From assembly GCA_010909165.1 (NCBI GenBank), contig MU008158.1, positions 2,071,478 through 2,135,477 on the forward strand: a stretch of 64,000 nucleotides of DNA, given 5' to 3'. Below the pieces are notes generated by a model. It ran no database searches and was not told the DNA's origin. It saw only the letters and a program-made list of their open reading frames with translations. Position 1 is the first letter of the stretch, and the number at the start of each line of letters is the position of its first letter. This stretch comes from Anthoceros angustus (taxonomy: Eukaryota > Plantae > Anthocerotophyta). Positions 1 through 64,000 of the stretch are shown here, one piece after another. Both the position numbers and the translations under genes were made by a program.

Positions 1-670
1 AACTTTAGTTGTTCCTTGGAAGCAGCCTGCAATTGCTTGAACTGAGGTAGACCGCAAGGTGGAGCAGTTGGTTGTGGGCGAAGAACGGGCTGGCCTTTCC
101 TCTAAGCTAAGAAGTATGAATTTGCCGCTGAAAGAAAAGAGAAGACACGTTCTCCAATGGACATTTAGAGCTACATTTGTCAATCACCCAAGTCTAACGC
201 ATTTCCAGTGCCAGCTGCAAACATCTGCATGTAACAAACGAGTGAAGACAAGTCTTGTCTCCATAAAGGCACATGCGTGGATGTCTTTCGAGTCGGCTCT
301 TCTTCTTGTTCCTGAAGCGTGTGTGATACCTTGCCTGTGGCTCATATTGGGAACATTCCGCAGAAAATGTGTGTCTTAGCATGGGGGACACTGATTCTGT
401 GAAATGAAATCAGAGAATAATGCCCACCCAGTTCAGCAACCTTCACAACTAGCTTCAGGTTCTCACCTGATCTCAAAAGGCAGCATGGCTGACTGGCGGA
501 TCACTCCACATGTTTGTTGCCTGCCAAACTAAGTCTGTAGGCTCGGATATCCCATGAAAGCCACTTGCATTCTGTCATCTTTGGCACTTGGACTGTGAGG
601 CTGCCCTGCTCCTTCGATTGCCACATCTGTCACACAGGAGCTTGGAAGCCGCAATCCACAAGCCCTACAT

Positions 671-1144
671 TTAGCTGGCGAGCTTGAAAGCATCAATGAA
701 GAGGCCATACGTGAAACCCAGCTTGAAATTGTTGAGCAGAGCAGCCGGGAAGGATGCCTTCTTGCGGGTGCGGTAGTACAGAGTCACGTACTCGGTGAAG
801 AGCACACAGACAGCAGCAGCGATGACATCGTTCACCCCAAGAGCTCCGAACGACAGATTGATGGTCTGCGCAACATAGAAACCGCCCAACAAAGAGATCC
901 CTCCCCACAAAGCTCTCCGGAACGGGCTCTTGAAGTAGGTGGTGGTGTAGCCGGGCAGGAGGCGGATCACATCCACCAGCCGCAACCTCTGCCTCTGCCG
1001 CCCTCCTTGGGCTGCTCTCACCCGCACCTGGACTGCCCGGGAACAAAACCTCTGCACAGGCCTCACGTGCCGGAGGCCCGGCAAAGGGGACCCGATGCGT
1101 GTCGCAGCAGCACCTACTGGGAGCTCCCAGGCGTGCAGCAGCAT
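671..1144 (-). CDS. NPQ6: Ycf20-like chloroplast protein (NPQ6 type), intronless, with N-terminal transit peptide
   Basis: C-terminal half SPFRRALWGGISLLGGFYVAQTINLSFGALGVNDVIAA...LLNNFKLGFTYGLFIDAFKLAS is recognisable as the plant Ycf20/NPQ6 family. ATG at 1144; the N-terminus is R/A/S-rich. Confidence 0.9.
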   Translation of the reverse strand: MLLHAWELPVGAAATRIGSPLPGLRHVRPVQRFCSRAVQVRVRAAQGGRQRQRLRLVDVIRLLPGYTTTYFKSPFRRALWGGISLLGGFYVAQTINLSFGALGVNDVIAAAVCVLFTEYVTLYYRTRKKASFPAALLNNFKLGFTYGLFIDAFKLAS

Positions 1145-1361
1145 CGGAACGCAGCTGACGCGGGAAGAAACTCTAGAGCAGGCAGACGCAGTTAACAGGG
1201 ACTCGCGGTTTCACCGATGGAACTGGACAGGGACGCCACGTCAGATGTCTCTGCGAGACTCCAGGCCGCCGCGTGGAGGAGTCCACTTCACCGCCCTCCT
1301 TTCAGGCTCTAGCAGCAGCAGGGAGGCGTGCATGCCAGGAGAAGCGTAGCGGGTCGCGAAG
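1145..1361. promoter_or_regulatory. Short divergent intergenic region (likely bidirectional promoter) between NPQ6-like and USP genes
   Basis: Only 217 bp separate the two oppositely oriented ATGs (1144 on -, 1362 on +). Confidence 0.55.
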
Positions 1362-3299
1362 ATGGCGCAGGGAAGGAAGATCGTTGTAGCTGTGGATGAG
1401 AGCGAGACCTCTGCGTATGCCTTCACCTGGGCCTTCCACAACCTGTTTAGGAAAGATGACCGCGTCATTGTGCTCAACGTGGCTCCATTTGTGGGGCTGA
1501 ACGACTTTGCAGACCCCGATTTGGCTGCCGGTGGGTTGCACAGCCTTCTGGGGCGCTGCTGCCCTTGTCTGCCCGAGTTTCTTCTGTCAGTGGCATAATT
1601 GTGTCTCATAAACATGGGTTGAGATTTGTCTGGGTGATTGTATGCGCCGTTGAGCCTGGGCATGCTATCCTAGTTCTCTCTTCGGTATTGGGAAGTTTGG
1701 AACACGAATCTTCTTGTGTCTGACGAAGTTCCGTCCAGAGTGTGCAGTGAGAACGGTGAAACCCATAACAGATAACGAGGCTGCTGAAAAGGCTGTGGCT
1801 GAGGACGCCAAAGCTCTTGTCCACAAGTACATGGATCAATGTGCTCGTGCTGGAGTAAGTTTGTTGTTCGGCCAAGGTCTTTTCTTGGTGTCGTGACTGT
1901 GAGGGTGAGGAAGGACTGGAATGCTCATACACGGAACGGCATGAAAACCTCAGATAGCATGCGAAGGTGAAGTTGTGAAAGGTGAAGCTGGTAGCTGGAT
2001 CGTGGATGAGGCAAAACGGAAGGGAGCGGATGTTGTTTGCGTCGGCAGTCATGGATACGGAATGTTGAAAAGGTGCTGGAATAGTTAGTCTTTGAACAGG
2101 CAGTGGATTTGTGCTGTGCTTTCATAGGAGATCTGGGACACTCTGGGAGGGTCCAGTAATGTCCAGGTGAGGAATTGAGACGGGACCGTCTGTCGACACC
2201 TGTGTCCTATTCTGTCAGAACAATTCTAGGGAGCATAAGCGACTACGTTTTACACCATGCTCCTTGCTCAGTCATAATTGTGAGGCAATCCGAGCACCTC
2301 GAGGATCACGATCCTTTGGGGTCATCAGGATTATCGAGAAAGGTTCTGATTGCTGTGGATGGTTCCAAGGAGGTACGATTCCCAGAGCTCCACAACTTCC
2401 TTGACAATGCCTTCAACCTGGTAGTGTCAAGTGGAAGCAGATGATTGGAGGTTGTAGAATCATTGGACACATTGCATAATGCGTTTGTGTAGTCAACCTA
2501 TGCTTTGATATGGGCGGTGGAGAACTTCTGCAACAAATCGGACAGGGTTATCATCTACCACGTCCAACCACAGAGTCTCGGGCCGTCATCAGGACTGGTG
2601 ACTGGTGCGTGCACGCCAAGGCTCTAAAACCATGATGCCGTGCGGCGTACTGGGCCCCCGTGTGGGAGTTTACATTTGGCTAACTTGGTTGGTTGAGGTG
2701 TGGTTGCTTTGCCTAGGTCCTTTCGGAATGCAGTCCGTGTTCATGCCAGCAGAAGAAGATGAGGAAAAGGTGGAGGTGCTGAAAGGAAGTGAGAAGATGG
2801 TGGAAGAGTACATGCAGTATGTGTGCGAGGAAGCTCAGGCAAGCGGTGAAGGGTTTTCAGTTTCCACAGTTGCAAGTGGTTGGATGGCATGTGCATCACA
2901 CAAGTCGCAAGATGCTGGCTGATCTCTCTTTCTCCTTCTCTTTTTCCTCCCTTCTCTCTCGTCTGTCGTCTGCAGATGAAGTGTGAGGGGGTGGTAGTAC
3001 AAGGGCCAACGGAGGTGAAGCTGTTCGAGGGAGTGAAAGCTTTGAAGGCCGATGCTGTAGTGGTGGGCTACCACGAGCACAGCCTGTTGGCCAGGTACTG
3101 TTGGGCCCCTCTGACAAGGCCTTGTTATTTTTCCAGATCCCTATTCCGGAAGCCATTACACATAACATTACGGCAATTGATGTGCAACGAAAGAGATGTG
3201 TGACAGTGTGGGTTTGCTTGCAGGACATTCCTCGGCAGCGTGAGCGACTATCTGTCTCACAACAGCCCGTGTCCTCTGATTGCGGTGAAAATGATGAAG

Positions 3300-3333
<34 letters not shown>

Positions 3334-3386
3334 CCTCTGATCCCCATGCTCCAGAGCAAAGAGATGAGCACCAGCACACAAGCTGA
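1362..3386 (+). CDS. Universal stress protein (UspA family) with two tandem USP domains; 8 exons approx. 1362-1530, 1739-1854, 1955-2071, 2219-2372, 2493-2604, 2717-2838, 2976-3095, 3224-3386
   Basis: Domain 1: RKIVVAVDES...VGSHGYG.LKR.ILGSISDYVLHHAPCSVIIV. Domain 2: RKVLIAVDGS...VVGYHE..LLARTFLGSVSDYLSHNSPCPLIAVK. Splice sites keep frame (one GC donor at 2839). TGA at 3384-3386. Confidence 0.9.
3301..3332 (+). repeat. (CAG/GCA)10 microsatellite encoding poly-Ala in the USP C-terminal tail
   Basis: Direct read cagcagcag...; read as GCA in the frame of the last exon. Confidence 0.9.
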
Positions 3387-6003
3387 TGATGGGCGATAAA
3401 AAAAGATCAGCCAGACTCGGTATGTATGTATGTATGTTCATCACTGTACAGGGTAGCAGTTGCCTGCTTTTGGCTGGACTTGAGGCTGTGATGAGTGAAG
3501 AGGAAGCAGCCAATGGAGAGGAATGTGTTGAGTGGCAGGACTGTGACGAACCAATGGGCTCACATGCGCGCAAGAGGTTTCCACTGTCCAGCCATTGGCT
3601 GTCCAGCTCATCACAACACAGACTGACAGTCCAAATCCTGCTACAGCACTGGACTCTGTATGTACATAGATATACCACATCCACACAACCCATTTGTATC
3701 CTGCCTCCATCTGGTATGTACAGTGTCGTGGTTGCAGGAGTCGTGCACTTGCCTATGAGCGCAGCACAGTTTGCGGCAGTTTGCGTCATGAGCGGTCAGA
3801 TGCCGAGCGTGGAGTCGGAGTTGGCATTGGGAGGGGAAGTGGACGACGCTCTGCTGGTGCGCATGTGGGGGCAGGCCAGACAGACCAGGAAAAGCAGCGT
3901 CAGAGGCACTGTTGGGAGATGTACTACTCTACTACTACAAATGTTTGTACAGACATGGAGACCACACAAATGCATGCAACAACAGTAACACTTTACCTTT
4001 CCTTTTCCTTTCCCTTCTTGTTACACAATCGGTTATGAACCACCGCTCTGCATTGCAGCAAGCAGCCACAACAGTCTCGTGACAAGCGCACTCACACAAC
4101 TCGTCACTTCACATAACCCATCCATGGAACCATGGTTTTGTCGTTTCACCTACCCGCTTTCTCACTATACGCCGATGGCATACGCCTCCGTTCTGCCATG
4201 CCACATGATGCGCAGGCTGTAGGAAATCGAAATCCGCTCCACTCCGCGCCGGGCTCAACGGCAGCATAACTGCCGGTACCAGGCCGGTCACCGGGTTCCA
4301 GGCGGTGGGCCGGGGCGGCCGGGCCCCGGGCCCGACACGGACCGGGCCGAGCCGAGTCGCCACAAGTCAAGCGTCGCACCCCGAAGTATTATCCGAATCG
4401 CGCCTCGCGGTCGCCTTCACACATGATAGCCTCCTAAATCAGGAATAGAACCGAATCCCGAACGTCAGCCCGATAACGGGCTCTGACGCTCTGACGCGCC
4501 CGGGCGGGCCGGAACTCGGGCCCGAGCCAAAGATATTCGAGCCCGCGGGGCCCCAGCCGGTTGCCAGTCACAACGTGTTGGTCCCGTAGTGGACACCACC
4601 TACATCAACCACCGGAGTCCCTTGTCCAACAGTATTTCCTTTTCCTTTTCCCTTTTCCTTTTTCCTTGTTCCTTTTCCTTTCCCAATTCCAATTCCTATT
4701 CCCCCGAATGGGATGGGATGGGATCGGATCGCAGCGTGACTCCAAAGGCCAGGGAAACGAATCCCTCACGTGGCGCTCTCGCTGGCCCGCTCCCCGTTCC
4801 TCCTCTCGGCGTCCCCGCTGCCAGTTGCAGATTCCAAAGCTCGCAAAAGCGAGGTAGGCGAGCGATTCCCACTTCCGGGCCCGGTCATGCTTTCTGGTCC
4901 CTGCCCGGCCCAGCCCGGCCCGGCCCCGCCCGGGTATTATCGTGTTTGGCCCCCTCCCAAGATTAGCCCAACCAGCCCAGGCTTGGCCCTCCTGCCACTC
5001 GGGCTATCCACACCAAACAAAGAAGAAGTCTTTTATAACACAAGCCCTTCCCTACCCGCCTGCCCAATCATCGCCCTCCCATGGCCCGCCTCCCTTGGGC
5101 TTCACGGCGGCGGCCCGCAGCTCTACCCACCTCTCTCTCCTTGCCTTCTTTGGCGTTTCTCTATCCAAGAATATCCTCTCTTTTATTTTATAATTTACAA
5201 TGTTTTAATCCTTAAATTTAATTTTATATATATTTCATATATTATTATGATTTTTATTTAATATCTAGAATCTAATTATAATTAATATCATATTAGAATA
5301 CCAACCAGATAGAATTTCGTAAAATAATCTGACAAACCCAAGAGGACATTGGACGAAAAGAAAGAGATCTCGAAGTCTTATAACTATATTGCATAAAAAG
5401 TGCATGATAGTGAGTCTTTTGATCACAATATGTGCAGTTGCATGTTTGCATTTTTGAGCGTATGGATCGTGGTGGGGTGTGACTAATGTATGGAGCTGGA
5501 GCTACATAATACCTGTGTGAACGAAATGTGTCTAATACACACACCTATTGTAAGGTATGTATGAGTTATGGTGAGCGTGTGTGATGTGTGTGTTTTGGGG
5601 AGGGGAGATGGGGTGTGTGTGGAGGAGAGAATATTCGGGTTGGGATTCTAACGCTGCCGAGGCTGCAGGCCCGGGGAGGCGCGGCGGAGTAAAAGTGGTA
5701 TTTGTATGGGGCCAGGCTAGCAGGGCGGGTGAAGGGTAGCCGAGCCGCGAGCCGCGAGCCGGCCGGCCCCTTCCGCTCATGTTTGCGCTGACGCAGACTC
5801 CAGCCTGTGAGAGAGACTTAGAAGCAGTCCCGGCCCGGCCTGGCCTCGTCTCGGCCTCGCTTCGCTCACTGTCTCCGCGTCTTCTGCGCCCGACGGCGAG
5901 CAGGCCAGGGAGGAGGAGGAGTCGGAGAAAAGGGACGACGAGCGCGGCATCGCCGCACTTGCCTTGGCGCTCACCTGCCATTGTGCTAGCAGCTCCAGCG
6001 GCA

Positions 6004-6047
<44 letters not shown>
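6004..6047 (+). repeat. (AGCC)11 microsatellite upstream of the NT-C2 gene
   Basis: Direct read. Confidence 0.95.
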
Positions 6048-6048
<1 letters not shown>

Positions 6049-6565
6049 ACCTTGGGCCGTTTTCCCTTGGCATGGACGCGCTCTCCCCCGAGGACGAGGC
6101 GGACCAGATTGGGCCTACCGCTGCTAGCGTCCTGTGCCAGGCCCCCCGTGCTATCTCAGCGTTGGCGGCACGGCAGCCTGGGACGATCCAGTAGGCTGGA
6201 GGCGGACGCTTCTTCTTCTGTGAGTGGTCTCGTCTCTTTACATGCCCTGTTGCTGCTCGTTGCCCGGGAGCTGCGTCTTGGTGCCTGATTGCGGGGCCCG
6301 GAGGCGCGGGGAGCTCAGCTCGGGGAGTGTGCTTGAGGAGGCTCTCGTGCTTGCGTGGGGAGGGGGAATTTTGCTTCTTGTAAAGGCTGCGGGGGAGGGG
6401 GAGAGGGAGAGGGAGTGAGGGTTGGGGGAGGGGAGTGGTGCGCGAGGGAGTTCTTGGCAGCTGGGAGGGGTTGCCTGTTCAATGCAGCTCAATTTCGTGG
6501 GCCTGTTGCATGTCTTGCTGTGCAGAGGAGGGGCTTGGTGGGGGAAGGAGAGCGTGAGTTGAGTA

Positions 6566-6590
6566 GGTAGAGTAGAGTAGAGTAGAGTAG
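6566..6590 (+). repeat. (GTAGA)5 microsatellite in the 5' leader
   Basis: Direct read gtagagtagagtagagtagagtag. Confidence 0.9.
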
Positions 6591-6641
6591 GGAGGAGTAG
6601 GGGGTTAGGTGAGGACGCGGACGCGGACGAAGCTGGCAGCC

Positions 6642-9295
6642 ATGGTGATGAAGGTGATGCGATGGCCCATGCGCCATCTCTTCTCCAAGAAGTATCAGGT
6701 GAACCTCACGCTGCACAGGCTGGAGGGCGCGGCGCTGGACGGGCTGGCGGATTCTCAGGTGCTTCTTGATGTCAAGTGGAAGGGGCCTAAGGGCACGCTT
6801 GGGTCGCGGTTCCGGAGGAGTATGAAGAGTGCCACAGGTGTTGAGGGCGCGCATGATCCAGATGCTGGTAGTATAGTCTGGGAGCACAAGTTCGAGCATG
6901 TCTGCGTGCTCAGCCTTGCCAAGACTGCCAGCTCCTTTCTGCCTTGGGATGTCTACTTCGTGATCCGCCAGGTTTGTTCATCACACCTTGCTCGTTCCTT
7001 TGGACCTTGGAAGCGTGGGGTCGCGTTGCCATGGGCAGGAGTGTCTGATGCCGCTCCCATGCCTGATTGCAGGTGGCAGTTTCTGGATCCAAAGCGAAGC
7101 GGTCGGTTGTCGGCACGGTCTTTGTCAATTTGGCTGCCTTCGCTTCAACGGAGGGCAACACATGTGAGGAGCAAAAGCTTCCAGTCATTTGCACCATCAA
7201 GGGAACGGAGACGGAAGCCTGCCTTGTTGTAAGCCACCCTTGCTGTCGCCTTTGTTGTTGGGGTTCGTTTGCTATCTGTTTGTGGCCAGTGCTGGACTTG
7301 TTGCAGGAAAGTGTTTGTTGATTTGTTCGGAACTTGTTTGCTTCAGGCAACCTTCGGCTTTGTGGAGCTGCGAACCACGTCTGAGAGTCCTGTAAGTCTT
7401 AAGGGTATGGCGCCGTCTTTCCCATGCATGGGAGCACCTCTTGGCTGGAGGGAAGTACGTGATGGGGACAGGACTGGCCTGAGGAAGGTCAAAGGATCTA
7501 AAGAGAGTGCAGCGGCACCCAAGGGGAAGAAGAGTCCTATGTATGATGACTCTACTGAGGATGGGAAGTCGTCTCCTCATAGTGAAGGTAGCACTCAGGA
7601 CTCCATCAGTGACCCGTACGACACAGACTTCGTGGAGGACTTTGACGATGAGGATTACCGTGAGGAAGACATGAGTTTTGTCAAGTCCTTCAGCTATGGA
7701 ACTATAGCAGGTGCCAACCTGGTAGTCGAAGGGGCCCTTCCTTTTCATCGGGAAGATGTCATGGTAGATGAAGCTACTGGGAGCGTGATATCCATTCACA
7801 GCAGAGCCGCTTCTGTGGGCATCCCCAAGTCTGATGAGGAGACTTCCAATGCAGATTCAGAATTGATGTTTTATCAGTCATCCATGCGAGGTCTTTTGTC
7901 TTGGAGGAAAAGGAAGCTGAGCTTTAGGTCGCCCCGTTCAAGAGGGGAGCCCTTGTTGAACAAGGCATTTGCCGAAGAAGGCGGTGATGAGATTGATTGG
8001 GACCGCCGCATGTCTGGAGCGCCTGAGCCACTTGCCATTTCGGTAAATCCCACCTCTTTGCTCTCCATGCTTGCTGCCTGGTTGGTAGGCCGTTTTTTTC
8101 GCTGGATGTGGTGCCATCCTGCTAAACTTCCTTGGCTTTGTATGTAAAGCAGGCTGGGACGGGGGATGACTTATTAGCTCAAGGTGCTGTGGACTTTGGT
8201 GGGGATGGCTTATTCAGTGTGGGAATATGGGAGCAAAAGGAAGTGGAGAATAGAGATAGGAACTTGAAGCTGTCGACAAGCGTTTTCTTTGCGTCGTTTG
8301 ACCAGCGAAGTGAGAGTGCTGCCGGTGAAAGCGCTTGCACAGCGCTTGTGGCAGTCATTGCTGACTGGTTGCACAAGTATCCAACTTGGATGCCCAGCAA
8401 GGCAGAGTTTGACATGCTCATCCGTGATGGGTCAGCCGAGTGGCGAAGGTTGTGTGAAGTGGAATCTTACAAGGACCGGTTTCCTGACCGGCACTTTGAT
8501 CTGGAGACTGTTCTGCAAGCTGGAGTGCGACCACTGTGTGTGGTTGCAGAGAAATCCTATATTGGGTTTTTCAAACCAGAGGGGCTGGGTGCTTCCTTTG
8601 AGTTTTTACAAGGGGCTATGACTTTTGATGGAATCTGGGATGAAATAGAGCGTGCTGGACCAGCTGTGTACATTGTAAGCTGGAATGATCATTTCTTTGT
8701 CCTGAAAGTGGAGGAGAACACGTATTACATTATTGACACATTGGGGGAGAGGCTCTATGAGGGATGTGATCAGGCCTATATTTTGCAGTTTGATGCTCGG
8801 TCATCACTTTGCCGGTTGAAAGAAGTAGCTCCTGCACAGGAAGCCTCAGCAAAGCTAACCAAAGAGGCACCAAAGGGTGACAAGGAGGCATCAAAGGTTG
8901 AGAAGGAGGTGGTAAAGGCCGAGAAGCAGGCAGCCAAGGCAGAGAAACAGGCGGTGAAGGTCGAGAGGAAGGTGGTCAAGGTAGAGGAGGCCGTGAAAGT
9001 AGAACAGGAGATGCCGAAGGTTGACGAGGAGGCAGCAAAGCCTGGAACTGAGATTGTGGAGGCTGTGACTGATAAGGAGATGGGCACAGATGCAGCGCAT
9101 GTTGGGAAGAAGGCATGCTGTGAGTTTGTGAAAGGATTCTTTGCGGCCCTTCCTTTGAGGGAATTGGAGAACGATATTAAGAAGGGCCTTCTGGGAAAGA
9201 TACCAATGCATCAGCGACTACAGATTGAGTTTCATTACACGATGCCGGTAACGCCGGTGACAACATCTCCCTGCATGGATCTCATAAGCTTCTAG
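6642..9295 (+). CDS. Plant NT-C2 (EEIG1/EHBP1-type C2) domain protein of the At3g11760/At5g04860-like family; exons 6642-6971, 7073-7228, 7347-8042, 8150/8153-9295
   Basis: MVMKVMRWP...KKYQVNLTLHRLEG...VKWKGPK; middle LLSWRKRKLSFRSP..RGEPLL.K...EEGGDEID.DRR; C-terminal ASFDQRSE.AAGESACTALVAVIADW...SWNDHFFVL...IIDTLGERLYEGC.QAYIL...HQRLQIEFHY. Canonical GT-AG junctions in frame; NAGNAG acceptor (AAGCAG) at 8147-8152. Confidence 0.9.
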
Positions 9296-10153
9296 CTTGT
9301 TGAGGAGGATGGGGTTAAGGTTGGGCTGGGATGAGGGGAGGGGAGGGCAGGGCAGGGCAGGACGGGGGGAGAGAGCGGGAAAGCTTAGCTTTGAGCACTG
9401 ACATCATTTTTTTTGAGCGGCGAGAGGAATAAAAAATTTGGAGTGAAGGTTGCATGGATGAAGCGGCTTCAAACTTAAAGCGATGACATTACAAGGGGGA
9501 CGGAAGGCAAGGAGAAGCATGCAGAGTACGTAAAACTCCTGTTGTACTATATTGGGCTCCCCTGAAGGTGGGAAGTAGTGGTCGAAAGCTGTCGCCGGGT
9601 GGTAATGTGTATGTAGAGTGAGCAGGTCGCCATGGCCAGAGGGTGATCTCTGGATTGGTTTTTGGTTGAAGATAGCTAGCTAGTCTGTTGCACCTTCAAG
9701 TTTTAGCTCCCCATAGCGTTATGTAACTGACTTGATTCTTAGAAGGGTGGTAGGAGCCCTGATGTGGAAGTGTTGATCCTTGGTGAAGGCTATGTGCACT
9801 GAAGAAGTGGTCCACTAGTATATTGGTTCCTAGTGTGTATTGCAGTACCATATTGTACTCTGTAACATCTGCTCTCCACCTGTGGTGAATGTACATTCTC
9901 TCAAATGCCAAATCTGATCTTTAATCGTCTACTTGTGCGCTGCCTTCGCATGGCCCATTTTTTGAATTCGGTGTCCCCTGCTGTGCATCGCTGCCTGGAC
10001 GGTGCAGTCCCTTGGCCGAGGCTGGAAACCCGAAGTTCTCCTTTCGACTGCCTCCCGTCAGGCCAGGGGTTGCAGCACGTCGATCCGTAGGAAGGGTAGA
10101 GAGTCCGTGTGTGTTTGCGCTACTCGTCATCGCTCCACACTAGGTAGGGAGAC

Positions 10154-11865
10154 ATGGCAGTGTCGGTGTCGGGGCCGTGGACTGTTCCAAGAGCAGCTTA
10201 CCCTGCGGAAGGAGCTACAGTACAAGCTGCTGCATGCAGCGGGGCAGTGTGCGCGGGAAGAGGTAGGCAGGCCTGCATTGCCGCCGCCAGCAGGAAATGC
10301 TCCCATTTGCGGCTATGGTGGGGCGAGTCGGGAGCGGGGTCTCGAGTAGTGAGCTACAATCGGTCTGGCAGACAGGGGTGCGTGGTTCCCAGGAGCCAGG
10401 CAGCAGCAGCGGAAGAGCTCACCGTCGACAATGCCACCGGTGATGCATTCATTGTCTTGAATGTGTTCGTTTGCCAGCGGCAAACAAACAGCTGACTCGT
10501 GTGCTTATGTGTTGTGCATTGCATCAGTTCTGGTAGTTGGTGGTGGCGGGTGCGGGCTGGAGACCTTGAAGTCTCTGGCAAAGGCAGGCTCATGGGTCAC
10601 TGCCTACCAGAGGCATGACAAGTACCGCAAAGACATCGAGGACCTTGGGGCAATGCTTGCCATCGGGGACGTTCTAGACAAAGACGCCATCGCCAAGGCT
10701 TTCAGGACTAACTCCTTCGACGCCGTGGTGTGCACCGTAGGTGTGGTGTGCTTGCTTGCTTCCTTCATCCATCCCTCCTGCACGATCTACACCACACAGC
10801 ACTGCGCGACGTGGTGCAACAACACTGACGGGCTGTGGATTTTCCGTGCGCAGGTGGAGGAACAAAGAACGTCCAGGTTGACAAGGTGAGGCTCATCGAT
10901 AGGGTTCTGCTAAAGCTCGTCCTTCCATCCATGTGCCTGCATCCTACCCGGACTCAGCCTTGTTGCCAAATGCCTTTCCAGGACGGTGCCATCAATCTGA
11001 TCGATGCTGCCAAGAAAGCGGGAGTGGAAAGGTTCATCCTGGTAACCCCCATATGTCACGACACCACCAACCAACCAAGAGCAATGAAGCCTCCCTGTCA
11101 GATGCTCTGTGCGGCCACACCACACCACTCACAATATTCCCGTGTCACCATTGCAGATCAGCAGCATCGGAGTTGGGAACAGCGCGGGTGCGGTGACACC
11201 ACAGGTGGATCCCGTCACTCACTTTGTGCCATTTGTGTGTCTCTGGATGCAACAACGGACCAGCATTCAATGCAAGCATGAGTCTTGCTCCTTTCTGTTG
11301 TGCAGACGTACCAAGTGCTGGAGCAAGTCCTGCTGGCCAAGGGGGAGGCTGAGGAGTATCTCAAACAAAGCGGCCTCAGGTGGACGATTCTCCGGCCTGG
11401 AGGACTCCTGAATGACGTGAGTACGATTCCCTCCTTTCAATCAGACAACATCACAACCCTCACTCCCTCACCAACCCACTTGTCCCTCACAGCCTGCCAC
11501 CGGACGTGGAATCCTGACGGAGGATACAACCATAGCCGGAGTCATCCCCCGCCCCGACGTGGCTTCCGTGGTAACTAATCCTGCCCTCACCAATCCCAAT
11601 CCTCCTCCTTTCTCGACCGTTAACCGCCCCTGCGAACCACCCGGTTGCTGTGTAGATCAAGCAAATCCTGTTCAACAAGGAAACCGAGTTGAAGACTTTC
11701 TCTCTCATCGACCGCGAAACTGTAAGCGAACCACCACTCGCTCCAGCGAACTGTGGTCGTTGTTCAAACTCCGTCCATCATGCATTCTAACTCGCACTCC
11801 TTTCTGTGCAGCTTCTTCCGCCAACGGCGACCCTGGACGGCATCAACATCTTCCCACTGGCCTGA
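10154..11865 (+). CDS. Plastid-targeted NAD(P)-binding Rossmann-fold protein (atypical SDR, TIC62/YhfK-like), multi-exon
   Basis: Transit-peptide-like exon 1; VLVVGGGGCG; D.AINLIDAAKKAGVERFILISSIGVG; AKGEAEEYLKQSGLRWTILRPGGL; IPRPDVA. Short GT-AG introns keep frame; TGA at 11863-11865. Confidence 0.85.
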
Positions 11866-12522
11866 AGGCTGAGGGCGTAGTAGTCCAGTGCCCAGTCCAG
11901 TCTAGACCTAAATAGTTGTGGAAGAAACCTACATGAATCCGGCAGGCCGAGCAGCGGTGAGACTGTGCGTTGCGTTACCATAACCACGGAACCAGCGCGA
12001 AATTTACTTCAAACCCCGCACACGCGAAGAGCCGAAGTCAGGACTTGCGCGGTTATCCAGTCAATAATTGCGGCGGAAGGCACCGGCACTGCAGCCCGCC
12101 CACCTCCCGAGGAGCCGGTCGGCCGGTGCGACCAGCGGCCCAGATTCCGCACCCGCGTTCATGTCGCGCCGTGGCCCGTAATTGCTCCAGGATCCGGGAT
12201 GCCGCGCCTGTGCCGCACCGGCACGTGGCGACCTGCCGCCGATTAACGAAGCCGCCGCGTGCCCATCTCTCGCCGAGATGCGCTCGCCTTCCACTGTATT
12301 TGAACCGGCTCGCCGCGATCTCGTTTTCTTCTCCTTCTTCTTTGTTTTGTTCCCTTCGCTGGCCCCGAATCACTCTCTGCGCTCTCCCTCGTGCATCCTC
12401 CCATTGCTGAGCGCTTCCTCGTTCTTCTCATCCTTGCATTCTGGTGGCACGAATTGCAATTCGGAAGCGAGCAATTGCTGTGACGGATCGTTTCAATCTT
12501 TCTCGGGGGCCTGGTTCGGTCC

Positions 12523-15500
12523 ATGGTCTCGGCAGCCCTGCGGCTAGCCGGACCAAAAGCCTTGGCGCGCTCTGCCCTCCGACCTAGGGCTGGCTCAAGA
12601 CGCTTGCTTGCGCCTCCTTCTTGCTGCTCTTCTTCTGGTGTTGCTGCCGTTGCCGGATTGGCGTCCAAGTTGAAGGTGAAGCCTCCTGCTGCGGCTCCTG
12701 CTTCTGGAGTGAGGATCCTGAGGGGGAGCGGGAGGCGAGGAAGCTTTCGGGAAAGTGCGGCGCTTGCTGTGCGGGAGGCGGAGGAGGTCGCCATGGTGAA
12801 GCGCGGGGCGGGGGCCATGGCGTGGCGGCCTATCCTCGGGGCCGCCATCTTCCGCTTCGACGTGAGCGAGGCGGCGATGAAGGAGGCGAGCCCGTCGCCT
12901 CCTTCGAGCGTCAGGCGGAGGAGGCGTTTCTTGTGGAGGGAGGGGAGCGGGGCCGGAGGACCCGCTGTACGTGCCGGTGTGGAAGGAGGAGCACGGGCAG
13001 CAGACGGTGGCCGTGGAGGTGCCGGCGGGGAGCTCCTTCTACGGACGGGGAGGTGAGCGGGGGCTGGAGCGGAGCGGGAAGCGGGTGGTGACATGGAACA
13101 CGGACGCGTGGGGGTACGGGGCGGGGACCAGCTCGCTGTACCAGTCCCACCTGGGTGTTCGCAGTGTTCCCCAGCGGGGAGGTGTTCGGGGTGCTCGCGG
13201 ATACCAGCCTGCGGCTGGAGATCGATCTGAAGAAGCCCGGGGTGGTGAGGTTCAAGGGCGCGCCCGATGCGCCTCCCTTCCCCGTCATCACCTTCGGGCC
13301 GTACGCCCGGCCCGAGATGCTGTGCGCGGCCCTGGCGCGGGCCGTGGGCACGGCGGCCATGCCCCCCAAGTGGACGCTCGGGTTTCACCAGTGCAGGTGG
13401 AGCTACGACTCGGCGGAGCGGGTACGGGAGGTGGCCAGCACGTTCCGCGCCAAGAGCATCCCCTGCGATGTGCTCTGGATGGACATCGACTACATGGACG
13501 GATTCCGCTGCTTCACCTTCGACCCCGCCACATTCCCGGATCCCAAGGGCCTGTCAGACCATCTCCACGGGGAGGGCTTCCGGGGTGTGTGGATGCTGGA
13601 CCCCGGGATCAAGCAGGAGGCCGGGTATGGAATTCACGACTCGGGCTCCGCGGCGGACGCCTGGATCCACACCAAGAACGGGAAGCCGTACGTGGGGAAT
13701 GTGTGGCCGGGGCCGTGCTTGTTCCCGGACTTCACCATTGGCAGGGCGCGGGCCTGGTGGGCTGAGAATGTGAGGAAGTTCTGTGATGCGGGCGTGGACG
13801 GGATCTGGAATGACATGAACGAGCCTGCCGTGTTCAACACTGTGTCCAAGACCATGCCGCTCACCAACATCCATAGGGGAGACGCGGAGCTGGGAGGGAA
13901 GCAGAGCCATGCCTTCTACCACAATGCGTACGGGACGCTCATGGCGAGATCCACCTATGAGGGGATGCTGCTGGCGAATCCGGGGAAGCGCCCGTTTGTG
14001 CTCACCCGGGCGTGCCTCATTGGGAGCCAGAGGTACGCGGCGACCTGGACGGGGGATAATGTCTCCACCTGGGAGCATCTGCACATGAGCGTGCCCATGG
14101 CGCTCAATTTGGGGCTCAGCGGGCAGCCGCTGGTGGGGCCTGACATCGGGGGCTTTTCGGGGGACGCCACGCCCAGGATGTTCGCAAGGTGGATGGGGGT
14201 GGGCTCGCTGCTGCCCTTCTGCCGCGCGCACTCGGAGAAAGGAACCTCGGATCATGAGCCATGGAGCTTCGGGAAGGAGGTGGAGGATCTGTGCAGGCTG
14301 GCGCTGGAGAGGCGGTACCGCCTCCTCCCGCATCTCTACACCCTCATGTACCAGGCGCACCGGACGGGAGTCCCGGCCATGACCCCGCTCTTCTTCGCGG
14401 ACCCCAAGGACCCCAGGTTGCGGGAAGTGGACGACGCCTTCCTGCTGGGTTCTCTTCTGGTGTCCGCAAACACGAGTCTCAAGAGGAAGTTTGACCCTGC
14501 TTCGGTGCTTCTGCCCGATGGGATTTGGCGATGGTTCGATTTCCAGGACCAGCACGCGGATCTCCCGTTGCTGCATCTCAGAGGCGGGAGCATTGTGCCC
14601 ACGGGGGCTGTTATCCAGAATGTGGGCCAGGCGCGGGAGACGGACGCTGTCGTGCTGCTGGTGGCGCTGGACGAGAGGGGGAGTGCGGAGGGGACGCTGT
14701 TTGAGGACGATGGGGATGGGTTTGGGTACAAGGCGGGGGATTATCTGCTGACGCGGTACCAGGCCAGGTACGCTCAAGCCAGGAACGGGGTTCCTGAGGC
14801 CGCCGTGGTGGTGAGTGTGGGGGAGTGTGAGGGGCGGAGGAAGAGGCCGGAGCGGGTGTTGAAGGTGCGGCTGCTTGTGGACGATGGGGTTTTTGTGGAG
14901 GCGGAGGGGAGGGATGGGGAGGAGGTGTTGGTGAAGCTGCCTGCGGCGGAGGAGATTGCGCAGATGGTGGCGGGTAGCAGGAGGAGGCTGCAGGCGCTGG
15001 TGGAGGAGGAGGCGGTGCACGACGCCGGGGCGGACCACCTTCTGGAAGAGGAGGCTGAGGAGGAGGAGCAGAGGAAGATACTTGTGGATCTAGTGCGAGG
15101 AGACTGGGCCCTGAAGGTGGTGCCGGGGATTGGCGGGAGGATCACTTCCATGGTGCACCTTCCCAGCAAGCACGAGTGGCTGTGGAGCAGAGTCGATTTC
15201 GGGGGGTATGAGGAATATAGCGGGGTGGAGTATCGATCTGCGGGATGCACGGAGTTTTACCACATTGTGGACAAGGAACAAGACAACACCCTGTGCATGG
15301 AAGGGGATATCGGAGGGGGCCTTGTAGTAGCCCGTCGCATTGGGCTGTCAGGGGACGTGGCCCCGGCCCCCGGCCTTTCCGACAATGCCATCCAAATCTG
15401 CTCCAGGATCGAAGCCAGGTCTGTGGGGGCGGGCTCAGGAGGGTTCTCCAGGCTGGTGTGCCTGCGGGTGCATCCGACTTTCAACCTCAACGACCCAACC

Positions 15501-15875
15501 GCGTCCGTCGTCAGGTTTACAGCCATCGACGGGAGCATGCATGAGATCAGGTCGGAGGCTGAAGACACCACCTTGCAGGGGGACAGCCGGCCCAACGGAG
15601 TGTGGAGCTTGATCGACACGGAAACCGGCCTGGCTGTGGTGAACACTTTTCAGGTGGATGAGGTGGCCACGTGCTTCATCCACTGGGGCCCGGGCTGCTG
15701 CAACCTGGAGCTCTGGTCGGAGGAAAGGCCTGTTTCGGGAGACACTCCCATTCAGATCAGCCATGAGTACCGCTTCACCAACATCTATGACGAGATCGTC
15801 GATCAGCTGCCCGAGATCCCGGTCGACTCCCTTCTCAGATTGGAGCAGGTGAATGACATTACAGTTTATGCTTGA
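12523..15875 (+). CDS. HGL1: GH31 alpha-glucosidase, heteroglycan glucosidase 1-like; intronless, with several small indels at ~12898-13152 that are probably sequence errors
   Basis: Transit peptide, then PILG..IFRFD; SFYG.GEVSG.LER.GKRV.TWNTDAWGYG; PPKW.LG.HQCRWSY; WMDIDYMDGFRCFTFD; nucleophile motif WNDMNE (13806-13823); WTGDN (14046-14060); C-terminal GAGSGGFSRLVCLRVHP and LELWSEERPVS typical of plant HGL1. Confidence 0.9.
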
Positions 15876-16676
15876 GCTGTGTGTGTCCCTTCTGTGGAGC
15901 CATTCAATCAAATGGCTCCTCTGAAATGTCCTCAAAATCTCTTCGGCGAGGAGTCTCAAGACTTCTCTCAACCAGTGTACAGATTGTATTGAGACCTATT
16001 ACAAAAAATCCATTATTCTATCCAGATCCACCTACACAAGTGCCAGGGCAGTATACAGGGTTCGTAAATTCATTCGTTCCCATCCTCGTCCACCACTCTT
16101 GAATTAAAAATCCTCACACTTTCTCATCCATATGTCAAGATTCCTATTGGGATAACTCACTACATACTACAACAGACTTCACCTACACTTGATACACATA
16201 TTTCGACCAACTTGTCCTCATTATTGTGGAATCCTCACACTGATGGGCACCAGGAACCTTCAGTGAGCTGCAGAAGCTGTGAAGAAGACAAAACTGAGGA
16301 GGGGCTGAACCAGCGGACTACACCAGTTGCTGCATCGGTGAGTCGCTGGTGTGAATGATCTAGGTCCCTAGCCCTGCACCATGTGAGTTTTCGATGTGCG
16401 TGATATTGGCCAGAGTACTCCGGACCCCGCTTCTTTTATCGACGCGACTTTGTGCCCACTACTCTTCAAATTCGCCTGGCTGGTCATCCATGCCACATCC
16501 TCCATTGCACCTGAATCCTTGGGCCAATATGACGCAGAATTAGCTTTTCTTCACAACACAAGTCCACACCTATGGATCAGATCCTTGATCTCTTTCACAC
16601 GAATCTTCCCTCCCTTTTGCACTTTAAGTCAGCCGATCACCCCTGCGAGCTGTTGATACTTATGAGCAATATCTAC

Positions 16677-18236
16677 TCAATCAGATCCCTGATCTCTTTC
16701 CACCACGGATCCTCCCTCTCCCGTCCACCTATGTTGACCTCCTGTCCTGCCAGCTCTCGATCTGTTTGAGCCATATCCATGGTCATTGTCCTCATCCCCC
16801 TTCGAATCATCCCTGGGTCTCTTCGAGACATATTTGGATCTCCTCCCATCGTCATCATTTGATTCATCACCATCAACCCCCTTGTCGTTCCCATCTTGCC
16901 CTCTACTGTTTTCAAATCTGCCATTCGCAGAACCTTGTCCTCTCCTCCCATTCTCGTCTCTCACATCATCATCCTTCTTTGCCTTGCAATTGTCAGACCC
17001 CCTCCCGCGCCTGTCATCACCAATCCTTCCATCATCAGACCCCCTCCCGCGCCTGTCATCACCAGCCCTTCCATCATCTCGCCTTGCATTTCTGCGCCTG
17101 TCATCACCCGCCCTTCCATCATCATCTCGCCTTGGATTCGACCCTCTTGCTGCTCTGTCTTCATATTGAGATCTCCCATTGTTATCGAATCGTGACCTCC
17201 GACTTTCAAAGTCCCTCACCCTCTGATCATCATGCCGTCTCCTCCTATCACCATCTGTCGGTCTTGCATTGTCAGATCGATCAGATGCTCTGCCTGGCTC
17301 ATAGCGGTCATGACCCCACCTTGGACCATCAGCTCCACGGTCCCCCTTGGATCCACCAGCCCCAGGACCCCACCCTGTGTTTGCATTTCTCTGGAAAAGC
17401 ACAAACACAAACACTTTCAGCAGCAAGCTTAAGACCGACACTGAACTCAGCTACCATGGAACCTGTGGGAAGAGCACTACCTGTTCATCATGAGAGAATC
17501 TACAAGACGAACCACGAGTGCATTCTCCTCGCTGGAAGTTGTAACAGACTCCACGCTCTTCCCTCTTCTTCTGCTCCTCTTCTTCGTCCTCCTGTACTTT
17601 CCTCTTATAGTCAAGAACATGATCAACCTTCAAGATTCGTCCCAGGACTTTAGCGCCATTCAAATTATCTGCCAACAAAAGAAGGCCCACCACACCATCC
17701 ATGTTCAGACCATCCATGTTCGGAACACGGCAAGGCAATAGAACCCGATCAATAAACTATCAGGATATCGTACATCAAGAGAAAACTCTTGCACATCCTC
17801 ATGCAGAGTAGGAACAAGGGTGGCTCACCAACTGCGAGCACGGTGCTCCTCTGATCTTCATACGCAACAAACGCGTACCCCTTTGACTTCCCAGTTCCTT
17901 TGTCCCTGACAAGATTGAGATCCACAATCTCTCCGTACCTATCACAAAGCGAAAATTAGGTCAACAGCCTGCAGCAGCAGCTTCTTCAACCAGACCTCAG
18001 CAAAGGCTCTCCAAAACATCACAAAACACGACCAGTAGGACTAGGAAGGGAAGAAACACATACTGAGCGAAAACAGAAAGGACGTCACCCTCCGTGAGGT
18101 CGAAAGGCAGTCCTCCTGTAAAGATGTAAGCTGAATTTTTGTATCTGGCGTGCCAAGACCCGTCGTCAGAAACGCCCGCCGCGGTCTCCCTGGCAGTGAT
18201 CTTCTGCAGGTTCTTCACCTGCGTCAGCGGATTCAT
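16677..18236 (-). CDS. RBMX2: RBMX2/Snu17(IST3)-like RRM plus CCCH zinc-finger splicing factor (RES complex) with RD/RG-rich tail; exons 18236-18064, 17938-17829, 17668-17481, 17390-16677
   Basis: MNPLTQVK..Q.I..RE...G.....SWHARYK.SAYIF.GGLPFDLTEGDVL.VFAQYGEIVD.NLVRDKGTGKSKG.AF.AYEDQRSTVLAVDNLNG; CYNFQRGECTRGSSCRFSH zinc finger. The 3' end is less certain. Confidence 0.9.
16990..17130 (-). repeat. Coding tandem repeat of ~42 bp (DDGRA/IGDDRRG/RR units) in the RBMX2-like tail
   Basis: cccctcccgcgcctgtcatcacc recurs at ~16999 and ~17041; gcgcctgtcatcacc again at ~17094. Confidence 0.8.
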
Positions 18237-18630
18237 GCCGTTCCTTTCGTCTCACTAGACACAGTGCTGAAATTTTGATACGAACAACGAAACACGATCC
18301 AAGGCGACCTTTGGGGACCGGGTTGTTACGTAAAGGTCTGCCCAGCACGTATACCACCTACATGTCGATGGAATAAATACATACACATCAACAAGTAGGT
18401 AGAGCTACATATGTACTCCCAAAACGTAACTCAAGTGTATAAGGAGAGCAACCAGGGTTGGGCTGAGCGTACCGTGCGGTCAGGCAGCTTCGTGTCCTTG
18501 CCAAGGCTCTCATCAGGTGGCCTGGTGTCCTTGGTGTCCTTGCCAAGCCTCAGCTGGTGCTGGTGTCCTTGTTCGCTCGCCTCTAGACGGCATTTGGATC
18601 TGAAGTGCTGCTGCAGCGCCCTGATCTTTG
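18237..18630. promoter_or_regulatory. Divergent intergenic region shared by the RBMX2-like gene and VHA-H
   Basis: 394 bp between divergent ATGs; contains four copies of GTGTCCTTG. Confidence 0.5.
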
Positions 18631-20850
18631 ATGTCTCCCACTGCCACCACCGCGGACGTGCTCAAGCGGGACATACCATGGGAGACATACATGACCGCCA
18701 AGCTCATCAACAGCACAGATCTGCAGCTCCTGCGACGCTACGATAGGAGACCAGAGAGTGTACAAGCGGCGCTGCTGGATGAGGTGCGGGAGGGACGGAG
18801 TAGGACGTGCTGAATTTCGCATTCTACCTTTTTTGTGTGCTTGTGGATCGTCATTTTATGTTTCCTTGTTCGCAGAATGGGCCGGCCTACATGCGTGTTT
18901 TCCTCAGTCTCGTGCGGAACATAAGTAAGGAGGAGACCGTGGAGTACGTTCTGGCCGTCATTGATGAGTTGCTGTCAGGTGACAATTACCGTGTCTTTTT
19001 CTGCGGGTCTGGAAGCTGGATTGGTGCTAAATCCCCGCTGCGCATTTCTCTGAAGAATGCCTGAGAGGCTGGACGTCTGTGCAGCCAATCCAAAGCGTGC
19101 CAGATTGTTTCACAGTCAGGAGTTTGAGAATGAGGACGTCTATCAGCCATTTTCAAGGTGCGGAACCGCAGTGTTGTGTAAACCATCATGCTTGCAATAA
19201 CATACTCTAGCTGGATCATCGTGTCGTAGACCCAAGCTCCTCACTGTGAGACATCATGCCTGGGATGTTTGATTTGTGCAGGTTGTTGTCTAAGAACAAT
19301 TGGTTTATGGAAGAGAAAGCCTCCAAAATATTGACGGTGGCTATCAGGTGAGCTTCACGCCTGGCATGTTTCATCTCCACACTTTCACAAGGCCTCAAAA
19401 TCTGGAGAACACTGACTTTGTGTCATGTAATCCAGCTCAAGACCCAGAGATGATACAAGTACGAAGACCAAGCATTTGCAAGATGTCATTCAGAGTGTTG
19501 TGAACTGGCTCTGCGCTCAGGTAAGTAGCAATGCGACTGATTAATGTTGGATAATTTTTATCAATGTGACTGGTGCTTGCACGGTTTCTCATCAGCCGTT
19601 GATGTGTTTGATGGTTGTTGTTTTCTGTGCGTAGTTGCGGCACCCCTCCCACCCAACACGAGCGATACCTACTGCTGTTAGCTGCCTGGCTGCTCTTCTA
19701 CGAGAGCCAGGAATAAGGACTTTGTTTGTTCAGTCAGATGGCGTCAAGCTTATAGCCCCACTCATCTCACCTGCTTCTTCTCAGCAATACATACAGGTAC
19801 ACAATGAATGCCCGGCCCACCAGGGTATTGCTTCGACCGAATGCAGCAAGAGTCGAAACGTATAGGTTGGGTTTTTTTTTTTTGTGTCTAATTAGTTGCT
19901 GGCTACTTTTTGGATCTCTACGCAGCTCTTGTACGAGGCAACTCTGTGTATGTGGCTACTATCATATCATGATGATGCAGTCGAAACCATTACAAACACG
20001 CGTGCAATACCTCGTTTGGTGGAAGTGGTTAGAACAACGTCCAAAGAAAAGGTGCTCAGTAGTTGACTCTAGAATTAGGGCTGTTGGCGTGTGAGAGAAC
20101 ATTGGCTGACCATCCGCACATCGTTGCAGGTGGTACGAGTGGCGATTCTCACCCTAAAAAACTTGGTCACCAGGCAAAATCTTGCAGCTGATATGGTGGA
20201 GGCTGGCCTTGATAAAGCTATTTACAACCTGAGACAGTTGGCATGGAGTGACGAGGTTCTGTCAAGGTTCTTGGTCCATTGAAATGGTCTTCCTCTCACC
20301 TCGTCTGACAGTGCTCGTGGAATTCACAGGACCTGACTCAAGCTCTGGATGCACTAGAGACTTCTCTGAAAGACAGCATCAAACAATTGAGCTCCTTTGA
20401 GAAGTACAAACAGGAAGTTCTTTCAGGAAACCTGGACTGGACTCCCATGCACAAAGATGCCTTGTTTTGGAAGGAGAATATACATAAATTTGAGGAAAAT
20501 GATTATCAGGTATGTGTGGCAGTTCAATTGTGTTTTTGGCCCCCTTGTGGTGTTTGATTCCTTCTCGCTATAGAATGGAACTTACCAACCTTCCTGTGTG
20601 GCAGATTTTGCGTATCCTTGTAACTATTCTTGACACTTCAAGGGATCCCAAGACTCTTGCCGTTGCATGCCATGATCTTTCCAGCTTCATCCAGAATCAC
20701 CCAGCTGGGCGTGGCATTTTACAGGATCTGCGGGTCAAGGACCGTGTTATGAAGCTCATGGGTCACGAAAACTCAGAAGTTGCTAGGGAGGCTCTCCTTT
20801 GTGTGCAGAAGATCCTTCTGAGTGCAAAATATCTGTCTTACATCCAGTGA
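18631..20850 (+). CDS. VHA-H: V-type proton ATPase subunit H, multi-exon
   Basis: [16 protein letters not shown]...LQLLRRYD; GPAY.RVF; [10 protein letters not shown]; KEKVVRV; WSDEDL; [40 protein letters not shown]; LAVACHDL; VMKLM.HEN.EV...AL.CVQK. GT-AG introns. Confidence 0.95.
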
Positions 20851-21988
20851 CATTAGTTTTGCGTTCTTCGTTGTTACCATTTTCATAGTGTGCTTAAATG
20901 TTAAGGATGGTAACCGATCCACACCTCTCATCAAGAACACATCAAATGTGTGTGTTGGATTTGGTCATTGTGGGTAGGATGGTGGTTGGTGGCTGGGAGG
21001 GATGGTCTGGTATGGAACCAGGTCTACCTATAGCAGGAGGACAGGTAGTTCCGATGCAGATCTGAGGACAGGCCCCAAGCCTAGCACTGGGGGATGCATT
21101 GGACGATGCAGCACTATTGCAGTGAAAGGATGGACAAGTGTTAGACGACCAGCTTCTGTGTACCCCATTATGCAGACAAGTACAGAGTCAGGAAGGATTA
21201 TACACATGACATTGTTACAGTAAGGTATGCATCTACAGTGGAAACAGCGTTGGCATTGAGGATATCGCCAAGCAGCCACCGTTGTTGCGAATTTAATCCC
21301 AGAATTAGTCTATTAGGACGAGAACTTGCGAAAACAACTAGCGACTTTTCGGGAAAGCACAGCATGCATTAGTCTATCAAGGGTGTCCCGTTGTTGATCA
21401 GCTGCTTTCCTCCTGATGTTTAAGTCAAGGCACACCTGTTAGAAATATCTTTCACTGCCGGTGGGAGGCCTCAACTATAGTCAGAAAAGCCGCGTTCAGA
21501 CTTGTTCATGGTCCCTTCAATCTTTATCACCTGTATCAGTTTTGCACTTTTGAAGATAAAATGCACTCCTTTTATTACATGCCTATTTAAATTGTTAAGA
21601 TATGCCTTACCCGAGGTGTAGTTGAACAGGGTAAATCCGAAATAATTATTATTTGAAAACAAATAAGGTTCAATATAAATATTTATATTTTTAAACTTTC
21701 AAAATTTATAAAAAAAATTTATTAAATTTCAATATTTATTAGAATACATAGGTATCTATATAGAATTAATAAATAAGTATAGAGCTCCCCTAAATAGGCC
21801 CTAATTTTCTACACAAACTCTAGTTTCCTTGTTTTCAGCATCTTAAATTTATGAATTTTTATATATTGGGCATTTTAAGTATAATAATTTCTGGATTTTC
21901 AATTTTTACTAATTTTAATTAATTAAATCCAACTCACCCTTTGGGGTACGGTATCTAAATTCCATCAATTAACCCGGAATGCCTGCAC

Positions 21989-22362
21989 GTCTCAATTCAA
22001 GACTTTAACAATATTGTAGTTGATATGTCCATTGCGAGACTGTCTCAATTCGAGACTTTTACACAACTGTAGTTGATACATCCATTTTCAATTCGAGGAA
22101 TTGAGATTTTACAGTAGTTGATACATCCATTTTCAATTCGAGGAATTGAGATTTTACAATACTGTAGTTGATACATCCATTTTCAATTCGAGGAATTGAG
22201 ATTTTACAATACTGTAGTTGATACATCCATTTTCAATTCGAGGAATTGAGATTTTACAATACTGTAGTTGATACATCCATTTTCAGTTCGAGAAGTTGAC
22301 ATATTCATTGTGAGACCGTCGCAATTCGAGACTTTTACACTACATTAGTTGATGTCTCCATT
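21989..22362. repeat. Minisatellite with 50-bp unit ACTGTAGTTGATACATCCATTTTCAATTCGAGGAATTGAGATTTTACAAT, about 7 units with degenerate outer copies
   Basis: 22161-22210 and 22211-22260 are identical; neighbouring units are truncated or diverged. Internal palindrome TCAATTC-GAG-GAATTGA. Confidence 0.9.
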
Positions 22363-25300
22363 GATATTATTTTGCTTCGTGCCCAAATTCTTGATAATTT
22401 TTTGCTTGAAAATTATGTCCGTGCAGTTATGTACTAGATATATAATTGAATTTATTTGTTTAATAATTGATGTAAACTTTAATTTTACTTTGCTCAATGG
22501 CTTACACCCAACAATAATAATCCATTAAGGAATGGGGTGCCTAATAAGTATATCAAGTACAATATATTTTGGGTAATAATCAATAATTTATGTGAAGTTA
22601 AATTTTGGAAGTTTTGCAGTTTTTTTTTAGAGATATATAGAGCTTTATAAAAAAAATTGAAAATATACAGAAGAGCTCTACTCATGAGCAAAAAAACAGC
22701 GGGGCCTGGAGACGGAACCCAAGTCCCAAGTCTCTAAAGGACAAAACGACATAGAAAGAAGCCAACATGCCATAACCTACAACACCTAACGATGAGAAAA
22801 CATCAACCGAGTTTCTTCACCCAGTGGCGACAAACATCAAGGGCAGCGGCAGAGCGGAAGCAAAACCGCCCTAGCGACCCATAGATGTGCATCCCCTGTC
22901 GAAGGAGGGACTTGAAAGATTCCTTTGTAGGAGAGGCGACCATCTTTTCTCCCAAACGAGTTAGGGCCTTTTTCAGAGAAAGAAGCCAGTTGTCCTCAAC
23001 CTGAGACAGAAGATAGGGATTGGTGGTGAGTTGAGTATTGAGCCAGTCCTGATAATAAAGGTTGGAGGGCCCAATGAAGAAGAGATGGTTCTGGGCATCC
23101 AAAAACATTACCCGAATTGCACATGGCGAGACGGTGATCCGTGACCTGCTCCAGTAACGAGACTCTGACCACACGTCAATGTCTTCATCAGATGGAAAAG
23201 GGTCGAGAGCGGGAAGGTTCTAAATAGCCCACTTCTCATCCAAGAAATTTTGAAGTTCTAGCTACACGCAAGGGGGGGTGGGCAACCAAGGCGGAGCCCA
23301 CTCCCCCTCCTCATCCTCCGAATCAAGTGTCTGCCGGTCATCACGCTCTCCAGGAAAAAGATTATCTACATCCACGTAATCATCCCTAGCGTAATGCTCC
23401 TGAGAGAAGAGAGGGGAGGAGAATCCTCCGCGTCAAACCCTTGGTTCCCCTCATCCCAGTAATAGACCGTGGAGGAGGAGGGAGAAGAGTCCACCATGGT
23501 TGCCTCCGAGCTCAACTTCTTCCACAATCTGCACAAAACAAAACAGCGGCATCTCTCAACGATAAAGAGCCTAACCCCACTGAGGATTTGGGACGTAGCT
23601 GACTCTAATGCAAGGGCAGCGCCAGACCACCCGGCAAGGACAAGAGTGTATCCTACCGTACCGACCATGAACCTGGAGTTCAAAAATCAAAAGCAGGAGG
23701 GGAAAGTAAGCGACCAGCAACCCAAAACTGGCTGCCCAAGCCGAGTTGCATTACCAGCATCCTGTCGCACAAAACCACAAATCCAACCCCATAAGCCTCG
23801 CACTGAGCCGCTCAAAGATTGGGCGAAACCAGATCCCAAACGAGCCGACTTAGCATCCGACGATCGGTTTTCCATCATTGAAGAAAGGGGCAATGATGGT
23901 TCCATCTAGGCTCCCCTCTAACCCTCAACTCACGAAAAAGAAGACCAGCCCTATGCCAGTCTTGCATTTTGATGCATTGGGTGTTGAATCGTAGATACCT
24001 CCGTGATGATTGAACCTGACAATGCACACACTGTTCGGATCGATCTCCAATACTATAAACAACTTACGTCCAATGAATCCAGAGAGCATGAATAGTAACA
24101 GCCCACAGTGGAGGCCACCATTCACACGAGAGCCATTGTCGAGAGGTAGTCTCATCGAGACCGAATAAAACGTTAGCTTCCCTGATTCTTAACCTGATAT
24201 TGTGGAATAATCTTTGCACCTAGCATTGTATCTGAGTCCAAACCTGCCTAGCTAGCAAAAGGCTAGTCAAAAAAAACATGCTCACTCTTCTGAACCGCAC
24301 CAGAATTGCAGAGCAGACAGAAAGGAAAACCAATGGCTTCCAGGAACAGATGCCCCCTATCTGAATTTGGCAACTGGGAATATCTGCTACAAATAAAGTG
24401 CACCGATGCTTTTCCTATACCTCGAGGCTTTTCCAAAGCAAACATAAAATTCTCTGCTGCTTAACCTCACTAAGTCCAAGCCGAGGGGCCAGAGGGGGCC
24501 GTTTCTTCAATTTGCCTTTGTCCACCAAAAGCTTATACAACAAAGAGGTATTGACATTGAAAAAGGATCTTGAATGTTATTTCCACTGTCCAGGATGCCA
24601 ACAAGAATCAAACTCTACACACCCCTTCCACCAAACCCTGAAACAGTTCCACTCACCCGGGCTACACAACAATTCGTCACGCAAAAGCCATTGTTTGGAT
24701 TGGAAGGAACCATGTAGCACCAGAATCGGAGTAAGCCGAGAACCATCATACGGGATATCCTTCCTGCCAAGTCTCAAGGTGCCCTCCCTATCATACCACA
24801 TGAATTCATCGACGGTAACCCCAAAAATTCCTGCTGACAGATTGAGCTGGTAAACTGAGGTGCTATTAAGATGATAATGACTATGGTGAATGGCAGGGTG
24901 GAGCATATAAAAATCTCTATCTCTCCAAACATCAGGAGTATGAATTGCAGTCTGGATTTGAGGGGACAAATCCTCCACTAAGCACTTGTAAATGAATCTA
25001 GTACATGGTACGGAGACCCCAAATTCATCCTGAAGATGAGTAGTAGATTTCCAAAAACTAGTGCAGTGATTCCATATGTGAGACACCCTTTGGAGGCCTT
25101 GGCCACCAGCATTCCTAAAGTGGACAGAGCATTTTACCGACTCTAGCCTGTCTAATCCCCAAATCTCAAGGTACCCTTGTAACGGAAGAGAGAGAGTTTT
25201 GGCCTGACACTGTGGGGGAGACCACTTACATAATGGAAGGATCTGTCCGAAAGTTTTCCATATAGAATTCCGTAAGGGTGAGCCGCCTTCCTTTTGTAAT

Positions 25301-25520
25301 TGAGCAGTAGGGAGAAGATGTGGCAAAGATGGAAAGCACCGTGTCCACTCAACTTCGCACCTTCAAGCCTATAGGTAAAGAATTGCTTCCAAGGGTAATA
25401 AATCGGGCTTAAGGCATTTACAATCCATTGGGCATGCAGCACTTGCGTTTTGATAAACGGGTCCACAAGTTGAAGGCCTCCCTTCGACTTTGGCTGTATC
25501 AAAAGCCTCCAGGCCACATT

Positions 25521-28500
25521 CTTTATCTTCCCAGCCTCCTCCACTGGGCAGCTCCAAAGGAATTGAAGGATCAGAACGTGAAATCTATCCATATCCGAAT
25601 GAGAGGGGGGCCAACAGAAGATGTAGTACCACAGAGTCGCAGTTAAAATATGGTTATTTGCGATGATCAGGGCAGGCATAGAGAGCTGAAGGATATGTGT
25701 GGCATGAGCTTTCTTAATGAATTTGGAAAAGACAAAATTGCAAATGGCTTCATTTTCATCACCTTCATAAAAAGGAATACCCATTGGCAAGTACTTGTGA
25801 TATGAGTCCCGGGCCCTTGAATCCGTTTGATATGACTAATAGCAGCTGGAATAACATCCTTTATCTTCCCTGCCTCCACCACTAGGCAGCTCCAAAGGAA
25901 TTGAAGGATCAGATCGTAAAATCTATCCATATCCGAATGAGAGGGGGCCCAATAGAGGATGTAGTACCAACATCATAATTTTTGAAGGGGGAATATAACC
26001 CCTTCGGTCGACATCGACCCTTGTCACGATGTACACCCTTCTCGTAACAGCATATCTGCCCTATTTTGATAATGCGCACACCCTTTCTGAGGTCATACCT
26101 TTGATAAAAGACGCACTTTCATCAAGTCTACACTCGAGAACTGGAGCATGAGGGTGTGGGCCCGTCTGCTTTTGTAGAATGCATAGAGGGCTGCCATTTT
26201 CATATGTTTATTACAACCGAAAACTCTTACTTTCAAGTGGTGGAACACAATGAAAACAATCCTGTACTAGTGGGAGTCTCATTTCAATGATCGTAAGAAC
26301 ATTGCAACAAACAACTTTTAAAGGAGGAAGTGGTCATCAGCGTCGACAATAGTCATTCAAGAGTGCGGCCTGGCGACTCATCCATACTTACCAAATCAGT
26401 CAAGTACCACCGCCATATTCGAGGCGGTCCATCCTCCACCTCAAAGTTGTCGCTCTCCATTGCTTGCTCGTCTTCAATAGTACCATTCTTGGGCCCAAGT
26501 CACCTGTCGATGCGCCACACAACATCTAGCATCTGCTGACCCTCATCCAAAAGGTCGCCAGTCGTGGTCTTCAACCTTCTGGCACTCAGTGCAACCACTT
26601 GGGCTTTAAGGCAATGCCAGGTGTCCTTAAAATGAACAAAGTTAGTTGCCCATGCGCCCATGCAAGCATCCTTAAAATCAACAAAATTGAGTTGTTAAGG
26701 AGATTTAGGTTTTGAACACGAAACCTAATCATTACTACAATTTTTTCCCAAACACTTGACCAATGGTCCCAAGTTGCCATATTTGAGCCGCTAAATATTT
26801 ATTTTCTTCAAGACAGCCAATGAGGAGCCCATGGGGGCGCCGGCCGGCCGGCACCCATGGGTAGGGCAGGGTGTGCTAGGGGAGGGCGCCGGCCGGCCGG
26901 TTCCCATGGGCAGGGCATGGCGTGTTGGGGAGGAAGGGGCGACCGGCCGGCGCCCATGGGCGGCGCGTGGGAGAGGCAAGGGAGGGGGGAGATGCACACG
27001 GCCGCCCGGTGTGCTAGGGGAGGCGCCGGCCCATGAGCGTGGCATCCGGGGATTATTCTCACAATGATAGCAATTCTTCAGAGGGATGGCAGGGCGCCGG
27101 CCGCCGTCGCCTCCCTGACCATCCTACCTGCAGAAGCTAGGGGGACAAGAAGGCTGGTCACCAAAGGTGTGGCCCATTTGCGAAGGGTTAAAGATTTGCA
27201 ACACGATAATATTTGAAGCGGTGAATATACGGCCGCTTTCGTAAACCCCGACCAATTTCAGATTCACATTCCCAAAACCCATGATTCTTAATGTTCTCGG
27301 TTTACGCATTTGGGTCTTATCTCGCCGTCATGTTTGGTCGTTTGGACAAAATTTTGCCTCAAGTATGGTGCAGGCGCATGTGCCAAGATGCCGCCCTAAA
27401 AGAAACTCAACTTAACTAATATAAAAACTATAATTGATCTCGAACTCGCGATCTATGATTCTTAGCCGAGTTTTTACCACTTTACCAACTTTAGGAGACA
27501 ACAAAATTTTATGATATGCAAATAACATATATCAATGAAGGTGCCAATATGCTAGCACCCTATGCTCTTATGCTCCTCCATAGGCGCGATGCTGCCCTTA
27601 AATAGGTTTTCTATGAGCGGGTGCCCGTCGCATTAACACTAGGGCTTACAACCACTTGTCCCGCACCCATGCACATTATGACTTACATATATTAGGCCAC
27701 GATCGCTTGTTTTGCAAGAGAATGAGAAAAACACACCACCTTTCACACTTCCGATCACGACTTGGTCGCTCACAAAGATGGTGTCCAACATACAAAAACG
27801 ATTCAATTGCTATGACCTCAGAGAAAGATAGTCGCTACACACGAGCTCGAGAATAGGGAAGAAACTTTGTGTCATGTCTCTCTCTCCTCCGATTCAAGTG
27901 AAATTTGAGATCATGAATATTAGGGCATGGGTAATTTCAAACGGTTTAGAAAACCTTTGAAATTTAAAATAATTTCCATGATTTTGAGTTCAAGTATACA
28001 AATTATTAGAATAAGGAATTTAAACCAAACCAATCACTTTTACAACACATACTATGCTCTCATTTCAATACATATTACCTATTCCCTACACAACATGAAA
28101 AGTTCATAACATAAAAGTGTGAGAGGCAAGAAGACTTGAACTCAAGACCTCTTATTTCCAACTTTAGGCTTACCACTCCATTAACTTTCCCATATACAAA
28201 TAATTGAAGCACAAAGTATATGTTGAATGAGGGCGGCATGCCGGCGCCCTCATGCCCTCATTTTCTTCTTCTTCTTCATCATGCCCTTATGCTCCCCATG
28301 CCTTGTTTTGATAGCCCCGAGAAGCCATCACGGTTCGGTGGTTTCTTAGCCACTAGCCTAGGGTGTCTAACCGATGTTGAGCAACCGAGCCATTACGCTC
28401 GTAGGCGTATGAAAAGTGTTTGTTGACGTCCGCCATTGCCAAAGGCCATGAATCTTGGCGCCGGCATGCCCAATGCACGTAGCCTTTGAGCATGACTGGC

Positions 28501-30210
28501 GCAGATGCCCGCCTAGGTGTGTCACTTACGGCGTGTTTAGGGTCTTCACGCCTAGTTGTACAATGACATCGACCGTGTCCGGATTGGATGTATAGCACGA
28601 TATAGAAATAGCCGATGCATTCCCTTCGATGTCAGCAGATGGTCGCCCATGTTCATTTCATCGTTGTTTAACGAATGGCATGCACTAACGACATGGGCAT
28701 CATTTCCATTGAAAACAATGGTCTACTAGGTCAAACCTTCGCCTACCATTGTAAGCCGCTAAAATATAAAATTCACGACACCCTAATTGTGTGCCTTCTT
28801 CGCAGGTATGCTCAAATACACATTTCAATGCCCATCGAAAACCCTGCTTCAGATATTCACGCTAAAAGCCGCTTGATGTATATTCAGCCGCCTAAATATT
28901 ATGTCACATGTCCATAGGTGATCATGAAGAGTACAAGTGGTGGAAGCCTTTTGGACCGTAAGGAGATTGCTATCATTGTGGAGAATATTGGGCTTAGTGT
29001 GGAAGTGGTTTACGCGTATGGATCACACAATGACCACTTGCGCTATGAAGCTTTGCTAGATGAGGCATTATTGAGAGACCTCCCTGCGATATGTACTTGG
29101 GGGTATATCAAAATGCCGGAAGGCAATGGAATGGCGATGAATGGGGACATAATGGAAATCTTGAAGGATGTTTTCGGCGCGGCAAAGTATGGACACACAA
29201 TATGCCATTCGATTGGGAGAGTCATTGACGCGGGTTAGATGCACCACGACCACTTTCCTATCCACCGGTATCGGATCCGAGCAATACGATACGGGAGACA
29301 TAAGTGTGTAGGAATACATAGTCCGCCGGACCAACCCATCCGGTCCGATGCCGAGGAAAAAGGAATAAGGTCCATTACTCCAAAAACAGGCGAGGTGTTT
29401 GGGAAATAAATAGCCATCCTCAGACATGGGTTTGTGTTGAACGACTAAACATGTGTATGCGTGGACAAAAGTGATAAGAGATAAGCTCAAGGCGGCGCGG
29501 CTTCATACAACTCCGCGAGTCAAAGTGCCATCAAGATAGTGATGACAATGCTGAGAAGTTAGACTTGATGATTTAAGGATTGAACTCGTGATGAGGAACT
29601 GAAATCACGGTTTGTCCCGGGGTCCCAGAGTGAATGTTGAGCGTCTAGTTCCAAATGTTACTGTGTTTTGGAAATACCCTATCCTTGGCTTTTGTTGTAT
29701 CCTTACTAAACCACATTTTCCTCCCAAAATCGAATTTACAGTCGTCCTTCCCGGTAGGAACGGCCTTCCTTACCATTCCTACTTTGCATTAATCCCATAG
29801 GTTCGAGTTTGCAACCACCATTCGATGTAAACATTGCCGGATGGAAAGTAGGAACTTTAGCATGACACCTCTTTTTCTGAGATGCCTTAATGCCTCAAAA
29901 ACGCTTTTAAGGCCCATCAAAACCCCTTCGTAGATCATTTACTAAAACCCCTTCGAGATTATTCACCACCTTCAAAAATTATGATGTTTACCACAGAGTC
30001 GCAGTTAAAATATGGTTAATCATGGCGATCCAGCAGTATAGAGAGCCAAGGATCAGGTACTGAGCTTTCCTAATGAATTTGGAAAAGATAAAATTGCAAA
30101 TGGCTTCATTTTCATCACCTTCATAAAAAGGAATACCCAAGTACTTGTGATATGAGTCCCGGGCCCTTGAATCCGTTTGATATGACTAACAGCAGTCGGA
30201 ATAACATCCT
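25521..30210. repeat. ~340-bp tandem duplication of LINE sequence (25521-25860 versus 25861-25968 plus 29989-30210); the second copy is interrupted by the TIR element
   Basis: ttatcttccc...gctccaaaggaattgaaggatcaga...atgtagtacc occurs at 25523 and 25861; acagagtcgcagttaaaatatgg...ggaataacatcct occurs at 25631 and 29993. Confidence 0.85.
25969..29988. mobile_element. 4.0-kb TIR DNA transposon of unassigned superfamily, apparently non-autonomous or degenerate
   Basis: Perfect 20-bp TIR AACATCATAATTTTTGAAGG (25969-25988; reverse complement at 29969-29988). 4-bp TSD TACC at 25965-25968 and 29989-29992. Empty site ATGTAGTACCACAGAG is visible at 25621. Confidence 0.85.
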
Positions 30211-32206
30211 TAATGTTTAGGCATATAATGACTATTTTGTTGCAGTTGACCTTGACTCCTGATAAGACACCAAACTCATGAACTGTATGAAGCACAGCGT
30301 CCACGGAACGATCTTCAACTTTTGAGAAAAGCAAAGAATCGTCTGCTAAACATGAGATTTGTAGTTCTTCCCCTCCTGGCCCTGTGATACTAGTGATGTC
30401 TCCATTATTCAAAATTTTCCACATAAGAAAATCTGTGATAATAGTGAAGAGGGTAGGGGCTAAGGGGCAGCCTTGTTGAACCAATCGGCTGATTTGAAAT
30501 CTGTCCGAAATATCTCCATTCACAGCTTGGCACCCACATCCTCGCAGATGATGGCAATCCACCTCCCGTTTTCCGAATCGGGTTCCCTGGAAGAGATGAT
30601 GCCATGGCCGGAAGGATGTGATGGAGAGGATGTAGACATGGGCGATGACATCCCGGACGGGAGGTGGACCGGAGATCCGATTTCACCCGGCCAAGTGGCA
30701 TGGCGATGCATCGCTCACAACCGGGGCCACATAGTGCAATGTAGGGAGAGACTGCGTGGTGATTGAGGACTGTGTTGAAGAAAGGACGGCGGCCCCTCCC
30801 ACAGTATGCCGGATGTGCCGCCCACCCGCATCCAAATGCGGCGGCCGAACGCGAATGCGCCATATCCCGCCATCAGCCATTGCCGAAACGTATTTAAGGC
30901 GGCGATGGCGCCTTCGCCATTCCCGGAGGCTCAAGAAAACCGCCAGCCATCTCCCTGCAGCGTGAAACTAATGCTCGAGCGCCGAGGCGTCTGTTTTCGA
31001 CATCCGCGAGGCCACGAGGTGAGTGCCGGGTGGAATCCTGACCACGCATTGCTGATGCAATGCATGCGATTCTAGAGAAGGCCATAGGGACATCGGATAG
31101 ACATGGAGGGGTTGATGGCAGCATTGGTTTGGTGTGTCAGGTTCGAGCCAGATGACTGCGTCGCAAATAGGAGAGTTTACCACTTGACTGACATCGCCTG
31201 CGCCCGCCTCCCCTCAAGCCAAGACATAGACCGTACTGATTCTGGGGCGATAGAGCCCGAGGACTTGCTGGAGACGCTGGTCCACAACCAACTGCTACCC
31301 CTTGAGGAGGAGTTATCTACGCTTAATGCACCATCACCGCCCACCGGGTGAGAGAGTGCCATGGCGCAGTGAGCGCTCTTGTGCGCAAGAGTTTGCGCCT
31401 CACCTAGAAGTGGCGCAAGAGGCCCAATGGCCGCAACTCCGCGACATGCTGACACATACTATACACTCAGCCCATCCAAACTCGTGAGGCTTTGACTGTA
31501 GAGAGGCGGACTGTGGTGAAGGTAAGATATGACGCCTCCCGCATTGCCTGACGCATGACCAAGGTGGAAGACCACATATACACTAGCCCTCTCAAGTGTA
31601 GGGATGAACGATTTTTTTTGTTTTAAGAGTGTTTGTATAGCAGAGTGCTTTGAGAATCACTGGTAAGGTCTTTTATACGAGAATGGTCCTTGGCCCTTGG
31701 GATAATAAATTTTTTTTTTTTGAACCTTAGGTTTTTCGACCCTGATAGGTAGGCTAGAGATAGAGTCCTGGGTTTTGGTGATTTTAGAAATAAGAAAGTG
31801 TCTATATATGTTAGGGATGCCTACACCGCCAGGGCGCAGCAAGCGGGAGGTAGCCGCCCACCACGGTCAAGAACGGACGCATGCACTGTGGGAGTTTACA
31901 ACCCTAGTGGCGGAGCCCGCCACAATGGAAAGAATCGAGAGACGACACACCCAAAGACCGCGAGGTCAAATTCCGTGGGCTGAGGCCGAGCGAGCCGCAG
32001 CAGCCGCGCGCAAACCGGGCGAGCCTGCTCACTGCAGTTGGACGAAGGCTACGCGACGGGCGGCGGGCGAGGAGAGAAATGCACAAGTAGCGGGAGGAAA
32101 AGAGACGCTGAGGCAAGAGCGCCAAGAACGCGGAGGAGACGCGCGAGGGTGGTGTCTTTCTCACTGGCAGGTGGAGGGTTCTTTCGGGAAACAAGAGAAA
32201 GAGAGA

Positions 32207-34180
32207 TGGCGCCGAGCCGCGCCGAAATTTCACTCATGCAAGGCCCAACATGGACCACGAAGGAGTGCAGCCCGTGCGTGAGCCGGGTCCGAATTTATGG
32301 AGAAGAAATGGTGTTACGACACCAAAGATTGGTGCAAGAGTGCGCAATTGAGAACCAAGTTGCAAGAGGGAGACGCGAGGAAGAGGCCGCAAACTGGATT
32401 TGGGACTCTTTCGAAAGCAGGCGGGCGAAGCATGTGAGGATGGAAGCTTGGTAATTGACCCCCGAGAAAGAAGACCCCGAGAGCCGCACCGCGCCATGAA
32501 GCCCGGGAAGTGAGAGTGAACAATGGATGGGTGACTCGCCAACTCGTGTCTGCACCGGTGGGATTAGCCAAGTGGATTTTGTGTTTCGCAGAATCAAGTT
32601 GGATCATATGGCACTACTCGGTTTCTTCATGAGGTGGTTAAAGGTACACAAATCGATTGGGGCGGATGATCTTTGAAAGAGCCTGGAGGAGAGGCGAATT
32701 TCTCCCTTCCCTCGGCCTCCTTGATTTCACCTTTTCTAATTCATGTGTTCGCGATTCCGTGTGTCTAACGAGTTGGAAGTCCGCCTTCATAGCCGGAAAC
32801 CGGCCAGGAACTCAAGGTAGAGGAGGAGGAGTGTAAGGAGATTCCGGAAGGATTCCAGTGGGAATGCGCCTCCTAGAAGAATGAAGGGGGAGGTTTCCAA
32901 GGGGCGGAAGCGAGGCGGACGGCCGAACGGGGTCACAAGAAGGGAAGGACAGCTGGGAAGAGGAACCCACAGCCACACCTAGGGTCACCAGTCGAAATCA
33001 GCAGGAACGAGTGAAGGAGGAGAAAATAAAGGGAACGACAAGTTGCCCCTCTCAGTGGGAGGAGCCGCTAGGAGAGATTGGAGCGGATGAGGAGTTGTGG
33101 CAAACCAACCCCTAGAAGAAGAGGGGTTAGTTCGATAGCCAAGTCCGCGACGGAGCTCGGAACATTTTGGCGACATTTCACCGACCCGCCGGGAAGTGGA
33201 GAGTGACACCGTCAGGCGAATTGTTGTGGAATGGGCACGGGCAGCCCAATTCGAATCAGCCTTGACTCGCCATGGCTGACAGCAGTGATCTCCCAGCGCC
33301 ATGGCTCTCACCGGCCGAGTGTGCAGGCCAGAAAAGTTGCTCAAGGAGAAGTTGGAGAGCCGAAGGCGAGAACAAGGTGGCAGGAGAGCAGACGGAATGC
33401 GAGCCCCTATGCAAGGCATGAGCTAAAGGCCATGTCCACCCAACAGAGGCCTTAGTAATCAGTCAAGGGGCGATGCTACAATTGAAGAGCTTCAAGATGA
33501 GGTCTCATGAGCCCAGAACAAATGGAAACAATGGCCTGAGAAATTCAAGAAGTCGAGAGAGAGAGAGAGATGAAGCTAGGGCCGAGTCAAGAGAGAGGTG
33601 GCCAAACCAAGAAGGCGAGCACACAAGAACCGCAGAGTCAAGCCACCACCGGGGAACTACCACCACGGTGGCTAAACCGCCACCGCCGTGGAAGGGAACC
33701 GAGGTGGGGAAGTCACCATGGAGCGCGCAGTGGATACGATCCCCGGAATCAAGGCGCCGCCTGTGGATTGTCCACGGAGGAGAGGGTAAGACCTCAGAAG
33801 AGCGATGACAGCTACGGCCCGGATGAGGATGCTCATGTCCTCGCCGTCGCATGGTGAGCGGTGCTCACTCTAAATGTGTATGTGGTTGTTGGGATGAGGG
33901 GCGTAAACCATTGGTCAGACATCTTGACCGCCACGCTACTGGTTCTTCCGAACGGAGCGGGCGCCATGTGGTGATCGAGGAAATGAGCGAGCAGCCGTGG
34001 CATGGAGGGAGGAGCACACGGTGGTGCCCAGGATGAGGAGAATAACAGTAGGGCCTATAGACAACGACGCCATGGAAGACGAAGAAACCGCAGGAGAGAG
34101 GTGGAGGTTTTGGGGAGAATCGCCGGATCGAGGCGCAGGAGAGCGAGAGGGAACCCCGTGCAGGCTAGGCAAAGAATCAT
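32207..34180 (+). pseudogene. Frameshifted ORF inside the LTR: conserved N-terminal domain, charged low-complexity region, coiled coil; second copy ~41083-43020
   Basis: ATG at 32207; NGWVT (32522), KLDHMA (32596), KGTQIDWG (32640), LISPFLIHVF (32721), then QEKLLKEKLE and ATIEELQDEVS coiled-coil-like segments in both LTR copies. Confidence 0.6.
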
Positions 34181-34602
34181 GACGCACTGATTTTAGGAGA
34201 GCGACATCATAGGCCGAGGCTTTTTGGGGTAGGGATAGGATGTTTTGAGGACCCGAGTCTGTAGTTTCTTAGATTGGTAGGGCGCCGGCTACAATTTTAG
34301 ACACCGGAGAAGTGAGTCAGGACCATGTAATGTATAAGAGACCCTGAGTCTCTCAATGTACATTTCGTGTGAACTTCCGTAAGGAATGCGCGAGGTTGAT
34401 TGGACGACGATCAAACTGCTCGCACCGCCTTCGTCACAAGAAGGCCGGAAGATCCTCGGATGGTCGAGAGCGGAGTGGCCAAGCCTGGGTGACGGCAGCG
34501 CCAAAAAGAGGTAGGAATTGAAGGCCGAGGCGGACCGCTGGCGATCGCACCGGTTCTTTTTTCCCGATCCTTCCCAACCGCCGCCACTGTGTGTTCATTC
34601 CA

Positions 34603-34660
34603 TCAAGGAGGGGTCTGTGTGGCCCAAGGAGGGGTCTGTGGCCCAAGGAGGGGTCCGTGC
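34603..34660 (+). repeat. Three ~19-21-bp tandem repeats CAAGGAGGGGTCTGTGGCC in the LTR (also ~43462-43515 and ~50920-50978)
   Basis: Direct read. Confidence 0.85.
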
Positions 34661-37600
34661 CCGTGAGGAAAGGGGAGAGAAGAAGAGAAATCAAGGGGTA
34701 GATGAGGTGAGGGAAGAGAGTGAGGGAATGAAGGGGAGTGGAAGCGTGGGAATCGCAAATTGTAAGTAGAGGGAGGTGTATAGGTGTCGCCCATAGCCCC
34801 AGGTCCGCAAGAGAGTGACAATAGACTCACAAGCGGCTGGTAGGGACCCGCCATTGGTCAACCGCCAGGTGGCCGAATCTACGTGGTGGGTTTGGGTGGA
34901 GAGGGTAGCGAGCGACGGGTAGGTCTAGAATCCATAGATTTAACACCTTGACAAACACCATTCCCTTGGGATCGAATCCTAGGACTATAACGACATAGAG
35001 GGTAAATGTGGCCTCTTGCGCCTTCGGATGCAAAACCCATTCCACATTTTGCGCTGTCGGGAATGAAACCACATCAAGGTTATAGGGGACTAACCATAGC
35101 TTAGGTGTCTAGTTTTGGAGTGTATCTAGTTAGGTAGATGGATGCCACGGGTTGAGATTCGAGTCAAGTCGACGGGCCACAAGAAGCGACAACGCCAAGC
35201 ACCGGAAAGGTTAAAAAGGGTTGCAAACCGCGAGTTGAGGAGGATCCAGAAGACGACCCGCTGGGAGAAGGGAAGCAACTGTGGGACGGGGTCCGATCTT
35301 GTTGGAGCAAGATCCCCAACCTCGACTTGGACGAGGTACCACCGCCAAGGAACCCTGACCAATTCCATCCATCGACCTCTTCCAAAAGTGTGCATCGCTG
35401 GAGATCAATCGACTCGCAGAACCGTTGTTGACCAACCACGAATCAAGAACGATAGTCATGACCACCACCATGCCGGTGGTCACCACCAAGCAACCTTATC
35501 CACTGTATGGAGAGGGGGGTATGAAGACCGATGAATTTGTTGAGCGCTTTTGACATTTGCAAAACCAGAAGCGGGAGATGCTCTATGGAGTTCTTGGGGT
35601 CCGGGGGGTATAGGCGAATACCTCAAGTCACACACCTCCAAAGAACCTATGAAGAGTTAAAACCGCCCGTGAGGTTCAGGGGCTTGACGAGGGATACGTG
35701 TTGTCCAAGCTTGAAAAGCCGCAGAGGAAAAGAAGGAAACCTTGCAGCGTGGAGAGGTTTGCCCACGCGATCAAGTGGCCCTCACTCGAGTTGCAGGTGC
35801 ACGGGTTCGCTAAAGGCCCGGGTTCTAAGATGGGGAGACACGAAGGTTACAAGCGGAGAAGAATTTGGGCAAGGCTATCAAGGGCGCTTAAACTATGAGG
35901 AATCCAACCGCAAGGGAGGAGGAAGGCTAAGAAGGAGAAGAAGAAGCCTGTGATCGAAAAGAGAAGGGATCCTCATCCTCCTAAGAAAGTTCATCGTGAA
36001 GAGAGCTCCATGTAAGATTCCATGAAAGTTCCTGAGGAGGAAACGAGTGATGGAGGAAGGCCATCGATGAGGAGCGCCAAATGGAAAAAGAAAATGAAGG
36101 GTCACGGACAACAAGGACACAAGGGCAAAACAGAGGCGTATGCGAAAAAGGACGGAACAAGAGGAGGGAGGCCGAGGTAGCCAAGAAAGTAGAACAACAG
36201 GAACAAGATGGAGGAGATGGCAAAATTCGAAATTCCATCTTAATGCGAAGGAACAGAGAAGGAGAGTCACGAACCCACGAGCCAACCTCTTCGCTCAACG
36301 TGGGCAGCAGGACACTCCAAAGCTAATTGTCCGAAACAAGGGTACACCGCCGATAGAGGAGGAAGAGGAAGATGGAGGATACATTCAGTGAGGTTAACCA
36401 AAAGTGTACCCAAGACCATGTACCCTCCAACTACGAAATTCCACGAGGGGTCAGAATCAAAGGGCGGTAATAAATCCAATGGGCACTTGTGCTACAACCG
36501 CAACCTTGACACTATGCGCACAATGCCTTATCCAACTCGGCCAAGGCAATGGAGATTAAACATGTCAAGATTGCAAGCAGGGCATTTGGCTGGATCGCCA
36601 AAACACGTGAAGAGGAGGATCGCGCACCAGGAACGGAGTTCAGGCCGGTCCGCCATGCATGTTGAGGACGCTGATTATGGGTATGGGAGGATGCCGAGAA
36701 GACCCGAGGAGCTTGAGAGGATTAGACCACGAAGTGATTATTATGGGGAAGCCCGCCATGGTCAAACAAGGAGCACAAAAGCAAGGAGAAGAGAGGGAAG
36801 GAAAAGAAGAAAGGAGGTGGATACGACCACGGATCGATGAGGGAGAGCGCCAAGCGAGGGAATACAAAATTTATAACCGCGAGGTGGAATGGACCAGAAA
36901 ACACAACGAACCAATGGGGCAGGAAGATGTGAGCGATACAGAGTGTTCCAATGGAAGAGTGCAAATTCAAAAGGAATCATGAATGACATTGAAGACACTT
37001 TAAGCTACCGAATTCGAAAGGTGAAAAGATGGGTTAGGATTTCAAGACGAAGAGGTTATGGATATGATCCAAGAGGAATCGAGAAGGCCAAGGTGGTCGA
37101 GGCGGGTGTCGATTTCCACCACCTGGGAGTCCGCCACCCCAAGGGAAGCCACCAGTCATGACGAATCAACCAACGAAACTCCATGCGAGGTGCCAACTTC
37201 AAGAGGCCATCATGGACCAACATTTCATGATCACATTCGACAACTCCTCCGAGACAATCCAGATAGGCAATGATCGAGGGCATTGAAGAGGCGCAACCCA
37301 AGAAGAAGCAACGCCTAAAGACCTGACCATGGTCCAACCCTATCATTTGACCATGGGATCAAGGAACCCAGATGTCATCAAAAGGAGTACCCTCGACACG
37401 TGTAATATCATGAGAAACGCTAAAATTGGGGTTGAAATTGATATACCAAGGTTTTTTGTATATACATGTCCGTAATGGTGCCGGGGAACTGACAGGTGCT
37501 AACGATCATTGGAACCATTCCCTACTTGGATTATGTAGTCATCCAAAGAAATCGCCGGTATAGCCTAATTGGTCGAACATGGATGTACGATCGCAATGCA

Positions 37601-40506
37601 CGCCAAATGGGGAAGAAAGGAAGTCGATTCAAACCAGGAATGGGATCCCAAGACCAAGGAGGTAGGATTTGCCTATCGGAGTAAGGACATGCAGTGAAAC
37701 CCCAACCAAACGAAGGTACACTGGGGAAACAGGAGATAAGAAGAGGAAGATAGGTTCCCGCACACATCTCACGAGGAGCAGGATTATCGCAGATATCCCA
37801 TACAATCAACCAGGTTACGGGTAACCATGGATCGCCGGAACTGGGGCGAAGGAGGGAACAGCAGGCAAACCGGATAAGGAGGAAGCGGTTACGCTTCACG
37901 CCGGAGGATTTGTTTAGAGGGGCATGAGAAGAGGAACCGCGGAGCCGAAGAAGGATCGTAGCACCGCACTGGTGGAGCGCGAGTGCGATGAAGTTAAGGA
38001 TGTTGAGGTTCTTCCGTGGAAAGGTGCTCAAATTCTCAAGAACAATGGATGCCGTGGAGGAAGGATGAAGCAACCGCTGCGTAATTCATCGGTCTTCGAC
38101 ATGAAGGGATCCCCAAAGAATGGAACATAGGATTGACTGGAACCGTGAGCAATCCCAGAAGGATTCCGCAAGTTAAGCAACCAAGTACTCAAGGTAAGGA
38201 TCGCTTGAGATGTCTCAAGGCGGATGTGATCTATCCTATAGTCAATACCGAATGGGTGGCTCCAATAGTGGTAGTACCTAAGAGGCAAACGGCCCGCCAG
38301 ATCGGAGGTTGAATAAGGTCACCAAGAAGGATCCGCTCTTCATCGATAATATCCTAGATCCGTCGCAGTGTGATGGCGATTCATTCTTAGATGGGTACTG
38401 GTATAATCACCGCACCTTAGGGAGAGCGACCTCACCGCTTTACAACCGACGACATACCGCTAAGCGACATTTGACCAGAGCCTTCTTTGCGAACCATTGT
38501 CAAGATTTCAAGGACTTTAGGGACTTTATGGAAGTTTTCGACGACACAGATCGCTAAGGACCATCCGTCGCACCTCCGAAGTGCCGAGTGGCAACCACGC
38601 AATTATGCCTCGCATCCGTAAAAGTGCTACTGCATGTCGAGGGAATTCGCTGGGCATCGAATTTCAAGCCGAGGTATAGAAGTAGATCCGACAAGGTAAA
38701 GGTCATCGCCACCCTTAGAGCACCTTCAACGCTAAAGGAACTCCGGGTTCCCGGAATGGTCGGTATTATAGACGCTTCCACCGCCGCGGCGCCCCACTAA
38801 CGAGCTTGTTAAGGAAGGATCAAGAGTGGGAATGGACGATGGAACGAGAAGCATTCCAGACCGCAGACGACATCGCTACCCACGCTAAGAGGCCGGATCG
38901 AGTAAGAAGTTCCACGTTTTCGCTGATGTTTCAAAGATTTGCAATTGGGTCCTTAGCCGGATGAGAAGAAGAAGGATTTTCCGATCTACTATGCCGAGAC
39001 AACTAACGGACGCGAACGAAAGTATACCACCACGGAGCGCCAAGCATCGGGAATGGTTTACTGGTCGAAATTCGACACTACCTCCTCGTATGAATTTGTG
39101 TTCCATGTTGACCACTTTGCCTTGAAACACCTTGTGAATAAACCCCGACCTTTCGGACGAGCAGCGCTGGATCACCGCCTGGAGTTTACTTCACAAGAGA
39201 AACGAGAGGGTAGGAAGCATATCAATGCCGACTTCATATCTCGATTAAACAGGAAGGTGGAAAAACCAGAAGATGATTTTCCGCGAGACATTGCGTCGAA
39301 AGCAAACCAAAGCGAAGCCGCTCAAGGAAGGTGGAGCCATCGATTGAGAAGGGAGGAGAGGTTCAAGACCAACATATCGAGATATGATTATCTTGGCACG
39401 GCCAAATTCCTCCACATCTTCCAAGACAAAAAGCGTCATTCACTACTCAAGACCACAACGGCACAATATGAACTTATACCGAGTAGGTCCCGGACGGTGG
39501 AGCGTTATGGGTACGCAAGCGGTAAGTCGAGCTCATTACACGAAGAAGAAGGGAGGCCATTATGCCGCATGTCACTTGCAGGTGAAAATTTTGAGGCGGC
39601 TATTGGTGGCCTACCATGTACAAGGATGCCAAGGAGTTCGTGAAGCGCCTACGTCAAAGGGTCGGCAAGCCAACGAACAACCCAATGGCCCCTTGTCCCC
39701 ATACTTGCACCGCACCATTCGAGAAATGGGGATCGATTTTGTCGGGCCCATCCACCCAAAACCAAGACCGCCAAAACCACATCTCGTCAGACATCAGACA
39801 CGGATGGTGGAGAAGCGCACGGTAGATTCGCAACGGGTGGCCGATTCTCGAGCAAATCATCACTAGATATGGCTGCCCATTGAGCCGGTCGCTGATGAGG
39901 AACACATTTCAATCGTGTAATCTAACATGACCCCACTTCAATGTCGATCATGTGACCACTCCCTTTATAACCCAAAAGCCAATGGGTCACAAAGGCAAAC
40001 GGCTTGTTGTGCAAGATCACCAACTCACCGCCTATGCATATGATCGATATGAAATCGACTGCACTTTGGGCATACCGACTGCTGAAAAGGTGACAACGCA
40101 GACCTAGATATCTTACATATGGACATCACCATGCCAATAGAGTTCAAGTTCCCACCTCGAGAATAGAACCAAGTCGAATGCCGGAGGAAAGCCAATTGGA
40201 AAGGTTGGTGATTTCAGACGACACACGAGACAGAGAACAAGCCTCCAAGTTATGCGGGATGTCCAGAAGGAAGGAAGGAGGATAAGAGATCAAGCGCCAA
40301 GAGTATGTTCCCGGGATCCGCTTTACTATATGATAACCGATACATGCATTTTCCGTAAATTACATTTAAGGTGGATGGGACCCTAGTTTTGAGGTTTTCG
40401 ACAACGGATCAATTCAACCGCAAGAATGGATCGCCCCGCCAACTAGAGTCAACGGTCAGTTAAAATATTAATAAGTTGGCGAGGACGCCAACAAATGAGA
40501 AGGGAG

Positions 40507-43500
40507 TATGGAAGACCACATATACCAGCCCTCAAGTGTGGGATGAACGATTTTTTTGTTTTGAGTGTTAGAATAGCAGAGTGCTTTGAGAATCGCCCGG
40601 TAAGGTCTTTTATAGAATGGTCCTTGGCCCTTGGGATAATAATTTGTTTTTTGAACCTTAGGTTTTCGAATGATAGGTAGGTAGATAGAGTCCTTGGGTT
40701 TTGGTGATTTTAGAAATAAAAAGTGTCTATATAGGATGCTCTACACTGCCACGGGCGTCAAGGGGAGGTAGGCTAGTTCCACCACTGGCCGGGACGCATG
40801 CACTGGGGAGTTTACAACCCTAGTGGCGCGACCGGGCCGGAGAATCGAGAGCACACCCAAAGACCGCGAGGTCGCAAATTCCGTGAGGAGCCGCAGAGCG
40901 GGCGATGCAACGCGCCGCGAGCCTGCCTGCTGCAGGGGACGACGAAGGCTGCCGGGCGAGGCCAAGGAAAAGAGAACCAGAAGTAGCGGCGGGAGACGCG
41001 AGGCAAGAGCGCAAGAACGAGAGGGACGCGCGAGGGTGGTGCCCCTTCTCACCAGGGGGAGTTTGCTTTTGGAAGAAGAGAGATGGCGCCGAGCGCCGAA
41101 ATTTCACTCACGCAAAGGCCCAACCATAAGTGGAAGGTGAGAGCTGCGGTGAGCCGGGTCTGGAATTTATGGAGATGACGACAGATTGGTGCAAGAGTGC
41201 GTGCAATTGAGAACCAAGTTGCAAGAGGGAGACGCGAGGAAGAGGCCGCAAAACTGGATTTGGGACTCTTTCGAGCAGAGGGCGAGAAGCATCGAGGATG
41301 GAAGCTTGGTAATCAATTTCAGAAAGAAGACCTTGAGAGCCGCAGCCGCGCATGAAGCCCGGGAAGTGAGAGGAATAATGGATGGGTGACTCGCTAACAA
41401 ATGTGGTGGATTAGCCAAATGGATTTTGTGTTTCCGCAACCCAAGTTGGATCATATGGCGGATCACTTGGTTTCTTCACGAGGTGGTTAAGGTACACAAA
41501 TCGATTGGGGCGGATGATCTTGAAAGAGCCTGTGGAGAGGGCTAATTTCCCTTCCTCCCTCCTTGATTTCACCTTTTCTAATTCATGTTCGATTCGTGTC
41601 TAACGGAGTTGAAGTCGGTCCGCCTCAGCCGGAAACCGGCGTGGAACTCAGAGGAGGAGGAGGAAGGAAGATTCGGAAGGATTCCAGTAGCAATGCGCCC
41701 TAGAAGATCTAAGAGGTGGGAGGTTTCAAGGGCAAGAAGCGAGGGCCGGCCGAACGGGTCTGAAGAAGGGAAGGAGCAGCAGAAGAGGAACCCACATACA
41801 CCTAGGGTCACCAGTCAAATCGGCAGCAGAACGCGAGTGAAGGAGGAGAAAATAAAGGGAAACGACAAGTTGTGCCCCTGTGCAGGAGTCGCCGCTAGGG
41901 AGATTGGAGCGGATGAGGAGGCAAACCAACCCCTAGAAGAAGAGGGTTAGTTAATAGCCAAGTCCGCGAGCTAACATTTTGGCGATTTCACAACACATCA
42001 AGTGGAGGCAGACACGAAGTAGAATTGTTGTGGAATGGGCAAGGGACAGCCCAATTGGGAATCAGTTGACTTCGCCATGGCTCGACGCAGCAGTGATCTC
42101 CTCGATCACCCATGGCTCTCACCGGCCGAGTGCAAGGCCAGGAAAAGTTGCTCAAGGAGAAGTTGGAGCCCGGAAGGCGAACAAGGTGGCAGGAGCGCAG
42201 ACGGAATGCGAGGCTATGCAAGGCACAGGAGCAAAGGCCATGTCCACCCAACAGAGGCCTTAGTAATCAGTCAAGGGGCGATGCCACAATCGAAGAGCTT
42301 CAAGATGAGGTCTCGCGAGCCTGTGAACAATGGAAACAATGGCGCCGAGAAATTCAAGAAGTCATGAGACAAGCGAGAGAGATGAAGCTAGGCCGGTCAA
42401 GAGAGAGGTGGCCAAACCAAGAAGGGCAGAGCACAAGAACCGCAGAGTCAAGCCACCACCGGGGGGAAACTACCACCACGGTGGCTAAACCGCCACCGTC
42501 ATGAAGGAGGAACCGAGGTGGGGAAGTCACCCAAGAGCGCCGCAGTGGAGGATGATCCCGAGAATCAAGGCAGCCCAGTGATTGTCCACGGGAGGAGAGG
42601 GTAAGAACCTCCGAGCAAGAGCGACAGTGCTACGGCCCGGATGAGGATGCTCATGTCCTCGGCCGCCGCATGGTGAGCGGTGCTCACCTTGTATGTGGTT
42701 GTTGGGACAGAGGGGCGTAAACCATTGGTCAGACATCTTGACCGCCACGCGCTACTGCTGGTTCTTCCGAGGAGCGGGGCCTACCCCAAGTGGTGATCGA
42801 GGAAATGAGCGGCAAGCTGTGGCGTGGAGGGAGGAGCACTGGTGGCTGTCCAAATGAGGAGCGGAATAATGCCATAGGGCCTATAGACAACGACGCCTGG
42901 AAGGCGCCAAGAAACTGCAGCAAGGAGAGGAGGTGGAGGTTGGGGAGAATCGCCGGATCGCAGGCGCAAGGTGAGAGCGAGAGTCCCCAGGCCGGGGCTA
43001 GGCAAAGAATCATGACGCGCAGCGATTTTAGAGCGCATCATAGGCCGAGGCTTTTGGGTAGGGATAGGATGTTTTGAGGACCCACCGTAGTTTCGAATTG
43101 GTAGGAGCGCCGTGGTAGTGGGCCAATTTTAGACCCAGAGAAGTGAGGACCACAACAATGTATAAGAGACCCTTGAGAGTCTCCCAATGCATTTCGTGTG
43201 AACTTCCGTTGAAGCTATGCGCGAGGTTGATTGGAGACGCCCGATCAAGATCAAACTGCTCGATGCACCGCCTTCACCACAAGAAGGCCGGAAGATCCTC
43301 GGATGGTCGAGAGCGAGTGGCCAAGCTCCACGCCTGGGTGAAAGGCGCGCCACGAAAAGAGGTAGGAATTGCCTGAAGGCCGAGGCGAACTGAAGGCGCG
43401 CCCAAGCACCCACCGGGTTTTCCCGATCCTTCCCAACCGCCGCCACGTGTGTTCATTCCACCAAGGAGGGGTCTGTGGCCCAAGGAGGGGTCTGGTGGCC

Positions 43501-43953
43501 CAAGGAGGGGTCTCTGCGGAGGTGAGGGAGAGTTCATTAAGAGAAAGGTTCCTAAGGGGTAGATGAGTGCGCTACTGAGGGATTGTGAGAGTGTGTGAGG
43601 GAAATCGAAATGCGTGGAGGAGGGAAGGCGGAATCGCAAATTCCTAGAGGTAGAGGGAGGTGTATAGGTGTCCGTATGCCCATAGCCCCAAGGTCCGCGC
43701 GAGAGAGGAAATAGACCGCGGCGGCGGATTGTAGGGACCCGCCACGGGTCAACCGCCACCTGGTGGCCGAATCTACCATGGTGGGTTTGGGTAAGGGGAG
43801 AGGTGGGTAGTGAGCGACGGGTAGGTCTAGAATCCATAGATTTAGAACACCTTGACACAAAACTATTCCCTTGGGATCGAATCCTAGGACTATAACGACA
43901 TAGAGGGTAAATGTGGCCTCTTTGCGTCTTCGGATGCAAAAACCCATTCCACA
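40507..43953 (+). repeat. 3' LTR (~3.45 kb) of the gypsy element
   Basis: Preceded by the PPT; starts TATGGAAGACC, ends TTCCACA. Confidence 0.85.
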
Positions 43954-45738
43954 ACCGGCGAGAATCTTTGCCGGGCACGACTACTTTCCTGACTTGGTGG
44001 AGATCGCAGGTAGAGGCTCCTCTGGATGTGAGTGCGGCGCCTTGTATGAACTCTTCTAGGAACATCGCGAGGGAAAGTGGGGTGGTGCGTTTCCACAGCT
44101 AATCGCTGCAAAGACGCAACGAGGCATGGAAGGGGTTCTTCCCACGGAGGCGGAGACGGTGGACGCTGGGGCCAACCCCGATGTCGACAAAGATTGGCAG
44201 GTGCATGGCGTGCACCTCCGCGTAACCCCATATTCCTCAACTGCTGCGTAGTTCCGAGGCGAGGGACAAATCCCGGGGCCCTGTGGACATAGTACCACAT
44301 CAAGAGAAGGGCAAGTCGATCTCGCTGGGATGAGCGAATCCTTCGCGGGTGAGGCGCGGCGTGAAATGCCGATGCTAACTTTGTGCAGTTTCATTCTAAC
44401 CCGCAGCCTTTGAGTGCTGTGCACGCTTTACACCTCGTACATGGTCCTCGCGACCATAGCCCGTGTCATGCCCGATGACCATAGCCACTATTGCATGCCC
44501 TGGAGCCGTGGACTGAGTACAAGGTGTGGCAAGATGCGCCGGATCAACTCATGAAAAGCCTTCAAGGCGACATGAAAGCCTGCTACCCGTAGTTGATGGT
44601 TGTCTTATCTCAAGAAGGCATTGTGCGCGCATCACAACATGTGGTAATCAAGGAGGCGGTTGCTCTATCATTGCTGGGACCCGAGTTTTTCCCAGATTTT
44701 GCGGCTTCGACCGGGACCACATTAGGAGGTGAGCATGGTGTGAAAGGCTAACCGAGGAGCCTTTTTAAAAGTGCTTGCATATTGAGGCCTTGCTGGGGAC
44801 GGATTCAAAGCAGTGGTGTACGCTTGGGATGAGGGCGGCCGCCACCGTAGAACACGTTCCCTTGAGGTGGTGAGTTTTTCTCCATCAAGGGTGTAGGCGG
44901 ATGACTTTATCAATGCAACGACTTTTGAGGCTCGTGCATGGCGGAGGCAGCATGTTCGTCATGTATGGTGTGAGGTTTTTGTTAATAGAGAAAACTGTGA
45001 CACCTTTCATAAATCGCATCACAGGTTTTTGGGCGACGGGCGCCAATTGTGGTGTTCAAGTGCCATTGATGACGGGCAGCCCCCATGGCAATGACGCAGT
45101 TAAGACATTGCTACTTCCCTTGAAATACTGGCATACACTATGTGTGCGAGGGTGTTGATCGCCATATCTCACAATACGGTATGGCATGGTTTCAGCCTAG
45201 TTTCCAACGATTGTAGAGGTAAGGGTATGGTGGACGGTGATGGGTTATTGGGTGTGTGTGCACTTCCATTTTTCAAAATGCACCGCCTTGGAAATTTCAT
45301 TGAGGCACGATTAATATCACGATTTGATTCAATGCTCCGCTTGGTAGAGGGTGTCGGGCGTTGTTTGTGCGCACCACGAGCGAATTAATACCCTCCGTTA
45401 CCGACTAGGACAACATAACGTCAGATCCACCGGTTTAATGTCCGGAAGGAGGAGCAATCAAAAACGCTGGAAGGCAGGTATTTCTGGGCGGCGCATAATG
45501 TACCTCGGGTCGCCCAAACCGCACGATGCTAGACCTATGCATTTTACAGGTGGTGAGGGAAATCCATACGCGGCGGTGGGCGTAGACTCATCCATGCATT
45601 TACGGTGACGTGGTGCCGGGAACCATGGCTAGGCATCGCTGACCACGCCCCGCTGGTTGCCGACGACGCCAAGGGGGACACATCGACGTCCGATATTGCT
45701 CGTGCACGCCAGAAAAGGCCACTCAATCACATCATAAG

Positions 45739-48700
45739 GTGGACTACCTGATCTCCCGGGTAGGGAATGAGTTAGGTTGTTTTTCGTAGGTAGGAGTGCA
45801 AAATAAGGTGGAAAGGAAGAAATAAGTCTCGAACCACCCCACTATACTCCTACCGCACCGAGTAAGGACCCCGAGTAGGTGGAAGGGACTCGCACACCAG
45901 AGGAGGACCGGACAACGACCGAGTATTGGATAAGTCCGGCCACACCGCCGTAAGGCAGACGGATAAGCACGCCAAGCAAAGCAACTTAGAAGTTGGAGCG
46001 ACGTGATGCATCGGCCACGAGACTCGATCGACCGTGGATCCGGCATGCAGCCGGACTGTGCTGCAGTGGTTGCTGGGCACAAGTATAGGCGTGTATTCAC
46101 GCCCGACACGGTTCGGCGAATGAGGCTTAGGAGTACGCGCGTGAAGGACAACGAAGCGGAAGCGTAAGGTGAGAGAGGCTGCGTAATCCCTCAAGGCCAC
46201 GCGCTGGCGGACACCTTCGCCTGCCGGGATTTACTACTCCCGACGCCGCAACTCGAGGGAAGACCATTTCTTTTGCGACCGCATTGATTTTCAGCCTGCA
46301 GCCCGCCTATCCCGCCTCATTCGCTATCTCTCGAGTGCCGCCTTCTCGCCCACCGTGGCTGGAGCAAGCGAACGGGAGAAGAGGGAGACGCCAAGATTCG
46401 CCATCAGCAGCAGCTGAGCAAGAAGAAGGTGATGGGACCCAAGAAGGTCGGGAGGTGTGGGGAGCCCTGGCGCCTGTGGAGCGCAACATTATCACCCGAT
46501 ACCTAATTTCGACCTTGGGCCGAGGAGGCAGAGGACTTGGGAGAAGTGGCATCTCGACATCTTCGCCAAGGTGTGGATGCTTGTCAGCCACACCTCGCTG
46601 TGGAATATGTTAAAGATGCTGCCGCCAACAAGGAGGTCCGGTCCGCCTCCAAAAAGTTTGAGGGAGGAGGTGAGGTGGACCGTGAGGTCCCGAGGGCGAC
46701 AACCGCCCGTAAGAAATTGGGGCGAGTCCCGAGCCTCTCAAGGTGAGGGGAAAGGTAGAAGCCGGCGGCGGCGCTTATATTCAGGACGCAGCTGCCGCTG
46801 CAAACGGTCGATGCCGGACTGCCGATGTGACAGACGGGTGAGGGCAAGTACAAGGTCATTGTCCATTGACATGTTCACCAAGGTGGATCACCTTGGTGAT
46901 AATCTTTGGTGTTCCCGCACGCCCCAAACAAACGGCCGGACTGGGGCGATCATCCCGCCCCCGGACCACCAAGAGGCCAGAAGCCACGGAGCGAGAAGCT
47001 CACGCCTAAGTGTTGTCCCCTTCCTAATCCATGTGTGGGACACCTCAACCTCCCGGCGAGGGAGAAGAGGAGCGGCGCTCCGGAAAGGATTGGCGGCCTG
47101 GCCAAGGCGTGGGGTGAAGGCACACCCGAGGCGAGGTCCGACCTCCTAAGACCAAACGAGCCCGGAGGAAGATGGAATGGGAGGGAAATTGACTCCATCC
47201 GGCCGGAACGGACCCCCGCCGCCCGAGAGGTATGGAGGATATCCCCGCCTCCTTCCGTTCCCGGAGGCGGAGTTGCCCGCACCAAACGGAGCCCCCATGA
47301 GGGGGAGCCGACGCTATAACGCTCGCCACCAAGAATCCGCCATAAATAGCCGGATGACGCCTGGAAACGAAAGGTCAAGAGGGCTGGAAGGTGGCACCCA
47401 CCAACGGGCACCAAGTGAGCGCACAAGTGCCTCTACCCCACCCACAGTATGGGCAGGAGGCGGAGGAAGGGCCGTGAGAGCTGGAGAGACGCCTGTGGGC
47501 GGGGTCACTAGGCAATGTACATCCGAGCCCATCCTATCTCCGACGGGGAAACGCGCACCCCTCGCTACCAAGCCCAAACGAAGACGAAGCGGAGCTTAGC
47601 GGCCAAACGGGCTGGCGAGGTAAAAGGGCGGACCAGGCACCCAAGACCCGAGGGTCCCGATCGGTCCGAGAGCCGAGTCCCACTCACCCGGATCGCAGGC
47701 TCCGCGTCCCGACGGGACCGGGAGATGCCTGGCCTCCCGGATCTCAGTATCTCTCCGGCAATGAAGAAACACACGAAGTTTTGGCCACCGCCATGGACAG
47801 ATTGTTTTGGGGTCTCAAGGGACAGAGAAGACCCAGAGGTGGAGGCAACAAGGAGGCGATGGTGCTCCTCCAGAGCAGTGTGAGGTGGCCCAGAGGCGAA
47901 GAAGGCGAATCCTCGCCGAATCGAGGAGGGAAAACGCTGTGAAGGGGAGGGGAGTCCTATTCAAAGAAGACCGATTAGTCCTTCACCAGCGCGAATAACA
48001 ACCAGCATGGGGAGGCCCAAGCTCGGCAGTAAGACCTCTCGCAGCGACGTGGGCGCGCAGGGGAGTTGGAGGAAGCCCGAGAGCAAAGTGAGCTGAGCTG
48101 GCCGAGGCGGCTAGGGCAGAACAACGCCTGCCGCAGAGGCTCAGTGAAGGGCGCGGTGAGGCGGGTTGCCTAAGACCGACCGAGATCACTATCGGGCGGA
48201 TCGCAAACCTGGGTGAGGGAGACGGGCAGATGTTCATGCCAACCTAAAGGCGAATGAGGCAGCAGAAAGGTGCACGAGCCAAGAGAAGGCGAGGCCAAGA
48301 ATAAGGAGATAGGAGGATCTCCGGCTCAAATATGGGGAGGAACAATCAGGAGATGGAAGACCAGGAGACCTTGAGCTACAGCCCAAGATGCAATCGAGCG
48401 GGCGGCCGGGCCGACCGGATTACGAGCCGGGAGATAGAGCGACCCACCGTCATGCGTAAGAGGGCATGGCACCATGAGCATACCGTCACGAAATGGAGAG
48501 GACGACAAGCGCCGAACGGGCAGAGCCGCCGACCACCGGGGGAGATGGCGAGCTTCAGCCAAATGAATCGAGAGCATACCTGGACGGGTAAAAGAAGGCC
48601 ATCTACCGGTCCGGGCTTGAGGAAGGAAGGCCACACCGGCAGTGAAAGCTGAACTAAACGACGAGCCTGAGTAAAGTGAGCAAGAACGAAGGTTGCAGAA

Positions 48701-50291
48701 GATTGTGACCTCATGAGATTCGCCTCGGCCCACCGACAAACCCGGCAGGAGAGACGACCAAAGAAGTTTTACAAAGACGCCCGCCCGAGCACCTGCGGCT
48801 AAGGGAGATCGTGCCCGGCCATGTGGAGGAGGCAATCCAACAAATCGACTGGATTTGCCTACTACTACCACGCCGAGCCAAGCGCGTTGAAGCTTCGGCC
48901 CTGTAACCGGACCTGACCCCAAGGCTCGGGAGGGAGGGAAGGGAAGAAGGGCATGGGGTGGGGCGTACCGGGCCTTGGTGGCCTGTTTTGGTGAGGGCGC
49001 AGTGAAGAGGAGCCCCTGTGAGGAGCAAGGTGACACACAATGTAACGGACCTCGAGGTAAGTCCGCTGCAACCAGCTGTGGGGATAAGGATGAGGGCCCC
49101 AAAGAGGTGGGGAGAAACCAACCGACCCAAGCCGTGGAAGGACCCTGAGCGAGGACCCGGCCCCCAACAAAGAGGGCGGTCCGGGACTGGGGTCCGGACT
49201 TGAGGACCGACTGCCCGGTCGACCTTGAGGTCCGAACCTGTGAGGGCTAGACGGGACCGAGGTCCGGACTGGAAATAAGACCGACTCAAGATCGGACCCC
49301 GAGTCGAGACCGACCCCGAGGTCCGGACTCGAGAAGGGAGTCGCCCCACGCGCTCAGGAGGAGCCGCCAACCGGTGGCTTTGGCATGGACCCACCAAGGA
49401 CGGAGAAGAGGATGTGGTGGTTACCGCGGTCCGACCGCCGCAGAGCTCCAACCCATCGATGGTGGTACTCCGGAAGGGAAGGGGTCCCACCGCGATCATC
49501 CGATTGGGTGCGCCGCAACAATCGTGGCAAGGAGTGGGGGCCATCGGTGCCGAGGCGGAACCAAGGGCATCCCCAGCCCGTCACGACAGGGAGATAGGGG
49601 AGGGGCGAAGATGGTAGGCGTCGATTAGGGCACACCGAGGCCACCCTGCAATAGGAGGTAATAAAGGCGCCCGACCTTAAGGAGTATAAGAGAGCCGAGG
49701 TCGCCTAGTAAAGCATCTTTCTTGGTGTTGATGCCGCTTTTTCTTGCAGGTGCCCTTGTGCGGCCTTCTTGCTAGCGTGAGTCCCGAGTCATCGAGCATG
49801 CACGATGCCCGAGAGATCAACAAGGTCCCGGTGACCCTAACGGTGGTGTGGTGTGTGTGGAAGAGCGATCAGGACCCTTGCTCGCTCCAGCCGCCTGGCT
49901 TGACGAATGAATGCGGAGCCTGAGGAACTGAGGGTGTAGTCTTGGACCAGAGGGCCCCGTGAGCGACGAGGAGGTCCGACTGCACACCCAAGCTTTCAAG
50001 GACGATGAGTGTAGTGAGAGGGTGGTGAGAGGAACGGACTAGAGGAACGAGGACGAACTTGAATGATATGGACGCTAACGGGTCCTTAAACGCTTGGCCA
50101 CGCCGAGCCTTAGGTGAACGTTACGGGTAGTTAGTCGAAACGATGAATGTGTGTTGAGTCTCGAACTAAGCATCGCGTGAGGTGAGAAACAATTGAACGC
50201 GGGCAAACCGAGCCTATCATTCTCTTGGGAACGGAATTCTTACTACAACGACACGGGATTGTGCGCGCTGATCGCCGAAAGTCTCGCCACA
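45739..50291 (+). mobile_element. Solo LTR (~4.55 kb), copy within the first duplication unit
   Basis: ATAAG at 45734-45738 and 50292-50296; ends (T)GTGGAC...CGCCACA. Confidence 0.75.
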
Positions 50292-53261
50292 ATAAGCCTT
50301 TTCAAAGTCAAGAAAATGAAATTATGGCGTTTGTGTTGGTTTACCCACCACTTGGCCTCCTAACAAGAAGGATAATCACTAAATATGCAATTGTGCTTGA
50401 TAAACCTCGCTGTTTTCACCAATCCAGCATGCATATGAGGAGCAAGTCCGTTGGCAATGGTCTTGGTTATAATGTTGTACAACAGTATTGAGCAAAGTCG
50501 ATGGGATGCCAATTCAAGATAGAATCGTGGAGCGCTCGGCTTGGGAAGAAGGGTAATGAGGCTCTGCTAACCTTTTCGCCCATCGAACCCCTTTTCACTC
50601 AATATCGCTTAAGAGCCATCATCAAGGGACCCTTGAGGAATTCTATTTTCATACAAGAACTCTTTCTGTGTGTGAACTTCCGTGTCAAGCCGCGAGGTTG
50701 ATTGGAGACGCCTCAAGATCAAACTCGTTCTGCACCGCTCGTCACAAGAAGGCCGGAAGATCTCGGATGGTCGAGAGCGAGTGGCCAAGCTCCACGCCTG
50801 GGTGACGGAAGGCAATGCCGGGGGGTAGGAATTGCCAAGGCCGGCCGAGGCGAAGGCGGGCACGCCTGATGTTTTTCCCGATCCTCCCGACCGCCGCCAC
50901 CTGTGTGTGTCTATTCCACCAAGGAGGGGTCTGTGGCCCAAGGAGGGGTCTGGCCCAAGGAGGGGTCTGGAAGGGGTCCAGTGGGTCCCGTGAGGTGAAA
51001 GGGGAGTGCATTAAGAAGAGAAAGGTTCCCGGGGTAGATGAGTGCGCGAGGGATTGTGAGAGTGTGTGAGGGAAATCAAATGCGAGGGAAGGGAAAAGGG
51101 GAATCGCAGAAATTCCTAGAGGTAGAGGGAGGTGTATATAGGTGTCAGAAGCCCATAGCCCCAAGGTCTGCCAGAGGAGCTGGTGACAAAATAGACTCAC
51201 AAAGGCGCAAGGCCAGGTGGGACCCGCCACTTGAGTCGAATCGCCACCGTGGTGGCCGAATCTACTACGGTGGGTTTGGGTAAGGTAGCCTGAGAGGTGG
51301 GGTAGCGAGACGGGTAGGTCCACAATCCATGATTTAGAACACCTTGACACAAAACTATTCCCTTGGGATCGAATCCTAGGACTATACCCACATAGAGGGT
51401 AAATGGCCCTTTGCGCCTCGGATGCAAAACCCATTCCACAACCCCTAGAATCTTTGCCGGCACGACTACTTTCCGACTTGGTGGAGATCGCAGGTAGAGG
51501 CCTCGATGTGAAAAGTGCTACCAGGGCGAACTCTTCTAGAACATCGCGAGGGAAAGGTGTGTTTCCATGCTCACCGCAAAGACGCAACGAGGCAGGAAGG
51601 GGTTCCTCACGGAGGCTGAGACCTGTGGACGCCGGGGGCCAACTCGATGTCGCATCAGGCATGGCGGCACTCGCGTAACTCCATATTCCTCAACCGCGTG
51701 TTCGAGGCGAGGGACAATCCTGGGCCTGGGACAAGATACATCAAGAAGGGCAAGTCGATCTCTGGGATGAGCGAACTGCGGTGAGGCGCAAGGCGCAGAA
51801 ATGTCGATGCTAACTCGCAGTTTTCATTCTAACCTGCAGCCTTGAGTGCCGTGCACGCTTGGCTACCTCGCGGTACATGGTCCTCGCGACATAGCCCGTG
51901 TGGTCATGCCCGATGACCATAGCCACTATTGCACATGCCCTTGGGAGCCGTGACTCGAGTGCACAAGGTGTGGTAAGATGCGCCGGATCAACTTTCATGA
52001 AAAAGCCTTCAAGGCGATATGAAAGCCCTCGCTACCCGTAGTTGATGGTTGTCTTATCTCTCGTCAAGAAGGTACTTGTGTGTGCGCATCACATGTGGCA
52101 ATCAAGAGGCGGTTGCCTCATCATTGCCGGGACCCCAGTTTTTCCTAAGAGATTTTGCACGCTCGGGACCGGACCATGGCATGGAGGTGAGCATGGTGTG
52201 AAAGGCTAACCGAGGAGCCTTTTAAAAAGTGCTTGCATATTGAGGCCTTGTTGGGGACGGATTCTGTTCAGTGGTGCATGCTTGACGCGAGGCGCTGGCC
52301 AATCAGAACACTGTCCCTTGAGGTGGTGAGTTTTTCTTTCTCCGGCGCTCAAGGGTGTAGGGCGGATGACTTTATCAATGCAACGACTTTTGAGGCCCCA
52401 TCACGATGAGCCGAGGAGCATGTCGCTTCGCGATGGTGGGAGCCGCCTTTTGTTAATAGGAGAAAACAGTGACACCTTCATAACAATCGATCGCGCATTT
52501 TTAAGCGACGGGCGCCAATTGTGGTGTTCGAAGTGCCATTGATGACGGAAGGGCAGCTCCCCATGGCAATGACGTGCAGCAAGACATTGCTACTTCCCTT
52601 GTACGACTTCGAGGACACTATGTGTGCGAGGGTGTTGACTGCCATATCTCACAATACGGTGTATGGCATGGCCTAGCCTAGTTTCCCGAACGATTGTAGG
52701 GAGGTGGCGGGGTTGGTGTGGGATGGGTGATGTGAAGTTGGGTGTGTGCACTTCCATTTTTCGAAATGCACTGCCCTATGGAAATTTCATTGAGGCACGA
52801 TTTTCGTCATACGATTTGATTCAATGCTCCGTTTGGTAGAGGGGCATGTCGGGGCGAAGCCGGTTGTTTGTGCGCAGTCCACGAGCGGTAAATTAATACC
52901 TCCTCTGCGCTCGACTAGGACAACATAACGTCGCATCCACCTGGTTTAATGTCTGGAAGGAGGAGCAATCAAAACGCGCGGGGAAGGTGGCCCCAGCGGC
53001 GGCGCAACAGATTCTGGTCGCCCAAACCGCACGATGCTAGACCTATGCATTTTACAGGGTGAGGGGAAAACTCCATACGCGTCGGCGTTGTGGCGAGACT
53101 CCATCCACAGACGACAGGGTGATTTGTGGAAAGCCGGGAACCATGGCTAGGGCATCGCGGACCACGGCCCCGCCGTTGCCGACGACGCCGAAGGGGGACA
53201 CATCGGACGTCGATATTGCTCAGGCATCGCCAGAGAAAAGGCCACTCAATCACATCATAAG

Positions 53262-56200
53262 TGTGGACCACGGATCCTCCCCGGGGGTAGGGAATGAGTT
53301 AGGTTTTGTTTTTTTTCGTAGGTAGGGAGTGCAAAATAAGGTGGAAAGGAAGAAATAAGCCCCGAACCATCCTGGACTATACTCCGGACGCACTCGAGTA
53401 AGGACCCTGAGTAGGGAAGGACTCAAGCACACTCGGGAGGAGGACCTGACAACGACCGAGTATTGGATAAGTCCGGCCACACCGCCGTAAGGCAGACGGA
53501 TAAGCACGCCAAGCAAAGCAACTTAGAAGTTGGAGCGACGTGATGCATCGGCCACGAGACTCGATCGACCGTGGATCCGGCATGCAGCCGGACTGTGCTG
53601 CAGTGGTTGCTGGGCACAAGTATAGGCGTGTATTCACGCCCGACACGGTTCGGCGAATGAGGCTTAGGAGTACGCGCGTGAAGGACAACGAAGCGGAAGC
53701 GTAAGGTGAGAGAGGCTGCGTAATCCCTCAAGGCCACGCGCTGGCGGACACCTTCGCCTGCCGGGATTTACTACTCCCGACGCCGCAACTCGAGGGAAGA
53801 CCATTTCTTTTGCGACCGCATTGATTTTCAGCCTGCAGCCCGCCTATCCCGCCTCATTCGCTATCTCTCGAGTGCCGCCTTCTCGCCCACCGTGGCTGGA
53901 GCAAGCGAACGGGAGAAGAGGGAGACGCCAAGATTCGCCATCAGCAGCAGCTGAGCAAGAAGAAGGTGATGGGACCCAAGAAGGTCGGGAGGTGTGGGGA
54001 GCCCTGGCGCCTGTGGAGCGCAACATTATCACCCGATACCTAATTTCGACCTTGGGCCGAGGAGGCAGAGGACTTGGGAGAAGTGGCATCTCGACATCTT
54101 CGCCAAGGTGTGGATGCTTGTCAGCCACACCTCGCTGTGGAATATGTTAAAGATGCTGCCGCCAACAAGGAGGTCCGGTCCGCCTCCAAAAAGTTTGAGG
54201 GAGGAGGTGAGGTGGACCGTGAGGTCCCGAGGGCGACAACCGCCCGTAAGAAATTGGGGCGAGTCCCGAGCCTCTCAAGGTGAGGGAAAGGTAGAAGCCG
54301 GCGGCGGCGCTTATATTCAGGACGCAGCTGCCGCTGCAAACGGTCGATGCCGGACTGCCGATGTGACAGACGGGTGAGGGCAAGTACAAGGTCATTGTCC
54401 ATTGACATGTTCACCAAGGTGGATCACCTTGGTGATAATCTTTGGTGTTCCCGCACGCCCCAAACAAACGGCCGGACTGGGGCGATCATCCCGCCCCCGG
54501 ACCACCAAGAGGCCAGAAGCCACGGAGCGAGAAGCTCACGCCTAAGTGTTGTCCCCTTCCTAATCCATGTGTGGGGACACCTCAACCTCCCGGCGAGGGA
54601 GAAGAGGAGCGGCGCTCCGGAAAGGATTGGCGGCCTGGCCAAGGCGTGGGGTGAAGGCACACCCGAGGCGAGGTCCGACCTCCTAAGACCAAACGAGCCC
54701 GGAGGAAGATGGAATGGGAGGGAAATTGACTCCATCCGGCCGGAACGGACCCCCCGCCGCCCGAGAGGTATGGAGGATATCCCCGCCTCCTTCCGTTCCC
54801 GGAGGCGGAGTTGCCCGCACCAAACGGAGCCCCCATGAGGGGGAGCCGACGCTATAACGCTCGCCACCAAGAATCCGCCATAAATAGCCGGATGACGCCT
54901 GGAAACGAAAGGTCAAGAGGGCTGGAAGGTGGCACCCACCAACGGGCACCAAGTGAGCGCACAAGTGCCTCTACCCCACCCACAGTATGGGCAGGAGGCG
55001 GAGGAAGGGCCGTGAGAGCTGGAGAGACGCCTGTGGGCGGGGTCACTAGGCAATGTACATCCGAGCCCATCCTATCTCCGACGGGGAAACGCGCACCCCT
55101 CGCTACCAAGCCCAAAACGAAGACGAAGCGGAGCTTAGCGGCCAAACGGGCTGGCGAGGTAAAAGGGCGGACCAGGCACCCAAGACCCGAGGGTCCCGAT
55201 CGGTCCGAGAGCCGAGTCCCACTCACCCGGATCGCAGGCTCCGCGTCCCGACGGGACCGGGAGATGCCTGGCCTCCCGGATCTCAGTATCTCTCCGGCAA
55301 TGAAGAAACACACGAAGTTTTGGCCACCGCCATGGACAGATTGTTTTGGGGTCTCAAGGGACAGAGAAGACCCAGAGGTGGAGGCAACAAGGAGGCGATG
55401 GTGCTCCTCCAGAGCAGTGTGAGGTGGCCCAGAGGCGAAGAAGGCGAATCCTCGCCGAATCGAGGAGGGAAAACGCTGTGAAGGGGAGGGGAGTCCTATT
55501 CAAGAAGACCGATTAGTCCTTCACCAGCGCGAATAACAACCAGCATGGGGAGGCCCAAGCTCGGCAGTAAGACCTCTCGCAGCGACGTGGGCGCGCAGGG
55601 GAGTTGGAGGAAGCCCGAGAGCAAAGTGAGCTGAGCTGGCCGAGGCGGCTAGGGCAGAACAACGCCTGCCGCAGAGGCTCAGTGAAGGGCGCGGTGAGGC
55701 GGGTTGCCTAAGACCGACCGAGATCACTATCGGGCGGATCGCAACCTGGGTGAGGGAGACGGGCAGATGTTCATGCCAACCTAAAGGCGAATGAGGCAGC
55801 AGAAAGGTGCACGAGCCAAGAGAAGGCGAGGCCAAGAATAAGGAGATAGGAGGATCTCCGGCTCAAATATGGGAGGAACAATCAGGAGATGGAAGACCAG
55901 GAGACCTTGAGCTACAGCCCAAGATGCAATCGAGCGGGCGGCCGGGCCGACCGGATTACGAGCCGGGAGATAGAGCGACCCACCGTCATGCGTAAGAGGG
56001 CATGGCACCATGAGCATACCGTCACGAAATGGAGAGGACGACAAGCGCCGAACGGGCAGAGCCGCCGACCACCGGGGGAGATGGCGAGCTTCAGCCAAAT
56101 GAATCGAGAGCATACCTGGACGGGTAAAAGAAGGCCATCTACCGGTCCGGGCTTGAGGAAGGAAGGCCACACCGGCAGTGAAAGCTGAACTAAACGACGA

Positions 56201-57832
56201 GCCTGAGTAAAGTGAGCAAGAACGAAGGTTGCAGAAGATTGTGACCTCATGAGATTCGCCTCGGCCCACCGACAAACCCGGCAGGAGAGACGACCAAAGA
56301 AGTTTTACAAAGACGCCCGCCCGAGCACCTGCGGCTAAGGGAGATCGTGCCCGGCCATGTGGAGGAGGCAATCCAACAAATCGACTGGATTTTGCCTACT
56401 ACTACCACGCCGAGCCAAGCGCGTTGAAGCTTCGGCCCTGTAACCGGACCTGACCCCAAGGCTCGGGAGGGAGGGAAGGGAAGAAGGGCATGGGGTGGGG
56501 CGTACCGGGGCCTTGGTGGCCTGTTTGGTGAGGGCGCAGTGAAGAGGAGCCCCTGTGAGGAGCAAGGTGACACACAATGTAACGGACCTCGAGGTAAGTC
56601 CGCTGCAACCAGCTGTGGGGATAAGGATGAGGGCCCCAAAGAGGTGGGGAGAAACCAACCGACCCAAGCCGTGGAAGGACCCTGAGCGAGGACCCGGCCC
56701 CCAACAAAGAGGGCGGTCCGGACTGGGGTCCGGACTTGAGGACCGACTGCCCGGTCGACCTTGAGGTCCGAACCTGTGAGGGCTAGACGGGACCGAGGTC
56801 CGGACTGGAAATAAGACCGACTCAAGATCGGACCCCGAGTCGAGACCGACCCGAGGTCCGGACTCGAGAAGGGAGTCGCCCCACGCGCTCAGGAGGAGCC
56901 GCCAACCGGTGGCTTTGGCATGGACCCACCAAGGACGGAGAAGAGGATGTGGTGGTTACCGCGGTCCGACCGCCGCAGAGCTCCAACCCATCGATGGTGG
57001 TACTCCGGAAGGGAAGGGGTCCCACCGCGATCATCCGATTGGGTGCGCCGCAACAATCGTGGCAAGGAGTGGGGCCATCGGTGCCGAGGCGGAACCAAGG
57101 GCATCCCCAGCCCGTCACGACAGGGAGATAGGGGAGGGGCGAAGATGGTAGGCGTCGATTAGGGCACACCGAGGCCACCCTGCAATAGGAGGTAATAAAG
57201 GCGCCGACCTTAAGGAGTATAAGAGAGCCGAGGTCGCCTAGTAAAGCATCTTTCTTGGTGTTGATGCCGCTTTTCTTGCAGGTGCCCTTGTGCGGCCTTC
57301 TTGCTAGCGTGAGTCCCGAGTCATCGAGCATGCACGATGCCCGAGAGATCAACAAGGTCCCGGTGACCCTAACGGTGGTGTGGTGTGTGTGGAAGAGCGA
57401 TCAGGACCCTTGCTCGCTCCAGCCGCCTGGCTTGACGAATGAATGCGGAGCCTGAGGAACTGAGGGTGTAGTCTTGGACCAGAGGGCCCCGTGAGCGACG
57501 AGGAGGTCCGACTGCACACCCAAGCTTTCAAGGACGATGAGTGTAGTGAGAGGGTGGTGAGAGGAACGGACTAGAGGAACGAGGACGAACTTGAATGATA
57601 TGGACGCGAACGGGTCCTTAAACGTTTGGCCACGTCGAGCCTTAGGTGAACGTTACGGGTAGTTAGTCGAAACGATGAATGTGTGTTGAGTCTCGAACTA
57701 AGCATCGCGTGAGGTGAGAAACAATTGAACGCGGGCAAAACCGAGCCTATCATTCTCTTGGGAACGGACCCCTTACTACAACGACACGGGATTGTGCGCG
57801 CCCGACTGGCCGTCAGCGAAAGTCTCGCCACA
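53262..57832 (+). mobile_element. Solo LTR (4571 bp) of a second gypsy-like family, carrying an internal frameshifted ORF
   Basis: TGTGG...CCACA termini; perfect 5-bp TSD ATAAG at 53257-53261 and 57833-57837, inserted in the LINE KAY|D codons. No internal direct repeats or gag/pol. Its 5' end resembles the gypsy LTR start. Confidence 0.8.
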
Positions 57833-60800
57833 ATAAGCCTTTTCAAAGTCAAGAAAAATGAAATTATGGCAGGTTTGTGTTGGTTTACCCACCACTTGGC
57901 CTCCCTAACAAGAAGGATACTGTCAAATATGCAATTGTGCTTGATAAAACCTCGTTGCCTTTCACCAATCCAGCCATGCATATGAGGAGCAAGTCTGTTG
58001 GCAATGGTCTTGGTTATAATGTTGTACAAAGTATTGAGCAAGCTGATGGGATGCCAATTCAAGATAGAATCAGGAGCGTTCGGCTTGGGAAGAAGGGTAA
58101 TGAGGCTCTCGTTAACCTTTTCGCCCATCGAACCCCTTTCACCAATACTGCTAAGAGCCATCATCAAGGGACCCTTGAGGAATTCCCATTTTCATACGAA
58201 GAACTCTTTCAGGATGCCATCAGGGCCAGGGCTTTTGCCGTTGGGCATATCCAACAGAGCTTTCGTGAAATGATCCTCAAGGGACCTTCCTGTTGCTGAT
58301 GTGGCAAAACCTTTGTGGGAAAGCCATTGAAAGCCTGGTTCCATCTCTGGTCCCAATCCGCGGTCTTGCCTTTGCTCACAAAAAGGTGTTTAAAATGTCC
58401 CCCAATCATCCTTTTTCAGTGCAGCTTGTGATGAGTGACGAACCCCTTGAGCATTAGGAAGAGGAGGGATTAGGTTCTTACGTCTGTCGTGTGTGATTTT
58501 GGAGAAGAAGAATTTCCTAGGAAGGTCCCCCTCTTCCGCCCAGTGAACCTTAGCATATTTAAACGAACCCTGGGCAGTCGCTCCTCAAAATAGTCAACCT
58601 AGTGTCTAGCATCCCTAAGAACGGTGGCATCAGCATCTGAAAAAAGATCGGCTTCAGAATCCCTTTGTAAACAGCTGAGCCCTCATTCTCAACTCCTTTT
58701 CAGCTTTACGTTCCTCTTGCTTCACCTCAATCCCCAGTTTCCTGAGGAAAATAGTAGAATGGTATAGGCCTTTTACAAATCATTCCAAGTCCTGCAAGTC
58801 CGGGATGTTGGTTGCATGTTGCATGATAAACTGAACCTTCTCAAAGGTTCCTTCCCTTTAAAGAAGTTCCAAGTTCAATCTGTAGAACTTCTTTCCAGTC
58901 CAAGTTTGAATCGTGCCTGAGTCACTACAAACAAAGTTAAACTGGATAGGAGCATGATCAGATAGAGAGGTGCCGGCCAAAATGCCAAAGAATTGCGTCC
59001 TTGAACGGAAAGAAGAAGGCATATAGAATATGTCTAATCTCTGGACGATTGTGTTCACTTGCTGGTTGGACCAGCTAAAGGATAGGGAACCAACATTCTT
59101 GAGAGTAGGCATAGCTATCCAATGATCCTCCACATTGAATGATGGTCCCGAAGAGCATTCCACTTGCGGGGAAGCTTGAGTATCCCCATCGACATTCCCT
59201 CCCACCTTGTCTTGAATCCTTTAAACAAAATTGAAGTCCCCCGCCAGGATCCAAGGAAGACCTTTATCAAGTAACCTCTTCAACCTCCTAAACACTCTAT
59301 CACATTGATGAGAGCGTGTTGGGGCGTAGATATTGCAAAAGCCGGTTTTTCCACAAGGCAAATCAATGACCACCCACTGAATGCAAGATCGTGGATCAGA
59401 CCCTTCCTCCACAATTTTGTCCTCTAGTAATGGATGAATTGTGAGAGCAAGACCTCCTTTTGATCCCTGTGCAGGGGTCCATAAGGTCTTTCTAGGAATA
59501 TACAGTCCCATGAGACCCAAATTTCTAGTTTTAGCCAAGTCAGTGCCTCCTCTTTGACGTGCGCTAAAAAACGTGGCATACTTAAGTCACGTTTAGGCAT
59601 TCATTTTAGCAAATCTTCAAAAAATGTGTGGGACCAGCACTCCCAAATGAGTTTGAACTTGCGTCCCCAAGGCCATTATTATCCGGTAACACAATCTACA
59701 TTCACAATCGAACCGGATGGAGATTAGCTTTTGCCTCATTTCGTGTTTTATAGCTGGAATGGTATGGACATCTATTTTCACAAGGAATTGTTTTGCCTAA
59801 TTATCTCTGTCTCTAGTGTGCTAAAAAATAGATATTCTCACTCCAACCGGATGCCGCCTTTTATCGTATACCTTACGATAAATCCATGTGATGTGTACCT
59901 TTTCGATTTAATACCAAGGAAGATGCGTCGGCCTAACAGCGCATACCTATGCAAGCGACATGCAATTCTGCATCCAAACGTGTTGTCCAGTATTGGATTG
60001 TGCGCGTGACTTCGAGTTCAGGATTCCCATAACATGGGGTGGTGCGCCGCTTGACCGGCACACCGCGAACGGTCCACTACTATTACAAGTGCGCCGGTCG
60101 ATCGCCAACAACTACTATGAGAAGTGAGCCGGTCGACAAGCAGGGCGCGCGGGTCTCGACCGGCACACCCACCCCAAAGGCCCGGAGATAGCAGGTCGGA
60201 CAGCCCACTTCCAGCCGGAGTGCGCAGTTCGTAGCGGAGAGTGCTTGGCGAAAAGGACAAACATCTAAGGGCTGACTCCGCCTCAACACCGAACTGGAAA
60301 CAACGCCACAATCTGCTTTGAAGGCTGAGGTCTCTGTAGGAGCTCTATTGTGTGTCGTGTCTGCCACCCACAAGATTCTGTAAGCTGCTGCTTACATCCA
60401 ATTTCAGCTGGTCCCACTCCGTGACTCATCGGACTCCTCCCACTCTGGGCACGGGCATGTACGAACGGCGTCTTTGCGGGCTAGAAGTTGCGATCTACAA
60501 CTTCCCCACAAACGCCAGGAAGTCCACATGTGACAAGAAGATTAGAGGGCCAGTGAGCCTTCGTAGCCATATCTTCAGCACTGACCTGACTTTGTCTCAC
60601 ATGCAGTCTTGCGGAAATGCCAAGAAAGCGAGAAGCTACGGAAGACGATGCAACAATTGTCACACATGTGCTGCCGCAATACAGCAGCCGAGAGGCTCTT
60701 TGTTCACAAAGAAACAACAACACAACTCTGCACGCAGGCAAGCCAGCCAGCCATCCAAAATCCTAGCCTGTTTGCCTGTCCTAAGGCCGTGAGCGAGCCC

Positions 60801-60901
60801 AATCCTTTTTCTCCGATCGGGATGCATCTCCTTCAACAAACAATCCATCTCCCAAATCCCCGAGAGCAGCGCAAACCTAGAGCTGAATTCCCTTCGAGCG
60901 C

Positions 60902-61363
60902 ATGCCGGCAACCTCGATTTGCAGCCGGCTGGAGCCCGAGCCGGAGCCTTCCCTGCAGTCACGGAAGCCGCTGGAGTTAACCAAGCTCAACACCGCCACC
61001 AGGCCTGCTCCCCCTACCATCCACCTCCAAGAAGCCAGGTCGCAGGTACTGTACAGCCCCCGCTCCGTCCTGGCCACCTTCAGGCCCCTGCAGTCAGCAA
61101 CAGCGCGCTTGCCACACAGGCAGCGGATGCGCAGCGTGGACACCAGGTCACATCTGTACACCACTTTGGGCCTGTCTGCTTCCACCTTGCGCAAGCCGCA
61201 GTCCGTTCTGGAGCAGAAGTCGGACTCCCCGCTGTGCTTCATCCCGTCCTCCGGCATTGGCATGCTTCACGAGACTCGCATCCCTTGGCTCGGCGCCTTG
61301 GCGTTCCACGACGTCAAATCCTCGAAACTCTCTCTTTCCAGGCCGCGGCTCGAAAAGCGTTGA
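60902..61363 (+). CDS. Possible orphan single-exon ORF (153 aa, S/P/R-rich) upstream of the QC gene
   Basis: ATG-initiated, GC-rich open frame containing YSPRSVL; no family recognised. Confidence 0.25.
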   Translation: MPATSICSRLEPEPEPSLQSRKPLELTKLNTATRPAPPTIHLQEARSQVLYSPRSVLATFRPLQSATARLPHRQRMRSVDTRSHLYTTLGLSASTLRKPQSVLEQKSDSPLCFIPSSGIGMLHETRIPWLGALAFHDVKSSKLSLSRPRLEKR

Positions 61364-61594
61364 AGAAGAAATATGTATTATGGTCAAGCTCGGACGAAGC
61401 CTTGTGTCTTTTCAGGTGAACCTTGCTCACCTCGGTCGCGGTGAAGATGGCGGCAGTAGCAGGCTGATGAGGCCTGAGCTGGATCTGGGAACTGATGTCC
61501 CGGCCATGGATTCTCCACGTTCTCTTGCACGGGACGAGGTTGTGCACGGAACCTCGGCGGGAGCGTGGACGGCGTGACAGTTCGACTGCGGAAT

Positions 61595-63537
61595 ATGCTG
61601 TCACAACGGCAGAGAATGCGCCCACCTAGCGAGGTACCCGTGCGGTCGGAAACGAGGTATAAGAGGTCTCGCAAACTGGCCCGCTGCAAGTCAGTATGGT
61701 GTGGCACGGGGCTGTGCATGGCTATGGCTTTCGTGCTGGCCGTGGCGCTGTTTTTGGGTCTCTTCTTCGGCAGACCTCACAAGGGATTCGCAGCAGATGG
61801 ATTGGAGAAGGCCGAGGTGCAGGTGTACGAGTATGAGGTTGTGGCAGAGTTCCCTCACGATCCCAATGCCTTCACTCAGGTTTGTGGGCCCGTACTCACG
61901 AACGTGTTGCGCTTTCTGTGACCTTGGAGGTGGGCTGAATGAGTTGGATGTTCCTTGAGTGGTATGCAGGGTTTGTTGTATTACAAGGACGACATCTTGT
62001 ATGAATCTACCGGCCTAAAGGGACAGGTAGGTGTCCAGGAGAGCATGCAGCTGGCATTGCTCTGCTGAAGCACCAAGTTGGAGTGAGGCTGTGCTTACTT
62101 GTTCCTCGTGGTTTGTTGTGGTGCAGTCATCCGTTCGGCGAGTTGATCTGGCGAGCGGTGAGGTGTGACATTTTGTTGAAGAATTATCTTCCTGCTACTT
62201 AGGGCTCCATCTCCAAGGATGGGGGAGGGTTATGGACTTGACCTTGGAGATATTAGGTGCGGCAATCAAAGCGACTTGGGAATCAATATTTTGGAGAAGG
62301 CTTAACTTTGTGGAATGACAGGTGCGGAATGACAGTTCCGTCCTCCTTTATTTATGCTTTTGCACATGGTGGGTTTTGAGTTGTTTCTTTATGTCTGGTC
62401 TGCTGGTCATGTAGGCTACTTCAAGTGCTATGGTTGACAACCCAGGGTTTTATCTATAATCGGGAGAACCTTTCTCAGGTACTGCAATGGTGCTATGGCC
62501 TTCCATGTTTGCTGTGTTCGTACTGTGTCAATGATCGTTTTTTTTCTTCCTGTGCCTTAATGGTCATACCGCGCAGGTTGGAACATTTACCCAGCCCATG
62601 AGAGATGGTTGGGGCTTGACGGGAGATGCAACACAGTTGATTGGGAGCGACGGCACTTCCACACTGTACTTCATCAACCCGGACACCTTTGCAGGTATGA
62701 ACATGCTGCAGTGGTGGGAGACCAAAATACTCCTCAACTGCTTATCTGACAATCTTTTTGCACCTTTCTAAGCAGAAATCAGGAATATCACGGTGACAGA
62801 TGGAGGGAAGAAAGTGACGTTCCTTAATGAACTTGAGTACATAAGCGATGAAATCTGGGCAAATGTGTGGCAGGTTTGTTTTCTCAGTTATAACGATGCA
62901 AGTAATTTTGCTGGCAGCAGAACTTTGAAACATGCATGACTAGCGCTGGAAGCTCGAGATGCTGGTTTCTCAATGTCTTAAACTTACTTCGTGCCGCCTG
63001 TGCAGAAGGAGTGCATTGTGAGAATTTGCCCAAAAGATGGTCGGGTCAAGGGCTGGATTCTACTAACTGGATTGAGGTAAGCTGCGCCTCAGTATTCCGC
63101 AGAATGCTGTTATACACGAATGGTCGGAACCTGACTACCTTTGTGCTGGAAATGGCAGAGACTCTATTTATAAAGGAGGATACGAGGTAAGTGTCACCTT
63201 TGAGTCTGCCTCTGTGCTGGTTGATGTCTAGAAGTTGCAGAGTTTTTATTGGTCTGTGACTGTAATGGCGGCAGGGAAGACCATTGGACGTCCTAAACGG
63301 CATTGCCTGGGATTCGAAACAGGAACGTCTGTTTGGTGAGTTTTATCTGCTTCCAATCGTAGCACTTGGGAAGCTATTGATAGTGCCTGCATTCTGATTC
63401 TGCACGTTGAATGAAATGCAGTTACTGGAAAGCTCTGGCCTAAGTTATTCCAGATCAAACTGCGCAGTCCTTCAGCAGGTTCCAACATTACGGTGGAGTC
63501 TGCGCGTGCCACTTGCATCATTTCTAACCAACGTTAG
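61595..63537 (+). CDS. QC: Glutaminyl-peptide cyclotransferase (plant type-I glutaminyl cyclase), multi-exon
   Basis: TM anchor, then EVVAEFPHDPNAFTQGL, LYESTGL.GQSSVRRVDL, YFGEGLTL, DGWGL, GSDGTS.LY, LNELEYI..EIWANVWQ, DVLNGIAWD...RLFVTGKLWPKLFQIKL. GT-AG introns; TAG at 63535-63537. Confidence 0.95.
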
Positions 63538-64000
63538 CACAGGCATAGTTGCACGCAAATAGAAGCTCCCTCTTTGGCCTTCTTAATTTGTACAGCTTGG
63601 AAGTTGGGACTGTGCACCTGACTGCTGGAATCTTGCCTCTGGGTCTCTCCTGTCTTTATGTATGGATCCAGCTGTTAAATATGTACGATGGCTGTTGTTT
63701 CGCGTCAGTATTTAACAAAGCAGCAATTTTTGGTCTGGCTTACCGTTTTAGGGATATATATTCAGCTTTTTGTGAGGGATAGAGATACGTATGGGATAAG
63801 GGTATGTATATATGCAGCTTTTGTGAGGTTTCCTTGCTTGTACGAGCCAGCATTTACGTAGGTAGGAGGATGGGGATTCTAGTATCCATGGGTTGGCCAC
63901 GATCAGACGCCAGAGGTCATCGATCCGTAAGCACGCAACACGAAAGAAGTTCGAAGAGCGTGGAGGCTGCCTGAGGCCGGCATTCAACTCAACAAGCACG

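What the first reader, a model, noticed from the sequence alone, without database searches (positions are those of the whole stretch)
31563..57832. Giant LTRs that carry their own gene: a homologous ORF inside the LTRs of two different retrotransposon families
Seen: the gypsy LTRs (~3.5 kb, bounded by PPT, PBS and TGTGGAA/TTCCACA ends) contain a + strand coding remnant with NG..KLDHMA..IDWG..ISPFLIHVF (32522/32596/32655/32730; repeated at ~41440-41590). The distinct 4.6-kb TSD-flanked TG..CA element has NG..KVDHLG..PDWG..VVPFLIHVW (46803/46880/46939/47018; duplicate ~54340-54575) with almost the same spacing (KxDH to DW is 59 nt in both). Both ORFs continue into charged low-complexity and coiled-coil-like sequence, although the two families do not visibly align as DNA. 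Established: extra ORFs of plant Athila/Tat/Ogre elements usually sit in the internal UTRs; ORFs within LTRs are best known from retroviruses (MMTV sag, HIV nef overlap). Inference: a lineage of elements encodes an accessory protein (possibly a plant-mobile-domain-like anti-silencing or chromatin factor) within U3. It would be present twice per provirus and survive in every solo LTR, so solo LTRs could supply the factor in trans.
Basis: partly seen in the sequence, partly recalled or inferred. Interest (0 to 1): 0.8.

Follow-up and report, generated by a model that had tools for sequence, protein, structure and literature searches.

The report
Accessory gene moved into retrotransposon LTRs
Two jumping-gene families in a plant genome have very long end-repeats (3.5 and 4.6 kb) holding error-broken traces of what is likely one shared accessory protein gene, which a related element likely keeps outside its repeats, so the gene likely moved into the repeat, would stay behind in lone leftover repeats, and possibly helps the element resist host silencing.

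Summary
The architecture is real. A Ty3/gypsy element (31563-43953) has 3.5-kb LTRs, with the purine tract about 25 nt after the pol stop. A 4.55-kb TG..CA unit (45739-50291) with a 5-bp target duplication inside a LINE gene is best read as a solo LTR. Its 'duplicate' is most likely an assembly artefact, and the stretch is noisy long-read sequence, so no continuous ORF can be read. Homology between the families is likely but statistically modest: 0 of 40 shuffles against the 3' LTR, 3 of 40 against the 5' LTR, not significant by ordinary alignment. A related element from a metagenome (L006) has ~420-bp LTRs and a decayed long ORF in its internal 3' region, whose domain maps onto the same LTR stretch (0 of 800 shuffles against the solo; weak against the gypsy LTRs). 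Best reading: the 3' accessory gene entered U3 by a shift of the plus-strand priming site. Fold, function and expression from solo LTRs are untested. The scan reported this layout before on other DNA (liverwort-like and fungal genomes; unchecked notes).

The parts
31563..35046 (+). 5' LTR of the Ty3/gypsy element (3,484 bp)
   Evidence: Aligns end to end with 40507-43953; ends in CA and is followed by a PBS-like tract
31817..34200 (+). Likely coding body of U3 in the 5' LTR; limits approximate, frame broken
   Evidence: Stop triplets observed/expected 0.84 on + and 1.37 on -, like gag-pol (0.78 / 1.06); the LTR 3' part shows the reverse. An intergenic control gave 0.81 / 0.99
32206..32765 (+).
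   Evidence: a profile of L006 plus solo lands on 32516-32767, 2 of 150 shuffles as high
34333..34340 (+). TATA-like octamer, candidate LTR promoter; also at 43161, 49685, 57218
   Evidence: Shared word found; 4 of 6 window matches lie in these LTRs, 0.77 expected (motif chosen after seeing the data)
35047..35065 (+). PBS-like tract
   Evidence: Position next to the LTR end; tRNA type not tested
35047..40506 (+). Internal region: gag-pol remnant in the order RT, RNase H, integrase; pol ends about 40471
   Evidence: Translation; RT_RNaseH E 0.002; RT, RH and INT of L003, L005, L006 align at z 7-25
40497..40506 (+). Polypurine tract, about 25 nt after the pol stop
40507..43953 (+). 3' LTR (3,447 bp)
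41083..41600 (+). Putative conserved domain in the 3' LTR
   Evidence: Top chain against the solo, 0 of 40 shuffles in three settings
45739..50291 (+). Solo LTR of a second family (4,553 bp), TG..CA, 5-bp target duplication, inserted in a LINE RT gene
   Evidence: the LINE frame reads on across the empty site; no repeat between its two ends; short DNA likeness to the gypsy LTR about 80 nt from the 3' end (E 0.16)
46490..47040 (+).
   Evidence: the L006 domain aligns colinearly at 46500-46907, 0 of 800 shuffles
53262..57832 (+). Second copy of the solo LTR, inside a 7.5-kb tandem duplicate that is most likely an assembly artefact

Best explanation
These are true giant LTRs of plant non-chromovirus Ty3/gypsy elements, and their U3 parts likely carry the accessory gene that a related element likely keeps between pol and a short 3' LTR, so that the gene would be copied to both ends and left in solo LTRs, where its protein possibly counters host silencing. 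Shown: the LTR limits, the purine tract about 25 nt after the pol stop, the solo unit with its target duplication, and a short-LTR relative with a decayed long internal ORF. Inferred, step 1: the traces in the two LTR families and in that internal ORF are homologous (about 0.75). Step 2: an ancestor began to prime plus-strand synthesis at a purine tract right behind pol, which by the normal reverse-transcription cycle turns the whole old 3' region into U3 and copies it to the 5' end (follows from established retroelement biology; the direction of change is inferred). Step 3: the frame breaks are mostly sequencing errors, so many copies may be open (about 0.6). Step 4: the gene is read mainly from the 3' LTR of full elements by a spliced or internally started message. 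Step 5: the product is a nuclear factor of the plant-mobile-domain / Athila extra-ORF / VANC-like group that shields the family from silencing (about 0.4; rests on analogy only).
For: LTR limits and purine tract. Solo unit with a 5-bp duplication in a LINE RT whose frame continues across the empty site. No short repeat at the two ends of any unit. Error-rich sequence: the last 700 nt of the two gypsy LTRs are 75.6% alike, the same as two reads of one locus (74.7%). Coding-like stop asymmetry in U3. Motif chain between families. Same strand and similar offset from the LTR start (first motif at about 960 and 1,060 nt). L006, found through RT, has ~420-bp LTRs (5351-5771, 15234-15655) with PBS- and PPT-like flanks and a decayed ORF of roughly 900 codons before its 3' LTR. 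Literature: extra ORFs of plant elements are described in the internal region (PMC7264820, PMC6317226); an Athila extra ORF matches PF20167 (PMC11728184); VANC is structurally related to the PMD protein MAIN (PMC13547354); PMD-A is encoded by Gypsy elements (PMC5418596).
Against: No continuous ORF. tblastn and frameshift alignment between families are not significant; the 5' LTR chain is no higher than 7 of 14 real-sequence nulls, and its reverse-strand control scores higher. The L006-solo score depends on the frameshift penalty (0, 9 and 6 of 150 shuffles at three settings), and 2 of 28 unrelated tile-strands reach z of 3 or more. L006 alone against the gypsy LTRs gives z -0.3 and 1.5; the profile against the 3' LTR gives 21 of 150; whole-domain alignments give 10, 26 and 15 of 100. 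A whole-window scan with plain BLOSUM scores was below its shuffled null. No Pfam, PDB, Atlas or protein-library match for any LTR piece or for the L006 domain. One element and one solo LTR only; no genome held.
Confidence: 0.6

Rival explanations
1. The LTRs did swallow an old accessory gene, but it is now a dead passenger: the long U3 is decayed coding DNA kept only because LTRs are copied whole.
For: The best-polished stretch (solo core) still changes frame between every motif, in both copies alike. Stop asymmetry fades along the solo (0.75, 0.90, 0.96 on +). L006's own ORF is decayed.
Against: Both solo copies likely stem from one polishing, and their 14 listed indels all sit beside an identical base. 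The pol gene, which must have been open at insertion, is broken just as often, and the two gypsy LTRs differ no more than two reads of one locus.
Confidence: 0.2
2. The LTRs are long and non-coding, like Ogre LTRs, and the shared motifs are chance matches between GC-rich, purine-rich translations.
For: not significant; real-sequence nulls reach similar chain scores; unrelated tiles reach z 3-4. LTRs of up to about 5-6.5 kb are known in plant non-chromoviruses (PMC6317226, PMC6431247).
Against: Independent comparisons (solo with each gypsy LTR, L006 with solo, profile with 5' LTR) land on the same pre-named stretch, strand and order; U3 shows pol-like stop asymmetry.
Confidence: 0.15
3. The true LTR is a short terminal part, and the ORF belongs to a 3' internal region repeated by tandem elements or by misassembly.
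For: The window does hold a false-looking 7.5-kb tandem duplicate, and L006 has exactly the short-LTR layout.
Against: The two long units have different, canonical neighbours (host flank then PBS and gag; pol and purine tract then host flank). No short repeat joins the two ends of a unit. A whole 4.55-kb unit stands alone between target duplications.
Confidence: 0.05

Closest known systems
Sense 3' extra ORFs ('env-like', Athila ORF-1 PF03078, PF20167) of Athila and other OTA Ty3/gypsy elements (PMC6317226 passages and section 9; PMC7264820 parts 1-2 of 3; PMC11728184 passages)
   Same: A sense-strand extra ORF downstream of pol in a non-chromovirus-type element without an added RNase H; very long LTRs occur in this group.
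   Different: There the ORF lies between pol and the 3' LTR. Here the purine tract follows pol directly and the remnant lies in U3. No Pfam match to these families was obtained.
Short-LTR relative L006 (metagenome contig; AT-rich, moss-like by my recollection of such sequences)
   Same: Related RT and RNase H, same RH-to-integrase spacing, and a long decayed ORF after pol with a globular-looking domain followed by charged and coiled-coil-like sequence.
   Different: LTRs of ~420 bp and the ORF internal; homology to the window's LTR domain is only modestly supported.
MMTV sag (PMC4667437, passages)
   Same: An accessory gene mostly inside U3, present at both ends and kept in solo LTRs (490 of 527 sag contigs in that paper lacked other viral genes).
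   Different: A vertebrate betaretrovirus and a superantigen; no sequence relation is claimed. Only the layout is alike.
Plant mobile domain proteins (MAIN/MAIL1; Gypsy-borne PMD-A) and the VANC anti-silencing factors of VANDAL transposons (PMC5418596, PMC13547354; passages)
   Same: Transposon-borne accessory proteins tied to silencing; the functional model used here.
   Different: No sequence or fold match shown for the window's ORF. VANC belongs to DNA transposons, and PMD ORFs were not described inside LTRs in the passages read.

Membership tests
Ty3/gypsy LTR retrotransposon | LTR-PBS-gag-pol-PPT-LTR with order RT, RNase H, integrase | tested here: met
Ty3/gypsy LTR retrotransposon | 4-5 bp target site duplication | tested here: inconclusive
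   3 of 5 bases match for the full element in noisy sequence; exact for the solo
Solo LTR (45739-50291) | TG..CA ends, 5-bp duplication, no internal terminal repeat, no gag-pol | tested here: met
   the TG is complete only in the second copy. The parent element was not seen
Athila (REXdb non-chromovirus/OTA/Athila) | RT/RH/INT phylogeny inside the Athila clade | not tested
   No tree built. The window's pol scores well against both L005 (Athila-type by my recollection) and L003, slightly higher against L003
Athila (REXdb non-chromovirus/OTA/Athila) | No additional (archaeal-type) RNase H | tested here: met
   RH-to-integrase spacing 614 nt against about 605 in L006; no room after integrase; judged by spacing, not by a profile
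Athila (REXdb non-chromovirus/OTA/Athila) | Extra ORF and long non-coding part between pol and the 3' LTR (typical, PMC6317226) | tested here: not met
   About 25 nt between pol stop and purine tract
Athila (REXdb non-chromovirus/OTA/Athila) | PBS type | tested here: inconclusive
   The tract resembles a tRNA-Asp site by my recollection only; sequence noisy
Tat / Ogre / Retand | Additional RNase H domain in pol | tested here: not met
   By spacing; Tat Z1/Z2 lack it too (PMC10508981, part 1 of 3), so those two lineages are not excluded
Phygy / Selgy | Short elements whose polyprotein fills nearly the whole internal part | tested here: inconclusive
   Internal part fits, the total of 12.4 kb does not; phylogeny not tested
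PMD (PF10536) / PF20167 / PF03078 / VANC group | Profile match | tested here: inconclusive
   No hit in 11 LTR-derived or other window pieces that could bear it (one search scanned 16 pieces, another 16) nor for the L006 domain; power is low on broken frames
PMD (PF10536) / PF20167 / PF03078 / VANC group | Fold match | tested here: inconclusive
   Single-sequence models pTM 0.24 and 0.21; the one fold search gave no match at E 0.001
PMD (PF10536) / PF20167 / PF03078 / VANC group | Nuclear, binds or de-silences its own element | not testable with these tools
   Needs experiments

The most novel reading that the evidence does not exclude
A lineage of bryophyte Ty3/gypsy elements has turned its LTR into a self-contained gene for an anti-silencing protein, so that the solo LTRs left by the host's own clean-up recombination keep making the factor and protect the remaining full elements in trans.
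Probability: 0.2. Interest if true: 0.85.

Novelty: new variant of a known kind. Interest (0 to 1): 0.5.

Why it matters
LTRs are treated as non-coding, and solo-LTR formation as the way plants disarm retrotransposons. If an accessory gene sits in U3, its dose doubles per insertion and survives that removal, as for MMTV sag. The pair of layouts seen here (internal ORF with short LTR in L006, ORF in a giant LTR in the window) suggests that one shift of the priming site can explain giant LTRs, and gives a direct test of what plant extra ORFs do. I found no description of this layout for plant elements in the searches run (0 papers; listings only). The library lacks most subscription journals, and I did not read Steinbauerova et al. 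2011, the main survey of extra ORFs, nor any supplements.

Tried and rejected
No whole genome is held. No sequencing run was listed, which is no evidence on expression. Protein searches were blank: three word-index searches with pol pieces, the full-library phmmer with the solo frame, two Atlas look-ups (none; only 0.80 hits), PDB sequences, Pfam on LTR pieces. Locus scans with LTR pieces found nothing (viral 31, 32; metagenome 34); viral scans with RT or L006 pieces found nothing. L001 is a chance hit in a giant-virus gene. L007 is a bacterial contig, not examined further and taken as chance. Two fragment alignments were unusable. A lenient frameshift alignment ran in the linear phase and was discarded. 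An amino-acid-composition coding test had no power (pol control z at most 2.1). Both structure models were unusable; only one was fold-searched. Exact look-ups found only 2 of 20 L006 pieces, neither in the domain, and the one host protein tried was absent. Rfam gave no match in 30000-60000. The bacterial promoter scan is irrelevant to this host. Rejected: the second solo copy as independent evidence; dating or dN/dS from the two gypsy LTRs (differences equal read noise); a DNA transposon for the 4.55-kb unit (inverted ends of only 5 bases; LTR-like TATA and 3' words shared with the gypsy LTR).
Full report
Setting. The window is plant-like DNA: well-polished genes in 1-16000 (a 927-codon open frame) and a nest of mobile elements in about 25000-60000. 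The host is likely a hornwort; this rests on an earlier unchecked note on this genome and on my impression of the genes, and was not tested. No whole genome is held.

Architecture. Self-comparison gives two long repeats: 31565-35046 with 40509-43953, and 43196-50666 with 50670-58210. The first is an LTR pair. The 5' copy starts at 31563, ends in CA at 35046 and is followed by a PBS-like tract; the 3' copy follows a purine tract at 40497-40506 and ends in CA at 43953. Between them lie gag and pol remnants in gypsy order, confirmed by related RT, RNase H and integrase sequences at z 7-25. Pol stops at about 40471, some 25 nt before the purine tract, so there is no internal 3' region. The second unit, 45739-50291, has TG..CA ends (the TG complete in its second copy) and an exact 5-bp duplication. 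It sits in a LINE RT gene whose frame continues across the empty site. Neither unit has a short repeat shared by its two ends. Both types carry the same TATA-like octamer 605-792 nt from the 3' end (chosen after seeing the data) and a weakly similar word near the 3' end (E 0.16).

Sequence quality. The 7.5-kb tandem duplicate has no substitution in sixteen 250-nt core bins but only 67-83% identity in its left flank; the 14 core indels listed all sit next to an identical base (which crashed at the alignment end). This is the pattern of one locus laid twice from noisy long reads, so the second solo copy adds nothing. The last 700 nt of the two gypsy LTRs are 75.6% alike, and two reads of the same LTR 74.7%: the LTR differences are within read noise, the element may be young, and no age or dN/dS can be taken here.

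The coding remnant. Stop triplets in the gypsy U3 body are depleted on + and enriched on - (0.84 / 1.37 and 0.88 / 1.31), like gag-pol (0.78 / 1.06) and unlike the LTR 3' parts; the first 1.5 kb of the solo body gives 0.75 / 1.08; an intergenic control gave 0.81 / 0.99, so this is mild evidence. A composition-based coding test lacked power. Between families, tblastn and frameshift-tolerant alignment (6 of 6 comparisons) were not significant. Of 14 real-sequence nulls, 1 reached the 3' LTR score and 7 the 5' LTR score in setting 1. Settings were varied after seeing results. Homology is likely, not proven.

An outside relative. An RT piece found 5 loci among 596 pattern matches in about half of the metagenome collection. 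L006 is a whole decayed element with ~420-bp LTRs, PBS- and PPT-like flanks, and, between a truncated pol and the 3' LTR, a broken ORF of roughly 900 codons: a globular-looking domain, a charged stretch and a coiled-coil-like part. With composition-adjusted, frameshift-tolerant scoring its domain aligns colinearly to 46500-46907 of the solo: 0 of 800 shuffles, Gumbel p 0.0017, but 9 and 6 of 150 at harder penalties, and 2 of 28 unrelated tile-strands reach z of 3 or more. A profile of L006 plus solo lands on 32516-32767 (2 of 150) and 41131-41605 (21 of 150); the reverse test gives 7 of 150; whole-domain alignments give 10, 26 and 15 of 100. Plain BLOSUM scoring over the whole window was not significant. 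The other four loci do not reach a comparable 3' region or, for L005, showed no match there by tblastx.

Mechanism. The plus-strand primer fixes the left edge of U3, and U3 of the 3' end is copied to the 5' end in each cycle (established knowledge). Priming at a purine tract just behind pol would therefore move a 3' accessory gene into both LTRs in one step, and recombination would leave it in solo LTRs. The two layouts are shown; the direction is inferred. Both LTR types have a T-rich tract ending in AG near the 5' end (31612-31627 and 31710-31730; 45780-45789), which fits a splice acceptor for a message from the 5' LTR promoter; a solo LTR could not make that message. The gypsy LTR also starts with 250 nt of 38% GC and a TATA-like run at 31803 before an ATG at 31817, which could be a promoter of its own. 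Neither is tested. For the protein I commit to an anti-silencing factor of the PMD / Athila extra-ORF / VANC-like group at about 0.4. The basis is analogy: Athila 3' ORFs match PF20167 (PMC11728184, passages), Gypsy elements encode PMD-A (PMC5418596, passages), VANC is structurally related to MAIN (PMC13547354, passages), and the L006 domain resembles PF20167-type proteins by my recollection only. Pfam was blank and both models were unusable.

Known systems. Reviews place plant extra ORFs in the internal region (PMC7264820, parts 1-2 of 3; PMC6317226, passages and section 9), and treat giant LTRs as non-coding (PMC6431247, passages). MMTV sag is the precedent for a U3 gene kept in solo LTRs (PMC4667437, passages). 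PMC10508981 (part 1 of 3), PMC13468544 (passages) and PMC10714607 (passages) added nothing on LTR-borne ORFs. Searches for the layout in plants gave 0 papers or unrelated listings. No supplements were read; those of PMC6317226 list extra ORFs and may bear on novelty. Earlier notes of this scan report the same layout in liverwort-like and fungal genomes, two or three with a VANC-like predicted fold; I could not confirm that fold here.

Verdict. A real giant-LTR architecture with a likely, modestly supported accessory gene in U3, and a short-LTR relative that suggests how it got there. Intactness, fold, function and expression from solo LTRs are open. New variant of a known kind; interest 0.5.

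Noticed in passing
window about 30550-31562 plus 43954-45600 (+); second read 51446-53100: The gypsy element sits in another plus-strand insert, itself inside the LINE RT gene. That insert holds a HECT ubiquitin-ligase C-terminal remnant (PF00632, E 3.5e-5, about 52536-52670). Class of the insert unknown.
   Followed up: partly
window 57833-59600 (-), 45600-45733 (-), about 30053-30550 (-): One LINE (endonuclease and RT) split by the solo LTR and by the nested insert.
   Followed up: partly
window 43196-58210: 7.5-kb tandem duplicate with a polished core and noisy flanks, most likely one locus laid twice.
   Followed up: yes
window 13092-15875 (+): A single open frame of 927 codons that looks like a glycoside hydrolase family 31 gene without introns (label recalled); exact sequence not in the protein collection with the start I chose.
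   Followed up: no
window 22047-22299, 26835-26961, 16993-17124: Tandem arrays with periods 50, 49 and 42.
   Followed up: no
window 34604-34655, 43461-43513, 50919-50969: A short 17-20 nt tandem repeat downstream of the TATA-like octamer in the gypsy LTR.
   Followed up: no
L006 16560-18160 and 19096-19339: AT-rich 15/180-nt and 35-nt tandem arrays beside the element.
   Followed up: no
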